Shown here: one piece after another, positions 1 to 64,000 of the stretch | Numbering within the stretch: position 1 is the first letter of the stretch | How the letters are laid out: the number at the start of each line of letters is the position of its first letter | Made by a program: the position numbers and the translations under genes | Origin: Pseudomonas aeruginosa PAO1 | Lineage (GTDB): Bacteria > Pseudomonadota > Gammaproteobacteria > Pseudomonadales > Pseudomonadaceae | DNA: 64,000 bases | NCBI RefSeq assembly: GCF_000006765.1 | Contig: NC_002516.2 | Direction: 5' to 3' (one strand) | The notes under the pieces: model-generated | Database searches by the model: none | Seen by the model: only the letters and a program-made list of their open reading frames with translations | Told to the model about the DNA's origin: nothing

Positions 1-1095
1 GCAAAGTTTATAAAACCCGTCTGGAAAGTCCTGCCCTTCGTCGATGAGTATATGGTCGTAGTATTCAAGGCTTTGAGCGCTATTGATCAATTCCTCACAT
101 GCGAAGCTAAATGGCTCGACTCCCCTGGGCGCAGCATCCCTTGCTGAACTATATGAGCGGGGCATTCTACCTGATCTTCTGCAAGCATCTGCGTAGGTTC
201 CGCTGCTATTGCTACCTCCCCAGCCATGCCTTATGTGGATGTTGTTCCAGTCGGGATCAATCTCTTTGTAATGCCTATAGAACTTTGTTACTAAGTCTTT
301 AATCGGTGATCTAAGGCTTTTTGTGAAAAAAGTTACCAGTATTTTATCGTTGGGCCTTGTCATATGAAGGTGTGCTGCCTTCATAGCCAAGATAACCGTT
401 TTTCCCGACCCGGCCAGGCCTCGTATTCGTTGAGGGCCATCTATTGTTACAAGTGCTGCCCGTCTCTGCTTCTGATCAAAGTTGGCAATTTCTGACTCAA
501 GTTTGGCTAGGGCGGCAGCTGCTGGTGTAACTTCCGGATCTTCAACAATCCTTTTGGAGGCTCTGGTTAGCGCTTTTGCACCTTCCAGAACAGATCGAAT
601 CTCTGAAAGAGTCTCTGCGTTAGACTCTCTGTCTTTAAGTTTTTCAATTAAGGCTTCAAATGCGCCATACGACGACACGAGCTCACAATCAAGATCTTCG
701 GGTAATACATCTGTTTTTTGATCGCAATATATAACGGGTGTGACTTCAAAGGAAAGCTTTGATCTCCCTTCTCTTAGTGGCTTGCTTTTTAGCAGGCGGC
801 CAATCAGTATGCTGCAGAATTGATTAAGTGACTCATCGGCTTGTGAGAGTGCACCTTGATTTAGTCTCGCCAGGTTTATTAGTCGTATTGCTAAAATCCC
901 GTGGGCGGGACTAAGTATAAGCACATCTGGCTTGTGAGTTACCGTGTCGTAGTCGGAGTATGCCGGAAAATCGTAATAAAGAGCACTTCCCGCCAGGTTT
1001 AATCGGTCACTATTACTTTCTATATAGCTAATGAATTCTCGACCTAGCGGATCTTTGTTTAGTCTGTCGGTAGTTACCAGAATATCTATTGACAT
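1..1095 (-). CDS. Superfamily-1 (UvrD/Rep-like) helicase with NERD-like N-terminal domain; 5' part only, runs off the left edge (PA1372-like, probable anti-phage helicase)
   Basis: Manual translation from ATG 1095 gives 365 open codons (MSIDILVTTDRL...FYKLC). Walker A GPQRIRGLAGSGKT, motif Ia ILVTFFTKSL, Walker B HILIDEGQD. Low-GC codon usage. Absent from the ORF track because the stop is outside the window. Confidence 0.9.
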   Translation of the reverse strand, partial: MSIDILVTTDRLNKDPLGREFISYIESNSDRLNLAGSALYYDFPAYSDYDTVTHKPDVLILSPAHGILAIRLINLARLNQGALSQADESLNQFCSILIGRLLKSKPLREGRSKLSFEVTPVIYCDQKTDVLPEDLDCELVSSYGAFEALIEKLKDRESNAETLSEIRSVLEGAKALTRASKRIVEDPEVTPAAAALAKLESEIANFDQKQRRAALVTIDGPQRIRGLAGSGKTVILAMKAAHLHMTRPNDKILVTFFTKSLRSPIKDLVTKFYRHYKEIDPDWNNIHIRHGWGGSNSSGTYADACRRSGRMPRSYSSARDAAPRGVEPFSFACEELINSAQSLEYYDHILIDEGQDFPDGFYKLC

Positions 1096-1395
1096 TTCAC
1101 GCCCTTAAATCAGTTGGCTCTAAAGTTGTGCGCCTAAGTGTTCGAAGGCACTTATTAATAAGCTATTTTTTCAATAAAAGCGCGCAAGCTTGCAATGAAG
1201 TGGTGTGCGCGTTCATAATAATCAATTTTTCTTTCACTGTTTGCTCGGAGTCCTTTTCTTTCGGGAAGACTAGCGCCTAGCTGATTATTCAGCAATCGCC
1301 ATCCCGAGAGATTGACCCAAGTTTCGGTAGGATTTTCCGTAGGCTAGGCTAGTTTGGCCTGCTTCCGGCATAACCTATCCGGTGCAGATCCTCCA

Positions 1396-1553
1396 TTAGT
1401 TGTACGCCGCATGACGGTTCACCGGGGGCTGGATCATTCTGCCGGCGAGCATCAACTCCATCACGCAGAGCTCCCCCTCGTGGGCGATAAGCAAAAGCGT
1501 GCGCGCGCGCCCTCAAGGGCAAGACACTGGAAAAGTGAATGCAGGGCGATAAT
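1396..1553 (-). pseudogene. arsR: Degraded ArsR/SmtB-family repressor (arsR) remnant
   Basis: Minus strand reads IIALHSLFQCLALE-(1-nt frameshift)-RARTLLLIAHEGELCVMELMLAGRMIQPPVNRHAAYN*. This matches by eye the Pseudomonas ArsR N-terminus pattern F.CL.DETR.R..LLI...GELCVCELM.A....QPKISRHLA. ATT stands where the start codon would be; premature TAA at 1396-1398. Confidence 0.7.
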
Positions 1554-1814
1554 TGAATTTCCCGTCTAGCTTAGCTGGACCAAGACCAGAGTGGAGGACC
1601 AAACCAATTCGGCGTCCGCTTCTGGCCGAAATCGGCCATCGAACGCCCACTCCACAAGCAATTTCCCGCTCCCACGAATCCAGATCGTGCCTACACACCG
1701 TCACGACGCAGTTACAGCATTAGGAAAACCCACACGCGCTGGTGGGGCATGCGACATGAGTGGCTTCCCCTCCGCCAGCGCGCTCAGGAACGACTGGCAG
1801 AGGGGTCGCCCACC

Positions 1815-3083
1815 CTACACCCAGCGCCGGAACAACAGGCTGGCATTCACCCCGCCGAAGCCGAAGCCATTGGACAGCGCGTGTTCCATCGGCCAGCGCC
1901 GGGCTTCGCCGCGAACCAGGTCGAGGCCCTCGGCGTCGGTGTCGGGCGTTTCCAGGTTGAGCGTGGCGGGGGCGAGCTGGTCGCGCAGTGCCAGGACCGT
2001 GAAGATCGCCTCGATGCCGCCGGCGGCGCCCAGGAGGTGGCCGGTGGCGGATTTGGTCGCGCTGATGGCGAGCCCGCTGCCGGCGCCGAACACGGCCTTG
2101 ATGGCGGCCAGTTCGCCCTTGTCGCCTACCTGGGTGGAGGTGGCGTGGGCATTCAGGTGTTGCACCGCGGCCGCTTCCACGCCGGCCTGGCGCAGCGCCT
2201 GCTGCATGGCCCGGCGGGCACCGCTGCCATCTTCCGGCCCGGCGGTCATGTGGTAGGCGTCGGCGCTGGTGCCGTAGCCCACCAGCTCGGCGATGGGCCT
2301 GGCGCCGCGCGCCAGGGCGTGCTCCAGTTCCTCGATGACCAGTAGGCCGGCGCCTTCGCCCATGACGAAGCCGTCGCGGGCCTGGTCGAAGGGGCGCGAG
2401 GCGCGTTCGGGGCTGTCGTTGAAATCGCTGGACAGGGCGCGCGCGGCGGCGAAGCCGGCCAGGCTGACCCGGTGGATGGTCGCTTCCGCGCCGCCGCAGA
2501 GCGCCACGTCGACCTCTCCCGCGCGGATCATCCGCGCCGCGTCGCCGATGGCTTGCACGCCCGCCGCGCAGGCGGTCACCGGGGCGCCCAGCGGTCCCTT
2601 GAAGCCATGGCGGATCGACACATGGGCGGCCGCCATGTTGCAGAGAAAGGACGGGATGGTGAAGGGCGACAGGCGTCGCGGCCCCTTGCCGTCGGTGGTC
2701 CGCACCGCTTCGGCGATGGCATGGAAGCCGCCCACCCCGGAGGCGATGACGGTCGCCGTGCGCTCCTGCGCCTCGGCGCTCTGCGGCGCCCAGCCGGCCT
2801 GCGCCAGGGCCTCTTGCGCGGCGGCCAGGGCGAAGAGGATGAAGCGGTCCATCTTGCGTTGTTCCTTGGCGGCCAGCAGCAGGTCGGGATCGAAGCCGGC
2901 CTGCGGGTCCCGGGCACGGTCGGGGACCTGGCCGCCGATGCTGATGGGCAGGTCGCCGATCAGCTCCGCCGGGAGCGTGGCGATGCCCGATTGCCCGGCC
3001 AGCAGGCGTTGCCATATGGGTTCGACTCCGCAGCCCAGCGGGCTGACCGCGCCCATGCCGGTGACGACGATACGTTTGCTCAT
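1815..3083 (-). CDS. fabF2: 3-oxoacyl-ACP synthase II (KAS II)
   Basis: 422 aa; RIVVTGMG start, catalytic Cys in TACAAG, His in AHATST and GHLLGAAG, C-terminal SNGFGFGG. Confidence 0.95.
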   Translation of the reverse strand: MSKRIVVTGMGAVSPLGCGVEPIWQRLLAGQSGIATLPAELIGDLPISIGGQVPDRARDPQAGFDPDLLLAAKEQRKMDRFILFALAAAQEALAQAGWAPQSAEAQERTATVIASGVGGFHAIAEAVRTTDGKGPRRLSPFTIPSFLCNMAAAHVSIRHGFKGPLGAPVTACAAGVQAIGDAARMIRAGEVDVALCGGAEATIHRVSLAGFAAARALSSDFNDSPERASRPFDQARDGFVMGEGAGLLVIEELEHALARGARPIAELVGYGTSADAYHMTAGPEDGSGARRAMQQALRQAGVEAAAVQHLNAHATSTQVGDKGELAAIKAVFGAGSGLAISATKSATGHLLGAAGGIEAIFTVLALRDQLAPATLNLETPDTDAEGLDLVRGEARRWPMEHALSNGFGFGGVNASLLFRRWV

Positions 3084-3128
3084 GAGGGTCCGAGTCCTTC
3101 TGTTCCGTTGGAATAGCAGTCAGTGGAC

Positions 3129-3151
3129 GTAACTATCATCATGAAAGTAAC
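3129..3151. promoter_or_regulatory. Imperfect palindrome, candidate operator of the HxlR-family regulator
   Basis: GTAACTATCAT-C-ATGAAAGTAAC (18 of 22 positions symmetric) in the 108-bp divergent gap between fabF2 and the regulator. Confidence 0.55.
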
Positions 3152-3191
3152 ATGCGGACCAGCACTTTGTGAGCCTCGCCAAGGAAGAACC

Positions 3192-3698
3192 ATGCAACGC
3201 AAGACCTTCGCCGATGCCGAATGCCCCATCGCCCGCAGCCTGGAACGGGTCGGCGAATGGTGGAGCATCCTGATCATGCGCGATGCACTACAGGGCCTGC
3301 GCCGCTTCGACGAATTTTCCCGCAGCCTGGATATCGCGCCGAACATGCTCACCCGGCGCCTGAACGCGCTGGTGGAGGCGGGCCTGCTCGAACGCCAGCC
3401 CTACAGCCAGCGTCCGCTGCGCTATCAGTACGTGCCCACGGCCAAGGGCGAGGATTTTCGCGTCGTGCTCATGGCTTTCGTCGCCTGGGGCAATCGCCAC
3501 TACGCAGAGGAAGGGCAGAGCGTGCAGCTCGTCGAGCGAACAAGCGGGCGGCCGGTGCGCTCGTTCATGGCGGCTCTCGCCGATGGCCGAACGGTACCGC
3601 TGGAGCAATGCACCGTGCAGGCCGGGCCTGCCGCCAGCGAGGAAATGCGCCAGCGCCTGGCGGCCATGCCGGAGCGGAGCGAGCTACCGGCTCGATGA
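3192..3698 (+). CDS. HxlR/MarR-like winged-helix transcriptional regulator
   Basis: 168 aa from ATG 3192 (AGGAAG upstream); N-terminal [21 protein letters not shown]...RRFDEF...LTRRL...Y..T.KG is the HxlR pattern. Confidence 0.9.
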
Positions 3699-3912
3699 AC
3701 GGGCTCCCTGGCGTCCGCCGCCTGGTCGAGGAGACGGACGAGGCGTTCGCGGTTCTGTTCCTTGTAGCTGGCCATCGTTCGCGGTCGTGGTTGGGAAAAA
3801 CGCGATCGTCGAGGCTTGCGCATGGCGCTGGCAGGTCCGCCTCGCGAGCCGTTCGGCAACACCGCGAGCCCTCGGCCTGCTAGAGTGTGCAGCCTCGTTC
3901 GCGGAGGTCTGC

Positions 3913-5055
3913 ATGCGTATTCTCGCCGATGAAAACATTCCCGTGGTCGACGCCTTCTTCGCCGACCAGGGCTCCATTCGCCGCTTGCCCGGGCGCGCCA
4001 TCGACCGCGCGGCGCTGGCCGAGGTCGACGTGCTGCTGGTGCGCTCGGTCACCGAGGTCAGCCGCGCGGCGCTGGCCGGCTCGCCGGTGCGCTTCGTCGG
4101 CACCTGCACCATCGGCACCGACCACCTCGACCTCGACTACTTCGCCGAGGCCGGCATCGCCTGGTCCAGCGCACCCGGCTGCAACGCCCGCGGGGTGGTG
4201 GACTACGTGCTCGGCTGCCTGCTGGCGATGGCCGAGGTGCGCGGCGCCGACCTGGCCGAACGCACCTATGGGGTGGTCGGCGCCGGGCAGGTCGGCGGGC
4301 GGCTGGTGGAGGTGCTGCGCGGGCTGGGCTGGAAAGTGCTGGTCTGCGATCCGCCGCGCCAGGCACGCGAGCCGGACGGCGAATTCGTCTCGCTGGAACG
4401 GCTGCTGGCCGAGGCCGACGTGATCAGCCTGCACACTCCGCTGAACCGCGACGGCGAACACCCGACCCGCCACCTGCTGGATGAGCCCCGCCTGGCCGCC
4501 CTGCGTCCCGGCACCTGGCTGGTCAACGCCAGCCGTGGCGCGGTGGTCGACAACCAGGCCCTGCGCCGCCTGCTCGAAGGCGGCGCCGACCTGGAAGTGG
4601 CGCTGGACGTCTGGGAAGGCGAACCGCAGGCCGACCCCGAACTGGCCGCGCGCTGCCTGATCGCCACGCCGCACATCGCCGGCTACAGCCTGGAAGGCAA
4701 GCTGCGCGGCACCGCACAGATCTACCAGGCCTACTGCGCCTGGCGCGGCATCGCCGAACGCGTGAGCCTGCAAGACGTGCTGCCGGAAACCTGGCTCGCC
4801 GGCCTGCAACTCAACCCCGGCTGCGACCCGGCCTGGGCGCTGGCCACGCTGTGCCGCGCGGTGTACGACCCGCGCAGCGACGACGCCGCCTTCCGCCGCA
4901 GCCTGACCGGCGACAGCGCCACCCGCCGCGCCGCCTTCGACGCCCTGCGCAAACACTACCCGCCGCGCCGCGAGATCACCGGCCTGCGCGTCGCCACCGG
5001 TGGACAGGCGGAGTTGCAGCGGGTGGTGCGGGCGCTGGGGGCGCAGTTGGTCTAG
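3913..5055 (+). CDS. pdxB: Erythronate-4-phosphate dehydrogenase
   Basis: 380 aa from ATG 3913 (GGAGG RBS); [46 protein letters not shown]. Confidence 0.97.
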
Positions 5056-5089
5056 GGGCGTGCGGCTGGGTCGATTCCTGTCTCCGCAC

Positions 5090-6823
5090 CTACCCGAGCA
5101 ACTGCTCGGGCGTCTCCTGCCGCCGATAGGGAAACACGTCGATCACCTTGCCCTCGCGGATCTGCTCCTGCAGGCCCTGCCAGTATTTGGCGTCGTAGAG
5201 GTTGCCGTGCAGCTTGGCGAATAGCCGGCGCTGGTTGAGGTCGACGAACAGGAAGCGCGGGAATTCTTCCGGGAACACGTCGTTGGGCCCCACCGAATAC
5301 CAGGGCTCGGACGACATCTCGTCCTCGGGGAAGCGCGGCTCGGGGATGTAGCGGAAGTTCACCTCGGTGAGGTAGCAGATCTCGTCGTAGTCGTAGAACA
5401 CCACCCGGCCATGGCGGGTCACGCCGAAGTTCTTCAGCAGCATGTCGCCGGGGAAGATGTTCGCCGCCGCCAGTTGCTTGATCGCCAGCCCGTAGTCGTT
5501 CAGCGCCTCGCGGGTCTGCGCCTCGCTGGCGTTCTCCAGGTAGATGTTCAGTGGGGTCATGCGCCGCTCCGTCCAGCAGTGGCGGATCAGCACCACGTCG
5601 CCTTCCATCACCACCGTCGACGGCGCCACTTCCAGCAGTTCGGCCAGGCACTCCGGCTCGAACTTGCTCACCGGGAAGCGGAAGTCGGCGAACTGCTGGG
5701 TGTCGGCCAGGCGTCCGACCCGGTCGTGGTTCTTCACCAACTGGTACTTCTGGATCACCGTGGCGTGGTCGACGCTCTTCGAAGGGTTGAAGCGGTCCTT
5801 GATGATCTTGAACACCGTGTTGAAGCCGGGCAGGGTGAACACGCTCATCACCATGCCGCGCACGCCGGGGGCCATGACGAAGCGGTCGTCGGTGGTCGCC
5901 AGGTGGTTGATTAGGGCGCGGTAGAACTCGCTCTTGCCCTGCTTGTAGAAGCCGATCGACGTGTACAGCTCGGCCAGGTGCTTGCCCGGCAGCAGGCGCT
6001 TGAGGAAGGCCACCAGCTCGGCCGGCACCGGCACGTCGACCATGAAGTAGGAGCGGGTGAAGGAGAAGATGATCGAGACTTCCGCCTCGTCGGTGATCAC
6101 CGTGTCGAACTGGATGCCGTGGTCCTCGCGGTGCAGCAGCGGGAACACCAGCGGCCACTGCTCGTCCGGGGTGAACAGGCGGCCCACCAGGTAGGCGCCC
6201 TTGTTGCGATAGAACACCGAGCCGATCAGCTCGATGGCCAGGTCCGGGTCCTTGCACACCCAGTCCGGCAGGTTGCTGTGCAGCAGTGCGTCGATCCGTT
6301 CGAGGTCGCGCTCGCGGTCGTCGTAGGGCACGTCGAAGCGGTAGTCGTCGAAGATCTTCTCCAGCGCCTGGCGCAGGTCGCCGCCCGGCCGGTAGGTGCG
6401 GGTGTAGGGCGCGCGGGCGTGGGCGCGCAGCGAGGGCCGGGTGGTGTGCACGAACATCGTGCCGTCGCTGATGTTGTCGTGGCTGAACAGCCCGCAGAAG
6501 ATCGAGTTGAACCAGGTCTCGGCCAGCTCGTCGTCCAGCCGCAAGTCGATCTGCGCGATGTAGGCGCTCTTGATGATCGGCCAGCGCTCCACGTCCAGCA
6601 GCTCGCTGTCGGCCAGCCCCGCGCGCAGCCCGGCCACCGTCTCGGCGACCTTTTCCTCGTAGAGGTTGATCCGCTGCGCCGAGGCGCGCTGCGCTTCCTG
6701 CCACTGCGCCTGCTCGAAGCGGGCACGGGCGCCGTCGGTGATCTCGCGGAACTGCTCTCGGTAATCGTCGAAACCGCGCAGGATGAGGGCGGCGATTTCG
6801 CTGGCTGGGGCGCTCTGGACCAT
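5090..6823 (-). CDS. aceK: Isocitrate dehydrogenase kinase/phosphatase
   Basis: 577 aa from ATG 6823; [47 protein letters not shown]. Confidence 0.97.
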
Positions 6824-6958
6824 GCTGGCGTCCTTTCGTTGTTTGAAGGTCGAGCTTAGCCAGAGCCGCGCGGCAGGGAAAGCGCGATCTCCGACCGGCT
6901 GGTCGAGCCCGGCGCAGACGCTTATGCTGGGTGGCCAGACAGCCCAGGGATGACCGCA

Positions 6959-7492
6959 ATGACCGCCGAATCGCCGACGATCCGCCTCGAACGCTACAGC
7001 GAACGCCACGTGGAAGGCCTCACCGCCCTGTACAACGACCCCGCCGTGGCCCGCCAGGTCCTGCAGATGCCCTACCAGTCGGTGGAGCAGCGCCGCAAGC
7101 GCCTGCACGACAGCGCGGACGACGACCGCCTGCTGATCCTCGTCGCCCTGCACCAGGGCGACGTCATCGGCAGCGCCAGCCTCGAACAGCACCCGCGCAT
7201 CCGCCGCAGCCACAGCGGCAGCATCGGCATGGGCGTCGCCGTCGCCTGGCAGGGCAAGGGCGTCGGCAGCCGCCTGCTCGGCGAACTGCTGGACATCGCC
7301 GACAACTGGATGAACCTGCGCCGCGTCGAACTCACCGTCTACACCGACAACGCCCCGGCGCTGGCGCTGTATCGCAAGTTCGGCTTCGAGACCGAAGGGG
7401 AGATGCGCGACTACGCGGTGCGGGACGGGCGCTTCGTGGATGTGTACAGCATGGCGCGCTTGCGGAGGGTCGAGGGGCGGGTGGGGGAGTGA
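6959..7492 (+). CDS. GNAT-family acetyltransferase
   Basis: 177 aa (alternative ATG 6950); V...[11 protein letters not shown] acetyl-CoA motif, [11 protein letters not shown]. Confidence 0.9.
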
Positions 7493-7634
7493 GGGGCGGG
7501 CGCGACGAGAGGCTGCGGACCGGCGCGACCTCCTGGCTCGCCGGGCTTCCGTTCCACGACAGGTTCGTCCTGGGCTTCGGGCATACGGTGACAGTGGACA
7601 AGCAGCGCGGCTGTTATCTGGGAGGCGAGGGCGC

Positions 7635-7997
7635 GTGACGAAGGATCCTGCGACGGACAGCGGCCTGAACGTGCGCCTGGTCGCCGCGTTCGCCGGCTGG
7701 AAAGGCATTCCCTGGCTGTGCTGGGCCCACAGCGACCTGTCCCCGCGGCTGGTCCTGCATGCGGACCGTGTCGAGTTCCGCGTCATCCGCACGCGCTCGA
7801 AGCCGTATTCCAGCATTTCCCGGGTGGACTACCGGAAATGGCACTACACCGAGAACATCGTGCTGGAGTTCACCGACTCGCTGACGACCTTCATCGGCAA
7901 TACGATGAATCCCGCCACGGCACGGCAGGCGATTCGGTACTTGCAGGAAAAGGGCTGTCCGTTGTCGGAGCGGGCCAGCAACCTGGCCATGGCGTAG
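7635..7997 (+). CDS. Hypothetical protein (~120 aa)
   Basis: GTG start after GGAGG-like sequence; plausible globular composition; fills the gap between GNAT gene and REP pair. Confidence 0.65.
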
Positions 7998-8074
7998 GGC
8001 GAATAACCGCAGCGCGGTTATCCGCCGGTTCGGCGCGGTATCGGCGGATAATGCCGTGGAATTATCCGTCTACG
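7993..8074. repeat. Inverted pair of P. aeruginosa-type REP elements
   Basis: CGTAGGGCGAATAACCGC-AGC-GCGGTTATCCGCC (7993-8026) and an inverted degenerate copy GGCGGATAATGCCGTGGAATTATCCGTCTACG (8043-8074), between convergent genes. Confidence 0.8.
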
Positions 8075-8086
8075 ACTTTCCAAACC

Positions 8087-8920
8087 TCATCCATCCGTCG
8101 ACCGCGTGACCTCTTCCCACGCCGCGATTTCCTCCTCCAGCGCCTTCAGCTTCTGCCGCACCAGCCCCAGTGCATCGCTGCCCAGCAGCAGGTGCGCCGG
8201 CGGGTTTTCCGCGTCGATGGCCTGGAGCATGGCGCGCGCGGCCTTGCGCGGGTCGCCCGGTTGCTTGCCGCTCTTTTCCTGGCGAGCCTGGCGGACCGGG
8301 TCGAAGAGCGCGTCGTAGTCGGCGATGGTGCGCGGGCTGCGGACCATCGAACGGCCGGCCCAGTCGGTGCGGAAGGAGCCGGGGGCCACCGCGGTGACGG
8401 CGATGCCGAGGCCGGCCACCTCCTTGCCCAAGGCTTCGGAAACCCCTTCCAGGGCGAACTTGCTGCCGCAGTAGTAGGCGATGCCGGGCATGGTGATGTA
8501 GCCGCCCATGGAAGTGATGTTGAGGATATGACCGCGGCGGCGCCGACGCATGTAGGGCAGCACGGCCTGGATCATCGCGACCGCGCCGAACAGGTTGACC
8601 TCGAACTGCCGGCGCATCTCGGCCAGCGGCGACTCCTCGAGGATGCCTTCATGACCATAGCCGGCACTGTTCACCAGCACGTCCAGCGGACCGATGTCGC
8701 GCTCGATGGCTGCGACCGTCGGCTCGATGGCGGCGAGGTCGGTGACATCCAGCAGCCGGCCGAAGGCCTGGCCCGGCGCCACGGCTTCCAGTGCGCTCCT
8801 GGCCTCCTCGCTGCGCACCGTGCCCACCACGCGGTGACCGGCATCCAGGGCCTCGCGGGCCAGGGCCTGGCCGAAGCCGCTGCTGGCGCCGGTGATCAAC
8901 AGGGTCTTGCGAAACGACAT
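8087..8920 (-). CDS. Short-chain dehydrogenase/reductase
   Basis: 277 aa; TGASSGFG, VNSAG, catalytic YCGSK. Confidence 0.93.
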   Translation of the reverse strand: MSFRKTLLITGASSGFGQALAREALDAGHRVVGTVRSEEARSALEAVAPGQAFGRLLDVTDLAAIEPTVAAIERDIGPLDVLVNSAGYGHEGILEESPLAEMRRQFEVNLFGAVAMIQAVLPYMRRRRRGHILNITSMGGYITMPGIAYYCGSKFALEGVSEALGKEVAGLGIAVTAVAPGSFRTDWAGRSMVRSPRTIADYDALFDPVRQARQEKSGKQPGDPRKAARAMLQAIDAENPPAHLLLGSDALGLVRQKLKALEEEIAAWEEVTRSTDG

Positions 8921-9011
8921 GGTGTGACTCCGTTACGGGGGAATGAGTGCACAATACGCAGAAATTTCCCTATCTCAGAGATCGGAATCTCTCGTTTCAT
9001 TGCCTGATTCT

Positions 9012-9977
9012 ATGAGCGCATCACTGCCTGATTCAGAAGCCATCCGCTCCGCCGACCGACAGCGCATGGTCGCGTTGCTCGAAAACCTGGCGCCCCAGGA
9101 GGGCTACAACCTCACCGGGCTCGACTGCGTCCGCCTGCTGCGTTCGGATCGTCCGCTGGCGCGGACGCCGGTGCTCTACGATCCGGGGATCGTCATCGTT
9201 TGCCAGGGGCGAAAGCGCGGCTATTTCGGCGAGCAGATCTACCTGTACGACGAGCAGCACTACCTGGCCGTGGCGGTGCCGGTGCCGTTCACCATGGAGA
9301 CCGATGCCACGCCAGAGCGACCGCTGCTGGCGATCTACCTGCACCTGGATTTCCCGCTGGCGGCCGGGCTGGCGGTGGAGATCGACCGTCAGCGCGCGCT
9401 TGCGCAGGTCGAAGCGCCGCGCAGTCTGATGTCCAGCCCTATGGACGCGCCGCTGCGGGCATCGGTGTTGCGCTTCCTGGAGGCGCTGGGCGATCCTCTG
9501 GAGACAGCGATCCTCGCGCCTGCGCTACTGCGCGAGCTGTACTTCCGCGTGCTCACCGGCCCTCAGGGCGGCGCCATGCGCGCGGCACTGGCCATGCGCG
9601 GGCGCTTCGGCAACATTGCCCGGGCGCTGCGCCGCATCCACGCGCAATACGCCGAGCCGCTCGAGCTGGCGCAACTGGCGGGCGAGGCGGGGATGAGCGT
9701 GCCGTCGTTCCACAGCCACTTCAAGGCGATCACCCAGACCTCGCCGATGCAGTACCTGAAGTGCACACGCCTGCACCAGGCGCGTCTGCTGATGGTGCGC
9801 CAGGGCATGAGCGCCCAGGCCGCCTGCCATGCGGTCGGCTACGCCAGCGCTTCGCAGTTCAACCGCGAATTCAAGCGTCTGTTCGGCCGTTCGCCACTGG
9901 CCGAGGCCCGACGCCTGCGCGCGGGTTTCTCGCTGCCGCCGGCGCAGGGGGAGGCGGAGTACGTGTCGTCGCATTAG
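9012..9977 (+). CDS. AraC-family regulator with AraC_N domain (YqhC-like), divergent from the SDR
   Basis: C-terminal double HTH (LAGEAGMSVPSFHSHFK...VGYASASQFNREFKRLFG). Start uncertain (9012 or 9066). Confidence 0.88.
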   Translation: MSASLPDSEAIRSADRQRMVALLENLAPQEGYNLTGLDCVRLLRSDRPLARTPVLYDPGIVIVCQGRKRGYFGEQIYLYDEQHYLAVAVPVPFTMETDATPERPLLAIYLHLDFPLAAGLAVEIDRQRALAQVEAPRSLMSSPMDAPLRASVLRFLEALGDPLETAILAPALLRELYFRVLTGPQGGAMRAALAMRGRFGNIARALRRIHAQYAEPLELAQLAGEAGMSVPSFHSHFKAITQTSPMQYLKCTRLHQARLLMVRQGMSAQAACHAVGYASASQFNREFKRLFGRSPLAEARRLRAGFSLPPAQGEAEYVSSH

Positions 9978-10337
9978 GGCGAGCGTGGAGTCGGTTCGCC
10001 TTCCTGCTCTTGGCCGAGTTCGCTAGGTGAATGTCGGTTGCATTGCCGCTGTTGGCGTCTCGGTGCAGTGACAGTCCTGGTCGGGTGACGCGAGTCCTGC
10101 GCGGGGTGGGCAAGCCGTTACCCGTACCGACTGCACTGTTTGCCTATCCATCCGGTGCCGCCTGCCGTAATGGTCGGGTCCTTGCGTGCTTGGCGATGGA
10201 GTCTCGAAATGATTGGGTTTTACGACTTGTAAGTTGGGAGTTTTCTTACTTCTAACTCAGGATTTTCAATTTTCTATAAATGCCACACTTCCCGCATCTT
10301 CAACTCATCGCTTTCCATCCTGCCATCTGCAAACCCA

Positions 10338-10829
10338 ATGACGTCTCATGCCTTTGCTCGCTGGAATCTTCTGCTTCTGGTCGCTTCCATCTTTGCCGGA
10401 CTTGTCTTTGCTCCGAGTGTCGATCTTTCCGCCTTGCCCACTCCTGAAGCCCGGAAGTGGGTTCTGGCGGAAGTTCCGTCCGTTGCGGTTGATACGACGG
10501 TTGCCGGCAAGTTGGCTGGAATGTCGTGGTGGGGGAGAACCGTGGACGAGGAGCGCGAAGCTGAATCGAAGCGGGTTTCGGTGGGCGTGGATGGAGTGGC
10601 GCTAATCAAGGTCGATTGGCTGCTACGCGGCATTGTCCGCGATGAAGGCGGCATCTTCGCCCTTGTTGCCAAAAGCGCCGAGGGACCTCTGCGGCGTTTT
10701 GCGGCGGGCGCCACTCTGCCTGGCGGCGAGCGTCTGGAGAGCATCACTGAACAAGGAATCCGCTTCTCGTTCTCGCAGGACGGGAACACCCAGGGTTTTG
10801 AAAGGAAACTGTATGCACCCTTGCCATAG
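10338..10829 (+). CDS. GspC/XcpP-like type II secretion protein (TM + HR domain, no PDZ)
   Basis: 163 aa; N-terminal hydrophobic anchor; C-terminal WLLRGIV...FALV...G...AGATLPGGERLESITEQGIRF resembles the T2SS-C/PilP HR fold; overlaps the secretin start. Confidence 0.7.
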   Translation: MTSHAFARWNLLLLVASIFAGLVFAPSVDLSALPTPEARKWVLAEVPSVAVDTTVAGKLAGMSWWGRTVDEEREAESKRVSVGVDGVALIKVDWLLRGIVRDEGGIFALVAKSAEGPLRRFAAGATLPGGERLESITEQGIRFSFSQDGNTQGFERKLYAPLP

Positions 10830-13092
10830 GCCGAGCTTTGCCTTCTTGCGCCACCCGTTGTCCATTGTCGTCTGTCTGGCCCTATTGGCAGGTTGCAGTA
10901 CTTCCCCATTGCAGTTTCCCGAACCATTGCTCGCGAAGTCGGAAAAAGCCAAGGCAACCGAGGGCGTAGCCCTGGTGAGCGACGACGGAAAGAAAGCCCC
11001 GGCATCGTTGGCTGTTCCGAAGACGGAGTTCAGTGGCACGCCCACATCGCCTCGGTCGATCGTAGGCGGTGTAGTCGATCGAATGGACAAGGCGATCCTC
11101 GACGACAAGAAGGCTGACATCAGTCTGAACGTGGAGGACGTACAGCTTGCCGCATTCATCAACGAGGTATTCGGCAACATCCTCGGTTTGCCGTTTGAGA
11201 TCGAAAGCGCTCTGAAGGAAAAGACTGATCGCGTGACCGTTCGTTTGGAACAGCCGCAGACTGCACAGATGGTCTACGAAGTCGCGCGCCAGGTGCTCGT
11301 CAACTACGGCGTGGAGATACTCCACCAAGGCGATATCTATCGCTTCCAGATCAAGCAGGTAGGGCTCAGCCCGGACGAGCCGCCCATTCTCATCAGTGGC
11401 GAAGCACGGCCTAGCGTGCCGATTGCCTATCGGCCGGTATTTCAATTCGTGGCGTTGCACAGCGTCGACCCCAAGGATGTGATTCCCTGGTTGAACAGTG
11501 CCTACGAAAAATCCGGCCTGAGCGTGATGGCCGATGGTGCGCGGAGTGGCTTGATGCTCAAGGGCATGTCTTCCATCGTCAACCAGGCCACCGAAGCCGT
11601 CCGCCTTCTCGATCAACCTTTCATGCGTGGACGTCACAGCCTGCGTATCGACCCGGCCTTCGTCAGTGCTGCCGACATGGCCAGTCAACTCAAGACCGTG
11701 ATTGCGGCGCAAGGCTACAGCGTCGGTATCGGCGAAGCGGTCGGCAGTATAATGCTGGTACCGCTGGAAAGTTCCAATGGCCTCATTGTCTTCGCCAACG
11801 ATGGCCAACTTCTCGACTTGGTGCGCGAGTGGGCGCAGCAGGTCGACAGGGCTCCGATGGCGGTTGCCGCAGGTATCGGCGAGGAGAAGGAAGGACTGTT
11901 CTTCTACGAAGCTCGCAATACCCGTGTCACCGAACTGGCCAAGTCGTTGCGGGCATTGGTATCGGGGTTCGCCGGGGAGGGTGCCTACGGGATCACCTCC
12001 GGACTGCAAAGCAGCGCTTCCAAGCGATCTGGCGGTGGCAGGCGCGCCGGAGACGATGGTGCGGCACCGGCGGTGGCTCCCTTGCTGCAAGCCGCAGGTG
12101 CCGCCGCGTTGGTGGGGGGCGACGGTGCTAACGGTTTGCTCGGTGGCTTGGCGGCCGGTATCAGCGGCAGCGGCACCATAGTGGAGGACGAGAATCGAAA
12201 CGCCATCTTGTTCCGAGGAGCGGCGCGTACCTGGCAGCAGATGCAGGGCTTGCTCCGGGAAATGGACAAGCCGGCCCGCCAGGTATTGATCGAGGTGACG
12301 GTGGCCAGCGTAAGTCTCAGCGACACCCAGGAGTTGGGCGTGGAGTGGGAGATGCTCAACGGCAGCTTCAATAGCGCGACCTCGACCGGAAGCAAGGGCA
12401 GCGCCGGGAAAGGAGGCTTCAACTACGTCATCAACACCGCCGGAGGCAATACCGCAGCCATCCAGGCAATGGCGGACAATCAACGAGTCCGGGTACTCGC
12501 CACTCCCCGTATCTTGGTCAAGAGCGGCGAGCAGGCCAACATCAATGTCGGTCGGGATATTCCTATCCCAACGGCCCAGGTCAATGACGACAGCACCACT
12601 GCTGGAAGCACCAACCTGCGCAATGAAATTGCCTACCGCTCTACCGGCACAATTCTGAATGTCGCCCCCGTAGTCTACTCGGATAGTCGGGTCGATCTTA
12701 CGGTCAGCCAGGAGTTGAGCGACAGTGGCGGTTCTTCCGGCGGCGGTGGCAAGGCCAGTGGTGGAGGAATCAGCGCTCCGGAGATTTCCAGGACGTCGCT
12801 GGAAACATCGCTTACGTTGAAAAGCGGTGGGTCGGTGCTGATGGGGGGGCTGATTCGGGACAACATAACGGACTCCAACGCTGGCGTGCCTCTCCTGAAG
12901 GACATTCCCGGGATCGGTTTCCTCTTCGGACGCCAGAAAGCCGTGAAGACCCGTGAAGAAGTCATCATGTTGATCCAGCCTTACGTGCTGGAAAGTGATG
13001 CCGATGCCAGGGAAGTGACGGAAAAGCTGCACGCCATGCTGAGCAAGACACTGGCCTGCTCCGATAGACCGGGCGCCTGCCGTATGGAATGA
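10813..13092 (+). CDS. xqhB: Type II secretion secretin (GspD family), lipoprotein type (PA1382-like; name xqhB recalled, not verified)
   Basis: 759 aa from ATG 10813 (AGGA RBS); lipobox LLAGC; N0-N3 domains; secretin core LDKPARQVLIEV-like, ATPRILVKSGEQA, GTILNVAP, LKSGGSVLMGGLI, VPLLKDIPGIGFLF. Confidence 0.93.
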   Translation: MHPCHRPSFAFLRHPLSIVVCLALLAGCSTSPLQFPEPLLAKSEKAKATEGVALVSDDGKKAPASLAVPKTEFSGTPTSPRSIVGGVVDRMDKAILDDKKADISLNVEDVQLAAFINEVFGNILGLPFEIESALKEKTDRVTVRLEQPQTAQMVYEVARQVLVNYGVEILHQGDIYRFQIKQVGLSPDEPPILISGEARPSVPIAYRPVFQFVALHSVDPKDVIPWLNSAYEKSGLSVMADGARSGLMLKGMSSIVNQATEAVRLLDQPFMRGRHSLRIDPAFVSAADMASQLKTVIAAQGYSVGIGEAVGSIMLVPLESSNGLIVFANDGQLLDLVREWAQQVDRAPMAVAAGIGEEKEGLFFYEARNTRVTELAKSLRALVSGFAGEGAYGITSGLQSSASKRSGGGRRAGDDGAAPAVAPLLQAAGAAALVGGDGANGLLGGLAAGISGSGTIVEDENRNAILFRGAARTWQQMQGLLREMDKPARQVLIEVTVASVSLSDTQELGVEWEMLNGSFNSATSTGSKGSAGKGGFNYVINTAGGNTAAIQAMADNQRVRVLATPRILVKSGEQANINVGRDIPIPTAQVNDDSTTAGSTNLRNEIAYRSTGTILNVAPVVYSDSRVDLTVSQELSDSGGSSGGGGKASGGGISAPEISRTSLETSLTLKSGGSVLMGGLIRDNITDSNAGVPLLKDIPGIGFLFGRQKAVKTREEVIMLIQPYVLESDADAREVTEKLHAMLSKTLACSDRPGACRME

Positions 13093-13377
13093 GGTCGGTC
13101 GCCTGCAACACTCATCTAGACGACTCTCGTCGTGCTTCCCGATAGGCCTGGAACTTTCCGGGCCGTATCCATCCATAAAAATCTATTGCGAATCTTCTTT
13201 CTAAATGCTCAGAAGTAGCCTTTTACTTCTGGGTGTGACCCGGTTTTTAGAAACGTTTGTTCGTGATCGCTTGGATATTCTTAAGAATTTTCTCTATTTT
13301 ACAGTTTTTATTTTTACCTTCTTCCGTAGGAAAATTCATTTATTAAATGGGAAGAGGTGAAAACGCACTTTTTGCTA

Positions 13378-13406
13378 TTGCTGAGGTGCTTTGGCAATTA
13401 TATAAA
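13378..13406 (+). promoter_or_regulatory. Sigma70-type promoter of the exported protein gene
   Basis: TTGCTG (13378-83), 17-bp spacer, TATAAA (13401-06), preceded by a very AT-rich tract; about 200 nt upstream of ATG 13611. Confidence 0.6.
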
Positions 13407-13610
13407 GCCATCCGTTGGTGCCTGTGTGGCCACTTCATGTAGTGGCTGGGCGTCAATTCGATCGGTGTCACCGGAATGATTGGAAGTATTCATGGTGTCA
13501 GGCCTGTCGATGTGTTGGTTGATTACCGATACATGATCATTAGCGTGTCGTCCAAAGATGGACACTTGACTGGAATGCTCAATATAAACGCTTCAAGGAG
13601 TTATTTTCTC

Positions 13611-15416
13611 ATGCTCAAAAGAACACTACTCAGCGCCGCTGTAGCTTCGGCACTGTTTGCTGGAGTCGCGAACGCTGCCGGAGTGGTTGCTATTGCCACA
13701 AGCCCCACTCTGGAGGCGAACTCGCCTGGTGCAACCGAGCAGTACGGACCAGGACAGGCCAACTATGTCGTCGGCAAGAGTGTGGAAAATGGTGCCAACC
13801 TCGACAGCAAGGCGGCCAACATCACCCTGGCTCAGGAGATTTTCGGCAACAAGTCCGAAGAAACTACCTTTGACCTACCCAGCGTTACCTACACCATCGA
13901 TCCAGTGAAGGCTGGAAATGCCGCTGCGGGCCACACCATCAAGCTGACCCTTGGTCGTACCGTCGTGCGCTTCGCCAAGGCCGTGACCGCCAACCAGATC
14001 AAGATCGGCGCCCTGGCGGCGGGTAGCGGCTTCGTCATCACCAGCGGCACTGGCGCCACTGACAACACGCTTGAGCTGCGCCTCGACCAGGCGGGTGCCG
14101 ACATGATCAAGCAGACCGCGACCGGCGGCAACGTGGTGTTCTTCAACTTCCGCGAGCCGAGCAGCCAGGACAGCCAGCCTGCCAAGGTCACCAACATGCG
14201 CGCTCCGCTTCAGGGCGATGCCACCTTCGTGGCTGGAAGCTGGAATCCGAAAGTGAGCCTGCAGAACGACCCGCTGAACGAATTGCGTTTCCAGGTCACG
14301 GTTTCCGCCCAGTTCGATACCACCACTGGCGCCGATGCCGGCAACCCTGCGAATAACGATTCTGCACCGCCCCTGACCATTTTCACTTCGCTGCCCGCGG
14401 TTTACTGGGACGTTCTCAACACCAACCAGTATGGGCAGAATCGCGTCCTGCATCCGTTGAACCTGAACAATCAGGATCGCTCCTTCGATACCACGGTGTC
14501 CGTCGGTGGCGATAACACCGATTATTATGGTGCCAACTATGCGCGTCTGGGCGCCGTACGGCTCGGCATCAATACGGATGTGCTCAACGAAGCGGGTCGA
14601 ACCGTGTTTGGTTTCGCCGGTGGCGACAAGGTGACCAGCACCCTGTCGGGTAACTTCAACGGGATCAGCGACATCGGCCTGACCACCGGGAACTGCTCCG
14701 CCTTTGCCGCCAATCCGGGGTCTGCCGCCAAGCTCTGGAATTCTGCCGCCATCGAAGGTGTAGTGGATGCGCAGGGCAACGGTACTTTGCCGGTATCGTT
14801 CGACAACTCGAATATCAACCAGACCTACAACGTCTGCGTGAAGGCTTCCGGCACCGTGCCGATGCAGGCGCTGCAACGTTTCGACGTGGGTGATCTGAAG
14901 GTCGACTTCGAGAACGTACGCTATGTCGACCGTACCATTGCAGGCAACCGTCTCGACGAGTTCTGGAAGAACAGTTGCGTCGCCAGTCTGTTCAATCTGC
15001 CTGGCTCCAATGTTTCCGACCAGTTCTTCATTCGTCTGACCAACACCAGCGACGATGGTCGGGACGGCAAGGTGCGCGGGGTACTGTTCGACCAGAACGG
15101 TAAGCGTTATCCGGCGACTGGCAGCACCTACCTGACCGACTCGAGCGGGAAGACCGCCCTGAAAGCGCACGAAACCGGTGTGTACACCGTAACCGAAGTA
15201 GCCAAGGCCTTCGGTATCGACGGCACCAACTGGAACGGTGCCAACGGTCGCGCACGTCTGGTCCTGGAAGGCGAGTTCCCAACCTGCGAGGCGCTCGGCC
15301 TGATCCGCTCTGCCAATGGCACCATCACCAACATGACCTCCACCACCCAAGGCAACTTCAACGAAGATGGCTCGTCCACCTCGGAGAACCACAAGGCTGG
15401 TAACAACCGCAACTAA
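13611..15416 (+). CDS. Sec-exported surface protein, candidate S-layer protein (PA1383-like)
   Basis: 601 aa from ATG 13611 (AAGGAG RBS); signal peptide MLKRTLLSAAVASALFAGVANA; rich in A/G/T/N/V/S; no enzyme motif recognised; sits directly behind a secretin. Confidence 0.85.
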   Translation: MLKRTLLSAAVASALFAGVANAAGVVAIATSPTLEANSPGATEQYGPGQANYVVGKSVENGANLDSKAANITLAQEIFGNKSEETTFDLPSVTYTIDPVKAGNAAAGHTIKLTLGRTVVRFAKAVTANQIKIGALAAGSGFVITSGTGATDNTLELRLDQAGADMIKQTATGGNVVFFNFREPSSQDSQPAKVTNMRAPLQGDATFVAGSWNPKVSLQNDPLNELRFQVTVSAQFDTTTGADAGNPANNDSAPPLTIFTSLPAVYWDVLNTNQYGQNRVLHPLNLNNQDRSFDTTVSVGGDNTDYYGANYARLGAVRLGINTDVLNEAGRTVFGFAGGDKVTSTLSGNFNGISDIGLTTGNCSAFAANPGSAAKLWNSAAIEGVVDAQGNGTLPVSFDNSNINQTYNVCVKASGTVPMQALQRFDVGDLKVDFENVRYVDRTIAGNRLDEFWKNSCVASLFNLPGSNVSDQFFIRLTNTSDDGRDGKVRGVLFDQNGKRYPATGSTYLTDSSGKTALKAHETGVYTVTEVAKAFGIDGTNWNGANGRARLVLEGEFPTCEALGLIRSANGTITNMTSTTQGNFNEDGSSTSENHKAGNNRN

Positions 15417-15439
15417 GTAAGTCGCTTTAGCTGCAGGCC

Positions 15440-15471
15440 AAAGGAGGCGATCTCCTCGATCGCCTCCTTTT
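15440..15471 (+). terminator. Rho-independent terminator
   Basis: Perfect 13-bp stem AAAGGAGGCGATC / GATCGCCTCCTTT, loop TCCTC, ending in TTTT; 23 nt after the stop. Confidence 0.88.
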
Positions 15472-15567
15472 CCACTGGGTAAGTAGAAAGAGAGTGCGTT
15501 ACAGACGGGCTCGATGGGAGTTCTTACCCCTGAAAACCCAGCTCTGTACGTATCAAGGTGAGGCGAG

Positions 15568-16581
15568 ATGCGCGTATTGGTCACAGGAGGTGCAGGATTC
15601 ATTGGCTCTCATGTGTTGGTCGAACTCTTAGGCCAAGGCGCCAAGGTTGTGGTTCTGGATAATCTTGTCAACGGTTCTTCGGAATCTCTAAAGCGAGTGG
15701 AAAGAATAACCGGGCATCCGGTTGGCTTCGTACTGGGAGATGTTAGAGACAGTCTTCTTGTTGAGCGCCTGCTGATCGATGAGAAGGTTGATGCGGTCAT
15801 TCATCTGGCAGGGTTGAAAGCTGTTGGAGAAAGCGTTGATGACCCGCTGGAGTATTACGAGAGCAACGTTCAGGGAACTATTTCGCTGCTACGCGCCATG
15901 CAGAGGGTCGGGGTATTCAAGATTGTCTTCAGTTCTTCCGCAACGATCTATCAGATGCCTGGCACCTTGCCTATATCCGAGAGTTCGAAAGTGGGAGGCG
16001 TGGCCAGTCCCTATGGCCGGACAAAACTGACTGCCGAGCACATGCTCGATGACCTGGCTCGCTCCGATACGCGTTGGTCCATCGCGGTGCTCAGATACTT
16101 CAACCCCATCGGTGCTCATGAAAGCGGCCTCATTGGTGAGGACCCATGCGGTACCCCAAACAATCTTCTGCCCTATATCGCCCAGGTTGCAGTCGGACGT
16201 TTGAGTCGGTTGACGGTACATGGCGGCGACTATCCGACTATCGACGGGACGGGAGTCCGGGACTACATCCATGTTTGCGACCTGGCAGCAGGACATACCA
16301 GGGCGCTCGAATACCTGGGGCAGGGGCACGGCTACCACGTCTGGAATCTTGGGACGGGCACCGGCTATTCGGTCTTGCAGGTCATCGAAGCTTTCGAGCG
16401 AGTCTCTGGCAGGCGCATTCCCTTTACGGTGTCCGGTCGCCGCCCAGGCGATGTGGCTGAGTGCTGGGCGGATGTTTCCAAGGCGGAGCGAGAGTTGGGC
16501 TGGAAGGCGGGGCTGGGCCTCGAATGCATGATTGCGGATGCCTGGCGCTGGCAGGTTTCCAATCCGAGTGGGTATTCATGA
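15568..16581 (+). CDS. galE: UDP-glucose/GlcNAc 4-epimerase
   Basis: 337 aa; TGGAGFIG, HLAGLKAVGES, SSSATIY, YGRTK, LRYFNPIGAH, GTGVRDYIHV. Confidence 0.95.
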   Translation: MRVLVTGGAGFIGSHVLVELLGQGAKVVVLDNLVNGSSESLKRVERITGHPVGFVLGDVRDSLLVERLLIDEKVDAVIHLAGLKAVGESVDDPLEYYESNVQGTISLLRAMQRVGVFKIVFSSSATIYQMPGTLPISESSKVGGVASPYGRTKLTAEHMLDDLARSDTRWSIAVLRYFNPIGAHESGLIGEDPCGTPNNLLPYIAQVAVGRLSRLTVHGGDYPTIDGTGVRDYIHVCDLAAGHTRALEYLGQGHGYHVWNLGTGTGYSVLQVIEAFERVSGRRIPFTVSGRRPGDVAECWADVSKAERELGWKAGLGLECMIADAWRWQVSNPSGYS

Positions 16582-17729
16582 ATCACGCCGCTGTTGTCGA
16601 TGGGTTGCCTTTTAGCAACCTTGCGCTGATCTCCAATCAGGCTTTTTCAATCTACAATTTTCGTGGCGATTTCATTCGAGAGGTCGTACGTCGAGGAGCG
16701 AAGGTCTACGCTTTCGCTCCAGACTATGACGAGGTGACAAGCCGTCAAGTTTCGGAGCTTGGAGCAATTCCGGTTTCCTACAGCTTGAAACGTGCGGGCA
16801 TGAATCCCTTTCAGGAGTTGCACGCACTCCTGAGTCTGATCTGCAAGCTGCGGGCGCTGAAGATCGATGCCGTGTTCAGTTACTTTATAAAGCCCGTTAT
16901 CTACGGTGGTATCGCGGCTTTTTTGACGGGCGTCAGATTACGCTATTCGATGATCGAAGGCGCTGGTTTCATCTATTCGGAAGAAGGCTATACCCATTTT
17001 CTACGGAAGCTGCTTAGGCATGTCGTGACCTGTTCGATCAGGTTGGTCCTTCGGTTCTCGTCTCGTGTATTTCTTCTCAATCAGGATGACTATGACCTGT
17101 TTGTGAGCCCTCGGCTGGCCAAGACGGGACGTGCCTTGATATTGCCGGGTATAGGCGTCGATCTTGATTATTTTGCCGCGAGTTCTCCCGTGTTGCGGCC
17201 TATTACTTTCGTGTTTGTCGCTCGTCTTCTCAAGGAGAAAGGTATCTATGATTTTGTGGAAGCCGCGAGAATCGTTAGAAAACGTAGTCCGCTCGCGCGT
17301 TTTCTGGTCTTGGGAGGCGTCGACAGTAATCCAGGAAAGGTTTCACGGGAGGAAATGAACCAGTGGGTAGCCGAAGGCTTGTTGGAGTGGCCTGGCCATG
17401 TGCATGACATCAAGGCATGGGTGGCCAATACGAGTGTATTCGTGCTGCCCTCCTATTATAGAGAAGGTGTGCCGAGAAGTAGTCAGGAGGCCATGTCCCT
17501 GGGGAAGCCTGTGATAACGACTGACTGGACGGGATGTCGTGAAACGGTACTGGATGGTTTCAATGGATTTCTGGTACCGATCAAGAGTCCGCAGAGTTTA
17601 GCCGCGGCAATGTTGAAGTTCATCGAGTCGCCTTCGCTCATCGCACGTATGGGAGAAGCCAGTAGATCGCTGGCGGAACAGCGTTATGACGTTTTCAGGA
17701 TAAACAATACGATGCTTTCTGCGTTGTAG
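16578..17729 (+). CDS. GT4 glycosyltransferase (CapM/WbpU-like)
   Basis: 383 aa; ATGA overlap with galE; GIGVD, FVARLLKEKGI, EX7E motif REGVPRSSQEAM. Confidence 0.92.
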   Translation: MNHAAVVDGLPFSNLALISNQAFSIYNFRGDFIREVVRRGAKVYAFAPDYDEVTSRQVSELGAIPVSYSLKRAGMNPFQELHALLSLICKLRALKIDAVFSYFIKPVIYGGIAAFLTGVRLRYSMIEGAGFIYSEEGYTHFLRKLLRHVVTCSIRLVLRFSSRVFLLNQDDYDLFVSPRLAKTGRALILPGIGVDLDYFAASSPVLRPITFVFVARLLKEKGIYDFVEAARIVRKRSPLARFLVLGGVDSNPGKVSREEMNQWVAEGLLEWPGHVHDIKAWVANTSVFVLPSYYREGVPRSSQEAMSLGKPVITTDWTGCRETVLDGFNGFLVPIKSPQSLAAAMLKFIESPSLIARMGEASRSLAEQRYDVFRINNTMLSAL

Positions 17730-17748
17730 GGATCTGGCTGTGAGTTGT

Positions 17749-19017
17749 ATGAAGGGTAATGCGCCGGTACTTGCGGCCGTAGATATAAGCAAGGGTTTTA
17801 GAGTCTACAGGGCTCCTCATCAAAGGATGTTGCAGGCCATCTGGGGTGAGAGAAAGAAATTTTATTCGGAATTCTGGGCTCTGCGGAATGTGAGTTTCCA
17901 GGTTTTTCCTGGGGAGGTTGTTGGAGTAATCGGCTGCAACGGCTCCGGGAAGTCCACCTTGCTGCAGATACTTGCGGGTACCTTGCGCCCTACGAGTGGA
18001 CAGGTGGTTCGCCCAGAAAGGGTAGCGGCATTGTTGGAGCTGGGGGCCGGTTTCAACATGGAGTACACCGGCAGGGAAAACATAATCTTCAATGCCATGC
18101 TTCTTGGATTGGGCGAGCAGGAGATTTCTGAACGCCTCGACGAGATAATCCAGTTTGCCGATATCGGTGAGTTCATCGATCGTCCGGTTAGAACATATTC
18201 GAGCGGTATGTTCGTGCGTTTGGCTTTCTCCATTGCGGCATATGTCGATGCCGATGTGCTGATCGTGGACGAGGCCCTGGCGGTAGGTGACGCCGCGTTT
18301 CAGTTCAAATGCCTGAACCGGCTTGAAGAACTGCTGCTGAAAGGCATCACCATCCTGCTGGTCTCCCACGATATACAGTTGATCAAGAGTTATTGTAGTC
18401 GAGCGATCTATCTATCCAAAGGTAGAGTGATATTCGATGGCGACTGTGAAACAGCCACGGAACTCTATCTGCGGGACAGTATAGAGACACAGCGGGCGGA
18501 AGTCCGCTCAGGAAGCCTGATCGCTTCTGGCGAACACGGGAACTCGGTAATTGCATATGGAAATGGGCAGGGCAGGTTTCTATCCATCCGTATGGGTGTA
18601 CTTGACGAAGCCCGGGATTACTTCGATTCGGGCGAACGTGTCTGGGTCGAGGTACTTGTGCAATTTGACCTACCCGTCCCGGAGCACCCAAAAATCACCC
18701 TGACTATCCGTGACCAGCGCGGTTACAACCTCTATGGCATAAACAATTTATTGCTGGGCAAGGCTCTGAATGTCGAGCCTGACGGGCGCTTGAGAACACG
18801 TATCAGCTTCGACTGCGACTTGCAGGCTGGCGAATACGCCTTGACGTTTCGTCTGGAGAACTCTTTGTCGGAGTCCGTTTGCGAACTCATGGATAAAAAG
18901 GTCAATGCGGCGATATTCAGGGTCTTCAATTCGCCCAAGTGCTTCGATGCAGTGGTGAATCTGCATGGAGCATTCGAGCCGGTTCCGTTCTGCTGCGAGA
19001 CCCGGGCTACCCAATGA
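17749..19017 (+). CDS. wzt: Polysaccharide ABC exporter ATPase with C-terminal Wzt_C carbohydrate-binding domain
   Basis: 422 aa; FWALRNVSF, GCNGSGKST, YSSGMFVRLAF, LIVDEALAVGD, VSHD; about 170-aa C-terminal extension (F.SGE...V.V...ITLTIRDQRG...GEYALT). Confidence 0.92.
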   Translation: MKGNAPVLAAVDISKGFRVYRAPHQRMLQAIWGERKKFYSEFWALRNVSFQVFPGEVVGVIGCNGSGKSTLLQILAGTLRPTSGQVVRPERVAALLELGAGFNMEYTGRENIIFNAMLLGLGEQEISERLDEIIQFADIGEFIDRPVRTYSSGMFVRLAFSIAAYVDADVLIVDEALAVGDAAFQFKCLNRLEELLLKGITILLVSHDIQLIKSYCSRAIYLSKGRVIFDGDCETATELYLRDSIETQRAEVRSGSLIASGEHGNSVIAYGNGQGRFLSIRMGVLDEARDYFDSGERVWVEVLVQFDLPVPEHPKITLTIRDQRGYNLYGINNLLLGKALNVEPDGRLRTRISFDCDLQAGEYALTFRLENSLSESVCELMDKKVNAAIFRVFNSPKCFDAVVNLHGAFEPVPFCCETRATQ

Positions 19018-20720
19018 AGTCATCGTCTTTGACCATGGTATTCGTCGTCCACGCCGGCGAGCTGGAAATCAAGTCTGCCGTGTTGGCGGCTTCTCTACGC
19101 AAACGCTTTGGCTTTTCCATGGATATCATTGCCGCATGTCCATCGGGAAAGGCTGACTGGGGTGTGCCAAGCGATGCATCCCGGCGCTTATATGAGCGTT
19201 TGGGCATTCCTCTTTTGCCTATGGATAGTCCTTTCGGGCCAGAGTATCCAATAGGCAACAAGTTCGCGGCGTTGGCGCTGGGGCCGGCTGTTGGGCATAC
19301 GTTGTTTCTCGACAGTGACATGATCTGTGTCGATGCATTCGAAGCTGACATGCTTTGTCGTTTCGATGCGGCACTCAAACCTGCCGATATGGCATTGGTG
19401 GCAAAACAGAACGATTACTGGGAACGCATATACGCCCATGCGGGATCGGCATTGCCTGGAGATCGGGTAGTGACCACTTGTTCCGGGGAAGCGATGCCTG
19501 CGTACTATAACGCTGGCTTTATCCTGGTACGTGATGCCAGGCGTTTCGCCGAAGTCTGGTACAGGCTCGCCGAACGCGTCCATGCGGATCCGCTGATCAC
19601 CAACAAGATGCCCTGGCTGGACCAGCTGACGCTACCCGTCGCTCTGCACGCGTTGAACTACAAGACGAGAGCGCTCAGCGAACGGTTCAATTATCCGCTT
19701 CATATCAAGCCGCTATCCGCTGCGTCCCTACCACCCTTCTTCTGCCACTACCATTCTCTCGACACACTTGTCAGCGAGCGTTCGCTATGGGCCGAACTGG
19801 ACGAACTGGCCAAGCGTTTCCCTGAGCTGCGCGAAGTGCTTGCGCTGGATGCCAACTGGAAGAAGGCAATCCTGGCTCCTGCGCCTCGGCTGGCTTTCTC
19901 GGAAGGTGATTCCACCGGCACTGTCGAGGCCGGACAGGACCTGGTGATCACCGGGATTCCCCGGAGCGGAACCAGCCATCTATGCCGTCTGCTCTCCCAG
20001 CAGCCCGACACCGTGGTGCTCAATGAACCTCCTCAGGTATTCGAAGCGCTGAAGCTCTCGCCTCTTCCTTGGGGACTGCCACGCTACTACGCAGAGTTAC
20101 GTCGCGACATCCTGGCGGGCAGGCCCGTGCCGAACAAGCATGTGAATGGCCGCCTGGTCGACGACACTGCCAGGGGCAACGATCAGTCCAGCGACTATTT
20201 CGCTGAGGTGCGGGGGGCTTCGTTTCACCTGGGAACGAAGAACACGCTTGCCTATATCGCCCGGCTGCCCCTGATTCGCAAGGTCATGCCGACGGCGTTG
20301 CTGATCGCAACCATCCGTCATCCCTACGACACCCTGAACTCCTGGGCGAACACCTTCGAGCACCTGCGCCAGGCTGCCGTCGAACGCCAGCCGTTCGGAT
20401 GTCCCGATGACCTGGCCCTCACGGGATGGCAGCGCAAGGCACTACTGGCCATTGCCGATACCGACCACCTAGCTGTCCGGCGTGCTCTGTGGTGGCGTTA
20501 CCTGGCACTGCAACTGGAGGACGCCGGGGATTACGTCCAGTTGTTGCGCTACGAGGATTTCGTCGAGGCGCCGCAAACGACCTTGGCCGCTCTGCGAAAC
20601 AACCGCCCCTTGCCTTTCGACGAGCCTGCGGTGTGGAGCAAGGGGCTGGCGCCGGACGAGCAGGAGCTGGTTGCCAACATAGTCTGCGACGTTGCCGAGC
20701 GATTCCACTACGTCTTGTAG
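19014..20720 (+). CDS. GT8-like glycosyltransferase fused to a sulfotransferase domain
   Basis: 568 aa; ATGA overlap. N-half FLDSD, YYNAGF, WLDQ, RFNY, CHYH (GT8 pattern). C-half ITGIPRSGTS (5'-PSB loop), IRHPYDTLNS (3'-PB), LRYEDF. Confidence 0.75.
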   Translation: MKSSSLTMVFVVHAGELEIKSAVLAASLRKRFGFSMDIIAACPSGKADWGVPSDASRRLYERLGIPLLPMDSPFGPEYPIGNKFAALALGPAVGHTLFLDSDMICVDAFEADMLCRFDAALKPADMALVAKQNDYWERIYAHAGSALPGDRVVTTCSGEAMPAYYNAGFILVRDARRFAEVWYRLAERVHADPLITNKMPWLDQLTLPVALHALNYKTRALSERFNYPLHIKPLSAASLPPFFCHYHSLDTLVSERSLWAELDELAKRFPELREVLALDANWKKAILAPAPRLAFSEGDSTGTVEAGQDLVITGIPRSGTSHLCRLLSQQPDTVVLNEPPQVFEALKLSPLPWGLPRYYAELRRDILAGRPVPNKHVNGRLVDDTARGNDQSSDYFAEVRGASFHLGTKNTLAYIARLPLIRKVMPTALLIATIRHPYDTLNSWANTFEHLRQAAVERQPFGCPDDLALTGWQRKALLAIADTDHLAVRRALWWRYLALQLEDAGDYVQLLRYEDFVEAPQTTLAALRNNRPLPFDEPAVWSKGLAPDEQELVANIVCDVAERFHYVL

Positions 20721-20736
20721 AACCGGGAGAACCCTT

Positions 20737-21465
20737 ATGCTGGATATCAGTTTAATCATGAATTTCCATGCGGAAGACGTGCTGGCGCATTGGAGCCTGC
20801 TGGGTTTTCAACGCATGCGTGAATTTGCGTCGCACCATGGGGTTTCCGTGCAGTTGGTGGCGGTGCTCGACCGCGCCTCGCAAACGACTCGGCGAATCGT
20901 CAGGCAGCATCCGATCCTGCGCGAGGGCGACAAGGTCCTTCAGGTCGAGCATGGTGATCTCGGGCTTTCCCGGAACGCCGGGATCGATAGCGCGGATGCG
21001 TCCACGGTGGGGGTGTTGGATGGCGACGACTACTGCTCGGCGAACTGGTTGGTCGAAGCCCTGCAGGTGGTATCCGAGAAGGGCAATGGCGTCGTGGTCC
21101 ATCCCGAGTACACGGTGAGCCATGGAGCCTGCCATTTGCTGGGGCGTTCGGTAGATCAACTGAGCGAAGACTATCCCGTGGAAAGTTGCTTCAAGCATCA
21201 CCCATGGGTTTCCGTTGCCGTAGCCGAGAAAGCCGTATTCCAGGAGCTTCCATACCTGGAGACCCGAGTCGGGAAATCCGGCTTCGGTTATGAAGATTGG
21301 CATTGGAATCTCGAGGTGATTGCGTCCGGTCGGAAGCACACCCTGGCTAGCGGCACCTGCCTGTTCTATCGCCGCAAGGAAGCATCGATGCTGGCCGCCA
21401 TGGGCGCGCTGAACGCAGTGGTTCGCCCCGGACGATTCTTCGATGGACGGTGTTTCGATCACTAG
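20737..21465 (+). CDS. GT2 glycosyltransferase
   Basis: 242 aa; SLIMNFH, VLD, GLSRNAG, VLDGDD, GYEDW. Confidence 0.8.
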   Translation: MLDISLIMNFHAEDVLAHWSLLGFQRMREFASHHGVSVQLVAVLDRASQTTRRIVRQHPILREGDKVLQVEHGDLGLSRNAGIDSADASTVGVLDGDDYCSANWLVEALQVVSEKGNGVVVHPEYTVSHGACHLLGRSVDQLSEDYPVESCFKHHPWVSVAVAEKAVFQELPYLETRVGKSGFGYEDWHWNLEVIASGRKHTLASGTCLFYRRKEASMLAAMGALNAVVRPGRFFDGRCFDH

Positions 21466-21561
21466 CCGGCTTCTCTGGGGCCGGGGAGGCACATGCCTGC
21501 CGCGGCAGCCCCGCATCGATGAGCCGAGCATCCAGCACTTCTACCAAGTGGAACTTTCCTG

Positions 21562-23046
21562 ATGAGCCTGAACGGCAGACTGAAAGCTCGTGCGGCCAGC
21601 TTCGCTCGCACAGCCTATCCACCTATTCTTGGATCGTTGCGGCGGGTGCTCTCCGAGCGCCAACTACAACGCTTCATACTGGTCTGCGACCGTTTGAAGG
21701 GCTGGTTGCTCAAGGAGGCAGTCGTCGTACCGTCACCCTCTCCGATGGCGCTGCCGCCATGGATAGTCGACGAAATGAAGGCGTTGGCCCGGATCGAGCC
21801 TGCCCTGTATCCCTCGGCGGCGAAGCTGCGCGTTTTCACTTCCTGGAAGGCCCCGATAGATAACGGACCGGCGCAACTGTACCGGGGATGTCTGGCGGAC
21901 TTCATCGAATATGCGCCGGATATGGTCTTCCTCGTCCCGCATTTGCAGCGTGGTGGCGCTGACCTGGGAATCCTGCATCATGTGCGGTTATGCGCCGAGA
22001 TGGGCGTGAAGGTGACGGTAGTGGTCACGCGGGATGTGGTGTCTCCCTGGCTCAACCGGCTTCCGGCGGAGGTTCGGGTGGTGGAGTTCGGACGCCTGGG
22101 CAATCTGCTCGGCGAGGAGGACCGGCGCCTGGTACTGCTGCGCCTTTTGCTGCAATGTCCTGCCAGGAGTATCCACATCATCAACTCGCAACTGGCCTGG
22201 GAACTGCTCGAGCGGCATGGCAAGACGTTGACGTTCGAGGGTAAGCGGATTTACGCCAGCGTCTTTTGCGACGACCTGGACGGCAATGCGGTTCGCTGCG
22301 GCTATGCCAGCGAGTTCCTCCCACGGTCCTGGATGCACCTGGCGGGCCTGCTTTCGGATAACCGGACCTTCCTCCAACAGATTCACGAGCGGGACGGCAT
22401 TCCGCCGGAGCTCATGCATGGGCTCTACTTTCCCGCCAGCGACCATGCAGAGGCGATTCCGACCGCAGGCTCGACGATTCTTTGGGCCAGCCGTATCTCG
22501 CCGCAGAAAAGGCCGGACCTGCTCTACGAGATTGCCCTGGCGCTTCCCGAATACCTGTTCGAAGTCCACGGCGAGGTCGATCCTGCTTGCAGGGGAGAAA
22601 CCCAGAGGAAGCTGCGACGCCTGCCGAATGTCAGGCTTCATGGGCGTTACGACTCCTTCCAGGCCCTGGCTCGGCAGGGGCGATATGCGATGTTGCTGTA
22701 TACCTCTCGCTATGACGGCTTGCCGAACATCCTGCTCGAAGCCACTGCTGCAGGGCTGCCCATAGTCGCCCCCGACGTCGGGGGTATCGCTGAGTTCCTG
22801 AATACCGAAACGGGCTATCTGGTCGGCGCTGACGCCGATGCCGGCGAGTTCGCAAGGGCAATCAGGAGTGCGCTGGGCAATCCCGGGGAGACGGCGAGAC
22901 GGGTGAAACGCGCCCGCGAGTTGCTGACGCGACGTCATGGCTGGGCCGCATTCAGGGACGCGGCCAGGAACATACCCGGCTACCTGCCTGGGGGCGTGCG
23001 GCCGGAACAAGAGGTCTCCATGGAAACCGAACCGGTGTCCGGGTGA
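21562..23046 (+). CDS. GT4 glycosyltransferase
   Basis: 494 aa; GGAD, WASRISPQKRP, SRYDGLPNILLEA, PDVGGIAE. Confidence 0.88.
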   Translation: MSLNGRLKARAASFARTAYPPILGSLRRVLSERQLQRFILVCDRLKGWLLKEAVVVPSPSPMALPPWIVDEMKALARIEPALYPSAAKLRVFTSWKAPIDNGPAQLYRGCLADFIEYAPDMVFLVPHLQRGGADLGILHHVRLCAEMGVKVTVVVTRDVVSPWLNRLPAEVRVVEFGRLGNLLGEEDRRLVLLRLLLQCPARSIHIINSQLAWELLERHGKTLTFEGKRIYASVFCDDLDGNAVRCGYASEFLPRSWMHLAGLLSDNRTFLQQIHERDGIPPELMHGLYFPASDHAEAIPTAGSTILWASRISPQKRPDLLYEIALALPEYLFEVHGEVDPACRGETQRKLRRLPNVRLHGRYDSFQALARQGRYAMLLYTSRYDGLPNILLEATAAGLPIVAPDVGGIAEFLNTETGYLVGADADAGEFARAIRSALGNPGETARRVKRARELLTRRHGWAAFRDAARNIPGYLPGGVRPEQEVSMETEPVSG

Positions 23047-24266
23047 AGGGCGTGAGGTCGGCCCATTTTCTGCAGCGCCTGCTATTTTCCCTACCGCCTG
23101 CTTTTCGTTCGTGGCTGGGAGAGAAGGGAAGGCACCTGGTCCATCTTGTCCTCGATATCGGTTCGGCCTCGGCGCTCCGGCAGGATTCCGGGCACGCCAC
23201 TCAGTGGGATCCGCAGAAGCCCCTGCTGAGCGTGGTCATTCCCTGCTTCAACCATGGGAGGTATTTGAGGCGCGCGCTTGATAGCCTGGCTCGGCAGAGC
23301 TTCCAGGACTTCGAGATCATTCTGGTCGACGATGGTTCTGATGACCCTTCGACCCTGGGCCTCCTCGAGGCTCTCCAGGAGCCCGGCATGACGATCCTGC
23401 GCCAGCCCAATCGTGGGCCATCCGCCGCGCGGAATGCCGGTGTGGCGCGGGCGAGGGGGCGTTATATCTGCTGCCTGGATGCGGATGACTGGCTGGCGTC
23501 CACCTATTTGGAAAAGTGCCTGGTCTTGCTGGAGGGAAACTCTGGCGTCCGCCTGGCGTACAGCTGGGTCCAGCTGGTGGGAGAGGAGCATCGGCTGCAT
23601 CGTTCCGCCGGCTTTCATCCCGGACTGTTGCGTTACTTCAATCCGTTCTGTGTCTCCGCGATCTTTCATCGCGATGACTGGCTGGCGGTAGGCGGTTTCG
23701 ACGAAGCCAGGGAGGCACAGTTCGAGGATTGGGATTTCTGGATCGCCCTGGTCGGATGTGGGGTGCGAGGCAGGCTGATCAGGGAACCCCTGTTGTTCTA
23801 TCACCGCCAGGTCGGCTCCAGACTGGAGACCGGCAAACGTCATGCCTTGAGTTCTTACAAGCGCATGCGGACTCGCCATCCTCGCCTCTATCGAGGGAGT
23901 CCATTTCTTCGAGCGCAGCGGCAAGGCTATTACGACTGCTGGGCATATCCTCCTCTGCTCAACCTCTCCCGCGCCGACCAATACAACGCCGTCCTATCCG
24001 ATGCGGTAGCCGTGGTGGCCGACGCGCCGCTCACCGAGGACTGGAACGCATGGCGTCGACAATTCGATGAGCTGCCAGCGTCCTCGACGGTTTTCGTCAT
24101 TGCCGGTGGGTGCCGGAAGCTCCCGGGCTGGCTGCTGGAGAGGGCGAGCGCCATCTACTGGCTGGACGACCTGCTGCACGAGCGGCAATGGTCGGCTTTC
24201 ATCGATAACTTCAGGCGGACCCGCGGAATCTCCAAGGTGTTTTCCGTGGGCAGGACGGCGTGGTGA
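23043..24266 (+). CDS. GT2 glycosyltransferase with C-terminal extension
   Basis: 407 aa, GTG start overlapping the upstream TGA; SVVIPCFN, LVDDGSDD, ARNAG, CLDADD, VGGFDE, FEDWDFW. Confidence 0.9.
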   Translation: MKGVRSAHFLQRLLFSLPPAFRSWLGEKGRHLVHLVLDIGSASALRQDSGHATQWDPQKPLLSVVIPCFNHGRYLRRALDSLARQSFQDFEIILVDDGSDDPSTLGLLEALQEPGMTILRQPNRGPSAARNAGVARARGRYICCLDADDWLASTYLEKCLVLLEGNSGVRLAYSWVQLVGEEHRLHRSAGFHPGLLRYFNPFCVSAIFHRDDWLAVGGFDEAREAQFEDWDFWIALVGCGVRGRLIREPLLFYHRQVGSRLETGKRHALSSYKRMRTRHPRLYRGSPFLRAQRQGYYDCWAYPPLLNLSRADQYNAVLSDAVAVVADAPLTEDWNAWRRQFDELPASSTVFVIAGGCRKLPGWLLERASAIYWLDDLLHERQWSAFIDNFRRTRGISKVFSVGRTAW

Positions 24267-26035
24267 AGGTTCTTTCGCGAGGTCCCGTCGCCGATGCCGT
24301 GCCGTTACTGTCCATCCTCACGGCCTGCGATTGCAGCGTGGAGGAGTTCGAACGAATCGCCGCATTTCTCGAGACGCAGACGCTGAAACGCTGGTGCTGG
24401 ATTCATTGCCCAGGAGTGGACAGTGACTGTCTTCCGGTAGAGGGGATGGCGGTACTGTACTTGCCGCGAGCACCGGCAGCCCTGAGGGCGACTGCTCTGG
24501 AAGAGGCGATCTGGTTCCTGCTGTCCCTACCGACCCTGCCGTGGGTCGAACTCCGCGAAGATGCGCGACGCGGCGATCTCTTCGTCAGTCGCAGGTCGTT
24601 GCCCGAGGGCCGTATTGGCGCAAGGCTGAACGGGCGCAGGCAGCCTTGCTCGTCGGCCATGCTGGCGCCGGGGAGCTTGCCTAAGGCCCCGGGAAAGCGC
24701 TTGTTACTGCTGGCGCCCTGGCTTGAGCCAGGCGGAGCGGATCGTTGCAATCTGGATCTGCTTCGAGCCTTGGCCCGGGAGGGCTGGATGCTGACGGTGG
24801 TCGCCAGCCTGGCGGCCGAGCATCGGTGGCGGGATCGTTTTACCGCGCTCACTGCGGATGTCTGGGTGCTTCCGGACTTTCTGTCTGCCGAGAAAGCTTG
24901 CGGCTTCCTTGCTTATCTGGTGGACAGTCGACAACCCGACCTGATGCTGCTTTCCAACTCTGCATTCGCCTATGACGTGCTGGGGTACGTCCGGACCCGC
25001 TACCCGGGCCTGCCCGTGGTCGACCTCAATCATATGGAGGAGGGCTGGGACGATGGCGGCCATCCGGGTAGAGCCGCTCGATGCACTGCCTTGCTGGACA
25101 GGCACTGGGTCGTATCCGGGCACCTGCGCCACTGGCTGCTCGACCGTGGCGTCGAGGCGAGCAAGGTCGAGGTGTTGCACTGGTTCGCCGATGTGGACTC
25201 GTGGAAACCCGACAGCCTGACGCGCGCGAAGGTCCGGGCGCGCCTGGGAATAGCTCCGCAGTGCGTAGTGATCGCCTATGCGGGGCGGCTCTGCGCGCAG
25301 AAACGACCGGAGCTGTTTGCCGCCAGCCTTGGCGAGTTGGCGCGCCGTGGTAGTGATTTCGTCGCGTTGGTACTGGGCGATGGCGAGCTGGCAGGGGAGC
25401 TGCGGAACGACCTCCGGCGCCATGGCTTGGCCGGGCGGGTACGGATGCTGGGCTGGCAGGACGAGGCTGCGTTGCGCGAGTTGTTCCAGGCCTCCGATAT
25501 ATTTTTCCTGCCATCGGCCGGCGAAGGTATCGCACTGGTTCTCTACGAGGCGATGGCGTGCGGAATGGCCATAGTCGCAGCCGATGTCGGCGGTCACGCA
25601 GAACTGGTCTCTGCCCACTGCGGCTTCCTTGTTCCGCGGCGCGATGCCGAACGAGAGGCCAGGGATTACGCCGCTAGGCTCGAGAGCCTCATGCGCGAAC
25701 CGGAAATGCTTGGGCGGATGGGGCAGAACTCCGCACGCCGCATCCGCGAAGCATTCACCTTGTCTCTTTTCGAGCGGCGTTTGCGGGAGTTGCTGGAACG
25801 CGTGCCGGTTTCGACTCCATGCGGCGTTTGCACGGATAGTCCGGTGCCTGCCCTGGGGGCGGCCAGGCTGTCCATGCAATGGGCTTCCTACCGACTGGCA
25901 AACGGATTGCGCTGCCGGCTGGATATCCAGAAGCACGGCCGTTTTTCAAGATTCCTGGAGCGATGCGCGAAGGGGGTGTTCTTCTTGCGCACATTCGGGG
26001 CGAAGGCGCTTTGGCAAAAGATCAGGAAGCACTGA
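24260..26035 (+). CDS. GT4 glycosyltransferase with degenerate GT2-like N-terminus
   Basis: 591 aa; PWLEPGGAD, YAGRLCAQKRP, LGDG, EX7E GEGIALVLYEAM, ADVGG. Confidence 0.88.
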   Translation: MVKVLSRGPVADAVPLLSILTACDCSVEEFERIAAFLETQTLKRWCWIHCPGVDSDCLPVEGMAVLYLPRAPAALRATALEEAIWFLLSLPTLPWVELREDARRGDLFVSRRSLPEGRIGARLNGRRQPCSSAMLAPGSLPKAPGKRLLLLAPWLEPGGADRCNLDLLRALAREGWMLTVVASLAAEHRWRDRFTALTADVWVLPDFLSAEKACGFLAYLVDSRQPDLMLLSNSAFAYDVLGYVRTRYPGLPVVDLNHMEEGWDDGGHPGRAARCTALLDRHWVVSGHLRHWLLDRGVEASKVEVLHWFADVDSWKPDSLTRAKVRARLGIAPQCVVIAYAGRLCAQKRPELFAASLGELARRGSDFVALVLGDGELAGELRNDLRRHGLAGRVRMLGWQDEAALRELFQASDIFFLPSAGEGIALVLYEAMACGMAIVAADVGGHAELVSAHCGFLVPRRDAEREARDYAARLESLMREPEMLGRMGQNSARRIREAFTLSLFERRLRELLERVPVSTPCGVCTDSPVPALGAARLSMQWASYRLANGLRCRLDIQKHGRFSRFLERCAKGVFFLRTFGAKALWQKIRKH

Positions 26036-26056
26036 ATGAATAGGGAGGTTTCATCC

Positions 26057-27280
26057 ATGACGCCCAGGGTGGTGGTGATTCTCGGCATGCATCGCTCCGG
26101 TACGAGCGTACTTTCCGCCGGACTCGAGGCGCTCGGGGTCGAGTTTGGCGAGAATCTGATCCCACCCAGGCCGGACAACCCCAAGGGATACTGGGAAGAT
26201 GCCCGCCTGGTGGCTTTCAATGACAGAGTCCTGTCCCTGTGTGGGTTTTCGTCGGGCGACGTCGGGTTGTCCAGTCGCCGGGTGCTGGGCGTCGAGCGAT
26301 TCGAAGAGATCGTCCAGCAGGCCATGGCGCTTTTGACTGAGCTACTGGCAGGCAAGGCGCTGCTGGGTATCAAGGATCCGCGTATGCCGCGTCTGATGCC
26401 GATCTGGCAAGCCGCGTTCGATGCATTGGGGCTATGGGTCGACTATGTCATCGCGGCTCGCCATCCTCTTAGCGTCGCGGAGTCTCTTGCTACCCGTGAC
26501 CACTTGAGTCGGGAAAAGAGCCTGATGCTCTGGTACGAACATTCCTGTCGCTCGATGCAGTGGGCGCTCCACAAGGGGGCCGTGGTGGTCGACTACGATC
26601 GTTTGCTGGCTCTGCCGCGACAGGAACTGGGCCGTATTGGCCATCGACTTTCCTTGCCGGTGGACGAGTCGGCTTGCGCCCGCTTCGTCGGTGATGTCCT
26701 GGATGTCGCATTGCGTCACTCATCCCATGATGCGAGCGCGTTGGCTGCCGCAGCGGGAAGCTTTCAGGCGCTGCTCGAGGTGCATGAGGCACTGCAGCAG
26801 CTTGCCGTGGACCGGTTCGACATCGAAGGGTGGAAGGGCCTGGAGCGGGAATTCAGCAGAGCGATGCCGTTGCTGGAGTACGTGGGGGAGCTGGACAGGC
26901 AACTCTGGCAATCGGCTTCGTCCCACAACGAGAGCATGACGCGGTTCAGCGAGCAGGTGGCTGACCTGGCCATGAGCTATACCGCACAGAGGCAACTGAA
27001 CGATGGACTGAGAGATCGCTTGCTTGAGGCCGGTGCTCGGGACGAACAGAACGAACGAGCCATGCGGGAACTTTCTCGGCGATTGTCGGTGTGTCGCGAA
27101 GAGCTTGTTTCCGCTCAGCGCAATCTCGCCGAAACGGACAACTTGCTACGGCGCACGCAGGTAGATCGCGATGATACTCACGCCCGTTTGATGGCTATAT
27201 TGGACAGTCGCTTCTGGCGTTTCACGAAACCCTTGCGAAACCTGTCCCGTCTGTTCGGCAGCGAGACGGGGTGTCCCTGA
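26057..27280 (+). CDS. Sulfotransferase-family domain + coiled coil + C-terminal amphipathic helix (WbdD-like architecture)
   Basis: 407 aa from ATG 26057 (GGAGG RBS; alternative 26036). ILGMHRSGTS, NPKGYWED, IKDPR, RHPLSVAESL; heptad-rich C-terminal third; tail LDSRFWRFTKPLR. Confidence 0.75.
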   Translation: MTPRVVVILGMHRSGTSVLSAGLEALGVEFGENLIPPRPDNPKGYWEDARLVAFNDRVLSLCGFSSGDVGLSSRRVLGVERFEEIVQQAMALLTELLAGKALLGIKDPRMPRLMPIWQAAFDALGLWVDYVIAARHPLSVAESLATRDHLSREKSLMLWYEHSCRSMQWALHKGAVVVDYDRLLALPRQELGRIGHRLSLPVDESACARFVGDVLDVALRHSSHDASALAAAAGSFQALLEVHEALQQLAVDRFDIEGWKGLEREFSRAMPLLEYVGELDRQLWQSASSHNESMTRFSEQVADLAMSYTAQRQLNDGLRDRLLEAGARDEQNERAMRELSRRLSVCREELVSAQRNLAETDNLLRRTQVDRDDTHARLMAILDSRFWRFTKPLRNLSRLFGSETGCP

Positions 27281-27336
27281 GCGCAAGCTGGAAGTGGCGC
27301 TGCGGACGGTTCGTGCCTCCAGGCCCAATCATCTTG

Positions 27337-27927
27337 TCAGGCTGGCTGGTTCGTCTCCAGGTAGGAAATGATTCGCTTCACCGCCAGGTCGGGGTCTTCT
27401 GAAAGTGTATCGATCGTTATGTTCGGCTGTGCGGGCGTTTCGTAGATCGAGTCGATCCCGGTGAAGTTTTCGATCTTGCCCGAGCGTGCTTTCCTGTACA
27501 GGCCTTTGGGATCTCTTCTCTCGCATTCCGAGAGCGGCGTATCGACAAAGACCTCGATGAAATGCTCGATGCCGATAAGTTCCCGAGAGAGGCGCCTGTC
27601 TCGCGAAAATGGCGAGATGGTTGCCACGATCACGATAAGGCCGGCTTCCAGCAGGATCTTTGCCACTTCCGCGATTCTTCGAATGTTCTCGGTGCGATCT
27701 TCGTCGCTGTAGCCAAGGTTTCGGCACAGGCCAAGGCGGAGATCGTCGCCGTCCAGGAGAAACGTATGTTTCTTCTGTTCGAAAAGCGCTAGTTCCAGGG
27801 CACTCGCAATAGTGGATTTTCCAGCGCCACTCAACCCGGTCAGCCAGATGACCGCTGGGCGTTGGCGCTTGAGCGCACTGCGTGTCTCGTTATCGATCGA
27901 TCGTTTTCCATGTTCACGAGGATTCAT
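27337..27927 (-). CDS. cysC: Adenylyl-sulfate (APS) kinase
   Basis: 196 aa; [47 protein letters not shown]. Confidence 0.96.
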
Positions 27928-28432
27928 CGCTGTTTCTGCCTGGAGGATTGGTTAACTGCATGGGAAGGGGGACCTCCCGAAGTTGGAGTTGGATTCCGTT
28001 GGGGGCCGGTACTTCTTCTAATGCGCGGTCAGGGCGTGTTTGTGCAGTTAGTTAAGTTAACGTTGCGCCAAATAAGTGCGTATAAGAAATTTCTTTATTT
28101 TCAGTAGGATGTTCTTTCCCTTAGGTATTTAAGCAAGTGGCTGGTTTCACTTGTCTTCCAGCCATGGCCGTGCAGTGTTCGGTCGCGAGGGTGCTGTTGG
28201 AGACCGAGAAAACAGGGGAACGCATCCAGCGTTTTCCGGGGCGCAGAGTTGGTCGATGGAATGGCGCAGCTTCGACCGGAACTCACCGCAGGTGACTTCC
28301 CGATCGGACGAGCCGAGAAAATAGTACCTCTGTGCTATTCGACCTTCTTCGCCGCGACGCTATAGTCCCGCCCTTGATCCCCGCGTTTCGCGGAAACCGG
28401 TTGTGCAGGACGCACGCGACTTGGAAGGAACC

Positions 28433-28687
28433 ATGACTCGGCAATCCGCACTCGCCACCGGCCCGGAGGCCAGCGATTGGTGGCGCTTCGGCAGCGGCGA
28501 CGAGCCGGCGCGCAAATTGTTCTTCGCCGGTGGGCGTTCGCTTGCGGCGTCGAGAAAACCTGCCGCCGCACCGCGCGGAATGGCCGTGGCCGAGCAGGCG
28601 AACCGCGCGCAAGCGTCCGGGCAGGACGCCGCGCCGGGCCTGCGAGCCTTCGATCTGCTGCCTGGCAACCCGCCGAAGAACCCTTAG
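28433..28687 (+). CDS. Small hypothetical protein (84 aa)
   Basis: ATG after GGAAGGA; no recognisable motif; lies directly upstream of the lipoprotein gene. Confidence 0.4.
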   Translation: MTRQSALATGPEASDWWRFGSGDEPARKLFFAGGRSLAASRKPAAAPRGMAVAEQANRAQASGQDAAPGLRAFDLLPGNPPKNP

Positions 28688-28702
28688 ACACGGAGTCAAC
28701 CC

Positions 28703-29119
28703 ATGCGCCGGATATTCATCGCGCCGTTACTGGCGTCGCTTTCCCTGGGCGGCTGCATCCAGATGGACACGCTGCCCGAGGTCTACGCCCGCAGCCAGTG
28801 GAAGGGCCGTTCCGCCGAGGAAGCGATAGCCTTCTTCGGTACGCCGCAGAACATGGAGCGCACCGCCGACGGCTCGCAGGTGGTGATGCAGTGGTACACC
28901 GACACCAGCTATTCCCGCTATGAAGTGGTGGGCTCCAGCTCGGAGATGCAGGGCAACGTGATGGTGAACACCAACTACTGGGATACCGTCAACCACCCCA
29001 ATCGCTGCATCATTTCCGTCACCGTCGACAAGAGCAAGCGGATCACCCAGTTCGAGGCCGACGACGGCGAGTTGCTGCTGTCCCACGGCTGCGCCGGCAT
29101 CAAGTACGGCCCGCCGTAG
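28703..29119 (+). CDS. Lipoprotein of unknown function
   Basis: 138 aa; GGAG RBS; lipobox LSLGGC; W.G...EEAIAFFG.P pattern. Confidence 0.8.
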   Translation: MRRIFIAPLLASLSLGGCIQMDTLPEVYARSQWKGRSAEEAIAFFGTPQNMERTADGSQVVMQWYTDTSYSRYEVVGSSSEMQGNVMVNTNYWDTVNHPNRCIISVTVDKSKRITQFEADDGELLLSHGCAGIKYGPP

Positions 29120-29145
29120 GCCTGCGCTCCTCGACCTGGCTTGTC

Positions 29146-30768
29146 TCAGGAAGCGTGGCTGGCGGTCACCGGGCGCTCGCGCAGGGCGCGCAGGGTGGCG
29201 CGCAATTCCGTGGGGCGCACGGGCTTGGAGAGCAGGGCGATGTCGGTGTCTTCGACGCTGGCCTGGATACGCTCGATGTCGTGGCCGCTGATCACCAGCG
29301 CCGGTATCGCCTCTCCGCGTTGCCGCCGTACCCGCTCGATGCACTCGACGCCGGAGGCGTGGGGGCCGAGGTCGTAGTCGACGACGAGGATGTCGCAATC
29401 GGTTCGCCAGCCGTCCGCCTCGGTTTCCGCCTGGACCGTGCAGCCCCAGCGTTCGAGCAACGCCGAGGTGGCGCGCAGGACGTTGCGATCATCTTCCACC
29501 AGGCACACCCGCAAGCCGGTGAGCAGGCCGGCCTGCAGGGGATCGTCGCGGCGGGGCAGGGCTTGCGCGGCGACCGCCGGCAGGCCGTGCAGGGTCACCG
29601 CGGTGCCGCGTCCGACCCGCGAGCGCAGCGTCACCTCGATCCCGGTCAACTGCCCCAGGCGGCGGACGATGGACAGCCCCAGGCCGATTCCCTCGACGTC
29701 GCGGTCGCGCGTCTCGCGTACCCGGTAGAACTCCTCGAACACCCGCGGCAGGTGTTCCTCCGCGATCCCCCGGCCCTGGTCGTAGATGGCTACGGCCAGG
29801 CCGTCGCCTCGCCGCCGCACGCCGATCAGCAGCGGGCGCTCGGCGGCGTACTTGAAGCTGTTGGAGAGCAGGTTCTGCAGCATGGTCGACAGCAGCCCCG
29901 GATCGGTTCGCGTCCACAGGCGGCAAGGGCGCAGGCGCAGTTCCACCCCGGCCCAGCGCGCCGCTTCGGCGTTGCGCCGGACCAGGTCGCGCAGCAACTC
30001 GCCCAGGTGGACGTTCTCCTGCTTGGGTTGGAGCCGGCCGTTGTCGAGGGTGTAGAGATCGAGAATGGAGCGGAACAGTTGCGAGACGTTGAGCAGCGAG
30101 CGGTCGATGTTGTCCACCAGGCGCCGTTCCTCGTCGCCCAGGCGGGCGTCGCGCAGGCAGGCGGTGAACAGGCCGATGGAGTGGATCGGCTGGCGCAGGT
30201 CGTGGCTGGCCTGGGCCAGCAGGCGCGATTTCTCCTGGTTCGCCTGCAACGCTTCCTCGGTGGCCTTGCGCGTGCGCTCCAGCAGGAGGTGCGCGTAGAA
30301 GGGAATGACGGTACTGGTGGTCATCAGCATCAGCACCATGAACGGCTGAGCCTGCCAGGCCGGGGTCAGTCGATAGATGACCAGTAGCGCGAGCAGCGCC
30401 AGGGCGGTGGCGATGGCCAGGTAGCGCGAGCCGTAGCGCATGCCGTTGCCCAGGTTGATCCAGACCATCACCGCGTACAGCGGCAGCGCTGCCTCGCCGC
30501 CCACGATCAGGCCGAACGAGGTGCCGGCGTAGTCGTGCAGCATGCAGAAGATCCGCCGCGCCGGGTAGTGCCCCGGCCAGCGCACGATGGCCTGGCGCAG
30601 CAGTATGGAGGCGATCAGGAACAGGCCGTAGTAGGCAACGATCGGCAGGTAGGTCTCGACCTTCAGGCCGGGCAGCAGGCCGATCAGCACCACGTAGAGG
30701 ATCGCGCAGGTGGCCACGATCAGTCGCAGGTTGGCCTGGTCCAGCTCGGTATTCTTCTCGAACTTCAT
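29146..30768 (-). CDS. Hybrid sensor histidine kinase (PA1396-like, reported DSF sensor)
   Basis: 540 aa from ATG 30768; about five TM helices, HisKA ASHDLRQP, N box LLSNSFKY, G boxes DQGRGI and GIGLGL, receiver VEDD...VVDYDL...LSKP. Confidence 0.93.
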   Translation of the reverse strand: MKFEKNTELDQANLRLIVATCAILYVVLIGLLPGLKVETYLPIVAYYGLFLIASILLRQAIVRWPGHYPARRIFCMLHDYAGTSFGLIVGGEAALPLYAVMVWINLGNGMRYGSRYLAIATALALLALLVIYRLTPAWQAQPFMVLMLMTTSTVIPFYAHLLLERTRKATEEALQANQEKSRLLAQASHDLRQPIHSIGLFTACLRDARLGDEERRLVDNIDRSLLNVSQLFRSILDLYTLDNGRLQPKQENVHLGELLRDLVRRNAEAARWAGVELRLRPCRLWTRTDPGLLSTMLQNLLSNSFKYAAERPLLIGVRRRGDGLAVAIYDQGRGIAEEHLPRVFEEFYRVRETRDRDVEGIGLGLSIVRRLGQLTGIEVTLRSRVGRGTAVTLHGLPAVAAQALPRRDDPLQAGLLTGLRVCLVEDDRNVLRATSALLERWGCTVQAETEADGWRTDCDILVVDYDLGPHASGVECIERVRRQRGEAIPALVISGHDIERIQASVEDTDIALLSKPVRPTELRATLRALRERPVTASHAS

Positions 30769-30913
30769 GTGCACCTCCGTGTGCATGGGAGCGCCGCGCG
30801 CCTTTTCCTCTGTTTCGCCCCCTTCGTCACGAAGACGGACGAAGGGTGGGCGCGGCGGTAGCGGGCTAAGGTAGCATGCGCGGCGGAAACTGCGACTCCT
30901 GGAGACTACAAGA

Positions 30914-31546
30914 ATGACTGGCCGCATCATCGTCGCCGATGATCATCCGCTGTTTCGCGAGGGCATGCTGAGTATCCTCCAGCGCCTGCTGCCCGAGGCC
31001 AGGATCGAGGAGGCCGGCGATCTCGCCGGGGTCCTGCGCCTGGCTGACGAAGGCGAGCAGCCCGATTCGCTGATCCTCGACCTGCGTTTCCCCGGCCTGA
31101 CCCGCATCGAGATGCTCGCCGACCTGCGCCGCCGGTTCCCGCGCACCACCCTGATCGTCGTCTCGATGGTCGACGACCCGCAGCTCATCGGCGAAGTGAT
31201 GAACGCAGGGGCCGACGGCTTCCTCGGCAAGAGCATCGCGCCCGAGGAACTCGGCCAGGCGATTCTGGCCATCCGCGCCGGGGAAGTGCTGGTGCGCTAC
31301 GAACCCTCCGGCCTCCTGCCGCTGCAGCCCAGCCCGCGCCTGGAGGGGCTCACCGAGCGCCAACTGGATGTCCTGCGCCTGCTGGCCCAGGGCAAGAGCA
31401 ACAAGGAGATCGGCCGCGCCCTGGACATCTCCCACTACACGGTGCGCATCCATGTGTCGTCGCTGCTGCGGGCGCTGGACGTGCCGTCGCGGACCGCGGC
31501 GGCGGTGAAGTACCGGGCGCTGCTGGGGCAGGGGGATGCGGAGTAG
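30914..31546 (+). CDS. NarL/LuxR-family response regulator
   Basis: 210 aa; ADDHPLFREG, ILDL, LTERQLDVLRLLAQGKSNKEI. Confidence 0.95.
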   Translation: MTGRIIVADDHPLFREGMLSILQRLLPEARIEEAGDLAGVLRLADEGEQPDSLILDLRFPGLTRIEMLADLRRRFPRTTLIVVSMVDDPQLIGEVMNAGADGFLGKSIAPEELGQAILAIRAGEVLVRYEPSGLLPLQPSPRLEGLTERQLDVLRLLAQGKSNKEIGRALDISHYTVRIHVSSLLRALDVPSRTAAAVKYRALLGQGDAE

Positions 31547-31626
31547 CACCATGGGCACGCCGCGGGTGCGCCGAGGCGCCGGGGCTGTTTTAATGGCGCA
31601 CTCTCCATGGCCAAGGAAACGGACAC

Positions 31627-31968
31627 ATGCGTAGCCCGCTTGCCACGATTGCCTGCGCCTGCCTGCTGCTCGGCGGCTGCTCCAAGTCCGCCGAGGACAG
31701 CGCCAACCCATTGCTGGGCAAGGATGCCGAGTGCCTCGAACTGTTCGCCCGCAGCAATGCGCTGTACTGCGACATCCGCGAGGACGAACGCGAATCCCAG
31801 GCGAACGGTACGCCGCGCCGGCACACCGACTACGAGGTAGCCGATGCCGCTTACCTGCTCAAGGCCACCGGGGAGCGCTGCGCGATCGATACGACCTATG
31901 TCACGGAGTGTTCGGCGAAGGCCGGGCAGTGGCTGCAGAAGGCCCGCGCCAAGGCGGCGAAGCCCTAG
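31627..31968 (+). CDS. Lipoprotein of unknown function
   Basis: 113 aa; lipobox LLGGC; four further Cys in the mature part. Confidence 0.75.
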   Translation: MRSPLATIACACLLLGGCSKSAEDSANPLLGKDAECLELFARSNALYCDIREDERESQANGTPRRHTDYEVADAAYLLKATGERCAIDTTYVTECSAKAGQWLQKARAKAAKP

Positions 31969-31983
31969 TCGCAGCGCCCGCGC

Positions 31984-32904
31984 TCAGCGCAGGCGCGTCG
32001 CCAGCTCCGCCAGTTCGCCGCGCAGCCAGAGGCTGCCGGCTTCGTCGTCGGCCTGGTGCGACCAGTAGAGATTCAGAGTCACCGCTGGCAGGGCCAGCGG
32101 CATCGGCAGCAGGCGGTTGCCCAGGCCGCGGTTGATCAGTTCGGCGTAGCCTCGGGTCAGGGTCAGCAGGTAGCCGCCCTGGGCCACCAGCAACGCCGCC
32201 GACAGGTAGTGCTGGCAGCGCTGGCGCACCTGGCGGGCCAGGCCGAGGTGGCCGAGGGCCAGGTCTTCGATGCAGATGCCGCGTCGCCGCGAGGTCACCG
32301 CGACATGGTCCGCCGCCAGGTACTCCTCCGCACTCAGGTCGCCGGCGAAGCCCGGCCCGGCCATCACGCACAGGCTGTCGTCGAGCAGGTGCTGGCGGCG
32401 CAGGGCGGCGTCGGTGGGCCGGGCGATCTCGATGGCGAGGTCGATGCGTCCGGCGCCCAGTTCCGCCTTCAGGTCCGCCCAGTGCAGGCTGTTGCAGCGT
32501 ATCTCGATGCGCGGCGCGGCCTGGCGCAGGTGGGCGAGGATCGCCGGGAGCACCAGCGGCTCCAGTTGCTCCGGCATGTTCAGTTGGAAGGTCCGCGCGT
32601 CGCGCCGAGGGTCGAACGTCTGGCAGCGATTCATGCTGCGGTGCAGGCCGGCGAGGGCGTCATGGATGCCCGGCGCCAGTCGCTCGGCCAGCGGCGTCGG
32701 CGCAACCCCGCGCCCCTGGCGGACGAACAGCGGGTCGCCGAGCTGGTCGCGCAGGCGCGCCAGGGCGTGGCTGACGGCCGACTGGCTGAGATGCAGGAGG
32801 CCCGCCGCGCGGGTCAGGTTGCGTTCTCGATAGACCACTTCGAAGACCCGGAACAGGTTCAGATCGAAACGGCTGAGGGGCGACCATTCATGTGGCTGAT
32901 TCAT
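31984..32904 (-). CDS. LysR-family regulator
   Basis: DLNLFRVFEVVYRERNLTRAA.LL.LSQSAVSHALARLR; divergent from the carboxylase. Confidence 0.93.
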   Translation of the reverse strand: MNQPHEWSPLSRFDLNLFRVFEVVYRERNLTRAAGLLHLSQSAVSHALARLRDQLGDPLFVRQGRGVAPTPLAERLAPGIHDALAGLHRSMNRCQTFDPRRDARTFQLNMPEQLEPLVLPAILAHLRQAAPRIEIRCNSLHWADLKAELGAGRIDLAIEIARPTDAALRRQHLLDDSLCVMAGPGFAGDLSAEEYLAADHVAVTSRRRGICIEDLALGHLGLARQVRQRCQHYLSAALLVAQGGYLLTLTRGYAELINRGLGNRLLPMPLALPAVTLNLYWSHQADDEAGSLWLRGELAELATRLR

Positions 32905-33108
32905 GTTTGCGCGCGCCTGTCTGGGGAAGGCGCCAGCCTAGCAGGCATGCTCGCCGATAGAACCATGCATAGGCTTCATGGATGTCGATGAATAAGCCTC
33001 AGTTCTGCCGCTTCCTTCGGCTGCCTAAGATGCCTGCGACGATGACCAACGCGCCGCCGGGCCAGCTCCTTTCGCCGGCCGCCTGACCCGCTCCCCGGAG
33101 AACCTGCC

Positions 33109-36100
33109 GTGACCGCTCCCTTCAACGCCTTGCTGATCGCCAACCGCGGCGAGATCGCCATTCGCATCGCCCGCGCCTGCGCCGACCTGGGTATCCGCTC
33201 GGTGGCGGTGTTCGCGGAAGACGATGCCGCGTCCCTGCACGTGCGCAAGGCCGATGTCGCGCTGCCGCTGGCCGGCCGTGGCGTGGCGGCCTATCTCGAC
33301 ATGGATCGGCTGGTCGCGCTGGCCCTGGAGCAGGGCTGCGAGGCGATCCATCCGGGCTACGGTTTCCTCGCCGAGAACGGCGAATTCGCCCGTCGCTGCC
33401 AGCGCGCGGGCATCCACTTCGTCGGGCCGCAAGCGGAAGTGCTCGACCTGTTCGGCGACAAGGCTGCCGCGCGCGCCCTGGCCGAGCGCCTGGAGGTGCC
33501 GCTGGTGGCCGGGATCAACCGTGCGGTCAGCGTCGAAGAGGCCGAGGCGTTCCTGGAAGGGCTGGGCGATGGCGCCGCGGTGATGCTCAAGGCCCTTGCC
33601 GGCGGCGGCGGACGTGGCATGCGCGCGGTGGAGGAGGTTGCGCAACTGGCCGATGCCTACCGCCGCTGCCGTGCCGAGGCGCAGGCGGCGTTCGGCCGGG
33701 ACGAGTTATACGTCGAGCAACGGGTAGCGCGGGCGCGGCACATCGAGGTGCAGGTGCTCGGCGACGGCAGCGGTGCGGTCAGCCACCTCTGGGAGCGCGA
33801 TTGCAGCCTGCAACGGCGCCAGCAGAAGCTGCTGGAGATCGCCCCCAGCCCGGACCTGCCGGAGGCCACTCGCGAGGCGCTGATCGATTGCGCCCTGCGC
33901 ATGGCCGGCGCGGTGCGCTATCGGGGGATCGGTACCTTCGAGTTCCTGGTCGACGACGAGCGCCCCGGGCGCTTCTATTTCATGGAAGCCAATCCGCGCA
34001 TCCAGGTGGAGCACACCGTCACCGAGGAAGTCACCGGGGTCGACCTGCTGCACGCCCAGTTGCGTCTCGCCGCCGGCATGGAGCTTGCCGCCCTCGGCCT
34101 GGAGCGACCGCCGGCGATCGGCGGCTGCGCGGTGCAACTGCGGATCAACCTGGAGACCCTGGCGGCCGACGGCAGCGCCCGTCCGGCGGTGGGCACTATC
34201 GGCGCCTACGAACCGCCCAGCGGTCCCGGCCTGCGGGTGGACGGCTACGGCTATGCCGGCTATCGGGTCAGCCCCAGCTACGATTCGCTGCTGGCCAAGC
34301 TGGTCGTGCGTGGTGCGGATTATCCCGCCGCGTTGCGCCGGGCCTACCGGGCGCTCTGCGAATTCCGCCTGGAGGGCGTGGCGAGCAACCTGGATCTGCT
34401 GCGCAACCTTCTGCTGCATCCGGCGGTACAGGCCAACCGGGTCGACACCCGCTTCGTCGAAAGCCACCTGGAGACACTGCTGGCGCCTATCCCGGCGAGC
34501 CATCCGCGGCTCCGCGCCGAGTGCCCGCTCGCCGAGGACGCCGCGCCTGCGCGGGTCGAGGCGCCACTCGGCAGCCTGCCGCTGTCTGCGCCGAGCAGCG
34601 GGGTGCTGGTGGCCCTGGAAGTGGCCGATGGCGAACGGGTGCGTGCCGGCCAGCGGGTCGCGATCCTGGAAGCGATGAAGATGGAATTCGAGGTCAAGGC
34701 ACCCGGCGGCGGTATCGTCCGGCGACTCGCGGCGAGCCTCGGGGAGCCTCTGGAGGAGGGCGCGACGCTGCTGTTCCTCGAACCGACGGAGGATGACGAC
34801 GAGCAGGCACCGACCGAACAGGCGCTGGACCTGGCGCATATCCGCGCCGATCTCGCCGAGGTACTCGAGCGCCAGGCAGCGCTGGGCGACGAGCGTCGTC
34901 CGCAGGCGCTGGCCAGGCGGCGCAAGACCGGACAGCGTACCGCGCGGGAGAACGTGCTCGACCTGCTGGACGAGGGCAGCTTCAGCGAATATGGCGGTTT
35001 CGCCCTGGCCGCCCAGCGTCGCCGGCGCTCCGCCGAGGAGTTGCTGGAGCTGAGCCCCGCCGATGGCCTGGTCGCCGGCACCGGTACGGTGGGGGCCGCC
35101 AGCTTCGGCGTGCAGGCCGCGCGTTGCCTGGTACTGGCCTACGACTACACGGTGTTCGCCGGCACCCAGGGGGTGATGAACCACAAGAAGACCGACCGCC
35201 TGCTCGGCCTGGCCGAACAGTGGCGCTTGCCGCTGGTGCTGTTCGCCGAGGGCGGCGGCGGGCGCCCGGGCGATACCGATTTCGTCGGCGTCGCCGGCCT
35301 CGATTGCCATACCTTCGTCGGCATGGCCCGGCTCTCCGGGCTGGTGCCGCTGGTGGGAGTGGTCTCCGGTCGCTGCTTCGCCGGCAATGCCGCGTTGCTG
35401 GGCTGCTGCGATGTGATCATCGCCACCCGCGACGCCACCATCGGCATGGCCGGCCCGGCGATGATCGAGGGCGGCGGCCTGGGCCGTTTTGCCGCCGAGG
35501 AGGTCGGTCCGACGGGCGTGCAGGGGCCCAACGGAGTGATCGACGTACTGGTGGAGGACGAGGCCGAAGCGGTCGCGGTGGCCAGGCGCTACCTCGGCTA
35601 TTTCCAGGGCCCGCTGCCCGACTGGAGTTGCGCCGACCAGCGCGAGTTGCGCCACCTGGTGCCGGAGAACCGCCTGCGTGCCTACGACATCCGCCAGGCG
35701 ATCGAGGTCCTGGCCGACCGGGGCAGCGTGCTGGAACTGCGGCGCCAGTTCGCTCCCGGCCTGGTCACCGCGCTGCTGCGCATCGAGGGCCGGGCGTTCG
35801 GCCTGATCGCCAACAACCCTGGCCATCTCGGCGGCGCCATCGATGCCGCGGCTGGCGACAAGGCCGCGCGCTTCATGCAGTTGTGCGACGCCTTCGACAT
35901 CCCGATCGTCTCGCTCTGCGACACCCCTGGCTTCATGGTCGGCCCGGAGGCGGAAAAACAGGCCACGGTGCGCCACGTCTCGCGGATGTTCGTCAGCGCC
36001 GCCAGCCTGACGGTGCCGTTCTTCACCGTGGTCCTGCGCAAGGGCTACGGACTGGGAGCCCAGGCCATGGCGGCGGGCAGCTTCCATTCGCCGCTGTTCA

Positions 36101-36396
36101 CCGTCGCCTGGCCCAGCGGCGAGTTCGGCGCCATGGGCCTGGAAGGCGCGGTGCGGCTGGGCTTCGCCAAGGAGCTGGCGGCCGAGGAAGACCCCCAGCG
36201 GCGCGAGGCGCTGTTCCGCGGCATGGTGGACAAGGCCTACCGCAACGGCAAGGCGCTGAACATGGCCAGCTACCTGGAGATCGACGCGGTGATCGACCCG
36301 GCGGAGACCCGCGCCTGGCTCCTGCGCGGCCTGGCCGTCGCCGGAGAACCGGCGCCGAGGGCGGGGCGCAAGCGGCCGTTCGTGGATACCTGGTAG
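33109..36396 (+). CDS. Single-chain multidomain acyl-CoA carboxylase (BC-BCCP-CT)
   Basis: 1095 aa; ANRGEIA, HPGYGFLAEN, GGGGRG, RDCSLQRR; biotin motif EAMKM; two CT subdomains (AYDYTVFAGT, GGGRPGD, DTPGFMVG, LRKGYG). Confidence 0.93.
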   Translation: MTAPFNALLIANRGEIAIRIARACADLGIRSVAVFAEDDAASLHVRKADVALPLAGRGVAAYLDMDRLVALALEQGCEAIHPGYGFLAENGEFARRCQRAGIHFVGPQAEVLDLFGDKAAARALAERLEVPLVAGINRAVSVEEAEAFLEGLGDGAAVMLKALAGGGGRGMRAVEEVAQLADAYRRCRAEAQAAFGRDELYVEQRVARARHIEVQVLGDGSGAVSHLWERDCSLQRRQQKLLEIAPSPDLPEATREALIDCALRMAGAVRYRGIGTFEFLVDDERPGRFYFMEANPRIQVEHTVTEEVTGVDLLHAQLRLAAGMELAALGLERPPAIGGCAVQLRINLETLAADGSARPAVGTIGAYEPPSGPGLRVDGYGYAGYRVSPSYDSLLAKLVVRGADYPAALRRAYRALCEFRLEGVASNLDLLRNLLLHPAVQANRVDTRFVESHLETLLAPIPASHPRLRAECPLAEDAAPARVEAPLGSLPLSAPSSGVLVALEVADGERVRAGQRVAILEAMKMEFEVKAPGGGIVRRLAASLGEPLEEGATLLFLEPTEDDDEQAPTEQALDLAHIRADLAEVLERQAALGDERRPQALARRRKTGQRTARENVLDLLDEGSFSEYGGFALAAQRRRRSAEELLELSPADGLVAGTGTVGAASFGVQAARCLVLAYDYTVFAGTQGVMNHKKTDRLLGLAEQWRLPLVLFAEGGGGRPGDTDFVGVAGLDCHTFVGMARLSGLVPLVGVVSGRCFAGNAALLGCCDVIIATRDATIGMAGPAMIEGGGLGRFAAEEVGPTGVQGPNGVIDVLVEDEAEAVAVARRYLGYFQGPLPDWSCADQRELRHLVPENRLRAYDIRQAIEVLADRGSVLELRRQFAPGLVTALLRIEGRAFGLIANNPGHLGGAIDAAAGDKAARFMQLCDAFDIPIVSLCDTPGFMVGPEAEKQATVRHVSRMFVSAASLTVPFFTVVLRKGYGLGAQAMAAGSFHSPLFTVAWPSGEFGAMGLEGAVRLGFAKELAAEEDPQRREALFRGMVDKAYRNGKALNMASYLEIDAVIDPAETRAWLLRGLAVAGEPAPRAGRKRPFVDTW

Positions 36397-36423
36397 ATGG
36401 TCGGCCCGCAGTGCCCTGGCGCC

Positions 36424-36831
36424 TCAGGACGACGGCGGCGCCACCTGAACCTGCGCGGCGACCGCCGCCTTGTCGATCACCGACCAGACGCCGGCGATGC
36501 GCTCGTCTTCGAATTCGTAGAAGACGTTCTCGGCGAAGCGTACCCGCTGGCCGTTGACCGGGATGCCGAACAGCCGGCCGCTGGGTGTGCAGTCGAAGTG
36601 CAGGCGGCAGGCGACGCCCGGCGGATCGACGAGCAGGCGTTCGATCTCGAAGCGCAGGTCGGGGATTGCCAGGAAGTCGCCTTCGAGCATCCGCAGGTAG
36701 CCGTCGAGTCCGATCTGCACGTCGTTGTAGCGCACCCGGTCATGGACGAAGTCGCCCAGGCGCGCCCAGTCCTGGCGGTTCAGGCAGTCGATGTAGGCGC
36801 GGTAGCGCTCGGCGAGTCGGTCACGGGTCAT
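36424..36831 (-). CDS. SnoaL-like ester cyclase family protein
   Basis: 135 aa; Y..Y...LN......L..FVHD.V.YN, FPDL-like IPDL, F.E.VFY.F.D.RI..VWS.ID. Confidence 0.85.
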   Translation of the reverse strand: MTRDRLAERYRAYIDCLNRQDWARLGDFVHDRVRYNDVQIGLDGYLRMLEGDFLAIPDLRFEIERLLVDPPGVACRLHFDCTPSGRLFGIPVNGQRVRFAENVFYEFEDERIAGVWSVIDKAAVAAQVQVAPPSS

Positions 36832-36908
36832 GCGGGTCTCCTTCGAGCTGTCCGGGCGGCATGAGCCAGACCCTAGCAAACCCGCGAGACGCCGTCAGTC
36901 GCTAGGCT

Positions 36909-37574
36909 TCAGCCCAGGCGCATGGACAGCTCGACATCCTCGGCGAAGGGCGTCGACAGGTAGCCGTTGGCCGGCGAGCGGACATGGGCCAGGTACTCGG
37001 GACTATGCTCGGCGTTGTCGGCGATCACCAGCGCGCCGGGGCGCAGGCGGCTTTCCAGCAGGGCGAGGACCTCCGGGTAGAGCGCCTTGGCGCCGTCCAG
37101 CAGGACCAGGTCGATGCTGTCCGGCAGGTCCTTGGCGAGGGTTTGCAGGGCGTCGCCCTCGCGCAGTTCCACCAGGTCGAGCAGCCCCCCGGCGGCCAGG
37201 TTGCGCCGTGCCCGCTCGGCCTTGGAGGGTTCGAACTCGCTGCCGATCAGGCGGCCACCGCCGTTGTCCCGCAGCGCTGCGGCGAGGTGCAGGGTGGACA
37301 GGCCGAAGGACGTGCCGAACTCGACGATGCTGCGCGCCGAGCTGCTGCGCGCCAGCATGTAGAGCAGGCAGCCGGTTTCGCGGGAGACGGGCAGCGCCAG
37401 GTCCTTCAGGCGACCGTAGAACTCGCGGTATTCGGTCTTGCTGCCCATGAGGCGCTTCAGTTCGGCCTCCGAGAGGTCGGCGAGGGCGGGACTGTCGCCC
37501 GGTGCGCTGGCTTCGGCTTCGGCGAACAGGCGTTGCAGGAGATCGGCGAGCGGGGCGTTGGTGAGGGTATTCAT
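36909..37574 (-). CDS. SAM-dependent O-methyltransferase
   Basis: 221 aa; VEFGTSFGLST, GDALQTL, VLLDGAK, ADNA. Confidence 0.88.
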   Translation of the reverse strand: MNTLTNAPLADLLQRLFAEAEASAPGDSPALADLSEAELKRLMGSKTEYREFYGRLKDLALPVSRETGCLLYMLARSSSARSIVEFGTSFGLSTLHLAAALRDNGGGRLIGSEFEPSKAERARRNLAAGGLLDLVELREGDALQTLAKDLPDSIDLVLLDGAKALYPEVLALLESRLRPGALVIADNAEHSPEYLAHVRSPANGYLSTPFAEDVELSMRLG

Positions 37575-37617
37575 GGATGGCTCCGGGAATGTTTGAGCGC
37601 GTAAGTGCGTGGACCTA

Positions 37618-37641
37618 GAATGCGACGGATTCATCGCATTC
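37618..37641. promoter_or_regulatory. Candidate TetR operator
   Basis: Perfect 8-bp arms GAATGCGA-N8-TCGCATTC in the divergent gap; extra CGCATTCC half-site at 37649-37656. Confidence 0.65.
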
Positions 37642-37666
37642 CGCCATTCGCATTCCGGAGCCTTCC

Positions 37667-38299
37667 ATGAGCGACAAGCGAAACCCGCGTATTTCCTCGC
37701 GCAAGCAGCCGCAGCAGGCCCGTTCCAGTGAGTTGGTGGCGAGCATCCTGGAGGCGGCTGTTCAGGTTCTGGCCAGCGAAGGCGCGCAACGTTTCACCAC
37801 CGCGCGGGTGGCGGAGCGCGCCGGGGTGAGCATCGGTTCGCTGTACCAGTATTTCCCGAACAAGGCGGCGATCCTCTTCCGCCTGCAAAGCGACGAGTGG
37901 CGGCGCACCACGCGTCTGCTCGGCGAGATCCTCGAGGACACCACCCGGCCGCCGCTGGAGCGCTTGCGCCGGCTGGTGCTGGCATTCGTGCGCTCGGAGT
38001 GCGAAGAGGCGGCGATACGCGTGGCGCTGAGCGACGCGGCGCCGCTGTATCGCGACGCCGACGAGGCGCGGGAGGTGAAGGCGGAGGGCGCGCGGGTGTT
38101 CCAGGCGTTTCTCCGGGAGGCCTTGCCGGAGGTCGCCGAGGCCGAGCGCAGCCTGGCCGGCGACTTGCTCACCACCACCCTCGGCGCGGTCGGCAAGCAG
38201 TTCTCCGAACAGCCGCGCAGCGAGGCGGAGATCGAGCGTTACGCTGAGGCCCTGGCCGATATGCTCTGCGCCTATCTCGCCGCCCTTGGCGAGCGCTGA
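37667..38299 (+). CDS. TetR-family regulator
   Basis: 210 aa; TTARVAERAGVSIGSLYQYFPNK HTH. Confidence 0.95.
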   Translation: MSDKRNPRISSRKQPQQARSSELVASILEAAVQVLASEGAQRFTTARVAERAGVSIGSLYQYFPNKAAILFRLQSDEWRRTTRLLGEILEDTTRPPLERLRRLVLAFVRSECEEAAIRVALSDAAPLYRDADEAREVKAEGARVFQAFLREALPEVAEAERSLAGDLLTTTLGAVGKQFSEQPRSEAEIERYAEALADMLCAYLAALGER

Positions 38300-38399
38300 G
38301 ATGCCGTGTGGCCGGAGCAAAACCGTCGCTTGGCCCAGCGGCCCAGGTACGCGGCTGGCGCGTTCGTAGGCTTGGCGGAGCAGGCGTTTATCGGCGGAA

Positions 38400-38421
38400 G
38401 CGACCGGCGTCTGCCGGTCGC
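38400..38421. terminator. Hairpin, probable terminator between convergent genes
   Basis: GCGACCGGC-GTCT-GCCGGTCGC, perfect 9-bp stem 8 nt past the stop at 38430; no clear U-tail. Confidence 0.5.
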
Positions 38422-38429
38422 GGGAGGGA

Positions 38430-38657
38430 TCAGGCTTCGGCGATGCCGGTGACGACGATGCCGAAGCGGCGCAGCAGCAGTTCCGCCGGCTCGTCGCTTT
38501 CCAGCTTGCCGGTGCTGTAGTGGCCCGGCTTGAGGTTGGCCTCGGCCCATTCCAGCAGGTGCTCGGCGACCTCTTCGGGGCTCGGCTTGTGGGGGAACGG
38601 CAGGACTTGGCGCTCGGTGGCTTCGTCCTTGCTGTAGGTGATTGCCCAATCGCTCAT
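38430..38657 (-). CDS. Small hypothetical protein (75 aa)
   Basis: AAGGAG RBS, ATG 38657, typical codon usage. Confidence 0.75.
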   Translation of the reverse strand: MSDWAITYSKDEATERQVLPFPHKPSPEEVAEHLLEWAEANLKPGHYSTGKLESDEPAELLLRRFGIVVTGIAEA

Positions 38658-38827
38658 GGGTAGGCTCCTTGTTTTCGCTGAGTTGGCAGGCCGGCAGGGC
38701 CCGAAGGGTAGACCGGCGCGGTCGCGCAAGGGTTGCCCTGGCGCGATGGGCGGTCCGCGTCCGACTGTCGGCCGAGGGCGGAAAACACTTATGATTCAGC
38801 CACATGCTTTGTCTGGACCGGTCCCCG

Positions 38828-40783
38828 ATGCTGTCTGCCGTACGGCGCTACAAGTCGATGCTCTCCAGCGCCCTGGCGCGTTGTTTCCCGCGTACCACCG
38901 CCTACCTGCAGGCCGAGCGCGAGGCTCGCGAAGCCTTGTTGCAGCCGGCCAAGGCCCGCTCCAGGAAGAACGCCGCGAAGGCTCCGGCCAAGGCCGCCGG
39001 CAAGCCTGCGAAGGGCGCCGTTCGGGGGACCCCACGCAAGCCCGCTGCCGCCTCGCAGGGCGCGCCGCAGGGAATCTATCCGGCTGCCGCACTGAAGGTC
39101 GACGAATCCCAGGAGCGCGCCATGCGCGAGCAGGTGGCGCAGGCCGTGACGCTCGGTGTGGTCCGCCCGCCGTCCGAGGAACAGTGGGCGATGATCCTCT
39201 GCCGCCAGCCGCTGGCGCGGATCTTTGCCGGTGCCGGCTCGGGCAAGTCGACCACCCTGGTCCTGCGGGTGGTGTTCATGCTCTGCCACCTGGGCGTCGA
39301 GCCGCAGCGGCTGACAGTGATTTCCTTCACCAACGCCTCCTGTGCGCAGTTGCGTGAACAATTGCTGCGGCTGCTCGCGCACTGGCAGTACCCGTTCGAC
39401 GCGGCCCAGGCGCGGCAGTGCGTGCGCACTTTCCATTCGGCGCTCGGCAGCCTGGCCCGCGAGGTGCTCGGCAATCCGCGCTGGTTCGAACAACTGGACG
39501 ACCGCGACCCCGCCGCCGAGCCGGACAACCCCCTTGCCGCCGGACGCCTGCGTCCGGCCCAGCAGCGCCTGCTGAAGCAGGCCTACCAGCAGTGCTACGC
39601 GGAAAGCCCGGCGTTCCGCGCCAAGACCCACAAGCTGCTGGAACTGCCGCCGCCGGCGGAGCCGGAAGAGGGCGCGCGGCGGCAGCCGAAGGCGCCGCTG
39701 GAGCCGTTCAAGCTGGCCGGCGAGTTCCAGGCGCTGCCGCTGTACGAAGCCTTCCATGCCCAGGCCGGGTTCGCCGAGAGCCTGGGCCTGCGCGTCGAAC
39801 GCCTGGACAGCGGCAAGCTGGAATGCGGGTTGCGCGAGAAGATCTTCGTCGAAGCCATGGCACTGTTCTGGGCGAGGTTCCAGGCGCTGTTGCGCGAGGA
39901 GGGCCTGATGACCTTCGACGCCGCGTTCCAGCAGCTCGGCGAGCGGATGGCCGGCGGGGCCCTGGCGGAAACGGCGCTGGCGCCGTTCACCCATCTGCTG
40001 ATCGACGAGTTCCAGGATGTCTCGCCGCAGATCGTCCTCTGGCTACAGGCGTTGCACCGTCGCCTGGCGACCCAGGGCACCGCGCCGAGCCTGATGGCCA
40101 TCGGCGACGACTGGCAGTCGATCTACGGCTGGCGCGGCAGTTCGCCGGAGCTGTTCATCGACTTCGACCGGCACTTCCCCTCGCGTGGGCGGGGACGCAA
40201 GAGCGCGCTGCTGGTGCTGGAAACCAACTACCGCTCCGTCGAACCGATCATTCGCGACGGCGAGAAGGTGCTGGCCGGGGTGCGTTTCAAGCAGGACAAG
40301 ACCTGCCGCGCGTTCCGCCCGATCCAGCCGGGCGACCATGGCGTGAAGCTGGTGCAGCGTTTCGACCTGCGTGCGCAACTGCCGAAGCTACTGGCGGAAA
40401 TCCGCGCCCAGTGCGAGCACGCCGCCGCTCGCGAGAGCAGCGAGCGCACCGCGGTGCTGTTGCTGAGCCGGCGCAACGAGCCGTTGCAGGCGATCCAGGC
40501 GGAGTTGGATCGCGCGCTGCCGGTGAAGGGCATGACCATCCATCGCGCCAAGGGCCTCCAGGCCGAAGTGGCGATCGTCGTCGACGACTGCCTGCCGGGC
40601 GAGAAGCATCCGTTGCGCAACGCGCTGTACGCGGCATCGGGTTTCTTCCGCAACAGCTACGACCAGGCCATGGAGGACGAAAGCCTGCGCCTGGCCTACG
40701 TGGCGATCACCCGTGGCGTCAGCCGGGTGCTCTGGTACACGCGCAAGGCCCAGGGCGCCACGGCCCTGTTGGCCCGACGCTGA
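38828..40783 (+). CDS. UvrD/helicase-IV-like SF1 DNA helicase
   Basis: About 651 aa (alternative start 38804); AGAGSGKS, SFTN, TFHS, LIDEFQD, GDDWQSIYGWRG, LETNYRS, MTIHRAKG, YVAITRG. Confidence 0.92.
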   Translation: MLSAVRRYKSMLSSALARCFPRTTAYLQAEREAREALLQPAKARSRKNAAKAPAKAAGKPAKGAVRGTPRKPAAASQGAPQGIYPAAALKVDESQERAMREQVAQAVTLGVVRPPSEEQWAMILCRQPLARIFAGAGSGKSTTLVLRVVFMLCHLGVEPQRLTVISFTNASCAQLREQLLRLLAHWQYPFDAAQARQCVRTFHSALGSLAREVLGNPRWFEQLDDRDPAAEPDNPLAAGRLRPAQQRLLKQAYQQCYAESPAFRAKTHKLLELPPPAEPEEGARRQPKAPLEPFKLAGEFQALPLYEAFHAQAGFAESLGLRVERLDSGKLECGLREKIFVEAMALFWARFQALLREEGLMTFDAAFQQLGERMAGGALAETALAPFTHLLIDEFQDVSPQIVLWLQALHRRLATQGTAPSLMAIGDDWQSIYGWRGSSPELFIDFDRHFPSRGRGRKSALLVLETNYRSVEPIIRDGEKVLAGVRFKQDKTCRAFRPIQPGDHGVKLVQRFDLRAQLPKLLAEIRAQCEHAAARESSERTAVLLLSRRNEPLQAIQAELDRALPVKGMTIHRAKGLQAEVAIVVDDCLPGEKHPLRNALYAASGFFRNSYDQAMEDESLRLAYVAITRGVSRVLWYTRKAQGATALLARR

Positions 40784-40802
40784 GGACGACCGTCTCGGCG
40801 GG

Positions 40803-41561
40803 CTACGCCTGGCGCTGCATCCAGGCGCTGAATGCGCGCAGGCGCTCGATGAACACCGCCGGGTCGGTGACCTGGTCGTCCAGTACGGCCTTGAAATATT
40901 CCAGGGCCGGCGCCTGTCCGGGGTGCCGCGCGCGAAACAGCGCCAGGTAATGCTTCAGGGTTTCCGGCCAGACGCTTTCCGTCTCCCCGCGAAGGATGTC
41001 GCTGGAGCGGATCAGCTTCTTCGCCGCTTCTCGTTGCAGGCGGCGGCGCTCCTCCTCCGAGGACGCGCTTTCCAGGCGTCGCGCATAGTCTTCCAGCACC
41101 TGCGCATAGTCGCCGTTGAGGGCCAGGGCGATGGCTTTCGCCGGACGCAAGGGCGGCAGGGCGCTGGCCAGGTCTTCGCCCCACAGGCAGCGGCAGCGGT
41201 GCTTGAGCCAATAGCCCCAGCTATCGCGGTTGGCCGGATCGCGGGCCTGGTCCAGGTGGCCGATATCGAAATCGATCTTGCTGACTTCCGGGTGGCGCGC
41301 CTGCAATGCCAGGCGCGCGGTTTCCAGTTGCGCGGCCAGTTCGGGGCTGGGCGGGTCGCGCAGGACCAGGGTCAGGTCGAGGTCGGAGCGCCCCGTGATG
41401 GCCTCGCCGCGGGCGACGCTGCCGTACAGGTAGATGCTGTGCACGGCCCGCTCGAACGGAGGCCGGGCCAGGGTCCGGCGCAGGTCGTCGAGCAGGGGGC
41501 GAAAGGCCGCCTGCGGTTCGACGCGTGGCGGCAGGGGGATGAAGCCATCGGGCATGTCCAT
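40803..41561 (-). CDS. Nucleotidyltransferase (Pol-beta superfamily) domain protein
   Basis: YLYGSVARG......SDLD (GS...DxD) with helical C-terminus. Confidence 0.8.
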   Translation of the reverse strand: MDMPDGFIPLPPRVEPQAAFRPLLDDLRRTLARPPFERAVHSIYLYGSVARGEAITGRSDLDLTLVLRDPPSPELAAQLETARLALQARHPEVSKIDFDIGHLDQARDPANRDSWGYWLKHRCRCLWGEDLASALPPLRPAKAIALALNGDYAQVLEDYARRLESASSEEERRRLQREAAKKLIRSSDILRGETESVWPETLKHYLALFRARHPGQAPALEYFKAVLDDQVTDPAVFIERLRAFSAWMQRQA

Positions 41562-41596
41562 GCCGACAGCCTAGCGACACGCCGCCCGCGCGTCGA

Positions 41597-42538
41597 TCAG
41601 CCTGCGTTGCGGAACAGCAGCGCCTTGAGGCCCGCCGCGGGGTCGACATCGGGGAACTCCGGCGGATTCTCCAGGCGTTCGACGAAGTGCAGCGACGGCG
41701 CCTCGCGGGCGGTTTCCTCGAGGAGGAAGTCGGGGCCGATGGCCGGGTCATTGATACAGGCCAGCAGGGTGCCGCCGGGCACCAGCAGTTCCGGCAGGCG
41801 GCGGAGGATCCTGCGGTAGTCCTGGGTCAGGACGAAGCTGCCTTTCTGGAAGCTCGGCGGATCGACGATCACCAGGTCGTACGGGCCGAGCTTGCGCAGC
41901 TTGCCCCAGGACTTGAACAGTTCGTGGCCGAGGAAGCTCACCCGGCCGAGGTCGTGGCCGTTCAGGCGGTGATTGTCGCGGCCGCGGTTGAGCGGGCCGC
42001 GGGCCATGTCCAGGTTGACCACCTGGCTGGCGCCGCCGGCAATGGCCGCCACCGAGAAGCCGCAGGTGTAGGCGAACAGGTTGAGCACGCGGCGGCCGGC
42101 GGCCTGCTCCTGCACCCAGCGGCGGCCCAGGCGCATGTCGAGGAACAGCCCGGTGTTCTGGTTGCGCCCCAGGTCGAGGCGGAAGCGCAGTCCGTTTTCC
42201 ACGATGTCCCAGGTTTCCAGCGGCTCGCCCGACAGCCATTCGCAGGCGCTGTCTGGGCGGTAGCGGTGCTGCAGGACCAGGTGCCGGCCCTGGCTCGCAG
42301 CCCAGGCCGGCGCCGTGGTCAGTTGCTCCAGAGTCCGGCGCAAGGCCTGCAGTTCCTCCGGCTGCGGCTCCTTGAACAGAGTCACCAGCAGGACGCCCTG
42401 CAGCCAGTCCGCGGTCAATTGTTCCAGGTCCGGCCAGCAGCGGCCGCGACCATGGAACAGACGGCGGGTCTCCGCCGGCGCCGGGGACAGCGCGGCGAGC
42501 AGGTGCTGGAGGAGGGTATCGAGGGCTTCGCGATTCAT
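41597..42538 (-). CDS. RlmI/RlmK-like SAM-dependent methyltransferase
   Basis: 313 aa; NTGLFLDMR, VLNLFAYTCGFS, IVDPPSF. Confidence 0.9.
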   Translation of the reverse strand: MNREALDTLLQHLLAALSPAPAETRRLFHGRGRCWPDLEQLTADWLQGVLLVTLFKEPQPEELQALRRTLEQLTTAPAWAASQGRHLVLQHRYRPDSACEWLSGEPLETWDIVENGLRFRLDLGRNQNTGLFLDMRLGRRWVQEQAAGRRVLNLFAYTCGFSVAAIAGGASQVVNLDMARGPLNRGRDNHRLNGHDLGRVSFLGHELFKSWGKLRKLGPYDLVIVDPPSFQKGSFVLTQDYRRILRRLPELLVPGGTLLACINDPAIGPDFLLEETAREAPSLHFVERLENPPEFPDVDPAAGLKALLFRNAG

Positions 42539-42604
42539 GGCGGTTCGGCGTTGAAAAAGGGGCGGATTCTACCCGTTGCGTGACGGCCAGTCCGCCTCTT
42601 CGCT

Positions 42605-45028
42605 TCAATCGGGCGTCGCGGGCGCAGGCGCGGCGCTGGCCGGGCCGCCATCCTGGATCATCAGCAGGCTCTGCGGCGAGGACAGCGCGATGCCTTCGCT
42701 GCGCAAGCGGTCGAGGATGGTGAAGAGCAGGTCGCTGCGCGCGCCGGCCACCGAACGCGGGCTGTTGACGAAGCCGCTGGCGTTGAGCACCAGGCCGTTG
42801 CTGGCGAGATCCTTGAACGTCACCGAGGGCGCCGGTGCGTCGAGGATCGCCGGGTGTTCGGCGAAGGCCTGCAGGAGCAGTTCGCGGACCTTCATCGCGT
42901 CGGTGTCCAGCGGCAGGGTCAGGTTCACCCCGACCACCCCGAGGGCATTGCCCATGGTCACGTTGCGCACGGTCTGGGAGATGAACTGCGAGTTCGGCAC
43001 GATCACCGTGGAGCGGTCGCCCATCTGGATCTCGGTGGCGCGCACGTTGATCCGCCGGATATCGCCCTCGACCCCGCCCAGGCTGACCCAGTCGCCGACC
43101 TTCACCGGCCGCTCGGTCAGCAGGATCAGGCCGGAAATGAAGTTCTGCACGATGGCCTGCAGGCCGAAGCCGATGCCTACCGAGAGGGCGCTGACCACCC
43201 AGGTCAGGCTGGTCAGGTTGATGCGCAGGGTGGACATCACCAGCATCGCCAGGAGCACGAAGCCGAGGTAGCCGACCAGGGTCACCAGCGAGGCGCGCAT
43301 GCCGGCGTCCATGTTGGTTTCCGGCAGCAACCGCTCGCTCAGCCAGCGCTTGACGATGCGCAGGGCGAACAGGCCGCCGACGAACAGCAGCAGGGCGACC
43401 AGGATGTCCTGCGGGACGATGTTCAGGTTGCCCAGGGTCTTGCTGCTTTCGCCCAGTTGGGCGAAGCCCTGCAGCAGTTCGCTGGGGCTCGAGCCGACCG
43501 GAAGGAAGGCCAGCAGCAGCGCGGTGAGCAGCAGCAGGGTGCGGCCGACGCCGGCCAGCACCGTGCTGGCCTGGGCCTGGTGGCGCGGCGACAGGCCGAG
43601 CGCATTGGCCAGCGCCAGGCCGCTGGGATGCTTGGGCGAGAGCAGGGTTTCGCAGATGTCGCCGAAGAAAGCGATCAGCAGGTAGGTGGTGGCCGCGATC
43701 ACGCTGATCCACAGCAGCTTGCCGGTGAGGAAGTAGGCCAGCGAGAGGTAGCCGGTGAACAGGGCGAGGAGGATCGCCGCGATCCATACCGAGGCGACGA
43801 AGGGGATCAGCCCGGCGATCCCGCCTGGCCGCTCCAGGTCGTGCTTGCGCCGCACATGGTGGTAGCGCAGCAGGGCGGCGGCGAAGATCAGCGCGGTGAC
43901 CAGCGCGGTCAGGCCGTTGAGGGCGACGGTCAGGGCCAGGCTGGTGCCGGTGACGTTGTTGATCCGTTCCTCGGTGGCCACCAGCATCAGCGCCACCGCG
44001 AGGATCGCCGGGAACGGGCCGAGGGCGCTGGCGATCCTGTCCGGGATCGCCGGCAGCCGCCAGGATGGTCGCGGCAGCATCAGCAGGGCGCGGCCGAGGC
44101 CGGCGATGAAGGCGCAGAAGGTCGCCAGGCTCACCAGTTGATCGGTCAGGCTGGCCATGTCGGGGCTCAGGCTGGCGTTGCTTTCCAGGCCCCAGCGCAT
44201 CAGCGACACCGCGCCGACGATGGTCAGGATGGTCGCCAGCCCGACCGCCAGGGCCAGGGCGCTGCGCCGCAGGCGGCCTTCCGGCAGCCAGCGGATCATC
44301 GCCCAGGTAAGCATGCGCTCCAGCAGGCGGCGGCCGAAGCTCCAGACCAGCACGGTGGCCAGCAGGGTTCCGGCGAAGGCCCAGCGGTGTCCGGGCGCGA
44401 TGGCGCTGTCGAAGGCGACCAGGGCCTCCGCCTTCAGCTTGTCCAGCCGGCGCAGGTCGTCGTCGGTGGGACGGATCAGGGTCGACCAGAAGCTCGGGCT
44501 GAACGGTGTCGCCGCGCGGCTGCTGATCTGCGAGTTGAACAGGCTGCGGCGCAGGTTGACGATCTGTGCCGCCAGGTCGCGGGACGACTGGCCGAGCTGG
44601 GTGGCCTGGCGTTCGTCATCGAGCAGGGCGTTCTTCTGCCGGGTCAGGGCCTGGCGCTGGGCGGCGAGGCTTTCCGCCTCGTCGGGCTGCGGCGGGCCGA
44701 TCACTTTCAACTGATCGTCGAGCCGCTCGATGTCGGCCACCCGTAGCGCGAGCAGGGCGTCGGCCTGACGCTGGACTTGCAGCGCGCTCTGGCGCAACTC
44801 GGCGAGGAGGTCGTCGCTGGCGTCGGCGGTAACGCGCTGGCGGATCAGGTCGAGTTGCGCGTTGAGCTGGTCGAGGCTGGCGTCCTCGGCCAGGGCGGCC
44901 GGCGCTTCCAGGTCGACGGCCGCCTGCGGAGCCGGCCTGGCGGCCCAGGCCTCGCTGCCCAGGCTCAGGAGCAGGCCCAGGGCCATGGCGAACTGGCAGA
45001 GCAACATATGCAGGCTGGCGCGCCTCAT
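42605..45028 (-). CDS. Large MscS-family mechanosensitive channel with periplasmic coiled-coil domain
   Basis: 807 aa; signal peptide, helical periplasmic region, many TMs, GIGFGLQAIVQNFISG, VKVGDWV, VIVPNS. Confidence 0.92.
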   Translation of the reverse strand: MRRASLHMLLCQFAMALGLLLSLGSEAWAARPAPQAAVDLEAPAALAEDASLDQLNAQLDLIRQRVTADASDDLLAELRQSALQVQRQADALLALRVADIERLDDQLKVIGPPQPDEAESLAAQRQALTRQKNALLDDERQATQLGQSSRDLAAQIVNLRRSLFNSQISSRAATPFSPSFWSTLIRPTDDDLRRLDKLKAEALVAFDSAIAPGHRWAFAGTLLATVLVWSFGRRLLERMLTWAMIRWLPEGRLRRSALALAVGLATILTIVGAVSLMRWGLESNASLSPDMASLTDQLVSLATFCAFIAGLGRALLMLPRPSWRLPAIPDRIASALGPFPAILAVALMLVATEERINNVTGTSLALTVALNGLTALVTALIFAAALLRYHHVRRKHDLERPGGIAGLIPFVASVWIAAILLALFTGYLSLAYFLTGKLLWISVIAATTYLLIAFFGDICETLLSPKHPSGLALANALGLSPRHQAQASTVLAGVGRTLLLLTALLLAFLPVGSSPSELLQGFAQLGESSKTLGNLNIVPQDILVALLLFVGGLFALRIVKRWLSERLLPETNMDAGMRASLVTLVGYLGFVLLAMLVMSTLRINLTSLTWVVSALSVGIGFGLQAIVQNFISGLILLTERPVKVGDWVSLGGVEGDIRRINVRATEIQMGDRSTVIVPNSQFISQTVRNVTMGNALGVVGVNLTLPLDTDAMKVRELLLQAFAEHPAILDAPAPSVTFKDLASNGLVLNASGFVNSPRSVAGARSDLLFTILDRLRSEGIALSSPQSLLMIQDGGPASAAPAPATPD

Positions 45029-45237
45029 CGAATCCCCCTTTCGATCCTGACTGGCTCAAGCAGTATGGACCGGCGCGGGCGCCGAGTAATTCCCCGCGTC
45101 GATAATCGCCAGGCGGCGCTAAAGGGACATGGATTCTGGCCATATCGATCCCTTTTTGGCCGCCGCCGCCGTTTTGCCGCGACCGCGCGCTGGGCAGAAT
45201 CCCTCCACCAAGAACAAGAAACCTGCGAGGTCTCTCC

Positions 45238-47380
<2,143 letters not shown>

Positions 47381-47585
47381 GCGGCCGCGGCCAGATGGCG
47401 GGTTCGCAGGACGGATAGCGTCCCCCAGGCCAGGCCAGGCCAGGCAAGCAGGCCGGAACCGCCGCCCACGGCCCGCTGGAGGTCGCTTCCAGGCTTCGAC
47501 CGGGCGCGCCGGCTTGTCCATAATGGCGCTGCCCGACGGTCGCCGCTGGCGGCCGCTTCCTTCCATGCCTGCCTGTGAGTCCGCC

Positions 47586-48497
47586 ATGCGTAAGTCCGCC
47601 GATGCCTTCGCCTTCCAGACCATGCTGTTGCTCTGCGTGATCTGGGGCATCCAGCAGGTGACCATCAAGTGGGCGGCGACGGACATCGCGCCGGTCATGC
47701 AGGCGGCCATCCGTTCCGGCATCGCCGCCGCCCTGGTCGGCCTGCTGATGTGCTGGCGCGGCGGCTGGGAGGGCTTGCGCCAGGGCACCCTGGGCGCCGG
47801 CCTGCTGACCGGCACGCTGTTCGCCCTGGAGTTCCTGTTCATCGCCCTCGGCCTGCAATACACCACGGCTTCGCACATGTCGGTGTTCCTCTATACCGCG
47901 CCGATCTTCTCTGCCCTCGGGCTGCACTTCCTGCTTCCCAGCGAACGCCTGCGGCCCTTGCAGTGGCTGGGCGTGGCGGTGTGCTTCGGCGGCATAGCGG
48001 TGGCCTTCGGCGGAGGCCTGTCGTGGGCGGAAATGGATGGGCGGATGCTGCTCGGCGACGCTTTCGGCCTGCTCGCCGGGATGTCCTGGGGCGCGACCAC
48101 GGTGGCAGTGCGCGGCACCCGGCTGTCCGAGGCACCGCCAAGCCTGACGCTGTTCTACCAATTGTTCGTGGCATGCGCCGGGTTATTGCTGATCGCTCTT
48201 TTCAGCGGCCAGTTCGGCGAGGTCCGCTGGACCCCGGTGAGCACCGCCAGCGTGCTGTTCCAGGGCGTGGTGGTGTCGTTCGCCAGCTACTTCTGCTGGT
48301 TCTGGCTACTGCGTCGCTACCTGGCGAACAACCTGGCGATCTTCTCCTTCATGACCCCCCTGTTCGGCGTCACCTTCGGCGTATTGCTGCTGGGCGAGCC
48401 GCTCAGCCTGAACTTCGTCGCCGGCGCGGCGCTGGTCCTCGCCGGCATCACCCTGGTCAGCGGCGAGCAGTGGCTGCGACGCCTGCTGCGACGCTGA
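47586..48497 (+). CDS. EamA/DMT-family transporter
   Basis: 303 aa, about ten TM helices in two EamA repeats. Confidence 0.88.
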   Translation: MRKSADAFAFQTMLLLCVIWGIQQVTIKWAATDIAPVMQAAIRSGIAAALVGLLMCWRGGWEGLRQGTLGAGLLTGTLFALEFLFIALGLQYTTASHMSVFLYTAPIFSALGLHFLLPSERLRPLQWLGVAVCFGGIAVAFGGGLSWAEMDGRMLLGDAFGLLAGMSWGATTVAVRGTRLSEAPPSLTLFYQLFVACAGLLLIALFSGQFGEVRWTPVSTASVLFQGVVVSFASYFCWFWLLRRYLANNLAIFSFMTPLFGVTFGVLLLGEPLSLNFVAGAALVLAGITLVSGEQWLRRLLRR

Positions 48498-49650
48498 GCG
48501 AGTGCGGCCGGCGCAACAGCAGGCCGGCGAAGACCAGGCCGAGCCCGGCGAGCGCCAGCGCCGGTTGCAGGCCGCCGGCGAAATGCGTGCTGAGCGCCGC
48601 CAGCAGCGGGCCGAGCAACTGGCCGAGGGCGAAACCGGTGGTCAGTTGGCCGGCGTTGCGCTGCGGCGTATGCGGCGCCAGTTCGCGGGCGTATTGCATC
48701 ACCAGTTGCATGCCGGCGAGGAACGGCAGGCCGGTCAGCACTACCCCCAGGGCCAGCCCGCCGATCCCCGGCAGCAGGCAGGCGAGCACGCCGAGGGCCT
48801 GTAGCCAGAGCGCGCCGACCAGCCAGCGGCGGGTGCCGTCCGGGCGCTGCCGGCGCAGGCTGATCAGCACCACCCCGGTGGCCGAGGCCAGGCCGAAGCA
48901 GGGCCAGAACAGGTCGGCCTGCCATTGCCCGTGGAAACGCGCCGCGGCCATCTGCGAGAGAAAGGTGGCCGGGATGATGTAGCCGAGGCCGACCAGTCCG
49001 TAGGCCCAGGTCAGGCGGCCGAGGCCGGCGTTCTCGCTTGCCGTGGCAGGCGCGTCGTGGCCGGCGCCGCGTGCGGCCGGGCGCGGCAGCAGCGGCAGGA
49101 GCATGAGGATCAGGACCAGCGCGAGGTCGGCGAAGAGCTTCCAGATGAACACCGAGTCCTGGCCCAGGGCGTTGCCCAATGCCGCCAGCAGGCCGGTGAC
49201 CATCACCCCGATGCCGGGGCCGGCGAACACCAGCGCGCCCAGCCGGGCCCGACCGCTTTCCGCGGCGAGGCGCTGGCTGAGGGCGGTGACCATGATCAGT
49301 ACCCAGGCGCTGGCCACGCCAAGACCGAAGCGCAGCAGCGCGTGCGGCCAGAAGCCCTCGGCCCAGACCGAGGCCAGGGTCAGGCCGAAGCAGGCCCATA
49401 GCCCGACCAGCAGGCGTAAGCGCGCCTGCCGCGCTTCGCGGGCGAACAGCGCGTCCAGCGCGCCGACCAGGTAGCCGAGGTAGTTGGCGGCGGCCAGCAG
49501 GCCGGCGCCGGTCAGATCGAGCTGGCCTTCGCGGATCAGGTGCGGCAGTTGCGGGGTCAGGGAGAAGCGCCCGACCCCCATGGCGACCACCAGTGCCAGC
49601 AGGCAGGCGAGCAGGCCGACCAGCGGCGAACGAAGAAAATCACGGGACAT
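48457..49650 (-). CDS. MFS transporter (YbfB/YjiJ family)
   Basis: 397 aa; AMGVGRFSLTP.LP, ANYLGYLVGA, GYIIPATFL; 3' end overlaps the EamA gene by 41 nt. Confidence 0.88.
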   Translation of the reverse strand: MSRDFLRSPLVGLLACLLALVVAMGVGRFSLTPQLPHLIREGQLDLTGAGLLAAANYLGYLVGALDALFAREARQARLRLLVGLWACFGLTLASVWAEGFWPHALLRFGLGVASAWVLIMVTALSQRLAAESGRARLGALVFAGPGIGVMVTGLLAALGNALGQDSVFIWKLFADLALVLILMLLPLLPRPAARGAGHDAPATASENAGLGRLTWAYGLVGLGYIIPATFLSQMAAARFHGQWQADLFWPCFGLASATGVVLISLRRQRPDGTRRWLVGALWLQALGVLACLLPGIGGLALGVVLTGLPFLAGMQLVMQYARELAPHTPQRNAGQLTTGFALGQLLGPLLAALSTHFAGGLQPALALAGLGLVFAGLLLRRPHSLSVAAGVAATARR

Positions 49651-49754
49651 GTGCGGATTCCTGCCGGGGGATGAATGGCAGCAGGTTAGGTCTTGCGGCA
49701 ATTCTGTAAAAATGAATAATCGTGAATTACTTGTTCTGTTTTGGAGAATTAATC

Positions 49755-50627
49755 GTGGAGTTCGGCCAGTTGAGGATTTTCCAGGCGGTCGCCGAGGAAG
49801 GCTCCATCGCCCGCGCCGCCGAACGCCTGCACCGGGTGCCGTCGAACCTGTCGACGCGCCTGCGGCAACTGGAGGAACAGCTTGGCGTCGACCTGTTCCT
49901 CCGCGAACGCCAGCGCCTGCAACTGTCGCCGGCCGGCAAGGTCCTGCTGGACTACGCCGCGCGGCTGTTCGCCCTGCAGGAGGAGGCGCGCGCGGCGGTG
50001 CAGGGGGGCGAACCGGTGGGCGACTTCGCCCTCGGCTCGATGTACAGCACCGCGGCGATCCACCTGCCGCCGCGCCTGGCGGAATACCACCGGCGCTATC
50101 CGGCGGTGAACCTGCAATTGCAGACCGCGCCCAGCGGCGAGCTGGTCGAGTCGCTGCTGGGCGGGCGCCTGGATGCCGTGCTGGTGGACGGCCCGCTGGA
50201 CTTCGACGGTCTGGAGGGCCTGCCGATGTTCGAGGAGCGCATGGTGCTGGTCACCGAGAATGGCCACCCGCCGGTGCGCGGTCCCGAGGACGTGGCCGGC
50301 AGCGCGGTGATCGCCTTCCGCCCGCGCTGCTCCTATCGCCTGCTGCTGGAGTCCTGGTTCGCCAGCGCGCGAGTGAGCATGGGCCGGGTGATGGAGATCG
50401 AGTCCTACCACAGCATGCTGGCCTGCGTGGTGGCCGGCGGCGGGGTGGCGCTGATGCCGGTGTCGATGCTGCAAAGCCTGCCGGGGCGGGAGTCGGTGGC
50501 GGTGCATGCGCTGGCCGAACCGTTCGCCCGGGCGAATACCTGGCTGGTCTGGCGCAAGGGCATGGTCGGCGCCAACCTGAAGGCCTGGATCGGTCTCCTG
50601 CAAGGGCGGGAATCGGCGTTGGCTTGA
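49755..50627 (+). CDS. LysR-family regulator
   Basis: 290 aa from GTG (GGAG upstream); LRIFQAVAEEGSIARAAERLHRVPSNLSTRLRQLE. Confidence 0.93.
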   Translation: MEFGQLRIFQAVAEEGSIARAAERLHRVPSNLSTRLRQLEEQLGVDLFLRERQRLQLSPAGKVLLDYAARLFALQEEARAAVQGGEPVGDFALGSMYSTAAIHLPPRLAEYHRRYPAVNLQLQTAPSGELVESLLGGRLDAVLVDGPLDFDGLEGLPMFEERMVLVTENGHPPVRGPEDVAGSAVIAFRPRCSYRLLLESWFASARVSMGRVMEIESYHSMLACVVAGGGVALMPVSMLQSLPGRESVAVHALAEPFARANTWLVWRKGMVGANLKAWIGLLQGRESALA

Positions 50628-50666
50628 TTCAGGTCAGGGTCCGGGGCCGGTTTCCCGCAGTAAAGT
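50624..50666 (+). promoter_or_regulatory. Anr/Fnr box and -10 element of the sicX promoter
   Basis: TTGAT-TCAG-GTCAG (50624-37) against consensus TTGAT-N4-ATCAA, 8 of 10 matches; TAAAGT at 50661-66 is at class II spacing. Confidence 0.65.
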
Positions 50667-50671
50667 TGTTT

Positions 50672-50972
50672 CCAAGGACGGAGTGGAACGTGCGGAGAGT
50701 GGGACGCCGGTCTACTCTTTCCTAGGGCGACCTGACTTGTCAGGTCGCCCGATTCTCCTTCCCTTGGACAAGGGGCCTGTCATGAAACTCTGGCTGCAAA
50801 ACCTGGCGTGGCAACTCGGTGTCGCCCTTGGCCTGATCGAGCCCCCGCGCATGCAACCCATCCCGGTGGAAAACGACGAGCAACGCCGGCGCCTCGCCGC
50901 GCGGCAACGTCGCTGAGCCGGTTCCCCGACGCTCTGGCCTCCGCCTGCGGCGCTGGCCAGAGTCCCGGTTTT
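50672..50972 (+). ncRNA. sicX: SicX small RNA locus (PA1414); boundaries inferred
   Basis: Synteny with PA1414 (recalled as the low-oxygen sRNA SicX). 5' end inferred from the Anr box; 3' hairpin CTCTGGCC/GGCCAGAG followed by TTTT at 50969-72. Confidence 0.6.
50782..50916 (+). CDS. 44-aa PA1414-family peptide within SicX
   Basis: AAGGGG RBS, ATG 50782, MKLWLQNLAWQLGVALGLIEPP...; translation and function uncertain. Confidence 0.5.
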   Translation: MKLWLQNLAWQLGVALGLIEPPRMQPIPVENDEQRRRLAARQRR

Positions 50973-50975
50973 GGT

Positions 50976-51704
50976 CTATCGATCGTGGTTCCTGAACCAG
51001 GCGACGATCATTTCCCTCAAACGCTCCCCGGAAAAGCTCGCGAAATGCCCGCCATGCACGGTGCGCACCGGTAGCTCGCGCAGGCGCGCGAGGCTGGAGG
51101 CATAGTCGTCGAGGTTGGAATGATAGGCGTCCTCGACCAGCGGACCGTCGTAGACGATGTCGCCGGAAAACAGCGTCTGTGTCGCCGCTTCCCACAGGCT
51201 GATGCCGCCCGGCGAGTGTCCGGGCGTGTGCAGCACCTGCAGCACGCGGTCGCCGAGATCGAGCACGTCGCCTTCGTCGATCAGTCGGGTCGCCGGCGCT
51301 GCTCGCACCCGGTATTCGGCGTAGCACAGCGGGCACTCCGGATGCGCCTCGAACATCTCGTCGCCAACATAGGCGCGCGCCAGGGTGTTGTCGCCGTCCG
51401 GCGCGGCGAGGATCTCCGCCTCGGCCGGATGCGCCAGGCGCTCGGCGAATTCGTGGTGGCCGGCGATATGGTCGAAGTGGGTGTGGCTGGCCACCGCCAG
51501 CAGCGGTCGTTCGGTGAGCCAGGGCAGTTGCTCGCACAGGCTGACCAGACCGGAGCCGCTGTCCACCAGCACGTCGCGCTCGCGGCCCTGGACATGCCAC
51601 ATGTTGCAGCGATAGAAGGGGCGCACGTAGGGCTCGTGGATCAGGCTGATACCGTTGTAGAAGTGCCGGGTTTCGAACCAGCGGTCGCGGCTGACGATTC
51701 TCAT
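50976..51704 (-). CDS. Metallo-beta-lactamase-fold hydrolase
   Basis: 242 aa from ATG 51704; LVDSG, SHTHFDHIAGH (HxHxDH), HTPGHSPG, SGD, GGH. Confidence 0.9.
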   Translation of the reverse strand: MRIVSRDRWFETRHFYNGISLIHEPYVRPFYRCNMWHVQGRERDVLVDSGSGLVSLCEQLPWLTERPLLAVASHTHFDHIAGHHEFAERLAHPAEAEILAAPDGDNTLARAYVGDEMFEAHPECPLCYAEYRVRAAPATRLIDEGDVLDLGDRVLQVLHTPGHSPGGISLWEAATQTLFSGDIVYDGPLVEDAYHSNLDDYASSLARLRELPVRTVHGGHFASFSGERLREMIVAWFRNHDR

Positions 51705-51748
51705 CGCGGTCTCTGTCGGTGGAAAGGCTATCCCAGAAGGATAGGCGT

Positions 51749-53131
51749 TCAGGGTATGACCTTGCCCGGGTTGAACAGCCCGCTGGGGTCGAGCAGTTCC
51801 TTGATCTGCGCCATCAGCGCGAGCTTCAGCGGATCGGCGTAGCGTCCCAGGGCTTCCTTCTTCTCCAGGCCGATGCCGTGCTCGGCGGAGATCACGCCAG
51901 CGCATTCGCCCAACTCGCCGTAGAGGATTTCCTCCACCGCCTGGTGCAGCGGCAGCAGCGGGACGTCGGCGGCGAGCATGACGTGCAGGTTGCCGTCGAG
52001 GAAATGGCCGAAGAGGAAGACCTGCATGCCCTTCACCAGGTCGTCCAGGCGCCGCCGGATGCGCTCGACGTAGCCGGCCAGGGCCGGCACCGGGAGCGAT
52101 ACGTCGAAGGACAGGCTGTCGACGCCGGCGTGGATGGCCGCGTCGGAGTCTTCGCGCAGGCGCCAGATGGCCAGGCGCTGGGTTTCGTTGGCGGCGAGCA
52201 GGGCGTCTTCCACCAGCCCGTCCTCGAAGCAGTCTTCCAGCAGGGCGGTGAGCGCCTCGCCGGCATCCAGGTGGCGGTCCTCGGCCAGTTCCACCAGCAG
52301 GTAGAGAGGGCAGGGCGCCAGGCTCGGCGCGCTGTCGCCCATGGGTGCGGCGGTGCATTGCAGGTAGTCGTGCCAGAGGATCTCGCAGGCGAACAGGCGT
52401 TCGGCGTGCTCGCGGCGCAGGCGCGCGGCGATGGTGATCGCCGCGTCGACGTCGGGCAGGCCGAGCAGGGCGGTGGCGCCGGGACGCTGCAACGGCTCCA
52501 GGCGCAGTACCGCACGGGTGACGATGCCGAGGGTGCCTTCGGCGCCGACGAACAACTGCTTGAGGTCGTAGCCGGTGGTGTTCTTCAGCAGCCCGCGCAG
52601 GTCGCTGTAGACGCTGCCGTCGGCGAGTACCGCTTCCAGGCCGAGCACGCGCTGGCGCATGGTGCCGAAGCGGAAGGCGCGGATGCCGCCGGCGTTGGTC
52701 GCGACCAGCCCGCCGACGCTGGCGCTGCCGCGCGCGGCGAGATCGATGCCGGGGTCGAGTCCGGCCTCGGCGGCCAGCGCCTGGGCCTGTTCGAGGGTGA
52801 CGCCGGCGTCGAGGTCGAGGGTCTGGCTGGCCGCATCCAGCCGGTGTATGCGGTTCAGCCTGCGCAGCGAGAGCAGCACGTCGCCGGCTTGTGCGGCGCC
52901 GCCGCCGACCAGGCCGGTGAGTCCGCCCTGGGGTACCAGGGCGCGTCCCGCCTGGCGGCACAGACGCACCACGGCGGCGACCTGGTCGGTGCTTTCCGGC
53001 AGGACCAGGAAGCTTCCGGCGAGGTTCTGCGGATGGTAGCCGGGGTCCTGCCCGGCGAGCGCGGCACTGTCGCGCACGCCACGGGCGCCGAGGATCTCGC
53101 AGAGGGAGCGGTAGAGTTCGGAATCGTCCAT
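51749..53131 (-). CDS. FAD-linked 2-hydroxyacid oxidase/dehydrogenase (GlcD/D2HGDH family)
   Basis: 460 aa; PQGGLTGLVGG, ATNAGG, GAEGTLGIVT, GH..DGNLH, SAEHGIG.EK, NPGK. Confidence 0.9.
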   Translation of the reverse strand: MDDSELYRSLCEILGARGVRDSAALAGQDPGYHPQNLAGSFLVLPESTDQVAAVVRLCRQAGRALVPQGGLTGLVGGGAAQAGDVLLSLRRLNRIHRLDAASQTLDLDAGVTLEQAQALAAEAGLDPGIDLAARGSASVGGLVATNAGGIRAFRFGTMRQRVLGLEAVLADGSVYSDLRGLLKNTTGYDLKQLFVGAEGTLGIVTRAVLRLEPLQRPGATALLGLPDVDAAITIAARLRREHAERLFACEILWHDYLQCTAAPMGDSAPSLAPCPLYLLVELAEDRHLDAGEALTALLEDCFEDGLVEDALLAANETQRLAIWRLREDSDAAIHAGVDSLSFDVSLPVPALAGYVERIRRRLDDLVKGMQVFLFGHFLDGNLHVMLAADVPLLPLHQAVEEILYGELGECAGVISAEHGIGLEKKEALGRYADPLKLALMAQIKELLDPSGLFNPGKVIP

Positions 53132-53144
53132 GGCGGGCTCCGGG

Positions 53145-54746
53145 TCAGGGATGGAAGGGCGCGGCTTGCAGCACCTCGACGATCAGCGGACGGTCCGCCG
53201 GGGCGCCGCGCAGCAGTTCGCGCAGGTGCTCGAGATCGCGCGCGCGTTCGGCGGCGCAGCCGAAGCCGCGGGCGATGGCGAGGAAGTCCGGGGTGTAGAT
53301 ATCGACCCCGAGCGGAGTGATCTCGCGCCGCTCCATGTAGCGCTTGATCTCGCCATAGCCGTGGTTGTTCCACAGCAGCACGACGATGCCGACCTTGGCT
53401 TCCACCGCGCTGGCCAGTTCCGGCAGGGTGAACTGCAGGCCGCCATCGCCCATCAGGCTGACCACCGGGCGTCCCGGCTCACCGAGCTTGGCGCCGATGG
53501 CGGCGGGCAGGCCATAGCCGAGGGTGCCGTAGCCGGTGGAGGCGTTGAACCAGCGGCGCGGCTCGTCGAGATCGACCAGGTGGTTGCCGCTGTAGACGGT
53601 CTGGGTCGAATCGCCGACGAAGCGGGCGTCCGGCCACTCGGCCAGGATCGCGGCGAACAGCTGGCGATAGTGCGACCAGCCGGCGAAGTCTTCGGCCAGG
53701 CGCTGGCGCACGGCGGCGGCGCGCCGGGCCCCGGGGCTGTCCGGCGAGGCCTCGCCGCCCGGCAGTTCGGCCAGCAGCACGCGCATGGCCAGCCGGGCGT
53801 CGCTGTGGATGGCCAGGCTCGGCGTGTAGTTGCGCATCAGTTGCTGCGGGTCGATGTCGATGCGGATCAACTCGCCATCGAGGGCGAAGCCGCCGTCGAA
53901 CACCACGTCGTAGTCGGTTTCGCCCAGCTCGGTGCCGATGGCCAGCACCACGTCGGCCTCGGTGGCCAGCTCGCGTACCGGCACGCAGGACTGGTTGCTG
54001 CCCAGCAGCAGCGGGTGGTCGGCCGGTAGCAGGCCCTTGGCGTTGATCGTCAGGGCGGTCGGCGCGTCCAGCGCGGCGGCCAGGGCACGCGCTTCGGCGG
54101 CGGCCTCGACGCAGCCGCCGCCGAGCAGCAGCAGTGGCTTCTTCGCGTTGCGCAGGCGCGCCGCGGCCTCGCGCAAGGGCGCGAGGGCCGGCGCCGGGCG
54201 GCTGGTGACGGTGCGTGGGCGCAGGGCCAGGTGTTCGGCGGGCGCGGTGATGACGTCGAGCGGCAGCTCGATGTGCACCGGCCGCGGCCGCTCGCTGTCG
54301 AACACGGCGAAGGCGCGGGCGAGCACCGCCGGCAGCTCCTCGGCGCTCATCAGGGTATGGCTGAAGGCGCAGACGTTGCCTACCAGGTTGCGCTGGTTCG
54401 GCAGCTCGTGCAGGTAGCCGTTGCCGTGGGCCAGGCGCGCGCGTTCGTTGACGCTGGAGATCACCAGCATCGGAATCGAGTCGGCGTAGGCCTGGGCCAT
54501 GGCGGTGAGGATGTTGGTCATCCCCGGGCCGGTGATGATGAAGCACACGCCGGGCTTGCCGGTGACCCGTGCGTAGCCGTCCGCCATGAAGCCGGCGCCC
54601 TGCTCGTGGCGCGGGGTGACATGGCGGATACGGCTGCCGGGCAGGCCGCGATAGAGCTCTACGGTATGCACGCCGGGGATGCCGAAGACGGTCTCGACGC
54701 CCCAGGCTTCGAGTTGCTTGACGAGGAATTCGCCGCAGGTGGTCAT
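53145..54746 (-). CDS. TPP-dependent decarboxylase, AruI (2-ketoarginine decarboxylase)-like
   Basis: 533 aa; FGIPGVHT, RHEQGAGFMADGYAR, GYGTLGYGLP, GDGG...NN TPP motif. Confidence 0.85.
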   Translation of the reverse strand: MTTCGEFLVKQLEAWGVETVFGIPGVHTVELYRGLPGSRIRHVTPRHEQGAGFMADGYARVTGKPGVCFIITGPGMTNILTAMAQAYADSIPMLVISSVNERARLAHGNGYLHELPNQRNLVGNVCAFSHTLMSAEELPAVLARAFAVFDSERPRPVHIELPLDVITAPAEHLALRPRTVTSRPAPALAPLREAAARLRNAKKPLLLLGGGCVEAAAEARALAAALDAPTALTINAKGLLPADHPLLLGSNQSCVPVRELATEADVVLAIGTELGETDYDVVFDGGFALDGELIRIDIDPQQLMRNYTPSLAIHSDARLAMRVLLAELPGGEASPDSPGARRAAAVRQRLAEDFAGWSHYRQLFAAILAEWPDARFVGDSTQTVYSGNHLVDLDEPRRWFNASTGYGTLGYGLPAAIGAKLGEPGRPVVSLMGDGGLQFTLPELASAVEAKVGIVVLLWNNHGYGEIKRYMERREITPLGVDIYTPDFLAIARGFGCAAERARDLEHLRELLRGAPADRPLIVEVLQAAPFHP

Positions 54747-54821
54747 GGCCGTTCCTTTTTCATGTTCTCGGGAATGGAAAAGGCGAGGGAAAGTCCCTCG
54801 CCTGTCGGGGTTGTGCCTGGT

Positions 54822-56213
54822 TCAGGCGGCGCTGGCGACACCCGTCGGGCGCCGCGAGAACAGGCTGACCAGGACGAAGCTGAGCAGGCCGACCGCCAGG
54901 CTGTAGTAGATCGGCGTATTGGCGTCGAGGCCGTCCTTGATCATGAACACCAGCACGGTAAGGAAGCCCAGGGTCATGCTGGTGATGGCGCCGGCGGTGG
55001 TGGCGCGCTTCCAGTAGATCGCGCCGATCAGCGGGATCAGCATGCCGCCTACCAGCAGGTTGTAGGCCACGGTCAGGGCGCTGATCACGTCGCTGACCAC
55101 CAGGGCGATGCCGAGCACTACCAGGCCCAGCAGCAGGGTCGCGATGCGGTTCTCGTGCACGTCGCCGTTGTCGGACTGGCCGCGGCCGCGGCGCAGGCGC
55201 GGCAGCAGGTCCTGGGTGACGGTGGTGGACGCCGCCAGCAGGCCGGCGCTGGCGGTGGACATCAGCGCCGCCAGGGCGGCGGCGATGACCAGGCCGCGGA
55301 TGCCGTTCGGCAGGCTGTGCTCGACCACACTGGCGAAGGCGTTGTTGACGTTCTCCAGGTCCGGCAGCAGGACCTTGGCGGCCATCCCGATCAGCGCCCC
55401 GGCCATGCCGTAGAGCACGCAGTAGATACCGGCGGCGGAGCCGGCGACCTTGGCCACGGTCTCGCTGCGGGCGGTGAACACCCGCTGCCAGATGTCCTGG
55501 CCGATGAAGATGCCGAAGAAGTAGATCAGGAAGTAGGTGACGATGGTGTCCCAGCCGATCGCGGTGAAGTCGAAGTAGCTGGCCGGCAGCTTGGCTACCA
55601 GGGCGTCCCAGCCGCCGGCGTCGTTGATCGACAGCGGCATCAGCAGGAACACCAGGCCGACGGTCATGATCAGGAACTGCACGATGTCGGTCAGGGTCAG
55701 CGACCACATGCCGCCGATGGTGGAGTAGAGCACCACGACGCCGCCGCCGATCAGGATCGAGACCCAGAACGGCAGGCCGAACAGGACCTGCATGACGGTG
55801 CCGATGGCGATGGTCGAGGTGGCACCGATCATCAGTGCGTAGACCAGCATGATCAGGGCGCTGGCGTGGCGCGCGGCGGGGTTGTAGCGACGCTCCAGGA
55901 CCTGGGTGACGGTGTAGATCTTCAGCTTCAGCAGCGGCTTGGCCAGGAACAGGCTGAGGCCGACGATGCCGAGGCCGATCGCGCCGCACAGCCAGAAGCC
56001 GGAGATGCCATGGACGTAGCCCAGGCGCACGGTGCCGATGGTGGAGGCGCCGCCGAGGACGGTGGCGGCCATGGTTCCCAGGTAGAAGCCGGGGCCGAGG
56101 TTGCGGCCGGCCACCAGGTAGTCGTCGCGGGTCTTGGCGCGGCGCATGCCGTACCAGCCCAGCGCGATCATGCCCGCGGCGTAGATCAGAACGACGAATA
56201 TGTCGAGGGCCAT
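54822..56213 (-). CDS. Sodium:solute symporter
   Basis: 463 aa, multi-TM; DYLVAGRNLG, GGASTIG, TDIVQF, QDIWQR, AALMST. Confidence 0.92.
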   Translation of the reverse strand: MALDIFVVLIYAAGMIALGWYGMRRAKTRDDYLVAGRNLGPGFYLGTMAATVLGGASTIGTVRLGYVHGISGFWLCGAIGLGIVGLSLFLAKPLLKLKIYTVTQVLERRYNPAARHASALIMLVYALMIGATSTIAIGTVMQVLFGLPFWVSILIGGGVVVLYSTIGGMWSLTLTDIVQFLIMTVGLVFLLMPLSINDAGGWDALVAKLPASYFDFTAIGWDTIVTYFLIYFFGIFIGQDIWQRVFTARSETVAKVAGSAAGIYCVLYGMAGALIGMAAKVLLPDLENVNNAFASVVEHSLPNGIRGLVIAAALAALMSTASAGLLAASTTVTQDLLPRLRRGRGQSDNGDVHENRIATLLLGLVVLGIALVVSDVISALTVAYNLLVGGMLIPLIGAIYWKRATTAGAITSMTLGFLTVLVFMIKDGLDANTPIYYSLAVGLLSFVLVSLFSRRPTGVASAA

Positions 56214-56306
56214 ATCAGGTCTCCCAAGTTTCTCATTGTCATTGTTGTATCCGGCGAGGCGCCGGAAGCGCGGGACGCTGGCGTCCCGCCGTGTGTGTAC
56301 CCCACC

Positions 56307-57818
56307 TCAGGCGGTGGCTATCGCCGGTGCCCTCCGCGTGCCGTGCGCGCGCACCCAGCGCGGTCCTCGCGGGCCATAGACGCAAGGCGGTTCCGGGAAC
56401 AGGCGCAGCAGTGCCAGGTAGAGCAGGGCGGCCAGGCCGAGGGCGACCGGCAGGCTGAGGTCGATGCCGCCGGCCAGTTCGCCGAGCGGACCGACGAATT
56501 GCCCCGGCAGGTTGACGAAGGCCAGGCCGGCTGCCGCGCTGGGAATCCAGGCACCCATTCCGCGCCAGTTCCAGCCGTGCTCGAACCAGTAGGCGCCGCC
56601 GCGCTGGCCGCGGGTGAACACCTGCAGGTCGTCCGGGCGGTAGAAGCCGCGACGGGTCAGCAGGCCGATCAGCATGATCACCATCCACGGGGTGGTGCAG
56701 GTGACGATCAGCACGGCGAAGGTAGAGACGCTCTGCACCAGGTTGAAGGCGAAGCGGCCGACGAAGATGAAGCCGATCGAGGCGACCCCGATCAGCACCG
56801 TGGCCTGCACCCGCGAGAGCAGGCGCGGGAACACGCTGGACATGTCCAGCCCGGTGCCGTACAGCGAAGTGGTGCCGGTGGACATGCCGCCGATCACCGC
56901 GATCAGGCATACCGGCAGGAAGAACCAGCCGGGAGCGATGGCCAGCAGGCCGCCGACGTAGTTGTTGGCAGCGATGTAGTCCGGCGCGCGGACGGCGACG
57001 ATGGTCGCGGTGGCGAGGCCGAACAGGAAGGGAACCAGGGTCGCCAGCTGCGCGCCGATCACCGCCAGCATGATCCGTGCCTGCGAGGTCTGGCGCGGGA
57101 TGTAGCGGGCCCAGTCGCCCAGGAAGGCGCCGAAGGAGATCGGGTTGCTCATGGCCAGCAGGGTGGCGCCGATGAAGGCGGCCCAGAAGCCCGGCTGGCC
57201 GAGTTGCACGCTGCCGGCGTAGGCGGCGTCGAAGGGGCCGGCGAAGGCGAACAGGCCGAGCAGGAACAGCAGGCTGGCGGCCCACACGGCGATCCTGTTG
57301 ACCAGCAGCATGAAGCGGAAGCCGTAGATGCATACGGTCAGCACCAGCACGGCGAACAGGCCGTAGGCCAGGCCCAGGTTCAGTTCGCTCTCTTCCAGGC
57401 CGACCAGGCGCCGGGCGCCGCCGACCAGGGCATCGCCGGAACTCCACACCGAGAGCGAGAAGAAGGCGATGGCGGTCAGCAGCGAGAGGAAGGAGCCGAC
57501 GATGCGCCCGTGCACGCCGAAGTGCGCGCCGGAGGAGACCGCGTTGTTGGTGCCGTTGAGCGGGCCGAACAGGCCCATCGGGGCGAGGATCAGCGCGCCC
57601 AGCGTGACGCCCAGCAGGATCGCCCACAGCCCGGCCTGGAAGGACAGCCCGAAGAGCACCGGAAAGCTGCCGAGCACGGCGGTGGCGAAGGTATTGGCGC
57701 CGCCGAAGATCATGCGGAACAGATCGACCGGCGTGGCGTTGCGTTCGTGGTCGGGAATCTGTTCGACCCCGAAGGTTTCGATGCGTGTGATTGCGTGTTG
57801 GTTATTGTTGTTATCCAT
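56307..57818 (-). CDS. NCS1 purine/cytosine permease-family transporter
   Basis: 503 aa; IETFGVEQIP..ER, FG..G, PISFGAFLGDWARYIP, N.Y-like GGMST...SLYG. Confidence 0.88.
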   Translation of the reverse strand: MDNNNNQHAITRIETFGVEQIPDHERNATPVDLFRMIFGGANTFATAVLGSFPVLFGLSFQAGLWAILLGVTLGALILAPMGLFGPLNGTNNAVSSGAHFGVHGRIVGSFLSLLTAIAFFSLSVWSSGDALVGGARRLVGLEESELNLGLAYGLFAVLVLTVCIYGFRFMLLVNRIAVWAASLLFLLGLFAFAGPFDAAYAGSVQLGQPGFWAAFIGATLLAMSNPISFGAFLGDWARYIPRQTSQARIMLAVIGAQLATLVPFLFGLATATIVAVRAPDYIAANNYVGGLLAIAPGWFFLPVCLIAVIGGMSTGTTSLYGTGLDMSSVFPRLLSRVQATVLIGVASIGFIFVGRFAFNLVQSVSTFAVLIVTCTTPWMVIMLIGLLTRRGFYRPDDLQVFTRGQRGGAYWFEHGWNWRGMGAWIPSAAAGLAFVNLPGQFVGPLGELAGGIDLSLPVALGLAALLYLALLRLFPEPPCVYGPRGPRWVRAHGTRRAPAIATA

Positions 57819-57836
57819 GACGTTCTCCCGGGAGAG

Positions 57837-58256
57837 CTAGCTAGTCGATGGCAGGTACTCCGGCATCGCCGACAAGTGCTCATGGCAGGCCAGCCAACGG
57901 CCTTCTTGTTGTTCTAGGCGGAACAGGATGGTTTCCCGTTCCCGGTTCAGGCTTTCCGTTCCCTGGAGGCGCAGCCGGGTGGCGACATCGTGGCTGAAGA
58001 TCGCCAGGTCGCCTTGCAGGCTGACGCAGGTATTGCTGGATTCGCACGCCAGCACTTCGAAGCCGTCCTCGCGTCGCCAGCGCTCCCACAACTTGCGGTA
58101 GGCCGCGCGCGAGCGCAGCGGCTGAGGCCAGTTGTGGAAGATGAAGCTGGCGTCCTCGCTGAAGGCGGCGAAATAGGCCTCGGCATCGTTGCGGGCGAAG
58201 GCCGCCACCAGTCGGCGGGCGGCCTCCAGCACCTGTTCGACGCGGTCGTCGGTCAT
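57837..58256 (-). CDS. SnoaL/NTF2-like (YybH-type) protein
   Basis: 139 aa; LVAAF...D...YF..F..DASF, RETI.F, W...HEHLS. Confidence 0.85.
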   Translation of the reverse strand: MTDDRVEQVLEAARRLVAAFARNDAEAYFAAFSEDASFIFHNWPQPLRSRAAYRKLWERWRREDGFEVLACESSNTCVSLQGDLAIFSHDVATRLRLQGTESLNRERETILFRLEQQEGRWLACHEHLSAMPEYLPSTS

Positions 58257-58270
58257 GGTCGCGCTACGGC

Positions 58271-59230
58271 TCAGCGACGCACCACGCCCGGGAGGACGCA
58301 GAGCATTTCATAGAGCAGGTTGGCGCCCAGCAACGAAGTGTTGCCGGTGGTGTCGTAGGGCGGCGAGACTTCGACCAGGTCGCAGCCGATCAGGTCCAGG
58401 CCCTGGCAGCCGCGGATGATTTCCATCGCCTGGATGGTGGTCAGGCCGCCGATTTCCGGGGTGCCGGTGCCGGGCGCCCAGGCCGGGTCGATGCCGTCGA
58501 TGTCGAAGCTCAGGTAGACGGGGCCGCCGCCGACCTTCTCGCGGACCTCGGCCATCAGCGGCTCCAGCGACTTGTGCCAGCACTCCTCGGCCTGCACCAC
58601 GCGGAAGCCCTGCTTGCGGCTCCAGTTGAAGTCCTCGGCGGTGTAGCCCTGGGCGCGCAGGCCGATCTGCACAACACGGTCGCAATCCAGCAGGTCTTCT
58701 TCCACCGCGCGGCGGAAGGTGGTGCCGTGGGCGATCTTCTCGCCGAACATGTGGTCGTTGACGTCGGCGTGGGCGTCGACGTGGACCAGGCCGACCTTGC
58801 CGTGCTTCTTCTTGATCGCGCGGAGGATCGGCAGGGTGATGGTGTGGTCGCCGCCGAGGGTCAGCGGGAGGATGCCGTGACCGAGGATGCGGTCGTATTC
58901 CTGCTCGATGATGCGCACGGCTTCCAGCAGGTTGAAGGTGTTGATCGCGACGTCGCCGATGTCCGCCACGTTCAGCGAGTCGAAGGGGGCGGCGCCGGTG
59001 GCCATGTTGTAGGGACGGATCATCACCGATTCGGCGCGGATCTCGCGGGGGCCGAAGCGGGTACCGGAGCGCAGGGAGGTGCCGATGTCGAGGGGCACGC
59101 CGACGAAGGCGGCATCGAGGGCGTCGAGTTCGGCGGGGGACTGGACATGGGGCAGGCGCATCATGGTGGCGATGCCGCCGAAGCGGGGCATTTCATTGCC
59201 GCCCAGGGGCTGGTGGAGATTCTTGTCCAC
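58271..59230 (-). CDS. gbuA: Guanidinobutyrase (ureohydrolase family)
   Basis: 319 aa, GTG start; GGDHT, DAHAD, SFDIDGIDP, APGTGTP, DLVEVSP. Confidence 0.95.
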   Translation of the reverse strand: MDKNLHQPLGGNEMPRFGGIATMMRLPHVQSPAELDALDAAFVGVPLDIGTSLRSGTRFGPREIRAESVMIRPYNMATGAAPFDSLNVADIGDVAINTFNLLEAVRIIEQEYDRILGHGILPLTLGGDHTITLPILRAIKKKHGKVGLVHVDAHADVNDHMFGEKIAHGTTFRRAVEEDLLDCDRVVQIGLRAQGYTAEDFNWSRKQGFRVVQAEECWHKSLEPLMAEVREKVGGGPVYLSFDIDGIDPAWAPGTGTPEIGGLTTIQAMEIIRGCQGLDLIGCDLVEVSPPYDTTGNTSLLGANLLYEMLCVLPGVVRR

Positions 59231-59322
59231 GGGGTGGCCTCACGGTCGTTGTGGTTGTTTTAGGGGTCGGATGGATTCTCTTCACAGCCGGTAGCGAGTC
59301 AAATCGCTGGCTACAAATAATC

Positions 59323-59342
59323 AGTTCAGAGATTTCTAAACT
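59323..59342. promoter_or_regulatory. Candidate GbuR (LysR) binding site
   Basis: AGTTCAGA-GATT-TCTAAACT dyad (7 of 8 per arm) containing T-N11-A, in the gbuA-gbuR divergent gap. Confidence 0.55.
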
Positions 59343-59436
59343 AACGGCGAAGCGGCTAGACTTCGCCGCCGAGCCTGGACGGCGGCCTTTGCCTCGGCCC
59401 GCAGTCCGAAATCCTCGCCCGCAAACCGGAGTCGCC

Positions 59437-60330
59437 GTGTCCAACGCCTTGCCCGACCTGCGCCTGTTGCGCATCTTCGCCGCGGTGGTGCGCCACCAGG
59501 GCTTCGCCGCCGCCCAGCAGGAGTTGAACCTGTCGACCTCGGCGATCAGCACCTACATGAGCCAACTGGAGAACCAGCTCGGCATCGTGCTCTGCCACCG
59601 TGGCCGCGGTGGCTTCAGCCTGACCAGCAAGGGCGAGCTGTTCCACCAGGAAACCTTGCGCATCCTCGGCGAACTGGAAGGCTTCGAACGCTACGCGCTG
59701 GCGTTGAAGGGCGAGCTGCGCGGCACCCTGAACCTCGGCGTGCTCGATTCCACGGTGAGCGACCCGGCGCTGCCGCTGGCCGAGGTGATCGGCGCCTTCA
59801 GCCGCGAACACCCGGCGGTTCACCTGCACCTGCTGGTGCAGAGCCCCTACGAACTGCAACTGAGCGTGCTGGAGAACCGCCAGGACCTGGCTATCGGCGC
59901 CTTTTCCAGTCGCATGAACGGACTGGTCTACCAGCCGCTGTACCGCGAACAGCACTGGCTGTACTGCAGCGACCGGCATCCGCTGTTCGACGGGCGGAGA
60001 ATTCCCGCCGATCTGATCACCCAGCAACGCATGGTCGGCCGCGGCTACTGGAGCCAGGCCGAGCTGGCCCGGCACGGATTCAAGCACAGCGCGGGAACGG
60101 TGGAGAGCATGGAGGCGCAACTGATCCTGATCCTTTCCGGCGGCTACATCGGTTACCTGCCGGAGCACTACGCCCACCCGTGGGTCGAGCAGGGGCGCCT
60201 GCGCGCCCTGCTGCCGGCGACCTTCGGCTACCAGGCGCCATTCTCCCTGATCCTCCGTCGCGGCCGCTCGCGCGAGCCGCTGATCCAGGCCTTCCGCGAC
60301 CAGTTGCGGACGCAGATGAGCCTGGCCTGA
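59437..60330 (+). CDS. gbuR: LysR-family regulator of gbuA
   Basis: 297 aa from GTG 59437 (GGAG RBS); DLRLLRIF.AVV...GF.AAQ.ELNLSTSAIS. Confidence 0.93.
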   Translation: MSNALPDLRLLRIFAAVVRHQGFAAAQQELNLSTSAISTYMSQLENQLGIVLCHRGRGGFSLTSKGELFHQETLRILGELEGFERYALALKGELRGTLNLGVLDSTVSDPALPLAEVIGAFSREHPAVHLHLLVQSPYELQLSVLENRQDLAIGAFSSRMNGLVYQPLYREQHWLYCSDRHPLFDGRRIPADLITQQRMVGRGYWSQAELARHGFKHSAGTVESMEAQLILILSGGYIGYLPEHYAHPWVEQGRLRALLPATFGYQAPFSLILRRGRSREPLIQAFRDQLRTQMSLA

Positions 60331-60333
60331 GCC

Positions 60334-61656
60334 CTAGAGATCGGCGTTGAGGGTGCGCGAGAACTGCTGCACCGCTTCTACCACCTTGTGCGTGCTCTCG
60401 CGGATGCCAAGGATCGCCGCGCCGGCCTCGTTGGCCAGCTCCACGCCGCGCCGCGCCTGTTCCTGGCTGTGCTGCATGTCGTCGATGACGCTGCGGGTGC
60501 CGGTCTGGATGCGACCGATCATGTCGGCGATCTCCTTGGTCGACTTGCTGGTGCGTTCCGCCAGTTGCCGCACCTCGTCGGCCACCACGGCGAAGCCGCG
60601 ACCCTGGTCGCCGGCGCGGGCGGCCTCGATGGCGGCATTGAGGGCGAGCAGGTTGGTCTGCTCGGCGATCTCGCGGATGGTGTTGACGATCGAGGTGATC
60701 TGTTGCGAGTGCTGTGACAGTTCGCCGATGTTCAGCGAGGAAGCATCCAGGGTATTCGCGATCTTGAGCATTTCCTCCACCGCGCTCTGGATGATCAGCG
60801 CGCCGTGTTCGGCGACCGTGCGGGTCTCGGTGGACAGGGTATGGGCCTGGTGGGCGTTGTCCGCCTCGGCCTGGTAGCGGCGCATGCGGTCGCTGACATC
60901 GCTGGCGAACTTGACCACCTTGTAGAGCTTGCCGTCGGCGTCGTAGACCGGGTTGTAGCTGGCTTCCAGCCAGACCGGCTGGCCGTTGCGGTGGACCCGG
61001 CGGAACTGCCCGGTGACGTACTCGCCGCGGTTCAGGCGGCGCCAGAGGTCGGCGTACTGTGGGCCGTCGCGGTAGCCCGGTTCGCAGAACTGACGGTGGT
61101 TGGCGCTGGCCAGCTCGGCCCGGCCATAGCCCATGGTGGCGAGGAAGTTGTCGTTGGCCGCGAGGACATTGCCGTCGAGGTCGAACTCGATCATCGCCAT
61201 CGAGCGGGACAGGGCATCCAGCTTGCTCTGCATCTCGTGTTCCTGGTGGACGATGGCATCGATGTCGCTGGCGTACTTGACCACCTTGAGCAGTCGACCC
61301 TGCCCGTCGCGTACGGGGTTGTAGGTGGCTTCCAGCCAGAGTGGCCGGCCCTCGCGGGTAATGCGCTTGCAGCGGCCGGAAAAGTGTTCGCCGCGCCGCA
61401 GGCGTTCCCAGAAGCGCCGGTAGTCTTCCGATTGCGCGTAGGCGCCGTCGCAAAGCTGGCGATGCGGTTTGCCGAGGATCTCGTCGCGGCGGTAGCCCAG
61501 CAGGGTCAGGAAATTCTCATTGGCATCGGTGATATTGCCGTCCGGATCGAACTCCACGCGCGCCATGGAGCGGTCCAGGGCCGCCATGTGCAGGCGCTCG
61601 GCGGCGAGTTGCTGTTGCAAGTCGGCGTTCATCTGTCGGTACTTGCGAGTGAACAT
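60334..61656 (-). CDS. bdlA: Soluble PAS-PAS-MCP chemoreceptor for biofilm dispersion
   Basis: Two PAS domains (DANENFL...W..L..G..F.G...WLEATYNP), then MCP core [37 protein letters not shown]. Start 61656 gives 440 aa; the usual annotation 61587 gives 417 aa. Confidence 0.93.
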
Positions 61657-61882
61657 GAGAAAAATCCTTGGATAGAGAGAGGGGCTCATCCCTGTCTTCG
61701 GCGCCGATGGGCGGGAGTTGAGAGGGTGGGACGATTGTATTTTTTCATCGAACGACAAAAATTCGTCGTTATTCTTAATGGGTGAAACAAATTACCGCCA
61801 TTCGTCGGAAATATGACGTTTTTGCGAGTGAGAGGAAGCCCCTCCGCCTGTGGCACACTGGGCCCCTTCCAGGAGTCGTCCC

Positions 61883-62494
61883 ATGCCACGTATCCGCTGC
61901 GAGCGTTGCGCTCGCCCCGCCAGCCATTGCCTCTGCGCGCTGATTCCCTCCTTGCCGTCGCGTACGCGGGTGCTGGTCCTGCAGCACCCCAGCGAGGTCG
62001 GGCACGCGTTGAATACCGCAGGATTGGCCGTCCTCGGCTTGTGCAATGCGGAGCTGCGGGTTGGCGAGCGTTTCGCCGAGGAGACCTGGCGGGTACCGGG
62101 CTACCGGGCCTGCCTGCTGTTTCCCGGCGAGCAGGCGCGTGCGCTGGCAGAGATGGCCGCCGAGGCCGCCGGCGAGCCCCTCCTGCTGGTGGTGCCGGAC
62201 GGCACCTGGCGCAAGGCGCGCAAGCTCCTGCACCTGAACCCGGCCCTGGCGGCCCTGCCGCGGGTGAGCCTGGCCGAAGGCATGGCGTCGCGTTATCGCC
62301 TGCGCAAGGCGCCGGGAGAGGGCGCGCTGTCGACCATCGAAGCAATCGCTGCGGCGCTCGACGAACTGGAGGCGCCGCGTACCCACGAAGCCTTGCTGAA
62401 ACCCTTCGATGCCCTGATCGAGGGGCAGATCGCGGCGATGGGCGAGGACACCTATCGGCGCAACCATCTCAGCCAGGAGCGCCGCCGCCGATAG
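61883..62494 (+). CDS. DTW-domain tRNA aminocarboxypropyltransferase (TapT-like)
   Basis: 203 aa; C..C.R....CLC, LQHPSE, NT, LLFP, PDGTW, YRLRK, LSTIEA. Confidence 0.9.
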   Translation: MPRIRCERCARPASHCLCALIPSLPSRTRVLVLQHPSEVGHALNTAGLAVLGLCNAELRVGERFAEETWRVPGYRACLLFPGEQARALAEMAAEAAGEPLLLVVPDGTWRKARKLLHLNPALAALPRVSLAEGMASRYRLRKAPGEGALSTIEAIAAALDELEAPRTHEALLKPFDALIEGQIAAMGEDTYRRNHLSQERRRR

Positions 62495-62787
62495 CGGTCG
62501 AGCAGTTCCGGGATTGCCGTTTCGCGCCAGAACTCCGGGCTGACCATGCCGCTGGACATGCCGCCGTGGGCGTGGCGCGCGAGGTAGATCAAGGCATCGT
62601 ATTCCAGCGAATGGCCGCTTAGGCGCTCGAAGGTCTCGCCGAGCAGGTGTTCCAGGGCCGCTGCGGAAGCCGGCCAGGACGCGTCCGCCAGTTGCCCGGC
62701 CATTTCCTGCCAGAGGTAGGGGTCGCCACGGCCGCCCCAGCGCGAGGGTTCCTGTTCGAAGAGTTCGGAGATGCGCGGTCTGGCCAT
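62452..62787 (-). CDS. Small hypothetical protein (111 aa)
   Basis: ATG 62787; MARPRISELFEQEPSRWGGRGDPYLW...HGGMSSGMVSPEFW; typical codon usage; 43-nt tail-to-tail overlap with the DTW gene. Confidence 0.65.
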   Translation of the reverse strand: MARPRISELFEQEPSRWGGRGDPYLWQEMAGQLADASWPASAAALEHLLGETFERLSGHSLEYDALIYLARHAHGGMSSGMVSPEFWRETAIPELLDRYRRRRSWLRWLRR

Positions 62788-62983
62788 GTCGGTCGGTCGT
62801 GTCTGTCGGAAACGAAAAGTATGCCCGATTGGCAGGGCCGCATGGGCGGAGTAGACTGCCGCGGTCTTTCCTTCCGTACGAGGTGTTCGTCCGATGCGCA
62901 ATTGATGCTGCCGTGTCTGCACGGCCGGTTTTCCGTCCCTGGCCCGAGGGCCCGGGGGAATGCATGGCATCAAGGGGGTATCC

Positions 62984-64000
62984 ATGACGAATACGTCGAC
63001 CCTGACGCTCGATGGCGTCTCTTTCCAGCTGCCGGACGGCAGCCTTCTGTTTTCCGATCTCGACGAAACCTTCGACACCCGGCACACCGGGCTGGTGGGA
63101 CGCAACGGCGTCGGCAAGTCGCTGCTCGCGCGCCTGCTCGCCGGACACTTGCAGCCGTCCAGCGGCAGCGTCCGGCGCCAGGGGCGCGTGCGCTACCTGG
63201 CGCAGCAGCTCGAACCGGCCGACTACCCGACCGTCGCCGATCTGGCCGGCGTCCGCCCATGGCTGGAGGCGCTGGCGCGGATCGAGGCGGGTAGCCTCGA
63301 CGCCGCCGACTACGAATGCCTGGGCGAGCGCTGGGACATCCGCCAACGCCTGGCCGACGCCCTGGCCGCCGAGGGGCTCGGCCATCTCCGCGCGGATACC
63401 CCGAGCGAACGCCTGAGCGGCGGCGAATGCATGCGCGTAGCGCTGCTCGGCGCATTCCTCGACGACGCCGACTTTCTCATCCTCGACGAACCGAGCAACC
63501 CTCTCGACGGGCCGGCACGCGCTTTGCTGCGGGCGCGCCTGGCGGCATGGGACGGCGGCCTGCTGCTGGTCAGCCATGACCGCGAACTGCTGGAGGGCAT
63601 GCAGCGGATCGTCGAGCTGTCGACCCTCGGCCTGCGCAGCTATGGCGGCGGCTATTCCTTCTACGCGCAGAGCCGGGAGGAGGCGCGCGAGGCCGCCGAA
63701 CGTCGCCTGGACCAGCGTCGTCTGGAGCGCAAGCGGCAGACCCTGGCCATGCGCGAACAGCAGCAGCGCCAGGAGCGGTGCCAGGCCAGCGGCCGGCGCG
63801 AAGGCAAGACGGCGAACCAGGCGAAGATCCTGCTCGGTGGGTTCAGGGAACGTAGCGAGGTCAGCGCCGGCAAGCTGCGCAACGCCCACCAGGCGGAGCG
63901 CGAGCGTCTCGACCGCGAGGTGCGCGAGGCTGCCCGGGAGGTCGAGGAGGCGTCGCCGCTGCTGCTCGATTCGCCCGATGCCGAACTGGCGGCACAGCGC
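62984..64000 (+). CDS. ABC-F family ATPase, 5' part (runs off the right edge)
   Basis: Manual translation from ATG 62984 (AGGGGG RBS): MTNTSTLTLDGVSF..., GLVGRNGVGKS, LSGGE, LILDEPSN, VSHDRELL, then a helical linker; open to the window end. Confidence 0.92.
   Translation, partial: MTNTSTLTLDGVSFQLPDGSLLFSDLDETFDTRHTGLVGRNGVGKSLLARLLAGHLQPSSGSVRRQGRVRYLAQQLEPADYPTVADLAGVRPWLEALARIEAGSLDAADYECLGERWDIRQRLADALAAEGLGHLRADTPSERLSGGECMRVALLGAFLDDADFLILDEPSNPLDGPARALLRARLAAWDGGLLLVSHDRELLEGMQRIVELSTLGLRSYGGGYSFYAQSREEAREAAERRLDQRRLERKRQTLAMREQQQRQERCQASGRREGKTANQAKILLGGFRERSEVSAGKLRNAHQAERERLDREVREAAREVEEASPLLLDSPDAELAAQR

Follow-up and report, generated by a model that had tools for sequence, protein, structure and literature searches.

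In Pseudoalteromonas tunicata D2, the S-layer protein Slr4 (Pfam PF19526; Ali et al., 2020; PMC7821379) has been verified by electron microscopy and gene knockout; its gene adjoins a type II secretion system (T2SS) operon, and the protein is also described as a major component of the biofilm matrix. In Aeromonas, where the S-layer is tethered by lipopolysaccharide (LPS), the locus runs wzm, spsE-L..., vapA, wzt and glycosyltransferases (GTs) in A. salmonicida and SpsL, SpsM, Orf2, SpsD, VapA in A. hydrophila AH-1 (PMC4483657, PMC4413209). A third point of reference lies in Pseudomonas aeruginosa itself, where the orphan GspC/GspD pair XphA/XqhA combines with the Xcp machinery into a working hybrid (Michel et al., 2007, as recounted in PMC6567927).

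We compared with these systems a 64-kb window of P. aeruginosa PAO1 (~1,488,001-1,552,000, with exact matches of two published PA1383 primers at window positions 13782 and 13888), in which PA1381-PA1393 occupy positions 10338-27927 (Table 1). The 13 open reading frames (ORFs) are uninterrupted and densely packed, with stop/start overlaps of 4-17 nt at five gene junctions. GC content is 0.50-0.64 in the island (0.505 over 13001-14000) against 0.65-0.71 in the flanks, and GC3 is 0.57-0.74 against 0.82-0.89; aceK, an SDR gene and an AraC regulator lie upstream, and a hybrid sensor kinase lies downstream. The ORFs, the Pfam/NCBIfam domains and the GC contrast bear out what a first-pass annotation of this DNA had described, 13 unbroken low-GC genes in the order of Table 1. 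Nine of the proteins are on record with identical starts, and exact-sequence copies of eight of these are each found on at least 1000 contigs (PA1392, on 230); the named members of those protein clusters are nearly all P. aeruginosa and mainly full length, and the island is conserved across the species.

Table 1. Features of the PA1381-PA1393 island (window coordinates)
Feature	Coordinates	Strand	Description
PA1381	10338..10829	+	163 aa; GspC-like; N-terminal TM helix and HR (PilP-like) beta domain
PA1382	10813..13092	+	T2SS-type liposecretin, 759 aa; lipobox LLAGC, read from translation
Intergenic region	13093..13610	+	518 bp, AT-rich; terminator-like hairpin, then presumed PA1383 promoter/leader
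PA1383	13611..15416	+	601 aa; Sec-exported; candidate S-layer subunit
PA1384 galE	15568..16581	+	UDP-hexose 4-epimerase; Pfam Epimerase 3.8e-52
PA1385	16578..17729	+	GT4; Pfam Glycos_transf_1 3e-29
PA1386	17740..19017	+	Wzt ATPase with C-terminal carbohydrate-binding domain; Pfam ABC_tran and Wzt_C 1.2e-19
PA1387	19014..20720	+	N-terminal GT-A/GT8-like (DSD motif) and C-terminal sulfotransferase (PSB loop PRSGTS)
PA1388	20692..21465	+	Small GT2-like; Pfam Glycos_transf_2 8.4e-6 (weak)
PA1389	21562..23046	+	GT4; Pfam Glyco_trans_1_4 9e-16
PA1390	23043..24266	+	GT2; Pfam Glycos_transf_2 6e-31
PA1391	24260..26035	+	GT4 with N-terminal extension; Pfam Glycos_transf_1 1.3e-28
PA1392	26036..27280	+	Sulfotransferase-like N-terminal domain (PSB loop GMHRSGTS) and long helical C-terminus
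PA1393 cysC	27337..27927	-	APS kinase, giving the sulfate donor PAPS; convergent with operon; Pfam APS_kinase 6e-64

The first two genes encode a secretion pair. PA1381, which has neither a PDZ domain nor a coiled coil, matches Pfam T2SSC weakly (E = 0.012, model positions 4-125 of 141), as do four of six orthologues (best 3.4e-5), and the beta domain of its AF2 model resembles PilP and Legionella LspC (Foldseek probability 1.0, TMt ≤0.64). Its gene lies directly 5' of the secretin gene, a place taken in full T2SS loci by a gene for a protein of 161-172 residues and in A. hydrophila by that for the 166-residue Orf2, immediately before SpsD. PA1382 matches Pfam Secretin (3.3e-43), Secretin_N and, under the equivalog cut-off, NCBIfam GspD (1.6e-75). 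Its identity to the secretins encoded in the full loci is 59-69%, and exact copies of the 759-residue product lie on at least 1000 contigs. Like XphA/XqhA, PA1381/PA1382 are a GspC-like protein and a secretin encoded remote from other gsp genes; unlike that pair, they adjoin an obvious candidate substrate gene, PA1382 is a putative lipoprotein, and cooperation with Xcp or Hxc is so far a proposal.

Fuller versions of the locus are found in related bacteria. Sister Pseudomonas species have, at the O-antigen site, the order wzm, gspE-F-G-H-I-J-K-L-M-C-D, surface protein, galE (always immediately after the surface-protein gene in Pseudomonas loci), GT4, wzt and then glycosyl- and sulfotransferases. 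A complete gspE-M-C-D set stands 5' of the PA1383 homologue in four Pseudomonas species, one gammaproteobacterial MAG and metagenome contigs, and a divergent full T2SS adjoins the homologue in Alteromonadaceae. The island of P. jinjuensis has wzm at its 5' end and rpsA-ihfB-...-wbpL-wbpM, marking the O-antigen site, at its 3' end, with cysC outside the island and rpsA directly after the last sulfotransferase gene. In the PAO1 window, tblastn detected neither a wzm permease nor gspE-M (all E > 0.1), an absence that the first-pass annotation had overlooked. Judged by these gene orders, the PAO1 island is a relocated copy of the fuller locus, truncated by the loss of wzm and nine T2SS genes, and its earlier description as intact holds for every ORF but not for the system. 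The Aeromonas architecture that the first-pass annotation had cited agrees with the published loci (PMC4483657, PMC4413209). In a comparison of gene order, sister Pseudomonas species match it gene by gene: wzm, a dedicated T2SS, a 160- to 170-residue protein, secretin, surface protein, wzt and GTs within an O-antigen cluster. PAO1 differs in having neither wzm nor the greater part of the T2SS, and its island lies away from the O-antigen site. The Aeromonas O-antigens described in those papers are unsulfated. Linkage of secretin, exported protein and glycan/sulfotransferase genes, on which the original proposal had staked itself, is kept across genera.

PA1383 (mature mass ~61 kDa; acidic; rich in Gly, Ala, Thr and Asn) has no sequence match in Pfam, NCBIfam or the PDB, nor to the Pfam Slr4 model specifically. 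Its family profile finds 202 representatives, and Pfam Slr4 matches 5 of 96 family members, one of them (P0066) over the gathering cut-off. In hhalign, PA1383-family alignments reached a probability of 97.1% against 22 Slr4-family sequences (E = 6.7e-11, 359 columns), and a second run gave 97.3% (E = 2.5e-11), with PA1383 405-561 aligned to Slr4 398-553, that is, chiefly the C-terminal domain; with the A1 profile alone, just the signal peptide was aligned. These profile alignments make it highly probable that the PA1383 family is a remote homologue of Slr4. The two proteins also share a Sec signal peptide, a mass of ~55-60 kDa and an acidic, Ala/Thr/Gly-rich composition, both genes lie directly 3' of the secretin gene closing a dedicated gsp operon (for PA1383, in the full loci), and a glycan cluster with two sulfotransferases adjoins the slr4 locus. 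They differ in that the N-terminal two-thirds of PA1383 connect to Slr4 via intermediate sequences only, that PAO1 has gspC/gspD alone, that its glycan pathway is of Wzm/Wzt type with Sulfotransfer_3 whereas that of slr4 is of Wzx type with Sulfotransfer_2, and that Slr4 is a verified S-layer protein whereas PA1383 is a candidate. The AF2 model, of moderate confidence (pLDDT 68), predicts an all-beta chain of Ig-like domains rather than an enzyme, in favour of the S-layer reading; Foldseek returns generic Ig-like adhesin and pilin folds at low TM-scores. The cysteines are conserved in the family and one locus (L015) has a DsbA-like neighbour, consistent with periplasmic folding preceding T2SS export. 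Overall, the S-layer interpretation has substantial, though partial, support, including homology to a proven S-layer protein, while the PAO1 system is incomplete.

The Escherichia coli O9a polysaccharide offers a model for the glycan genes, with the kinase/methyltransferase WbdD and its coiled-coil ruler, terminal capping and a Wzt that has a carbohydrate-binding domain. PAO1 likewise has a Wzt with Wzt_C (best PDB match of PA1386, 8dku/7k2t "ABC transporter" chains, 1.7e-75, presumably those of the O-antigen transporter Wzm-Wzt from Aquifex aeolicus), several GT4/GT2 enzymes and, in PA1392, a catalytic domain followed by a long helical C-terminus, coiled-coil-like and amphipathic at its end as judged by eye from the translation. 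PA1392 is on this analogy a candidate chain terminator and length ruler, a role assigned by inspection. Unlike in O9a, wzm is missing and the putative cap would be sulfate; we know of no described O-polysaccharide chain terminator of that kind. The sulfotransferase assignments differ in strength: PA1387 matches Pfam Sulfotransfer_3 at 3.3e-15 (its motifs were read from the translation, and its NCBIfam GT8-type match is weak, 0.008), and PA1392 matches Sulfotransfer_3 weakly (6.9e-4), with an unmarked match in its P. jinjuensis orthologue. The start of PA1388 is uncertain (TTG 20692 or ATG 20737), and sister species have two tandem copies of this gene (L002-L005, L018).

Taken by analogy with these systems, a hybrid arrangement, in which PA1381/PA1382 dock on Xcp and PA1383 is exported onto a sulfated O-polysaccharide, has in our estimate a probability of roughly 55%. 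PA1383 would cross the inner membrane via Sec, fold in the periplasm with disulfides and leave through PA1382, with PA1381/PA1382 serving, as XphA/XqhA do, as a substrate-specific outer module on the inner-membrane platform and pseudopilus of Xcp (or Hxc). PA1384-PA1391 would make a polymer on undecaprenyl phosphate, to be sulfated by PA1387 and PA1392 with PAPS from CysC; the PA1392 coiled coil may fix chain length through capping, the capped chain would be recognised by the Wzt carbohydrate-binding domain and exported with a Wzm encoded elsewhere, and the LPS-ligated glycan would hold PA1383 at the cell surface. Since wzm and gspE-M are absent from the window, both export steps rely on unproven help from other loci. 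Some close relatives have lost C and D too and kept the protein and glycan genes, so a dedicated secretin may be dispensable, or a PA1383-type protein need not reach the surface.

A strong AAGGAG ribosome-binding site precedes PA1383, and a terminator-like site lies at 13229-13243, 3' of the secretin gene. MvaT/MvaU and NrdR are reported to repress PA1383 (PMC8850804, PMC4409342); since MvaT/MvaU ordinarily keep the locus repressed, a coat, if there is one, would form only under certain conditions. The protein is translated and detected by mass spectrometry in PAO1, is reported to be under purifying selection and is present in a surface-shaving proteome. The placement of the window in PAO1 is also borne out by olg2, whose published coordinates fall on the antisense ORF 13875-15602. 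The exported protein had looked abundant at first reading; published expression in PAO1 cultures is only about that of the median gene, which is far below the need of a closed S-layer and counts against the hybrid reading.

This modest expression would suit two functionally separate neighbouring modules descended from an O-antigen region, PA1383 being a non-lattice T2SS-secreted adhesin or biofilm-matrix protein and PA1384-PA1393 making or modifying an LPS or capsular glycan of their own. The adhesin/pilin-like Foldseek matches, the biofilm-matrix role of Slr4 itself and the P. jinjuensis glycan genes, which sit at the canonical O-antigen site and resemble that organism's own O-polysaccharide pathway, point the same way. 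We nonetheless consider such a separation unlikely, because the block of surface protein, galE, GT4, wzt and sulfotransferase holds together despite T2SS loss and relocation, the independent slr4 locus likewise has sulfotransferases, and the PA1387-like gene, which accompanies the surface-protein gene more widely than any other partner (adjacent in L013), lies inside the T2SS operon of L015, from which the other glycan genes are absent.

Less probable again is a silenced evolutionary remnant, in which neither glycan nor protein is exported to the surface for want of wzm and gspE-M and the genes are kept by weak selection or moonlighting (PAPS/UDP-galactose supply). Besides the missing genes and the reported repression, erosion is suggested by repeated independent T2SS loss in relatives, and an outbreak isolate has lost the PA1381-PA1393 region in a 131-kb deletion. 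Against decay stand the 13 intact ORFs and their many exact, mostly full-length copies, the purifying selection and translation of PA1383, the greater phage sensitivity of a PA1382 transposon mutant and the retention of exactly the GspC and GspD pair type that, in the account given in PMC6567927, is able to work with Xcp. That the glycan is instead put onto PA1383 itself, as in Gram-positive S-layer glycan pathways with Wzm/Wzt and capped chains, is improbable: in its favour, the gene for the surface protein is coupled to a glycan pathway of the ABC-transporter type, and two tandem PA1383 paralogues in Beggiatoa adjoin a Maf/MptE-like protein, a kind serving protein glycosylation, but the islands of PAO1 and sister species contain no oligosaccharyltransferase (Wzy_C-type) gene, the Aeromonas layer is LPS-tethered, and the position of the P. 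jinjuensis island beside wbpL and wbpM favours an LPS product.

The system had been put forward as undescribed, and this stands in part: its kind, a T2SS-exported S-layer of Slr4/Aeromonas type tied to an O-polysaccharide locus, is known, but its occurrence in P. aeruginosa was not found in the literature searched. To our knowledge, decades of electron microscopy and LPS chemistry on P. aeruginosa have yielded no report of an S-layer or a sulfated O-polysaccharide, which counts against the hybrid reading. If that reading is true, P. aeruginosa, for all the study devoted to it, may have a surface coat that is silent and has never been observed.

The island comprises PA1381-PA1393, in a window that corresponds to ~1,488,001-1,552,000 of PAO1, and inspection of its ORFs found all 13 genes of the first-pass annotation present, uninterrupted and in the order proposed. 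The domain assignments made there from the DNA were also borne out: after the GspC-like gene come the secretin, the exported protein, GalE, a GT4 glycosyltransferase, Wzt with its Wzt_C domain, a GT-A/GT8-like N-terminal part joined to a sulfotransferase, GT2, GT4, GT2 and GT4 enzymes, a weak sulfotransferase match with a helical tail, and a convergent APS kinase. Stop/start overlaps of 4-17 nt are seen at five island junctions, and the island is indeed of low GC (0.50-0.64 versus 0.65-0.71 in the flanks), with GC3 values of 0.57-0.74 inside it and 0.82-0.89 outside. Its neighbors are aceK, an SDR gene and an AraC regulator at one end and a hybrid sensor kinase at the other; we found no tRNA in the 64-kb window, no Rfam families across the island and its borders, and no sigma-70 consensus promoter at the island or its borders. 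Exact predicted starts are on record for nine island products, eight of which have their exact sequences on at least 1000 contigs (PA1392 on 230); where members of their clusters are named, nearly all come from P. aeruginosa and most are full length. The upstream regulator, PA1380, is reported to activate the cupB fimbrial genes (2026 ChIP-seq study), and transcription, translation and purifying selection have been reported for the antisense gene olg2 (PMC8850804).

Positions of features in the window and in comparison loci (L-handles)
Feature	Sequence	Position	Strand	Remark
Second low-GC stretch	window	1-2000		GC 0.46-0.55; apart from the island
PA1380, AraC-type regulator	window	8943-9977	+	directly upstream of the island
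Matches to two published PA1383 primers	window	13782 and 13888		both exact
olg2	window	13875-15602	-	575-aa antisense ORF overlapping nearly all of PA1383 and the start of galE; corresponds to published PAO1 coordinates 1501875-1503602
C-terminal module of PA1383	window	~14930-15335		PA1383 residues ~440-575
C-terminal tail of PA1383	window	15339-15413		last 25 residues
PA1388	window	20692-21465		single in PAO1, M. resinovorans/BN415, L020 and L021
cysC	window	27337-27927	-	attached to the island in P. aeruginosa
PA1388 tandem duplicate	L002-L005	~17100-18600		P. schmalbachii, P. citronellolis, P. delhiensis, P. jinjuensis
Two tandem PA1383-family paralogues	L014 (Beggiatoa leptomitoformis)	6073-11428		34% identical to each other
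Polysaccharide cluster	L022 (P. tunicata D2)	13037-21740		after the slr4 locus
P0052, S8 protease	L023	2490-6905		1471 aa

The strongest evidence on what kind of locus this is comes from synteny. A complete type II secretion system (T2SS) precedes the PA1383 homologue in P. schmalbachii, P. citronellolis, P. delhiensis and P. jinjuensis, in a gammaproteobacterial MAG, and on a metagenome contig (L020) encoding a surface protein with 76% identity to PA1383. The order in these loci is gspE-F-G-H-I-J-K-L-M, a PA1381-like gene of 161-172 aa, the secretin and the PA1383 homologue, followed in the Pseudomonas and metagenome-contig loci by galE-GT4-wzt-PA1387-PA1388-GT4-GT2-GT4-sulfotransferase; downstream of its homologue, the MAG showed just a sulfotransferase-like match and a more distal wzt. 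The linkage of secretin, surface protein and glycan genes, central to the original proposal, is thus kept in four Pseudomonas species and the metagenome contig. Among more distant homologues, a divergent complete T2SS operon abuts the PA1383 homologue in Alteromonadaceae, and a distant metagenomic locus (L015) carries a secretin, the homologue, a DsbA-like gene, a PA1387-like sulfotransferase and gspE onward. The Beggiatoa paralogues adjoin a Maf/MptE-like protein, a type employed in flagellin glycosylation, and have no T2SS in their vicinity.

In P. jinjuensis, the island begins with wzm, directly after cmk, and ends before rpsA-ihfB-lapA-lapB-epimerase-wbpL-wbpM, that is, at the canonical O-antigen site. 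The O-antigen wzm and wzt of Aeromonas have vapA and the T2SS genes for the S-layer inserted between them (PMC4483657); a 166-aa Orf2 lies before SpsD, and LPS serves as the tether of the layer (PMC4413209). The P. jinjuensis locus has this Aeromonas-type order (wzm, dedicated T2SS, surface protein, wzt and glycosyltransferases, within the O-antigen cluster), whereas the PAO1 island departs from it, being without wzm and gspE-M and lying between the AraC regulator and the sensor kinase.

PA1383 itself is preceded by an AT-rich spacer of 518 bp and a strong AAGGAG ribosome-binding site, and its product carries a Sec signal peptide; the mature protein is ~61 kDa, with a pI of 5.0 and four cysteines, and is rich in Gly, Ala, Thr and Asn. 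It has no sequence match in Pfam, NCBIfam or the PDB. AlphaFold2 predicts an all-beta chain of Ig-like sandwiches (pLDDT 68), for which Foldseek with the full model returned generic Ig-like domains of adhesins, pilins and S-layer proteins at TM scores of about 0.1-0.2; as modelled, an enzyme fold is excluded, and little else is. Close homologues (53-86% identity) occur in species of the P. aeruginosa group, namely P. citronellolis, P. nitroreducens, P. delhiensis, P. schmalbachii, P. jinjuensis and M. resinovorans, and a profile search of 1.84 billion representatives gave 202 relatives, 36 of them below 1e-30; the source names of the distant members are all "hypothetical" and give no function.

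A known S-layer family lies within reach of these sequences. Slr4, the S-layer protein of Pseudoalteromonas tunicata D2, has been verified by electron microscopy and knockout (PMC7821379), and its gene stands directly after a dedicated T2SS operon (PMC7821379, PMC11094555). PA1383 does not match the Pfam Slr4 model (PF19526) even at E ≤ 10, and is therefore a remote relative of Slr4, not a member by the Pfam criterion; five of 96 PA1383-family representatives match the model at E ≤ 0.01 (best 7.3e-8), one of them, P0066, above the gathering score (26.6 bits versus a cut-off of 25). Starting from the Slr4 sequence in the supplement of PMC7821379, we collected 35 family members and aligned 22 (alignment A5). 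Comparison by hhalign of the 96-member PA1383-family alignment (A4) with A5 gave a probability of 97.1% and an E value of 6.7e-11 over 359 columns, and a PA1383-family alignment with PA1383 as its first row (A3) gave 97.3% and 2.5e-11, placing PA1383 405-561 onto Slr4 398-553. Profile-profile comparison was needed for this link, because single-sequence PA1383/Slr4 comparison was marginal by hhalign (E values of 0.002 and 0.025) and empty by phmmer; with another PA1383-family profile (A1), the signal peptide alone aligned to the Slr4 family. The other T2SS-linked S-layer protein described in recent years, NpdA of Paracidovorax/Delftia (PMC10765051), whose sequence was taken from the supplement of that paper and compared with the PA1383-family profile, is rejected as a relative: hhalign aligned the signal peptide alone, at a probability of 0.5%.

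The best-conserved part of the PA1383 family is a C-terminal module of ~120 residues with the pattern …N-x-P…D-x-x-F-I-R-x-T-N-T-S…G-R-A-R-L…G-L-I-R…N-G-T-L-T-N-M-S. This module of the PA1383/Slr4 superfamily is also found in several other large proteins and in four tandem copies in the protease P0052, the genomic context of which is uninformative; it may be a general cell-surface, perhaps glycan, anchoring module. Beyond it, the tail of PA1383 (…QGNFNED-GSSTSENHKAGNNRN) is predicted to be disordered yet is conserved, with GNNRN at the very end in every Pseudomonas homologue, and could be a processing or sorting signal. Cysteines are invariant or nearly so across the aligned family members and, together with the DsbA-like neighbor at the one locus L015, fit periplasmic folding before T2SS export.

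The first-pass annotation had called the island intact, which holds for each ORF and fails for the system. With P. jinjuensis queries, tblastn found no wzm or gspE-M in the 64-kb window (all E > 0.1), nor is there an ABC2_membrane (Wzm) homologue in it (best tblastn E 0.14); only C and D of the T2SS queries match, at 46% and 59% identity, and the PAO1 island is not at the cmk/rpsA site. C and D are missing as well, with the protein and glycan block kept, in M. resinovorans (L001), Pseudomonas sp. BN415 (L019) and a further contig (L021) whose protein is 80% identical to PA1383. The closest islands thus form a series of three states, complete (L020), C and D only (P. aeruginosa) and none (L001, L019 and L021), and these gene contents imply that the secretion genes were repeatedly lost while the protein and glycan block persisted.

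What remains of the secretion system in PAO1 would be an orphan pair. PA1381 has an N-terminal TM helix, and four of six orthologues, at best with 3.4e-5, give weak T2SSC matches; its predicted beta domain superposes on PilP and on Legionella LspC, the GspC HR fold. PA1382, like its orthologues, has a lipobox (LLAGC) and is therefore probably a self-piloting liposecretin. According to the review PMC6567927, XphA/XqhA is an orphan GspC/GspD pair of P. aeruginosa that works with the Xcp machinery; PA1381/PA1382 is likewise a GspC-type protein plus a secretin with no gspE-M in 64 kb, and by analogy XphA/XqhA would be its obvious model.

The same truncation affects the glycan pathway. PA1386 matches ABC_tran (1.6e-21) and Wzt_C (1.2e-19) in Pfam, and its best PDB match is 8dku (1.7e-75, residues 13-377). 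With known Wzt proteins that have a carbohydrate-binding domain, the polymer is completed in the cytoplasm and recognized via a terminal cap, and the Wzt ATPase needs a Wzm permease; glycan export from this island would need Wzm from elsewhere, for example the common-antigen transporter. Sulfotransferase PSB loops are found in PA1387 (PRSGTS) and PA1392 (HRSGTS), neither of which has a sequence relative that we could find in the PDB. The Pfam sulfotransferase match of PA1392 is weak (6.9e-4), that of an orthologue not being marked so, and its long, helical C-terminus, judged by eye from the sequence to be coiled-coil-like, resembles the WbdD-type terminator/ruler architecture. CysC would supply PAPS for both enzymes; in P. 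jinjuensis, rpsA stands directly after the last sulfotransferase gene, and cysC is either a lineage-specific addition or located elsewhere in that species.

The polysaccharide cluster that follows slr4 in P. tunicata also holds sulfotransferase genes (two Sulfotransfer_2, with a Wzx flippase, GT4/GT2 enzymes and WecG), which, unlike those of the PAO1 island, belong to a different family and to a Wzx-type pathway. The pairing of an Slr4-type protein with a sulfated glycan therefore recurs independently. Sulfated-glycan genes thus accompany an Slr4-class S-layer protein in pathways of two unrelated types; the word "sulfotransferase" does not occur in the main text of PMC7821379.

Published PAO1 data show PA1383 to be transcribed, translated and detected by mass spectrometry (PMC8850804), at an expression level only about the median, whereas an Slr4-type protein forming a paracrystalline lattice on the cell would be expected among the most abundant proteins; purifying selection on PA1383 and its repression by MvaT/MvaU and NrdR have been reported (PMC8850804, PMC4409342). 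The protein was comparatively quantified, in the extracellular group, in surface-protein extracts of multidrug-resistant CF isolates. Transposon insertion in PA1382 increases sensitivity to two phages, and one outbreak isolate has lost the region in a 131-kb deletion. In the literature searched, we found no paper linking an S-layer to the island or to the sister Pseudomonas species.

The central proposal, an undescribed P. aeruginosa surface-layer system with a sulfated glycan, accordingly divides in two. We are confident, at a probability of roughly 85%, in the kind and origin of the locus: a T2SS-exported surface-layer protein functionally tied to an ABC-type glycan that is sulfated. Actual assembly of such a layer by P. 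aeruginosa is unlikely: each export machine lacks half of its parts, expression is low, and no layer is known to have been observed. The locus is of a known kind, the Slr4/Aeromonas-type T2SS-dependent S-layer loci, and is distinguished in PAO1 by its orphan pair of GspC-like protein and liposecretin, by a Wzt unaccompanied by Wzm, and by two sulfotransferases, one of which is apparently fused to a coiled coil. A fuller and rather improbable reading is that the P. aeruginosa/citronellolis/nitroreducens group might conditionally assemble an Slr4-type S-layer tethered to a third, sulfated, ABC-exported O-polysaccharide of LPS, in P. aeruginosa via a PA1381/PA1382-Xcp hybrid T2SS and cryptic under MvaT/MvaU, with sulfate serving both as the cap read by Wzt and as the ligand of the C-terminal module.

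Few bacteria have been studied as intensively as P. aeruginosa, and to our knowledge its textbook envelope includes neither an S-layer nor a sulfated O-polysaccharide. If functional under some condition, the island would provide a new outer surface, bearing on phage adsorption, complement and antibody access, the biofilm matrix and LPS serology, and a role for PA1381/PA1382 and PA1383. Even if it is silent in P. aeruginosa, the comparison ties the Slr4 family to a much wider set of about 200 clusters (from Pseudomonas, Alteromonadaceae, Beggiatoa and metagenomes), shows the Aeromonas-style arrangement, with S-layer and T2SS genes between wzm and wzt, in a further genus, and points to sulfated glycans as a recurrent partner of the Slr4-class S-layer; sister species that have the complete locus are at hand as non-clinical models for this reading.

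What the first reader, a model, noticed from the sequence alone, without database searches (positions are those of the whole stretch)
13611..15416. 601-aa exported protein with S-layer hallmarks and a C-terminus resembling Aeromonas VapA
Seen: class I signal peptide, A/G/T/N/V/S-rich beta-type sequence, no catalytic motif, and codon choices (AAC, TTC, ATC, GGT/GGC) typical of highly expressed genes, unlike its island neighbours. By-eye comparison with VapA as I remember it: FFIRLTNTSDDGRDGKVRGVL versus IHIRDVSN...EGGKIFVTI, and NGRARLVLEGE versus GRQARLVFEVE. This similarity is weak, unquantified and recalled, so the S-layer call is inference.
Basis: partly seen in the sequence, partly recalled or inferred. 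Interest (0 to 1): 0.85.

Follow-up and report, generated by a model that had tools for sequence, protein, structure and literature searches.

The report
Cryptic S-layer-type protein of P. aeruginosa
The ORF is PA1383 of Pseudomonas aeruginosa, an uncharacterised exported protein that proves to be a distant relative of the Aeromonas VapA surface-layer protein, sitting in a cut-down, silenced copy of the same kind of secretion-plus-surface-sugar locus, so this well-studied pathogen may carry an overlooked surface-coat system.

Summary
Window 13611-15416 (+) encodes a 601-aa protein with a 22-residue Sec signal peptide, an A/G/T/N/V/S-rich all-beta sequence, no enzyme signature, and the strongest codon bias in its low-GC island. 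The window is P. aeruginosa PAO1, and the gene is PA1383, published only as "hypothetical".

PA1383 does not match the curated VapA model, and BLASTP against real VapA is not significant. Profile-profile comparison of its superfamily with the VapA family is significant (97.6 %, E 3e-12, 199 columns; scrambled controls E 0.3-0.9).

Gene context agrees. In P. citronellolis the order is wzm, a full type II secretion system (T2SS), liposecretin, PA1383 orthologue, then wzt and sulfotransferase, as published for A. salmonicida. P. aeruginosa keeps only the GspC-like gene and the secretin, and lacks wzm. Published work reports MvaT/MvaU repression and median-level expression in culture.

Best reading: a VapA/Slr4-superfamily surface-layer-type protein, anchored by its conserved C-terminal domain to an island-made, possibly sulfated glycan. 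In P. aeruginosa the system is truncated and cryptic. Lattice formation is untested. I class it as a new member of a known kind, with interest about 0.6.

The parts
10338..10829 (+). PA1381, a short GspC-like protein of 163 aa and partner of the secretin
   Evidence: Weak Pfam T2SSC match (E 0.012). It is 55 % identical to the P. citronellolis orthologue, which matches T2SSC at E 1.7e-4 and sits between gspM and the secretin.
10813..13092 (+). PA1382, a 759-aa secretin (GspD type) with a lipobox (LLAG|C), i.e. a liposecretin
   Evidence: Pfam Secretin 3e-43 and Secretin_N 1e-25. TIGR02517 GspD scores 255 bits, below its cut-off of 351. The lipobox is conserved in the secretins of all related loci. 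A transposon mutant is reported as more phage-sensitive.
13093..13610 (+). AT-rich 518-nt upstream region (43 % GC) with a Shine-Dalgarno sequence, AAGGAG, at 13596-13601. It is the likely promoter/operator region and the likely target of MvaT/MvaU silencing.
   Evidence: Sequence and composition. Repression by MvaT/MvaU and NrdR is reported in the literature. No sigma-70 consensus was found by the simple scan.
13611..15416 (+). PA1383, a 601-aa exported all-beta protein and candidate S-layer-type surface protein
   Evidence: AF2 model with mean pLDDT 82 and pTM 0.79, consisting of beta-sandwich domains.
13611..13676 (+). Sec signal peptide, residues 1-22, cleaved after A-N-A
   Evidence: Sequence; literature.
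14946..15344 (+). Conserved C-terminal domain, residues about 446-578. Motifs: C456..LFNLP..FIRLTNTS..GRARLVLEGEF.TCEALGL.R..NMTSTTQ. It is homologous to the VapA C-terminal region and is the inferred cell-surface or glycan anchoring and assembly module.
   Evidence: It is the most conserved part of the protein: 72-91 % identity against 36-83 % for the other domains. It is the hallmark of 205 database relatives. hhalign to the VapA family is significant. It occurs in tandem copies on secreted peptidases.
15443..15471 (+). Terminator-like hairpin (GGAGGCGATC-TCCTC-GATCGCCTCC followed by TTTT) directly after the PA1383 stop codon
   Evidence: RNA fold of 15410-15570, z = -2.65; sequence. The simple terminator scan missed it because the T-run has only 4 T.
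15568..16581 (+). PA1384 galE-type UDP-sugar 4-epimerase
   Evidence: Pfam Epimerase 4e-52.
16578..17729 (+). PA1385 GT4 glycosyltransferase
   Evidence: Pfam Glycos_transf_1 3e-29.
17740..19017 (+). PA1386 Wzt, the ABC-transporter ATPase with a C-terminal glycan-binding domain. No wzm partner lies in the island.
   Evidence: Pfam ABC_tran 2e-21 and Wzt_C 1e-19. The nucleotide-binding domain is 49 % identical to the Wzt next to vapA. wzm is absent from the window.
19014..20720 (+). PA1387, about 568 aa, with a sulfotransferase C-terminal half; its N-terminal half has no family match and only looks glycosyltransferase-like by eye (untested). It is the most constant neighbour of the family. The start codon is uncertain (the ORF opens at GTG 18939).
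   Evidence: Pfam Sulfotransfer_3 3e-15 over residues 310-535. Orthologues lie next to homologues in L001, L124-L128 and L130.
20734..27280 (+). PA1388-PA1392: GT2, GT4, GT2, GT4 glycosyltransferases and a sulfotransferase-like protein
   Evidence: Pfam. Synteny with P. citronellolis and L124.
27337..27927 (-). PA1393 cysC, APS kinase, which supplies PAPS for sulfation
   Evidence: Pfam APS_kinase 6e-64.

Best explanation
The ORF is PA1383 of P. aeruginosa. It is a Sec-exported, disulfide-containing protein of about 61 kDa built from beta-sandwich domains. It belongs to a large, unnamed superfamily of proteobacterial surface proteins whose hallmark is a conserved C-terminal domain of about 130 residues. 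This superfamily is remotely homologous to the VapA family of Aeromonas S-layer proteins and touches the Slr4 S-layer family.

In the ancestral form of the locus, still intact in P. citronellolis and others, the inferred sequence of events is:
1. The protein crosses the inner membrane by Sec.
2. It folds in the periplasm.
3. [quoted passage not shown]
4. It stays on the cell, bound through its conserved C-terminal domain to a polysaccharide made by the neighbouring Wzm/Wzt ABC-transporter pathway and modified by the linked sulfotransferases. There it forms an S-layer-type coat.

In P. aeruginosa the locus has moved and lost wzm and gspE-M. Only the GspC-like/secretin pair remains. Export would then need the Xcp or Hxc machinery, as is known for the orphan XphA/XqhA pair. 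Published work reports that the gene is repressed by MvaT/MvaU, so any coat is conditional.

Shown here: gene identity, export signal, fold class, homology, synteny and truncation. Inferred: surface retention, glycan anchoring, lattice formation, hybrid secretion and a phage-shielding role.
For: Identity:
- The protein is 100 % identical to a cluster of 625 P. aeruginosa sequences.
- The antisense ORF at 13875-15602 equals published olg2 at PAO1 1501875-1503602, which overlaps PA1383.

Fold:
- The AF2 model has pLDDT 82 and is all-beta. Foldseek gives only generic strings of Ig-like domains.

Superfamily:
- The profile search found 205 relatives at E <= 1e-3, typically 450-620 aa with a signal peptide and the C-terminal domain.
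- The two halves of the 79-sequence alignment match each other at E 3e-59 over 461 columns.

Homology to VapA:
- 97.6 %, E 3e-12, 199 columns, PA1383 residues 337-561 against VapA 261-475.
- The clade-restricted comparison gives 91 %, E 1e-6, and the controls are negative.
- One superfamily member passes the Pfam Slr4 threshold (27.5 bits against a cut-off of 25).

Context:
- L001 has the order secretin, homologue, DsbA, sulfotransferase, GspE-K.
- P. citronellolis has cmk, wzm, gspE-M, C, D, orthologue, galE, GT4, wzt, sulfotransferase.
- This is the same order as published for A. salmonicida: wzm, sps T2SS, vapA, wzt. I also found a sulfotransferase after that wzt.
- The C-terminal domain is the most conserved part of the protein and is reused in tandem on secreted peptidases.
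- The gene has its own AT-rich upstream region and a terminator hairpin.

Literature:
- PA1383 was detected in the trypsin-shaved surface fraction of MDR CF isolates.
- A PA1382 transposon mutant was more phage-sensitive.
- PA1383 is reported to be under purifying selection and translated.
Against: - PA1383 does not match the curated VapA model NF050048 or Pfam Slr4, and BLASTP against VapA is not significant.
- The homology covers only the C-terminal 130-230 residues and rests on profiles.
- PAO1 expression is about median with medium-to-low MS intensity. True S-layer proteins are usually the most abundant cell protein.
- From my own knowledge, no S-layer has been reported on P. aeruginosa.
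- P. aeruginosa lacks gspE-M and wzm, and a close relative lacks even the secretin. The gene can therefore persist without its dedicated exporter, which fits a different or reduced role.
- PA1383 has 4 Cys and VapA has none.
- No structure of any VapA relative is available for comparison.
- The Wzt glycan-binding domains and the sulfotransferases of the two loci are not detectably orthologous.
Confidence: 0.6

Rival explanations
1. PA1383 is a secreted or surface-attached adhesin or biofilm-matrix protein that does not form a crystalline lattice. It is a chain of Ig-like domains exported by T2SS that binds host or matrix glycans through the C-terminal module.
For: Foldseek's best matches are adhesin, pilin and integrin Ig-like domain strings. 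Slr4 itself is described as a major biofilm-matrix component. The C-terminal domain also decorates secreted peptidases. Expression in PAO1 is moderate.
Against: The characterised relatives reached here (VapA and, only through one weak Pfam hit, Slr4) are S-layer proteins. The locus order copies the A-layer locus. Foldseek TM-scores are only 0.1-0.2, which is generic.
Confidence: 0.2
2. In P. aeruginosa the gene is an evolutionary leftover. After loss of the dedicated T2SS core and wzm, the protein is made at a low level, stays in the periplasm or is degraded, and has no surface function.
For: gspE-M and wzm are absent from P. aeruginosa. Pseudomonas sp. BN415 has lost the whole T2SS. The gene is silenced by MvaT/MvaU.
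Against: All 13 island ORFs are intact in PAO1. Purifying selection on PA1383 has been reported. There are 625 sequence variants at >=90 % identity, mostly full length. The protein is found in the surface-shaved fraction of clinical isolates. A PA1382 mutant has a phage phenotype. From my own knowledge, an orphan GspC/D pair (XphA/XqhA) is known to work with Xcp.
Confidence: 0.13
3. PA1383 is an enzyme or carrier acting on the island's polysaccharide, such as a periplasmic glycan-binding, chain-length or export factor, rather than a structural coat protein.
For: It sits next to glycan genes, and the ~570-aa sulfotransferase-domain protein (PA1387 type) is its most constant neighbour.
Against: There is no catalytic family, motif or fold. 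The invariant residues are structural (G, N, R, C) in a beta-sandwich. A dedicated T2SS implies an extracellular destination.
Confidence: 0.04
4. The real gene is the antisense ORF olg2 (13875-15602, minus strand), and the 601-aa frame is a by-product.
For: A 575-aa antisense ORF exists and is reported as transcribed, translated and constrained.
Against: The plus-strand protein has hundreds of homologues across Proteobacteria, down to 20-30 % identity, with a conserved domain and conserved neighbours. olg2 is restricted to about one species. MS found 21 PA1383 peptides.
Confidence: 0.01

Closest known systems
VapA (A-layer protein) of Aeromonas salmonicida and the 'VapA family S-layer protein' of Aeromonas, Vibrio, Motilimonas and Oceanimonas (NCBIfam NF050048)
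   Same: Both have a Sec signal peptide, a size of 50-60 kDa, a similar A/T/G/V/N-rich composition, and a conserved C-terminal region that aligns profile-to-profile (E 3e-12). Both are exported by a dedicated T2SS. In relatives with intact loci the gene lies between wzm and wzt of an ABC-transporter glycan cluster, and a sulfotransferase follows wzt.
   Different: PA1383 does not match the family model, and the N-terminal two-thirds are unrelated at sequence level. PA1383 is 100 residues longer, has 4 Cys (VapA has 0), and carries a conserved G-N-N-R-N tail. In P. aeruginosa the T2SS core and wzm are missing, and the gene is reported to be repressed by MvaT/MvaU.
Slr4 S-layer protein of Pseudoalteromonas tunicata (Pfam PF19526)
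   Same: It is a secreted protein of Gammaproteobacteria with a dedicated T2SS operon beside the gene. One member of the PA1383 superfamily (P0174) passes the Slr4 Pfam threshold, and others come close.
   Different: PA1383 and its nearest clades give no Slr4 hit. The link is indirect and weak.
NpdA S-layer protein of Delftia, Paracidovorax and various Gammaproteobacteria
   Same: It is a signal-peptide protein of about 52 kDa with no known domains and a 12-gene gsp cluster upstream.
XphA/XqhA orphan GspC/GspD pair and the HxcQ liposecretin of P. aeruginosa (from my own knowledge: Michel et al. 2007; Viarre et al. 2009)
   Same: PA1381/PA1382 form a stand-alone GspC-like plus secretin pair without the rest of a T2SS. 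The secretin carries a lipobox, like HxcQ.
   Different: PA1381/82 derive from an S-layer-type T2SS and sit next to a candidate cargo. Cooperation with Xcp or Hxc is inferred and not shown.
RsaA S-layer of Caulobacter crescentus
   Same: It illustrates the same concept: a Gram-negative S-layer protein held on the cell by binding O-antigen, with its export genes next to the structural gene.
   Different: RsaA uses type I secretion and has a different fold (RTX type). There is no homology.

Membership tests
VapA family S-layer protein (NCBIfam NF050048, equivalog, cut-off 200 bits) | Full-length match to the family model at or above the cut-off | tested here: not met
   PA1383 matched no NCBIfam family at E <= 1. 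On the same model VapA scores 718 bits, a Vibrio member 584 and an Oceanimonas member 649.
VapA family S-layer protein | Significant pairwise similarity to VapA | tested here: not met
   BLASTP best E 0.41. The HSP covering the recalled motifs has E 1.6. The domain HMM scores 6.6 bits on VapA, P about 2.5e-4 for a single sequence.
VapA-like superfamily (remote homology) | Profile-profile homology of the conserved C-terminal region, above scrambled controls | tested here: met
   A2 against A3: 97.6 %, E 3e-12, 199 columns. The PA1383 and marine clades alone: 91.3 %, E 1e-6. Reversed or shuffled controls: E 0.3-0.9. A1 alone gives only 67.7 %, E 5e-5 over 32 columns.
T2SS-dependent S-layer locus (Aeromonas type) | Structural gene adjoining a dedicated T2SS cluster | tested here: inconclusive
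   The window holds only the GspC-like gene and the secretin. Orthologous loci in P. citronellolis, L124, L128 and L001 have the full gspE-M, C and D set. Pseudomonas sp. BN415 has none.
T2SS-dependent S-layer locus (Aeromonas type) | Insertion between wzm and wzt of an ABC-transporter O-polysaccharide cluster | tested here: inconclusive
   This is met in P. citronellolis, where wzm lies directly upstream of gspE and wzt lies downstream, as in A. salmonicida. In the window wzt is present and wzm is absent.
S-layer proteins (functional class) | Self-assembly into a two-dimensional paracrystalline lattice covering the cell | not testable with these tools
   This needs EM or cryo-ET, or in-vitro assembly. 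No multimer prediction was available.
S-layer proteins (functional class) | One of the most abundant cell proteins | tested here: not met
   This was assessed from the literature only. In PAO1 culture RNA-seq and Ribo-seq values are about median and MS intensity is medium to low, with repression by MvaT/MvaU. The relatives with intact loci were not tested.
Slr4 (Pfam PF19526) | Match to the Pfam model at or above 25 bits | tested here: not met
   PA1383 gives no hit, and neither do ten close relatives. Distant superfamily members score 27.5 bits (P0174) and 17.3 bits (P0115).
Type II secretion substrate | Cleavable Sec signal peptide, periplasmic folding and a cognate secretin | tested here: met
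   The signal peptide is present. There are conserved Cys residues (C409, C456 and C559 invariant), and a DsbA-like gene neighbours the homologue in L001. The secretin gene lies directly upstream. Actual secretion is not shown.
   No such Pfam or NCBIfam match was found. Foldseek gives no confident match, with TM <= 0.21. The island holds no usher or chaperone.

The most novel reading that the evidence does not exclude
P. aeruginosa and its relatives possess a conditional S-layer that is normally silenced by the H-NS-like proteins MvaT and MvaU. The coat protein PA1383 would be exported through the orphan PA1381/PA1382 GspC-liposecretin pair working with the Xcp or Hxc machinery. It would be anchored by a previously unrecognised C-terminal module to a sulfated ABC-transporter glycan and would shield the cell from phages. 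The same C-terminal module would serve as a general Gram-negative surface-anchoring domain, the counterpart of SLH or CWB2 domains, shared by S-layer proteins and secreted peptidases.
Probability: 0.2. Interest if true: 0.85.

Novelty: new member of a known kind. Interest (0 to 1): 0.6.

Why it matters
PA1383 and the PA1381-PA1393 island are conserved in a major human pathogen, yet no function has been published for them. Only seven papers in the searched library mention PA1383, and none gives it a function.

Linking the gene to the VapA/Slr4 type of S-layer system does three things:
- It gives a concrete, testable role to the orphan PA1381/PA1382 GspC-like/secretin pair.
- It suggests an explanation for the reported phage-sensitivity phenotype of a PA1382 mutant.
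- It points to a possibly sulfated surface glycan.

More broadly, the work defines a superfamily of about 200 clusters at 50 % identity. These are T2SS-linked surface proteins joined by one C-terminal domain, which may be a general anchoring module of Gram-negative surfaces. The loci also show step-by-step loss of a dedicated secretion system while its cargo gene is kept.

Tried and rejected
- Direct searches with PA1383 against Pfam, NCBIfam and PDB sequences found nothing.
- BLASTP of PA1383 against VapA was not significant.
- The profile of the close family alone (A1) against a single VapA sequence gave no usable signal.
- A word-indexed search with the 79-sequence alignment returned only the hits already known and cost one search.
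- Foldseek with both models gave only generic Ig-like strings at TM 0.1-0.2. The Sap and SbsB S-layer proteins appeared only at probability <= 0.1. I do not count this as structural support.
- No solved structure exists for the VapA family.
- I looked for orthology between the Pseudomonas and Aeromonas sulfotransferases and Wzt glycan-binding domains. Only the PAPS P-loop and the ABC nucleotide-binding domain align, so the synteny holds at the level of gene class, not orthology.
- The simple promoter scan found no sigma-70 consensus upstream of PA1383.
- The NpdA family could not be fetched and remains untested.
- I considered and rejected autotransporter, chaperone-usher fimbria, hydrolase, and 'the antisense olg2 is the real gene'.
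Full report
**What is there**

An AAGGAG Shine-Dalgarno sequence at 13596-13601 lies 9 nt upstream of it. The product is 601 aa.

Its N-terminus, MLKRTLLSAAVASALFAGVANA|AG, is a textbook Sec signal peptide. The mature protein is 61 kDa with pI 5.0, is rich in A, G, T, N, V and S, and has four cysteines. It matches nothing in Pfam, NCBIfam or the PDB sequence set.

The gene lies in a low-GC island from about 10.3 to 28 kb. Third-position GC there is 0.57-0.74, against 0.82-0.97 in the flanks. PA1383 is the most codon-biased gene of the island: Nc is 40.2 against 45.9-57.6 for the others.

A 518-nt spacer of 43 % GC precedes the gene. A perfect 10-bp hairpin followed by TTTT comes directly after the stop codon. 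The gene therefore looks like a unit of its own.

**Identity**

The protein is identical to the representative of a cluster of 625 sequences, all P. aeruginosa 'hypothetical protein'.

The 575-aa antisense ORF at 13875-15602 has the length, and the coordinates modulo 1,488,000, of the published overlapping gene olg2 of PAO1, whose 'mother gene' is PA1383. The window is therefore PAO1 at about 1.488-1.552 Mb.

The flanks fit this placement: fabF-like, pdxB-like and aceK genes, an AraC regulator, a sensor kinase, and a pyruvate-carboxylase-like gene.

The literature says the following about PA1383:
- It has an export signal, is repressed by NrdR and by MvaT/MvaU, is transcribed and translated at about median level, and was seen with 21 peptides at medium-to-low intensity.
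- It is under purifying selection.
- It was found in the trypsin-shaved surface fraction of MDR cystic-fibrosis isolates but not of sensitive ones.

A transposon mutant of the neighbouring secretin gene PA1382 was more sensitive to two phages. No paper in the library assigns PA1383 a function.

**The island**

The genes in order are:
- PA1381, a short GspC-like protein
- PA1382, a secretin
- PA1383
- galE
- a GT4 glycosyltransferase
- wzt, an ABC ATPase with the Wzt_C glycan-binding domain
- a 568-aa protein with a sulfotransferase C-terminal half
- four more glycosyltransferases
- a sulfotransferase-like protein
- cysC (APS kinase), on the opposite strand

The secretin starts with a lipobox (LLAG|C), as do its counterparts in every related locus.

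**Structure**

With the close family as alignment, the AF2 model was mediocre (pLDDT 69.5). With the 79-sequence superfamily alignment it reached pLDDT 82 and pTM 0.79.

The model has a low-confidence N-terminal segment (residues 33-67), then beta-sandwich domains, then a disordered tail (residues 579-601).

Foldseek against the PDB returns only generic Ig-like domain strings such as integrins, Gram-positive pilins, adhesins and PrgB. TM-scores are 0.1-0.2, and no enzyme, autotransporter or usher-type fold appears. This neither proves nor disproves an S-layer role. No VapA relative has a solved structure.

**Family**

A profile search of 1.84 billion representative proteins found 205 relatives at E <= 1e-3. 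Most are 450-620 aa, start with a signal peptide, and end with a 120-145-residue domain. Its motif is RNG..L.N.P...D..FIR.TNTS...G.V.GTL....GRARL....E..GL.R..G.L.NMS.

This domain is the best conserved part of PA1383: 72-91 % identity among Pseudomonas relatives, against 36-83 % for the other domains. It also occurs in three or four tandem copies on secreted subtilases, trypsin-like peptidases and C13 peptidases. It is therefore an autonomous module. I infer an anchoring or binding role by analogy with SLH or CWB2 modules.

The two halves of the superfamily alignment recognise each other over the full length (E 3e-59).

**Test of the VapA claim**

I obtained VapA without recalling any sequence. 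A published vapA primer was used as an exact pattern and hit A. salmonicida ATCC 33658. The locus (L020) carries a 502-aa ORF that scores 718 bits on NCBIfam 'VapA family S-layer protein'.

The comparisons gave these results:

| Comparison | Result |
|---|---|
| BLASTP, PA1383 vs VapA | not significant (E 0.41; E 1.6 for the motif region) |
| C-terminal domain HMM vs VapA | 6.6 bits |
| PA1383 vs the VapA NCBIfam model | no match |
| hhalign, superfamily (A2) vs 25 diverse VapA-family proteins (A3) | 97.6 %, E 3e-12, 199 columns; PA1383 337-561 on VapA 261-475 |
| hhalign, PA1383 clade plus its marine sister clade vs A3 | 91 %, E 1e-6 |
| hhalign, A2 vs reversed or column-shuffled A3 | E 0.3-0.9 |

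The significant alignment places FFIRLTNTS..GKVRGVL on [17 protein letters not shown], and GRARLVLEGE on GRQARFLFEVE.

The resemblance is thus real remote homology of the C-terminal region. PA1383 is not a member of the VapA family proper.

A weaker link exists to Slr4, the experimentally shown S-layer protein of Pseudoalteromonas tunicata. One distant superfamily member passes the Pfam threshold (27.5 bits), and others are sub-threshold. PA1383 and its nearest clades do not match.

**Context**

This is the strongest independent evidence.

- A marine relative 28 % identical to PA1383 lies between a secretin and DsbA, sulfotransferase and GspE-K genes.
- The 55 %, 63 % and 76 % identical relatives have gspE, F, G, H, I, J, K, L, M, the GspC-like gene and the liposecretin directly upstream. 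Downstream they have the same glycan genes as PAO1, gene for gene.
- In P. citronellolis the gene before gspE is wzm, preceded by cmk. From my own knowledge, this is the position where P. aeruginosa keeps its O-antigen cluster.
- The order wzm, T2SS, surface-protein gene, wzt is what was published for the A. salmonicida A-layer. In that locus I also find a sulfotransferase right after wzt.
- A ~570-aa protein with a sulfotransferase domain is the most constant neighbour of the family.

**P. aeruginosa is a truncated case**

PAO1 and a second strain have AraC, then the GspC-like gene, then the secretin. A tblastn search of the window with the P. citronellolis proteins finds no wzm and no gspE-M. 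Pseudomonas sp. BN415 (80 % identical protein) has lost the whole T2SS.

**Mechanism**

Steps that are shown:
- Sec export signal
- Conserved cysteines
- An adjacent secretin
- Homology to S-layer proteins
- Linkage to an ABC-transporter glycan pathway with sulfotransferases and cysC

Steps that are inferred:
- The protein is secreted by T2SS.
- It remains on the cell, bound through the C-terminal domain to the island's glycan, which is possibly sulfated.
- It forms an S-layer-type coat.
- In P. aeruginosa the remaining PA1381/PA1382 pair would have to use the Xcp or Hxc platform. From my own knowledge, XphA/XqhA is a precedent.
- The coat appears only when MvaT/MvaU silencing is lifted.

The phage phenotype of the PA1382 mutant and the surface-shaving detection fit this picture but do not prove it.

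**Against**

- Expression in PAO1 is only about median.
- No S-layer has been reported on P. aeruginosa (my own knowledge).
- The exporter core and wzm are missing.
- The homology is limited to the C-terminal third.
- PA1383 contains cysteines and VapA does not.

The rivals are a non-lattice adhesin or matrix protein (0.2), a functionless relic in this species (0.13), a glycan-pathway factor (0.04), and the antisense gene being the real one (0.01).

**Novelty and verdict**

T2SS-exported S-layer proteins embedded in O-polysaccharide loci are a known kind (VapA, Slr4, NpdA). PA1383 and its Pseudomonas and marine relatives are a new, unnamed family within that kind. P. aeruginosa carries a cut-down, silenced version.

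I rate it a new member of a known kind. Interest is 0.6, and confidence in the stated explanation is 0.6. Homology to the S-layer superfamily is much firmer than lattice formation in P. aeruginosa.

Noticed in passing
window 13875-15602 (-): This 575-aa antisense ORF overlaps PA1383 by 1536 nt and galE by 34 nt. It is the published overlapping gene olg2. Its non-overlapping 5' part runs straight through the PA1383 terminator hairpin (15443-15471), which could attenuate its transcription.
   Followed up: partly
window 10000-28700; L125, L129, L124, L128, L127, L130: The dedicated T2SS has been lost stepwise across the lineage. L128, L124 and P. citronellolis keep wzm and gspE-M, C and D. P. aeruginosa keeps only the GspC-like gene and the secretin, at a different chromosomal site. 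Pseudomonas sp. BN415 has none. The cargo gene and the glycan genes stay intact in all of them.
   Followed up: yes
window 19014-20720; L001 12340-14049; L126 2859-4625; L020 3202-3960: A sulfotransferase lies next to nearly every member of the family that was examined. It is usually a ~570-aa protein with a sulfotransferase domain in its C-terminal half, and one also follows wzt in the A. salmonicida vapA locus. With cysC and Wzt_C in the island, sulfate might be the terminal cap read by Wzt, or a modification needed for anchoring. This link was not found in the papers I read.
   Followed up: partly
proteins P0067, P0074, P0077, P0078, P0092 (database hits): The C-terminal domain of PA1383 occurs in 3-4 tandem copies on secreted subtilases, a trypsin-like peptidase and a C13 peptidase. 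This suggests a general surface-anchoring module of Gram-negative bacteria that has no Pfam entry.
   Followed up: partly
window 10813-10900; L125, L124, L128, L001 secretin N-termini: All secretins of this T2SS type begin with a lipoprotein signal (L-x-[GAS]-C). They may therefore be self-piloting liposecretins like HxcQ.
   Followed up: partly
window 27928-29145: Two small ORFs (28403-28687 and 28703-29119) without a Pfam match lie between cysC and the hybrid sensor kinase, at the right edge of the low-GC island. The second has core-like third-position GC of 0.91. The exact island boundary was not examined.
   Followed up: no
window 5090-7816 (-): The mechanical ORF for aceK is 908 aa, but the Pfam domains start at residue 342 and another strain's gene call is 577 aa. 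This is a long spurious 5' extension typical of high-GC DNA, not a feature.
   Followed up: no

Follow-up and report, generated by a model that had tools for sequence, protein, structure and literature searches.

A predicted stalk-mounted sulfotransferase of Pseudomonas aeruginosa as a candidate sulfate-capping terminator and length ruler of a surface glycan

The explanation that we favor, with moderate confidence, for the open reading frame PA1392 of Pseudomonas aeruginosa PAO1 (positions 26057..27280, plus strand; 407 aa) is that its product both terminates and measures the chains of an ABC-transporter-dependent surface glycan, the terminating group being sulfate. Read from the N- to the C-terminus, the protein is composed of a sulfotransferase head, a coiled-coil stalk and a conserved basic tail; and since a sulfotransferase mounted on a stalk of about 19 nm has the build of a ruler protein, it probably ends chains with sulfate. 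The strategy in which polymerase, terminator and ruler act together is a central model for the sizing of surface glycans in bacteria, and the genes PA1384 to PA1393 form an uncharacterized glycan locus in one of the best-studied pathogens. All positions refer to the 64-kb stretch of DNA that was analyzed (the window), and the number PA1392 was obtained by counting open reading frames from PA1383 and galE. An alternative ATG at 26036 would yield a product of 414 aa, and both forms are annotated among public P. aeruginosa records; a GGGAGG Shine-Dalgarno sequence lies 8 nt before the ATG at 26057, from which the 407-aa form starts. The identical protein is found on 230 P. aeruginosa contigs, where it carries the NCBI name 'sulfotransferase family protein'.

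When applied to PA1392 alone, Pfam and NCBIfam returned a sub-threshold match to one loop and coiled-coil noise, and nothing else, so the fold was taken from AlphaFold2 and Foldseek. The AlphaFold2 model, computed from an alignment of 35 sequences, has a mean pLDDT of 90.4; the homologue set comprised 35 full-length sequences with identities down to 25%. In this model, residues 1-250 (26057..26806) adopt an alpha/beta P-loop-like fold, most of it at a pLDDT above 90, and by its fold and motifs this head is predicted, in agreement with the first-pass annotation, to be a sulfotransferase of the PAPS type; it is not a kinase. The GMHRSGTS segment that the same annotation likened to a PAPS loop (residues 10-17, 26084..26107) corresponds, by the sulfotransferase consensus and by Pfam Sulfotransfer_3, to the 5'-phosphosulfate-binding loop and is near-invariant: M11 to S17 are unchanged across the 35 homologues, with G10 present in at least 90% of them, and all eight residues are invariant in 25 head domains. 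A 3'-phosphate-binding motif, RHPLSVAES (R135 to S143, 26459..26485), was located by family profile alignment, in which it falls opposite 'VRHPYSVIES' of the CurM sulfotransferase and 'ARNPKDVAVS' of human SULT1A3. The head residues R13, E47, K106, R135 and S143 are invariant among homologues. All 13 Foldseek matches in the PDB at E <= 0.001 are PAPS sulfotransferases (E 3e-6 to 9e-4), and include TPST1/2, the CurM and olefin synthase sulfotransferases and SULT1D1; the 35 PDB sequences that the head profile matches best are likewise all sulfotransferases. The Sulfotransfer_3 match in PA1392 covers only the loop (model positions 2-22) and, at 20.5 bits (E 6.4e-4), does not pass the curated cutoff of 27; among relatives, L055 scores 29.3 bits and a PA1387-like protein 57.1 bits. 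This sub-cutoff score makes PA1392 a divergent member or subfamily of the sulfotransferases.

Behind the head extends a helix of about 128 residues (256-383; 26822..27205), which closely matches the heptad-rich helix at about residues 260-385 proposed in the first-pass annotation. The check by coiled-coil prediction and AlphaFold that had been recommended there bears this out: DSSP assigns residues 256-383 of the model to a single unbroken helix, and the heptad register is constant from about residue 253 to 365. Hydrophobic residues occupy 25 of the 38 a and d positions versus 24 of the 95 others, and 500 shuffled versions of the helix all fell short of its heptad score. If extended, this predicted coiled coil would measure about 19 nm, and by analogy with known systems it is probably a dimer or trimer. 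Judged by two P. aeruginosa variants, the coil of PA1392, which is 81% identical between them and equal in length, diverges faster in sequence than the head, which is 95% identical. Relatives have coils of 71 to 160 aa, and across the family the phosphosulfate-binding loop and the tail motif are separated by 315-991 aa.

The tail begins with SRFWRFTKPLR (residues 384-394, 27206..27238), which had also been singled out beforehand and proves to be a conserved family motif with the consensus S-x-S-W-R-x-T-x-P-L-R. In the 35 homologues its consensus is SRSWRxTxPLR, with S384 and W387 present in at least 90%; since both this motif and the loop M11-S17 are retained among sequences of such low identity, neither feature can be attributed to chance. 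Overlapping the motif is a cationic amphipathic helix (residues 386-400, 27212..27256) with the highest helical hydrophobic moment of the whole protein (0.90, where the mean is 0.35 and the s.d. 0.18). The tail, which has a net charge of +4, is modeled by AlphaFold2 as two short helices, 385-389 and 391-400, with falling pLDDT; at the foot of the stalk, it is a putative site of docking or of contact with the membrane interface. Within the six-frame translation of the window, SRFWRFTKPLR occurs only once, and we found no Pfam match for SxSWRxTxPLR. A profile of the motif region nevertheless retrieved the representatives of 12,792 clusters (E <= 0.001), and in other proteins the motif also stands internally and as two to four tandem copies. 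Among 59 long proteins that contain it, 27 have a GT2 and 10 a GT1 domain, and methyltransferase heads may precede it as well (e.g., L010, in which Methyltransf_24 is followed by the motif at residue 305 and by WsaF_C). Judging from these relatives, the motif is not solely a C-terminal anchor, and because of its internal and tandem occurrences a role in anchoring to the membrane is a guess.

PA1392 is the last gene of an operon on the plus strand. At its head is a galE-type epimerase (15568..16581; Pfam and synteny), known as PA1384 (PMC8850804), followed by a GT4 glycosyltransferase (probable start 16578, end 17729; Pfam and synteny) and by wzt (17740..19017), which encodes an ABC-transporter ATPase (Pfam ABC_tran, E 1.6e-21) with a C-terminal carbohydrate-binding domain (Wzt_C, E 1.2e-19; the C-terminal domain takes in about residues 260-425). 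The first-pass annotation was right to count on a CBD-bearing Wzt, which is not an immediate neighbor of PA1392; its gene precedes PA1392 by about 7 kb and shares with it the strand and apparently the operon. The Walker A, signature, Walker B and H-loop motifs of this ATPase are intact, and its best PDB sequence match (E 1.7e-75, over residues 13-377) is a 404-residue chain named 'ABC transporter' (8DKU/7K2T), which we take to be the O-antigen transporter Wzt of Aquifex aeolicus. The next gene (PA1387, 19014..20720), whose start, inferred from homologues of 561-572 aa, overlaps the wzt stop, joins a GT8-like N-terminus to a full Sulfotransfer_3 domain (residues 335-560, Pfam E 3.9e-15) and shows a weak NCBIfam match to LPS alpha-galactosyltransferase over residues 121-251. 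It has no significant similarity to the head of PA1392, and the two sulfotransferases of the operon are therefore not duplicates. Four glycosyltransferase genes assigned by Pfam come next, namely GT2-like (20692..21465), GT4 (21562..23046), GT2 (23043..24266) and GT4 (24260..26035, ending 1 nt before the ATG at 26036), and are candidates for the adaptor and polymerase enzymes. On the minus strand, and converging on PA1392 with 56 bp between the stop codons, is cysC (27337..27927), the adjacent APS kinase already noted in the first-pass annotation, an enzyme that makes PAPS (Pfam APS_kinase, E 5.9e-64; NCBIfam adenylyl-sulfate kinase, E 7.5e-78).

These genes lie in an island, from about 10000 to 28500, with a G+C content of 0.51-0.63 as against 0.66-0.71 in its flanks. 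A tblastn search of the 64-kb window with four Wzm proteins from related loci detected no wzm (best E 0.13), and a hydropathy scan of the island disclosed no open reading frame with multiple transmembrane segments. The cassette recurs in the same gene order, with intact open reading frames at 40-63% identity, in five other Pseudomonas lineages, where it occupies different sites on the chromosome; wzm is missing from each of these syntenic cassettes too, and its absence from both them and the window counts against a terminator. A secreted protein of 601 aa, PA1383, is always co-inherited with the cassette. PA1383 has a signal peptide and PA1392 has none, so the former is exported and the latter should be cytoplasmic; the model of PA1383 (pLDDT 71) yielded low-TM matches only, to Ig-like adhesin and pilin arrays.

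Independent support comes from the neighborhoods of relatives, which were tallied over 80 related genome loci. A Wzt-type ATPase is encoded within 10 kb in 43 of them and is at least 380 aa long in 30; in 20 of the 80, wzt lies directly upstream on the same strand, and in 16 of these 20 its product, at 394 aa or more, is long enough for a C-terminal extension. CysC homologues are found within 10 kb in 17 of the 80 loci. The typical gene order is wzm, wzt with its carbohydrate-binding domain, and then a gene in which sulfotransferase head, coil and motif are continued by glycosyltransferase modules; wzm is present in many loci of this fused type. Of 60 relatives in which loop and motif are both present, 23 continue for at least 236 aa beyond the motif, and all seven long relatives that were scanned carry GT1, GT2, RgpF or WbsX modules in this region. 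In several of the fused relatives that were scanned, such as L002, L017 and L047, the sulfotransferase head is the sole catalytic domain other than a glycosyltransferase beside a CBD-bearing Wzt; L010, with its extra methyltransferase domain, is an exception. In other bacteria, head, coil and motif are thus often encoded immediately behind wzm-wzt, where they are commonly fused to polymerase glycosyltransferases in the terminator layout of WbbB and WbdD.

All capped systems studied so far have their terminating enzyme on the distal tip of a coiled coil, and the carbohydrate-binding module of Wzt reads the cap; terminator mutants of such systems accumulate overlong polymer inside the cell and do not export it (PMC11231755). 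If PA1392 works in this way, its basic amphipathic C-terminus (SxSWRxTxPLR and the helix) would rest on the cytoplasmic side of the inner membrane, beside the glycosyltransferases that extend an undecaprenyl-linked glycan, and the 128-residue coiled coil would place the N-terminal sulfotransferase some 19 nm off, such that only chains that have grown sufficiently would reach the head. There, sulfate from PAPS, supplied by the neighboring CysC, would be moved to the non-reducing end and extension would stop, after which the Wzt_C domain of the operon's Wzt would recognize the capped end and admit the chain for export. It is by analogy to WbdD and WbbB that we infer the terminal position of the sulfate, a modal length set by the coil, the reading of sulfate by Wzt_C and the oligomeric state.

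The sulfation may be internal rather than terminal. If PA1392 were a decorating enzyme, it would add an internal sulfate once per repeat, its coil and tail would merely dimerize and dock, and the cap would be made by some other enzyme, which could be the GT8-like/sulfotransferase fusion encoded after wzt. The presence of two sulfotransferases in the operon would suit such an arrangement, as would the occurrence of the motif-coil module on ordinary glycosyltransferases (the GT2 and GT1 proteins counted above), by which the module is not exclusive to terminators; and sulfated O-polysaccharides with a sulfate on every repeat, known from marine bacteria, offer a precedent. We nonetheless consider it unlikely, in that a distance of about 19 nm between head and polymerase ill suits an enzyme that is to act on each new repeat, and that a CBD-bearing Wzt requires a cap by the paradigm, for which L002, L017 and L047 (L010 being the exception) have no other candidate than the sulfotransferase head. 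Moreover, in every studied system it is the terminator that occupies the distal end of the coil (PMC11231755). Less likely still is that the locus is a horizontally acquired, silenced remnant that exports no glycan, and that PA1392 has no current function in P. aeruginosa. The low G+C content of the island and the missing wzm would both agree with a relic, and PA1392 is truncated in some assemblies (variants P0003 and P0011) and reportedly missing in strain LESB58 (PMC3189399); MvaT and MvaU are reported to repress PA1383, the gene that heads the island (PMC8850804). Against decay, however, the cluster of PA1392 at 90% identity has 842 members, the catalytic-site residues are invariant, the nucleotide-binding motifs of Wzt are intact, and PAO1 transcribes and translates PA1383, the product of which is detected by mass spectrometry (PMC8850804). 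The retention of gene order and intact reading frames in five other lineages, all lacking wzm, further speaks for selection acting on a functional unit that does without a wzm of its own.

Two other assignments concern the acceptor and the donor of the head. The best structural matches being tyrosylprotein sulfotransferases, PA1392 might sulfate tyrosines, in the manner of TPST or RaxST, on a protein such as the co-inherited and secreted PA1383 rather than on a glycan. These matches, however, are weak (TM 0.35-0.51, 16-20% identity) and reflect a shared fold, as CurM and cytosolic sulfotransferases score similarly; PA1383 is exported and PA1392 should remain in the cytoplasm; and the partners of the family are wzm-wzt and fused glycosyltransferases, with PA1383 homologues in none of the 80 related loci. 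Given this family-wide glycan context we reject the tyrosine-sulfotransferase assignment, which is very improbable. We attach still less credence to the possibility that GMHRSGTS binds ATP and that the cap is a phosphate, as in WbdD. Sulfotransferases and nucleotide kinases do have a P-loop-like fold in common, and the lower part of the Foldseek list includes a few kinases (E 2e-3 to 6e-3), but the loop fits the sulfotransferase consensus xGxxRSGTS and not the Walker A pattern GxxxxGK[ST], and a dedicated APS kinase gene adjoins. On the strength of the PAP(S)-specific 3'-phosphate-binding motif, invariant and alignable with those of CurM and SULT1A, and of structural matches that are exclusively to sulfotransferases at E <= 1e-3, the kinase was rejected.

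To our knowledge, only three cap chemistries, methyl, methyl-phosphate and Kdo, have been demonstrated, and we know of no demonstration of a sulfate cap; nor did we find, in the open-access literature, any proposal of a sulfotransferase as a sulfate-capping chain terminator. If PA1392 is such a terminator, sulfate would stand as a new chemistry beside these three, would account for the unexplained sulfotransferase genes in ABC-type O-antigen clusters (e.g., that of Aeromonas salmonicida), and would constitute a terminal epitope that standard structural work has possibly missed. A broader proposal, which we find conceivable but toward which we lean slightly negative as a whole, is that sulfate forms a further class of cap, read by the carbohydrate-binding domain of Wzt and installed by a large and phylogenetically diverse family of sulfotransferase-coil-SxSWRxTxPLR proteins, and that the P. 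aeruginosa cassette is mobile, is reportedly silenced by MvaT/MvaU, makes an as yet unseen sulfated surface glycan, is co-inherited with PA1383 and relies on a Wzm encoded elsewhere, for which that of the common polysaccharide antigen locus would be the first candidate. The Ig-like secreted PA1383 is possibly the tethered partner of this glycan, after the manner of an S-layer. In addition, SxSWRxTxPLR, a widespread coil-end motif that has no Pfam match, provides a handle for genome searches for assembly proteins of this kind.

Several PAPS-dependent enzymes, including NodH and LpsS of Sinorhizobium and Stf0 of Mycobacterium, sulfate cell-surface or secreted glycoconjugates, often with dedicated genes for PAPS synthesis, and we know of no coiled-coil stalk and no Wzt-coupled role in chain termination for any of the three. 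PA1392 shares the fold, the 5'-phosphosulfate-binding loop and the 3'-phosphate-binding motif of the Sulfotransfer_3, TPST and CurM types, whereas none of the solved sulfotransferases that it matched also matches its stalk or its tail motif.

The closest relative with genetic data is the 'WbbB' of A. salmonicida A450 (ORF20, 1122 aa), residues 8-223 of which are 37% identical to the PA1392 head (E 8e-36) and which continues into a coil and then GT1 and GT2 modules. Its gene follows wzt and a second, small sulfotransferase gene, and is needed for O-antigen; the authors did not recognize the head as a sulfotransferase and remark that the published O-antigen structure contains no sulfate (PMC4483657). 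This absence counts against terminal sulfation, though one sulfate at the end of each chain could have escaped notice. The A. salmonicida protein is of the fused form with a degenerate tail motif (SVFWKRR...), unlike PA1392, in which head and polymerase are split and the motif is conserved. The A. salmonicida locus also includes the gene for an S-layer protein and a secretion system, of which PA1383 and a secretin are an echo in P. aeruginosa; VapA of A. salmonicida and PA1383 have no sequence similarity.

Single chains that combine terminator, coil and polymerase are also known from WbbB (Klebsiella pneumoniae O12 and Raoultella terrigena) and ORF6 (K. pneumoniae O7), and many relatives of PA1392 match their layout, with a head, a coil and two glycosyltransferase modules encoded directly after wzm and the CBD-bearing wzt. 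Their heads are a GT99 beta-Kdo transferase in O12 WbbB and a methyltransferase-kinase in O7 ORF6, neither of which is a sulfotransferase, and PA1392, with no glycosyltransferase domains of its own, is a split form of this design. Considered as a functional class, and not as one homologous family, the WbdD and WbbB terminators have in common with PA1392 a non-polymerase N-terminal head at the far end of a predicted coiled coil and, upstream on the same strand, a Wzt with a C-terminal carbohydrate-binding module; the complete Wzm-Wzt exporter of the class is absent from the P. aeruginosa locus, in contrast to WbdD loci, where wzm accompanies wzt. The WbdD-like architecture recognized in the first-pass annotation is evident in a head borne on a coiled-coil-like helix, an amphipathic cationic tail and a setting of glycosyltransferases and wzt, and the coil of WbdD, about 130 residues and 20 nm long, is similar to the PA1392 stalk. 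No WbdD chain was among the PDB sequence matches of the full-length profile at E <= 1, and no Pfam kinase or methyltransferase domain was detected in PA1392; with no homology found, PA1392 is an analogue of WbdD and not a member of its family. Like WbdD of Escherichia coli O9a and K. pneumoniae O3, it stands alone from a separate polymerase, with an N-terminal enzyme and an extended coiled coil, and its amphipathic tail and Wzt_C are the putative counterparts of the membrane-proximal C-terminal region with an amphipathic helix in WbdD and of the cap-reading module of its Wzt (PMC11231755). The two differ in the head itself, which in WbdD unites a kinase and a methyltransferase that produce methyl-phosphate, and in PA1392 is predicted to be a PAPS sulfotransferase.

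As judged from sequence and predicted fold, the N-terminal head of PA1392 (26036/26057..27280, + strand) is a sulfotransferase and not a kinase. In an AlphaFold2 model based on a 35-sequence alignment (mean pLDDT 90.4, pTM 0.75), residues 1-250 form an alpha/beta domain, and all 13 Foldseek matches of the model at E <= 0.001 were PAPS-dependent sulfotransferases: tyrosylprotein sulfotransferases, the sulfotransferase domains of CurM and olefin synthases, and SULT1D1. Pfam matched the GMHRSGTS loop alone, where Sulfotransfer_3 scored 20.5 bits, short of its cutoff of 27; when 25 head domains were combined into a profile, 35 sulfotransferases preceded any other protein among the PDB sequences matched. 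The alignments centred on R135-H-P-L-S-V-A-E-S143, opposite 'VRHPYSVIES' of the CurM sulfotransferase and 'ARNPKDVAVS' of SULT1A3, which we take to be the motif that binds the 3'-phosphate of PAP(S). H12, R13, S14, G15, T16, S17, N41, G44, E47, K106, P108, R109, R135 and S143 are invariant in the head, and R13, E47 and K106 presumably correspond to the catalytic Arg, Glu base and Lys of TPST2 (R78, E99, K158). The first-pass annotation had noted GMHRSGTS near the N-terminus, where it occupies residues 10-17, and had favored a PAPS-type head over an ATP-using kinase, a choice that the structural matches and the 3'-phosphate motif bear out.

Beyond the head, the model continues as a single unbroken helix (residues 256-383), in agreement with the long heptad helix previously placed at about 260-385. 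One heptad register is kept across about residues 253 to 365, with hydrophobic residues at 25 of 38 a/d positions versus 24 of 95 others, and the mean best-register score (0.451) was equalled by none of 500 shuffles (0.283 +/- 0.045). Two P. aeruginosa variants are 95% identical in the head and 81% in the coil, both coils being 128 aa long; among more distant relatives, coil identity falls to 10-46% and coil length ranges from 71 to 160 aa, and in 60 relatives with both loop and tail motif the two lie 315 to 991 residues apart. On this sequence pattern the stalk behaves like a spacer, and at about 1.5 A per residue its 128 residues would span about 19 nm.

The tail motif SRFWRFTKPLR, reported earlier, stands at residues 384-394, and in most full-length relatives the coil likewise ends in S-x-S-W-R-x-T-x-P-L-R. 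Past the stalk the model has two short helical segments, 385-389 and 391-400, with dropping confidence; residues 386-398 have the highest helical hydrophobic moment of the protein (0.90; mean 0.35, sd 0.18), and the net charge of the tail is +4, so that it looks like an interfacial membrane-binding or docking helix. Motif and basic helix (27206..27256) had no Pfam match in this analysis, and a 43-position profile of the tail region, run against 1.84 billion proteins, matched 12,792 cluster representatives at E <= 0.001. The 59 long matches carried GT2 (27), GT1 (10), Methyltransf_23 (9) or RgpF (5) domains, other methyltransferase families in fewer and Sulfotransfer_3 in one, and the motif sometimes occurs in 2-4 tandem copies 45-120 aa apart (P0121-P0270). 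This spread over glycosyltransferases, methyltransferases and sulfotransferases, together with the tandem copies, points to a general module of polysaccharide assembly and not merely a C-terminal anchor.

The gene is identified as PA1392 by counting open reading frames from PA1383/galE; PAO1 coordinates equal window coordinates plus 1,488,000, anchored on olg2 (PAO1 1501875-1503602). Its two candidate starts, both present in public annotation, are an ATG at 26036, immediately past the stop of the upstream gene, and the originally chosen ATG at 26057, 8 nt 3' of GGGAGG, from which residues are numbered here. An identical 414-aa protein is found on 230 P. aeruginosa contigs, and the 90%-identity cluster has 842 members, named 'sulfotransferase family protein' by NCBI. 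In a number of P. aeruginosa assemblies the protein is truncated (293-356 aa, 98% identity; P0003, P0009-P0011), and strain LESB58 is reported to lack PA1392, which is counted in that paper among PAO1 virulence-related genes (PMC3189399); some lineages may be losing the locus.

PA1392 lies in a low-G+C island (about 10000 to 28500; 0.51-0.63 versus 0.66-0.71 in the flanks), which is bordered by genes for an AraC-type regulator and a hybrid sensor kinase. A lone secretin gene (10633..13092, +; Pfam Secretin and Secretin_N) stands at the low-G+C edge of the island; other type II secretion proteins had no match among the larger ORFs that separate it from the operon. On the same strand follow PA1383, encoding a secreted protein of 601 aa (13611..15416), galE, a GT4 gene, a wzt gene whose product has a Wzt_C domain (17740..19017), a GT8-like/Sulfotransfer_3 fusion (19014..20720) whose start overlaps the wzt stop by 4 nt, and GT2-like, GT4, GT2 and GT4 genes ahead of PA1392. 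A convergent cysC has its stop codon 56 bp from that of PA1392. The adjacent APS kinase and, about 7 kb upstream of PA1392, the CBD-bearing Wzt described from the raw sequence are both in place. A 575-aa antisense ORF (13875..15602, -) inside PA1383 and extending into galE is the published olg2, located within PA1383 beside galE, for which transcription, translation and purifying selection have been reported (PMC8850804).

The Wzt motifs appear intact; among PDB sequences, Wzt is matched best (E 1.7e-75) by a chain of 404 residues entered as 'ABC transporter' (8DKU/7K2T), presumably the Wzt subunit of the Aquifex aeolicus O-antigen transporter. No wzm was found in the 64-kb window (tblastn with four Wzm proteins, best E 0.13), and no ORF of the island reaches four TM segments: either a shared Wzm is encoded elsewhere or export takes a different route. 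The fusion at 19014..20720, a second sulfotransferase, joins a GT8-like N-terminal half, weakly matching LPS alpha-galactosyltransferase, to a full Sulfotransfer_3 domain that has no sequence relationship to the PA1392 head. Present in every Pseudomonas cassette versus 3 of 80 wider loci, it may both attach and sulfate a sugar at the chain end or in a side chain.

The cassette order (PA1383-like, (galE), GT4, wzt with Wzt_C, GT8-like/sulfotransferase, GTs, sulfotransferase-coil) is kept, with 40-63% identity in the PA1392 homologue, in Pseudomonas sp. OTU5201, two compost-metagenome Pseudomonas, P. schmalbachii and a Logan contig, in differing chromosomal settings; these five lineages also lack wzm in their syntenic cassettes (L081-L086). 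The OTU5201 cassette occurs without the secretin. That of P. schmalbachii (L085, 11506..19202) lies directly upstream of rpsA, an HU/IHF-like gene, lapA/lapB and the genes of a WbpL-like (Glycos_transf_4) and a WbpM-like (Polysacc_synt_2) protein. We take this to be the classical Pseudomonas O-antigen locus region, a position that fits an LPS-linked product.

PA1383 has a signal peptide (MLKRTLLSAAVASALFAGVANA) and no match in Pfam or among PDB sequences; its model (AF2, pLDDT 71) is a beta-sandwich chain weakly resembling Ig-like adhesin and pilin arrays. Its homologues, about 24 cluster representatives, are confined to the P. aeruginosa / citronellolis / nitroreducens / delhiensis / schmalbachii group and always share contigs with the closest PA1392 homologues; between P. 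aeruginosa and OTU5201, PA1383 is 80% identical and PA1392 52%. It has been listed in a surface-shaving proteome. Its place ahead of wzt is that of the S-layer gene vapA in A. salmonicida, which makes PA1383 a possible surface partner of the glycan. PA1383 is expressed in PAO1 and reportedly repressed by the xenogeneic silencers MvaT/MvaU (PMC8850804), which may explain why the locus has no known product.

In a scan of species-representative genomes, 582 of the 600 pattern matches listed encode a PA1392 relative, and neighborhoods were counted in 80 loci fetched out of at least 582, spanning Proteobacteria, Nitrospira, Binataceae, Bacteroidales, Paenibacillus and others. A Wzt-type ATPase lies within 10 kb in 43 of the 80, a Wzt no shorter than 380 aa in 30 and a CysC homologue in 17; wzt is directly upstream (<= 100 bp, same strand) in 20, with 16 of these Wzt proteins having at least 394 aa. 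The usual order is wzm, wzt and a 1000-1650-aa protein that runs from a sulfotransferase head through coil and motif to a pair of GT modules (GT2+GT2, GT1+GT2, GT2+WbsX or GT1+RgpF). One locus, L010, additionally encodes a Methyltransf_24-coil-motif-WsaF_C protein; the module of stalk and base thus also carries a head of classic terminator chemistry.

Fold, motifs, helix, tail properties, context and fusions are what the analysis shows, and we consider it reasonably probable that PA1392 is a sulfate-adding chain terminator and ruler whose capped chains are read by Wzt_C. By way of the tail, a coiled-coil oligomer would have its base at the membrane, next to the GTs that polymerise the chain, and the stalk would keep the head about 19 nm off; any chain reaching the head would receive sulfate on its non-reducing end from PAPS made by CysC, halting extension, and Wzt_C would then let through capped chains only. 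Of this scheme, the capping of chain ends, the ruler function, recognition of the cap and the oligomeric form are our inference.

A second sulfotransferase in the operon, and a motif that also occurs on ordinary GTs, lend some plausibility to an internal decorating sulfotransferase docked by its coil, a reading to which we give a minor share of belief. That a locus without wzm is a silenced relic seems improbable, because its synteny is conserved across lineages and its catalytic residues are intact. Sulfation of protein tyrosines is very unlikely: the family has a glycan context throughout, and the enzyme should be cytoplasmic, whereas the candidate protein substrate is exported. A kinase head, against which stand the 3'-phosphate motif and structural matches to sulfotransferases only, is barely credible.

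The caps demonstrated so far for such terminators are methyl, methyl-phosphate and Kdo (PMC11231755). In the open literature searched, no paper turned up that connects sulfotransferases with coiled-coil terminators or with recognition by Wzt. Mann, Kimber and Whitfield reportedly announced 'new chemistries' in a census of 2019; because that census may already list sulfotransferase heads, a terminator of this kind was possibly predicted earlier, and nothing in the open literature searched demonstrates one.

The closest studied counterpart is in Aeromonas salmonicida A450, where vapA (S-layer), wzt, a small sulfotransferase gene and 'wbbB' (1122 aa) follow one another, and where deletion of wbbB or wzt abolishes O-antigen; the authors of that study had no explanation for the sulfotransferase genes and note an O-antigen structure free of sulfate (PMC4483657). 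Residues 8-223 of WbbB align with the PA1392 head (37% identity, E 8e-36), keeping the loop and the R...S motif, and are followed by coil, GT1 and GT2. This head had gone unrecognised in a protein published as 'N-acetylglucosaminyl transferase' (L054, ATCC 33658, 4047..7415). A separate Sulfotransfer_1 gene (3202..3960) precedes wbbB, so that two sulfotransferases follow wzt, as in P. aeruginosa; PA1383 mirrors the position of vapA, and A. salmonicida has a dedicated S-layer type II system where the P. aeruginosa island has a lone secretin. PA1392 itself is, by sequence, not a WbdD family member, with no WbdD chain and no kinase or methyltransferase domain matched, and the relatives with fused GT modules share the architecture of WbbB and K. 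pneumoniae O7 ORF6. By analogy, PA1392 would work like WbdD, and its fused relatives like WbbB.
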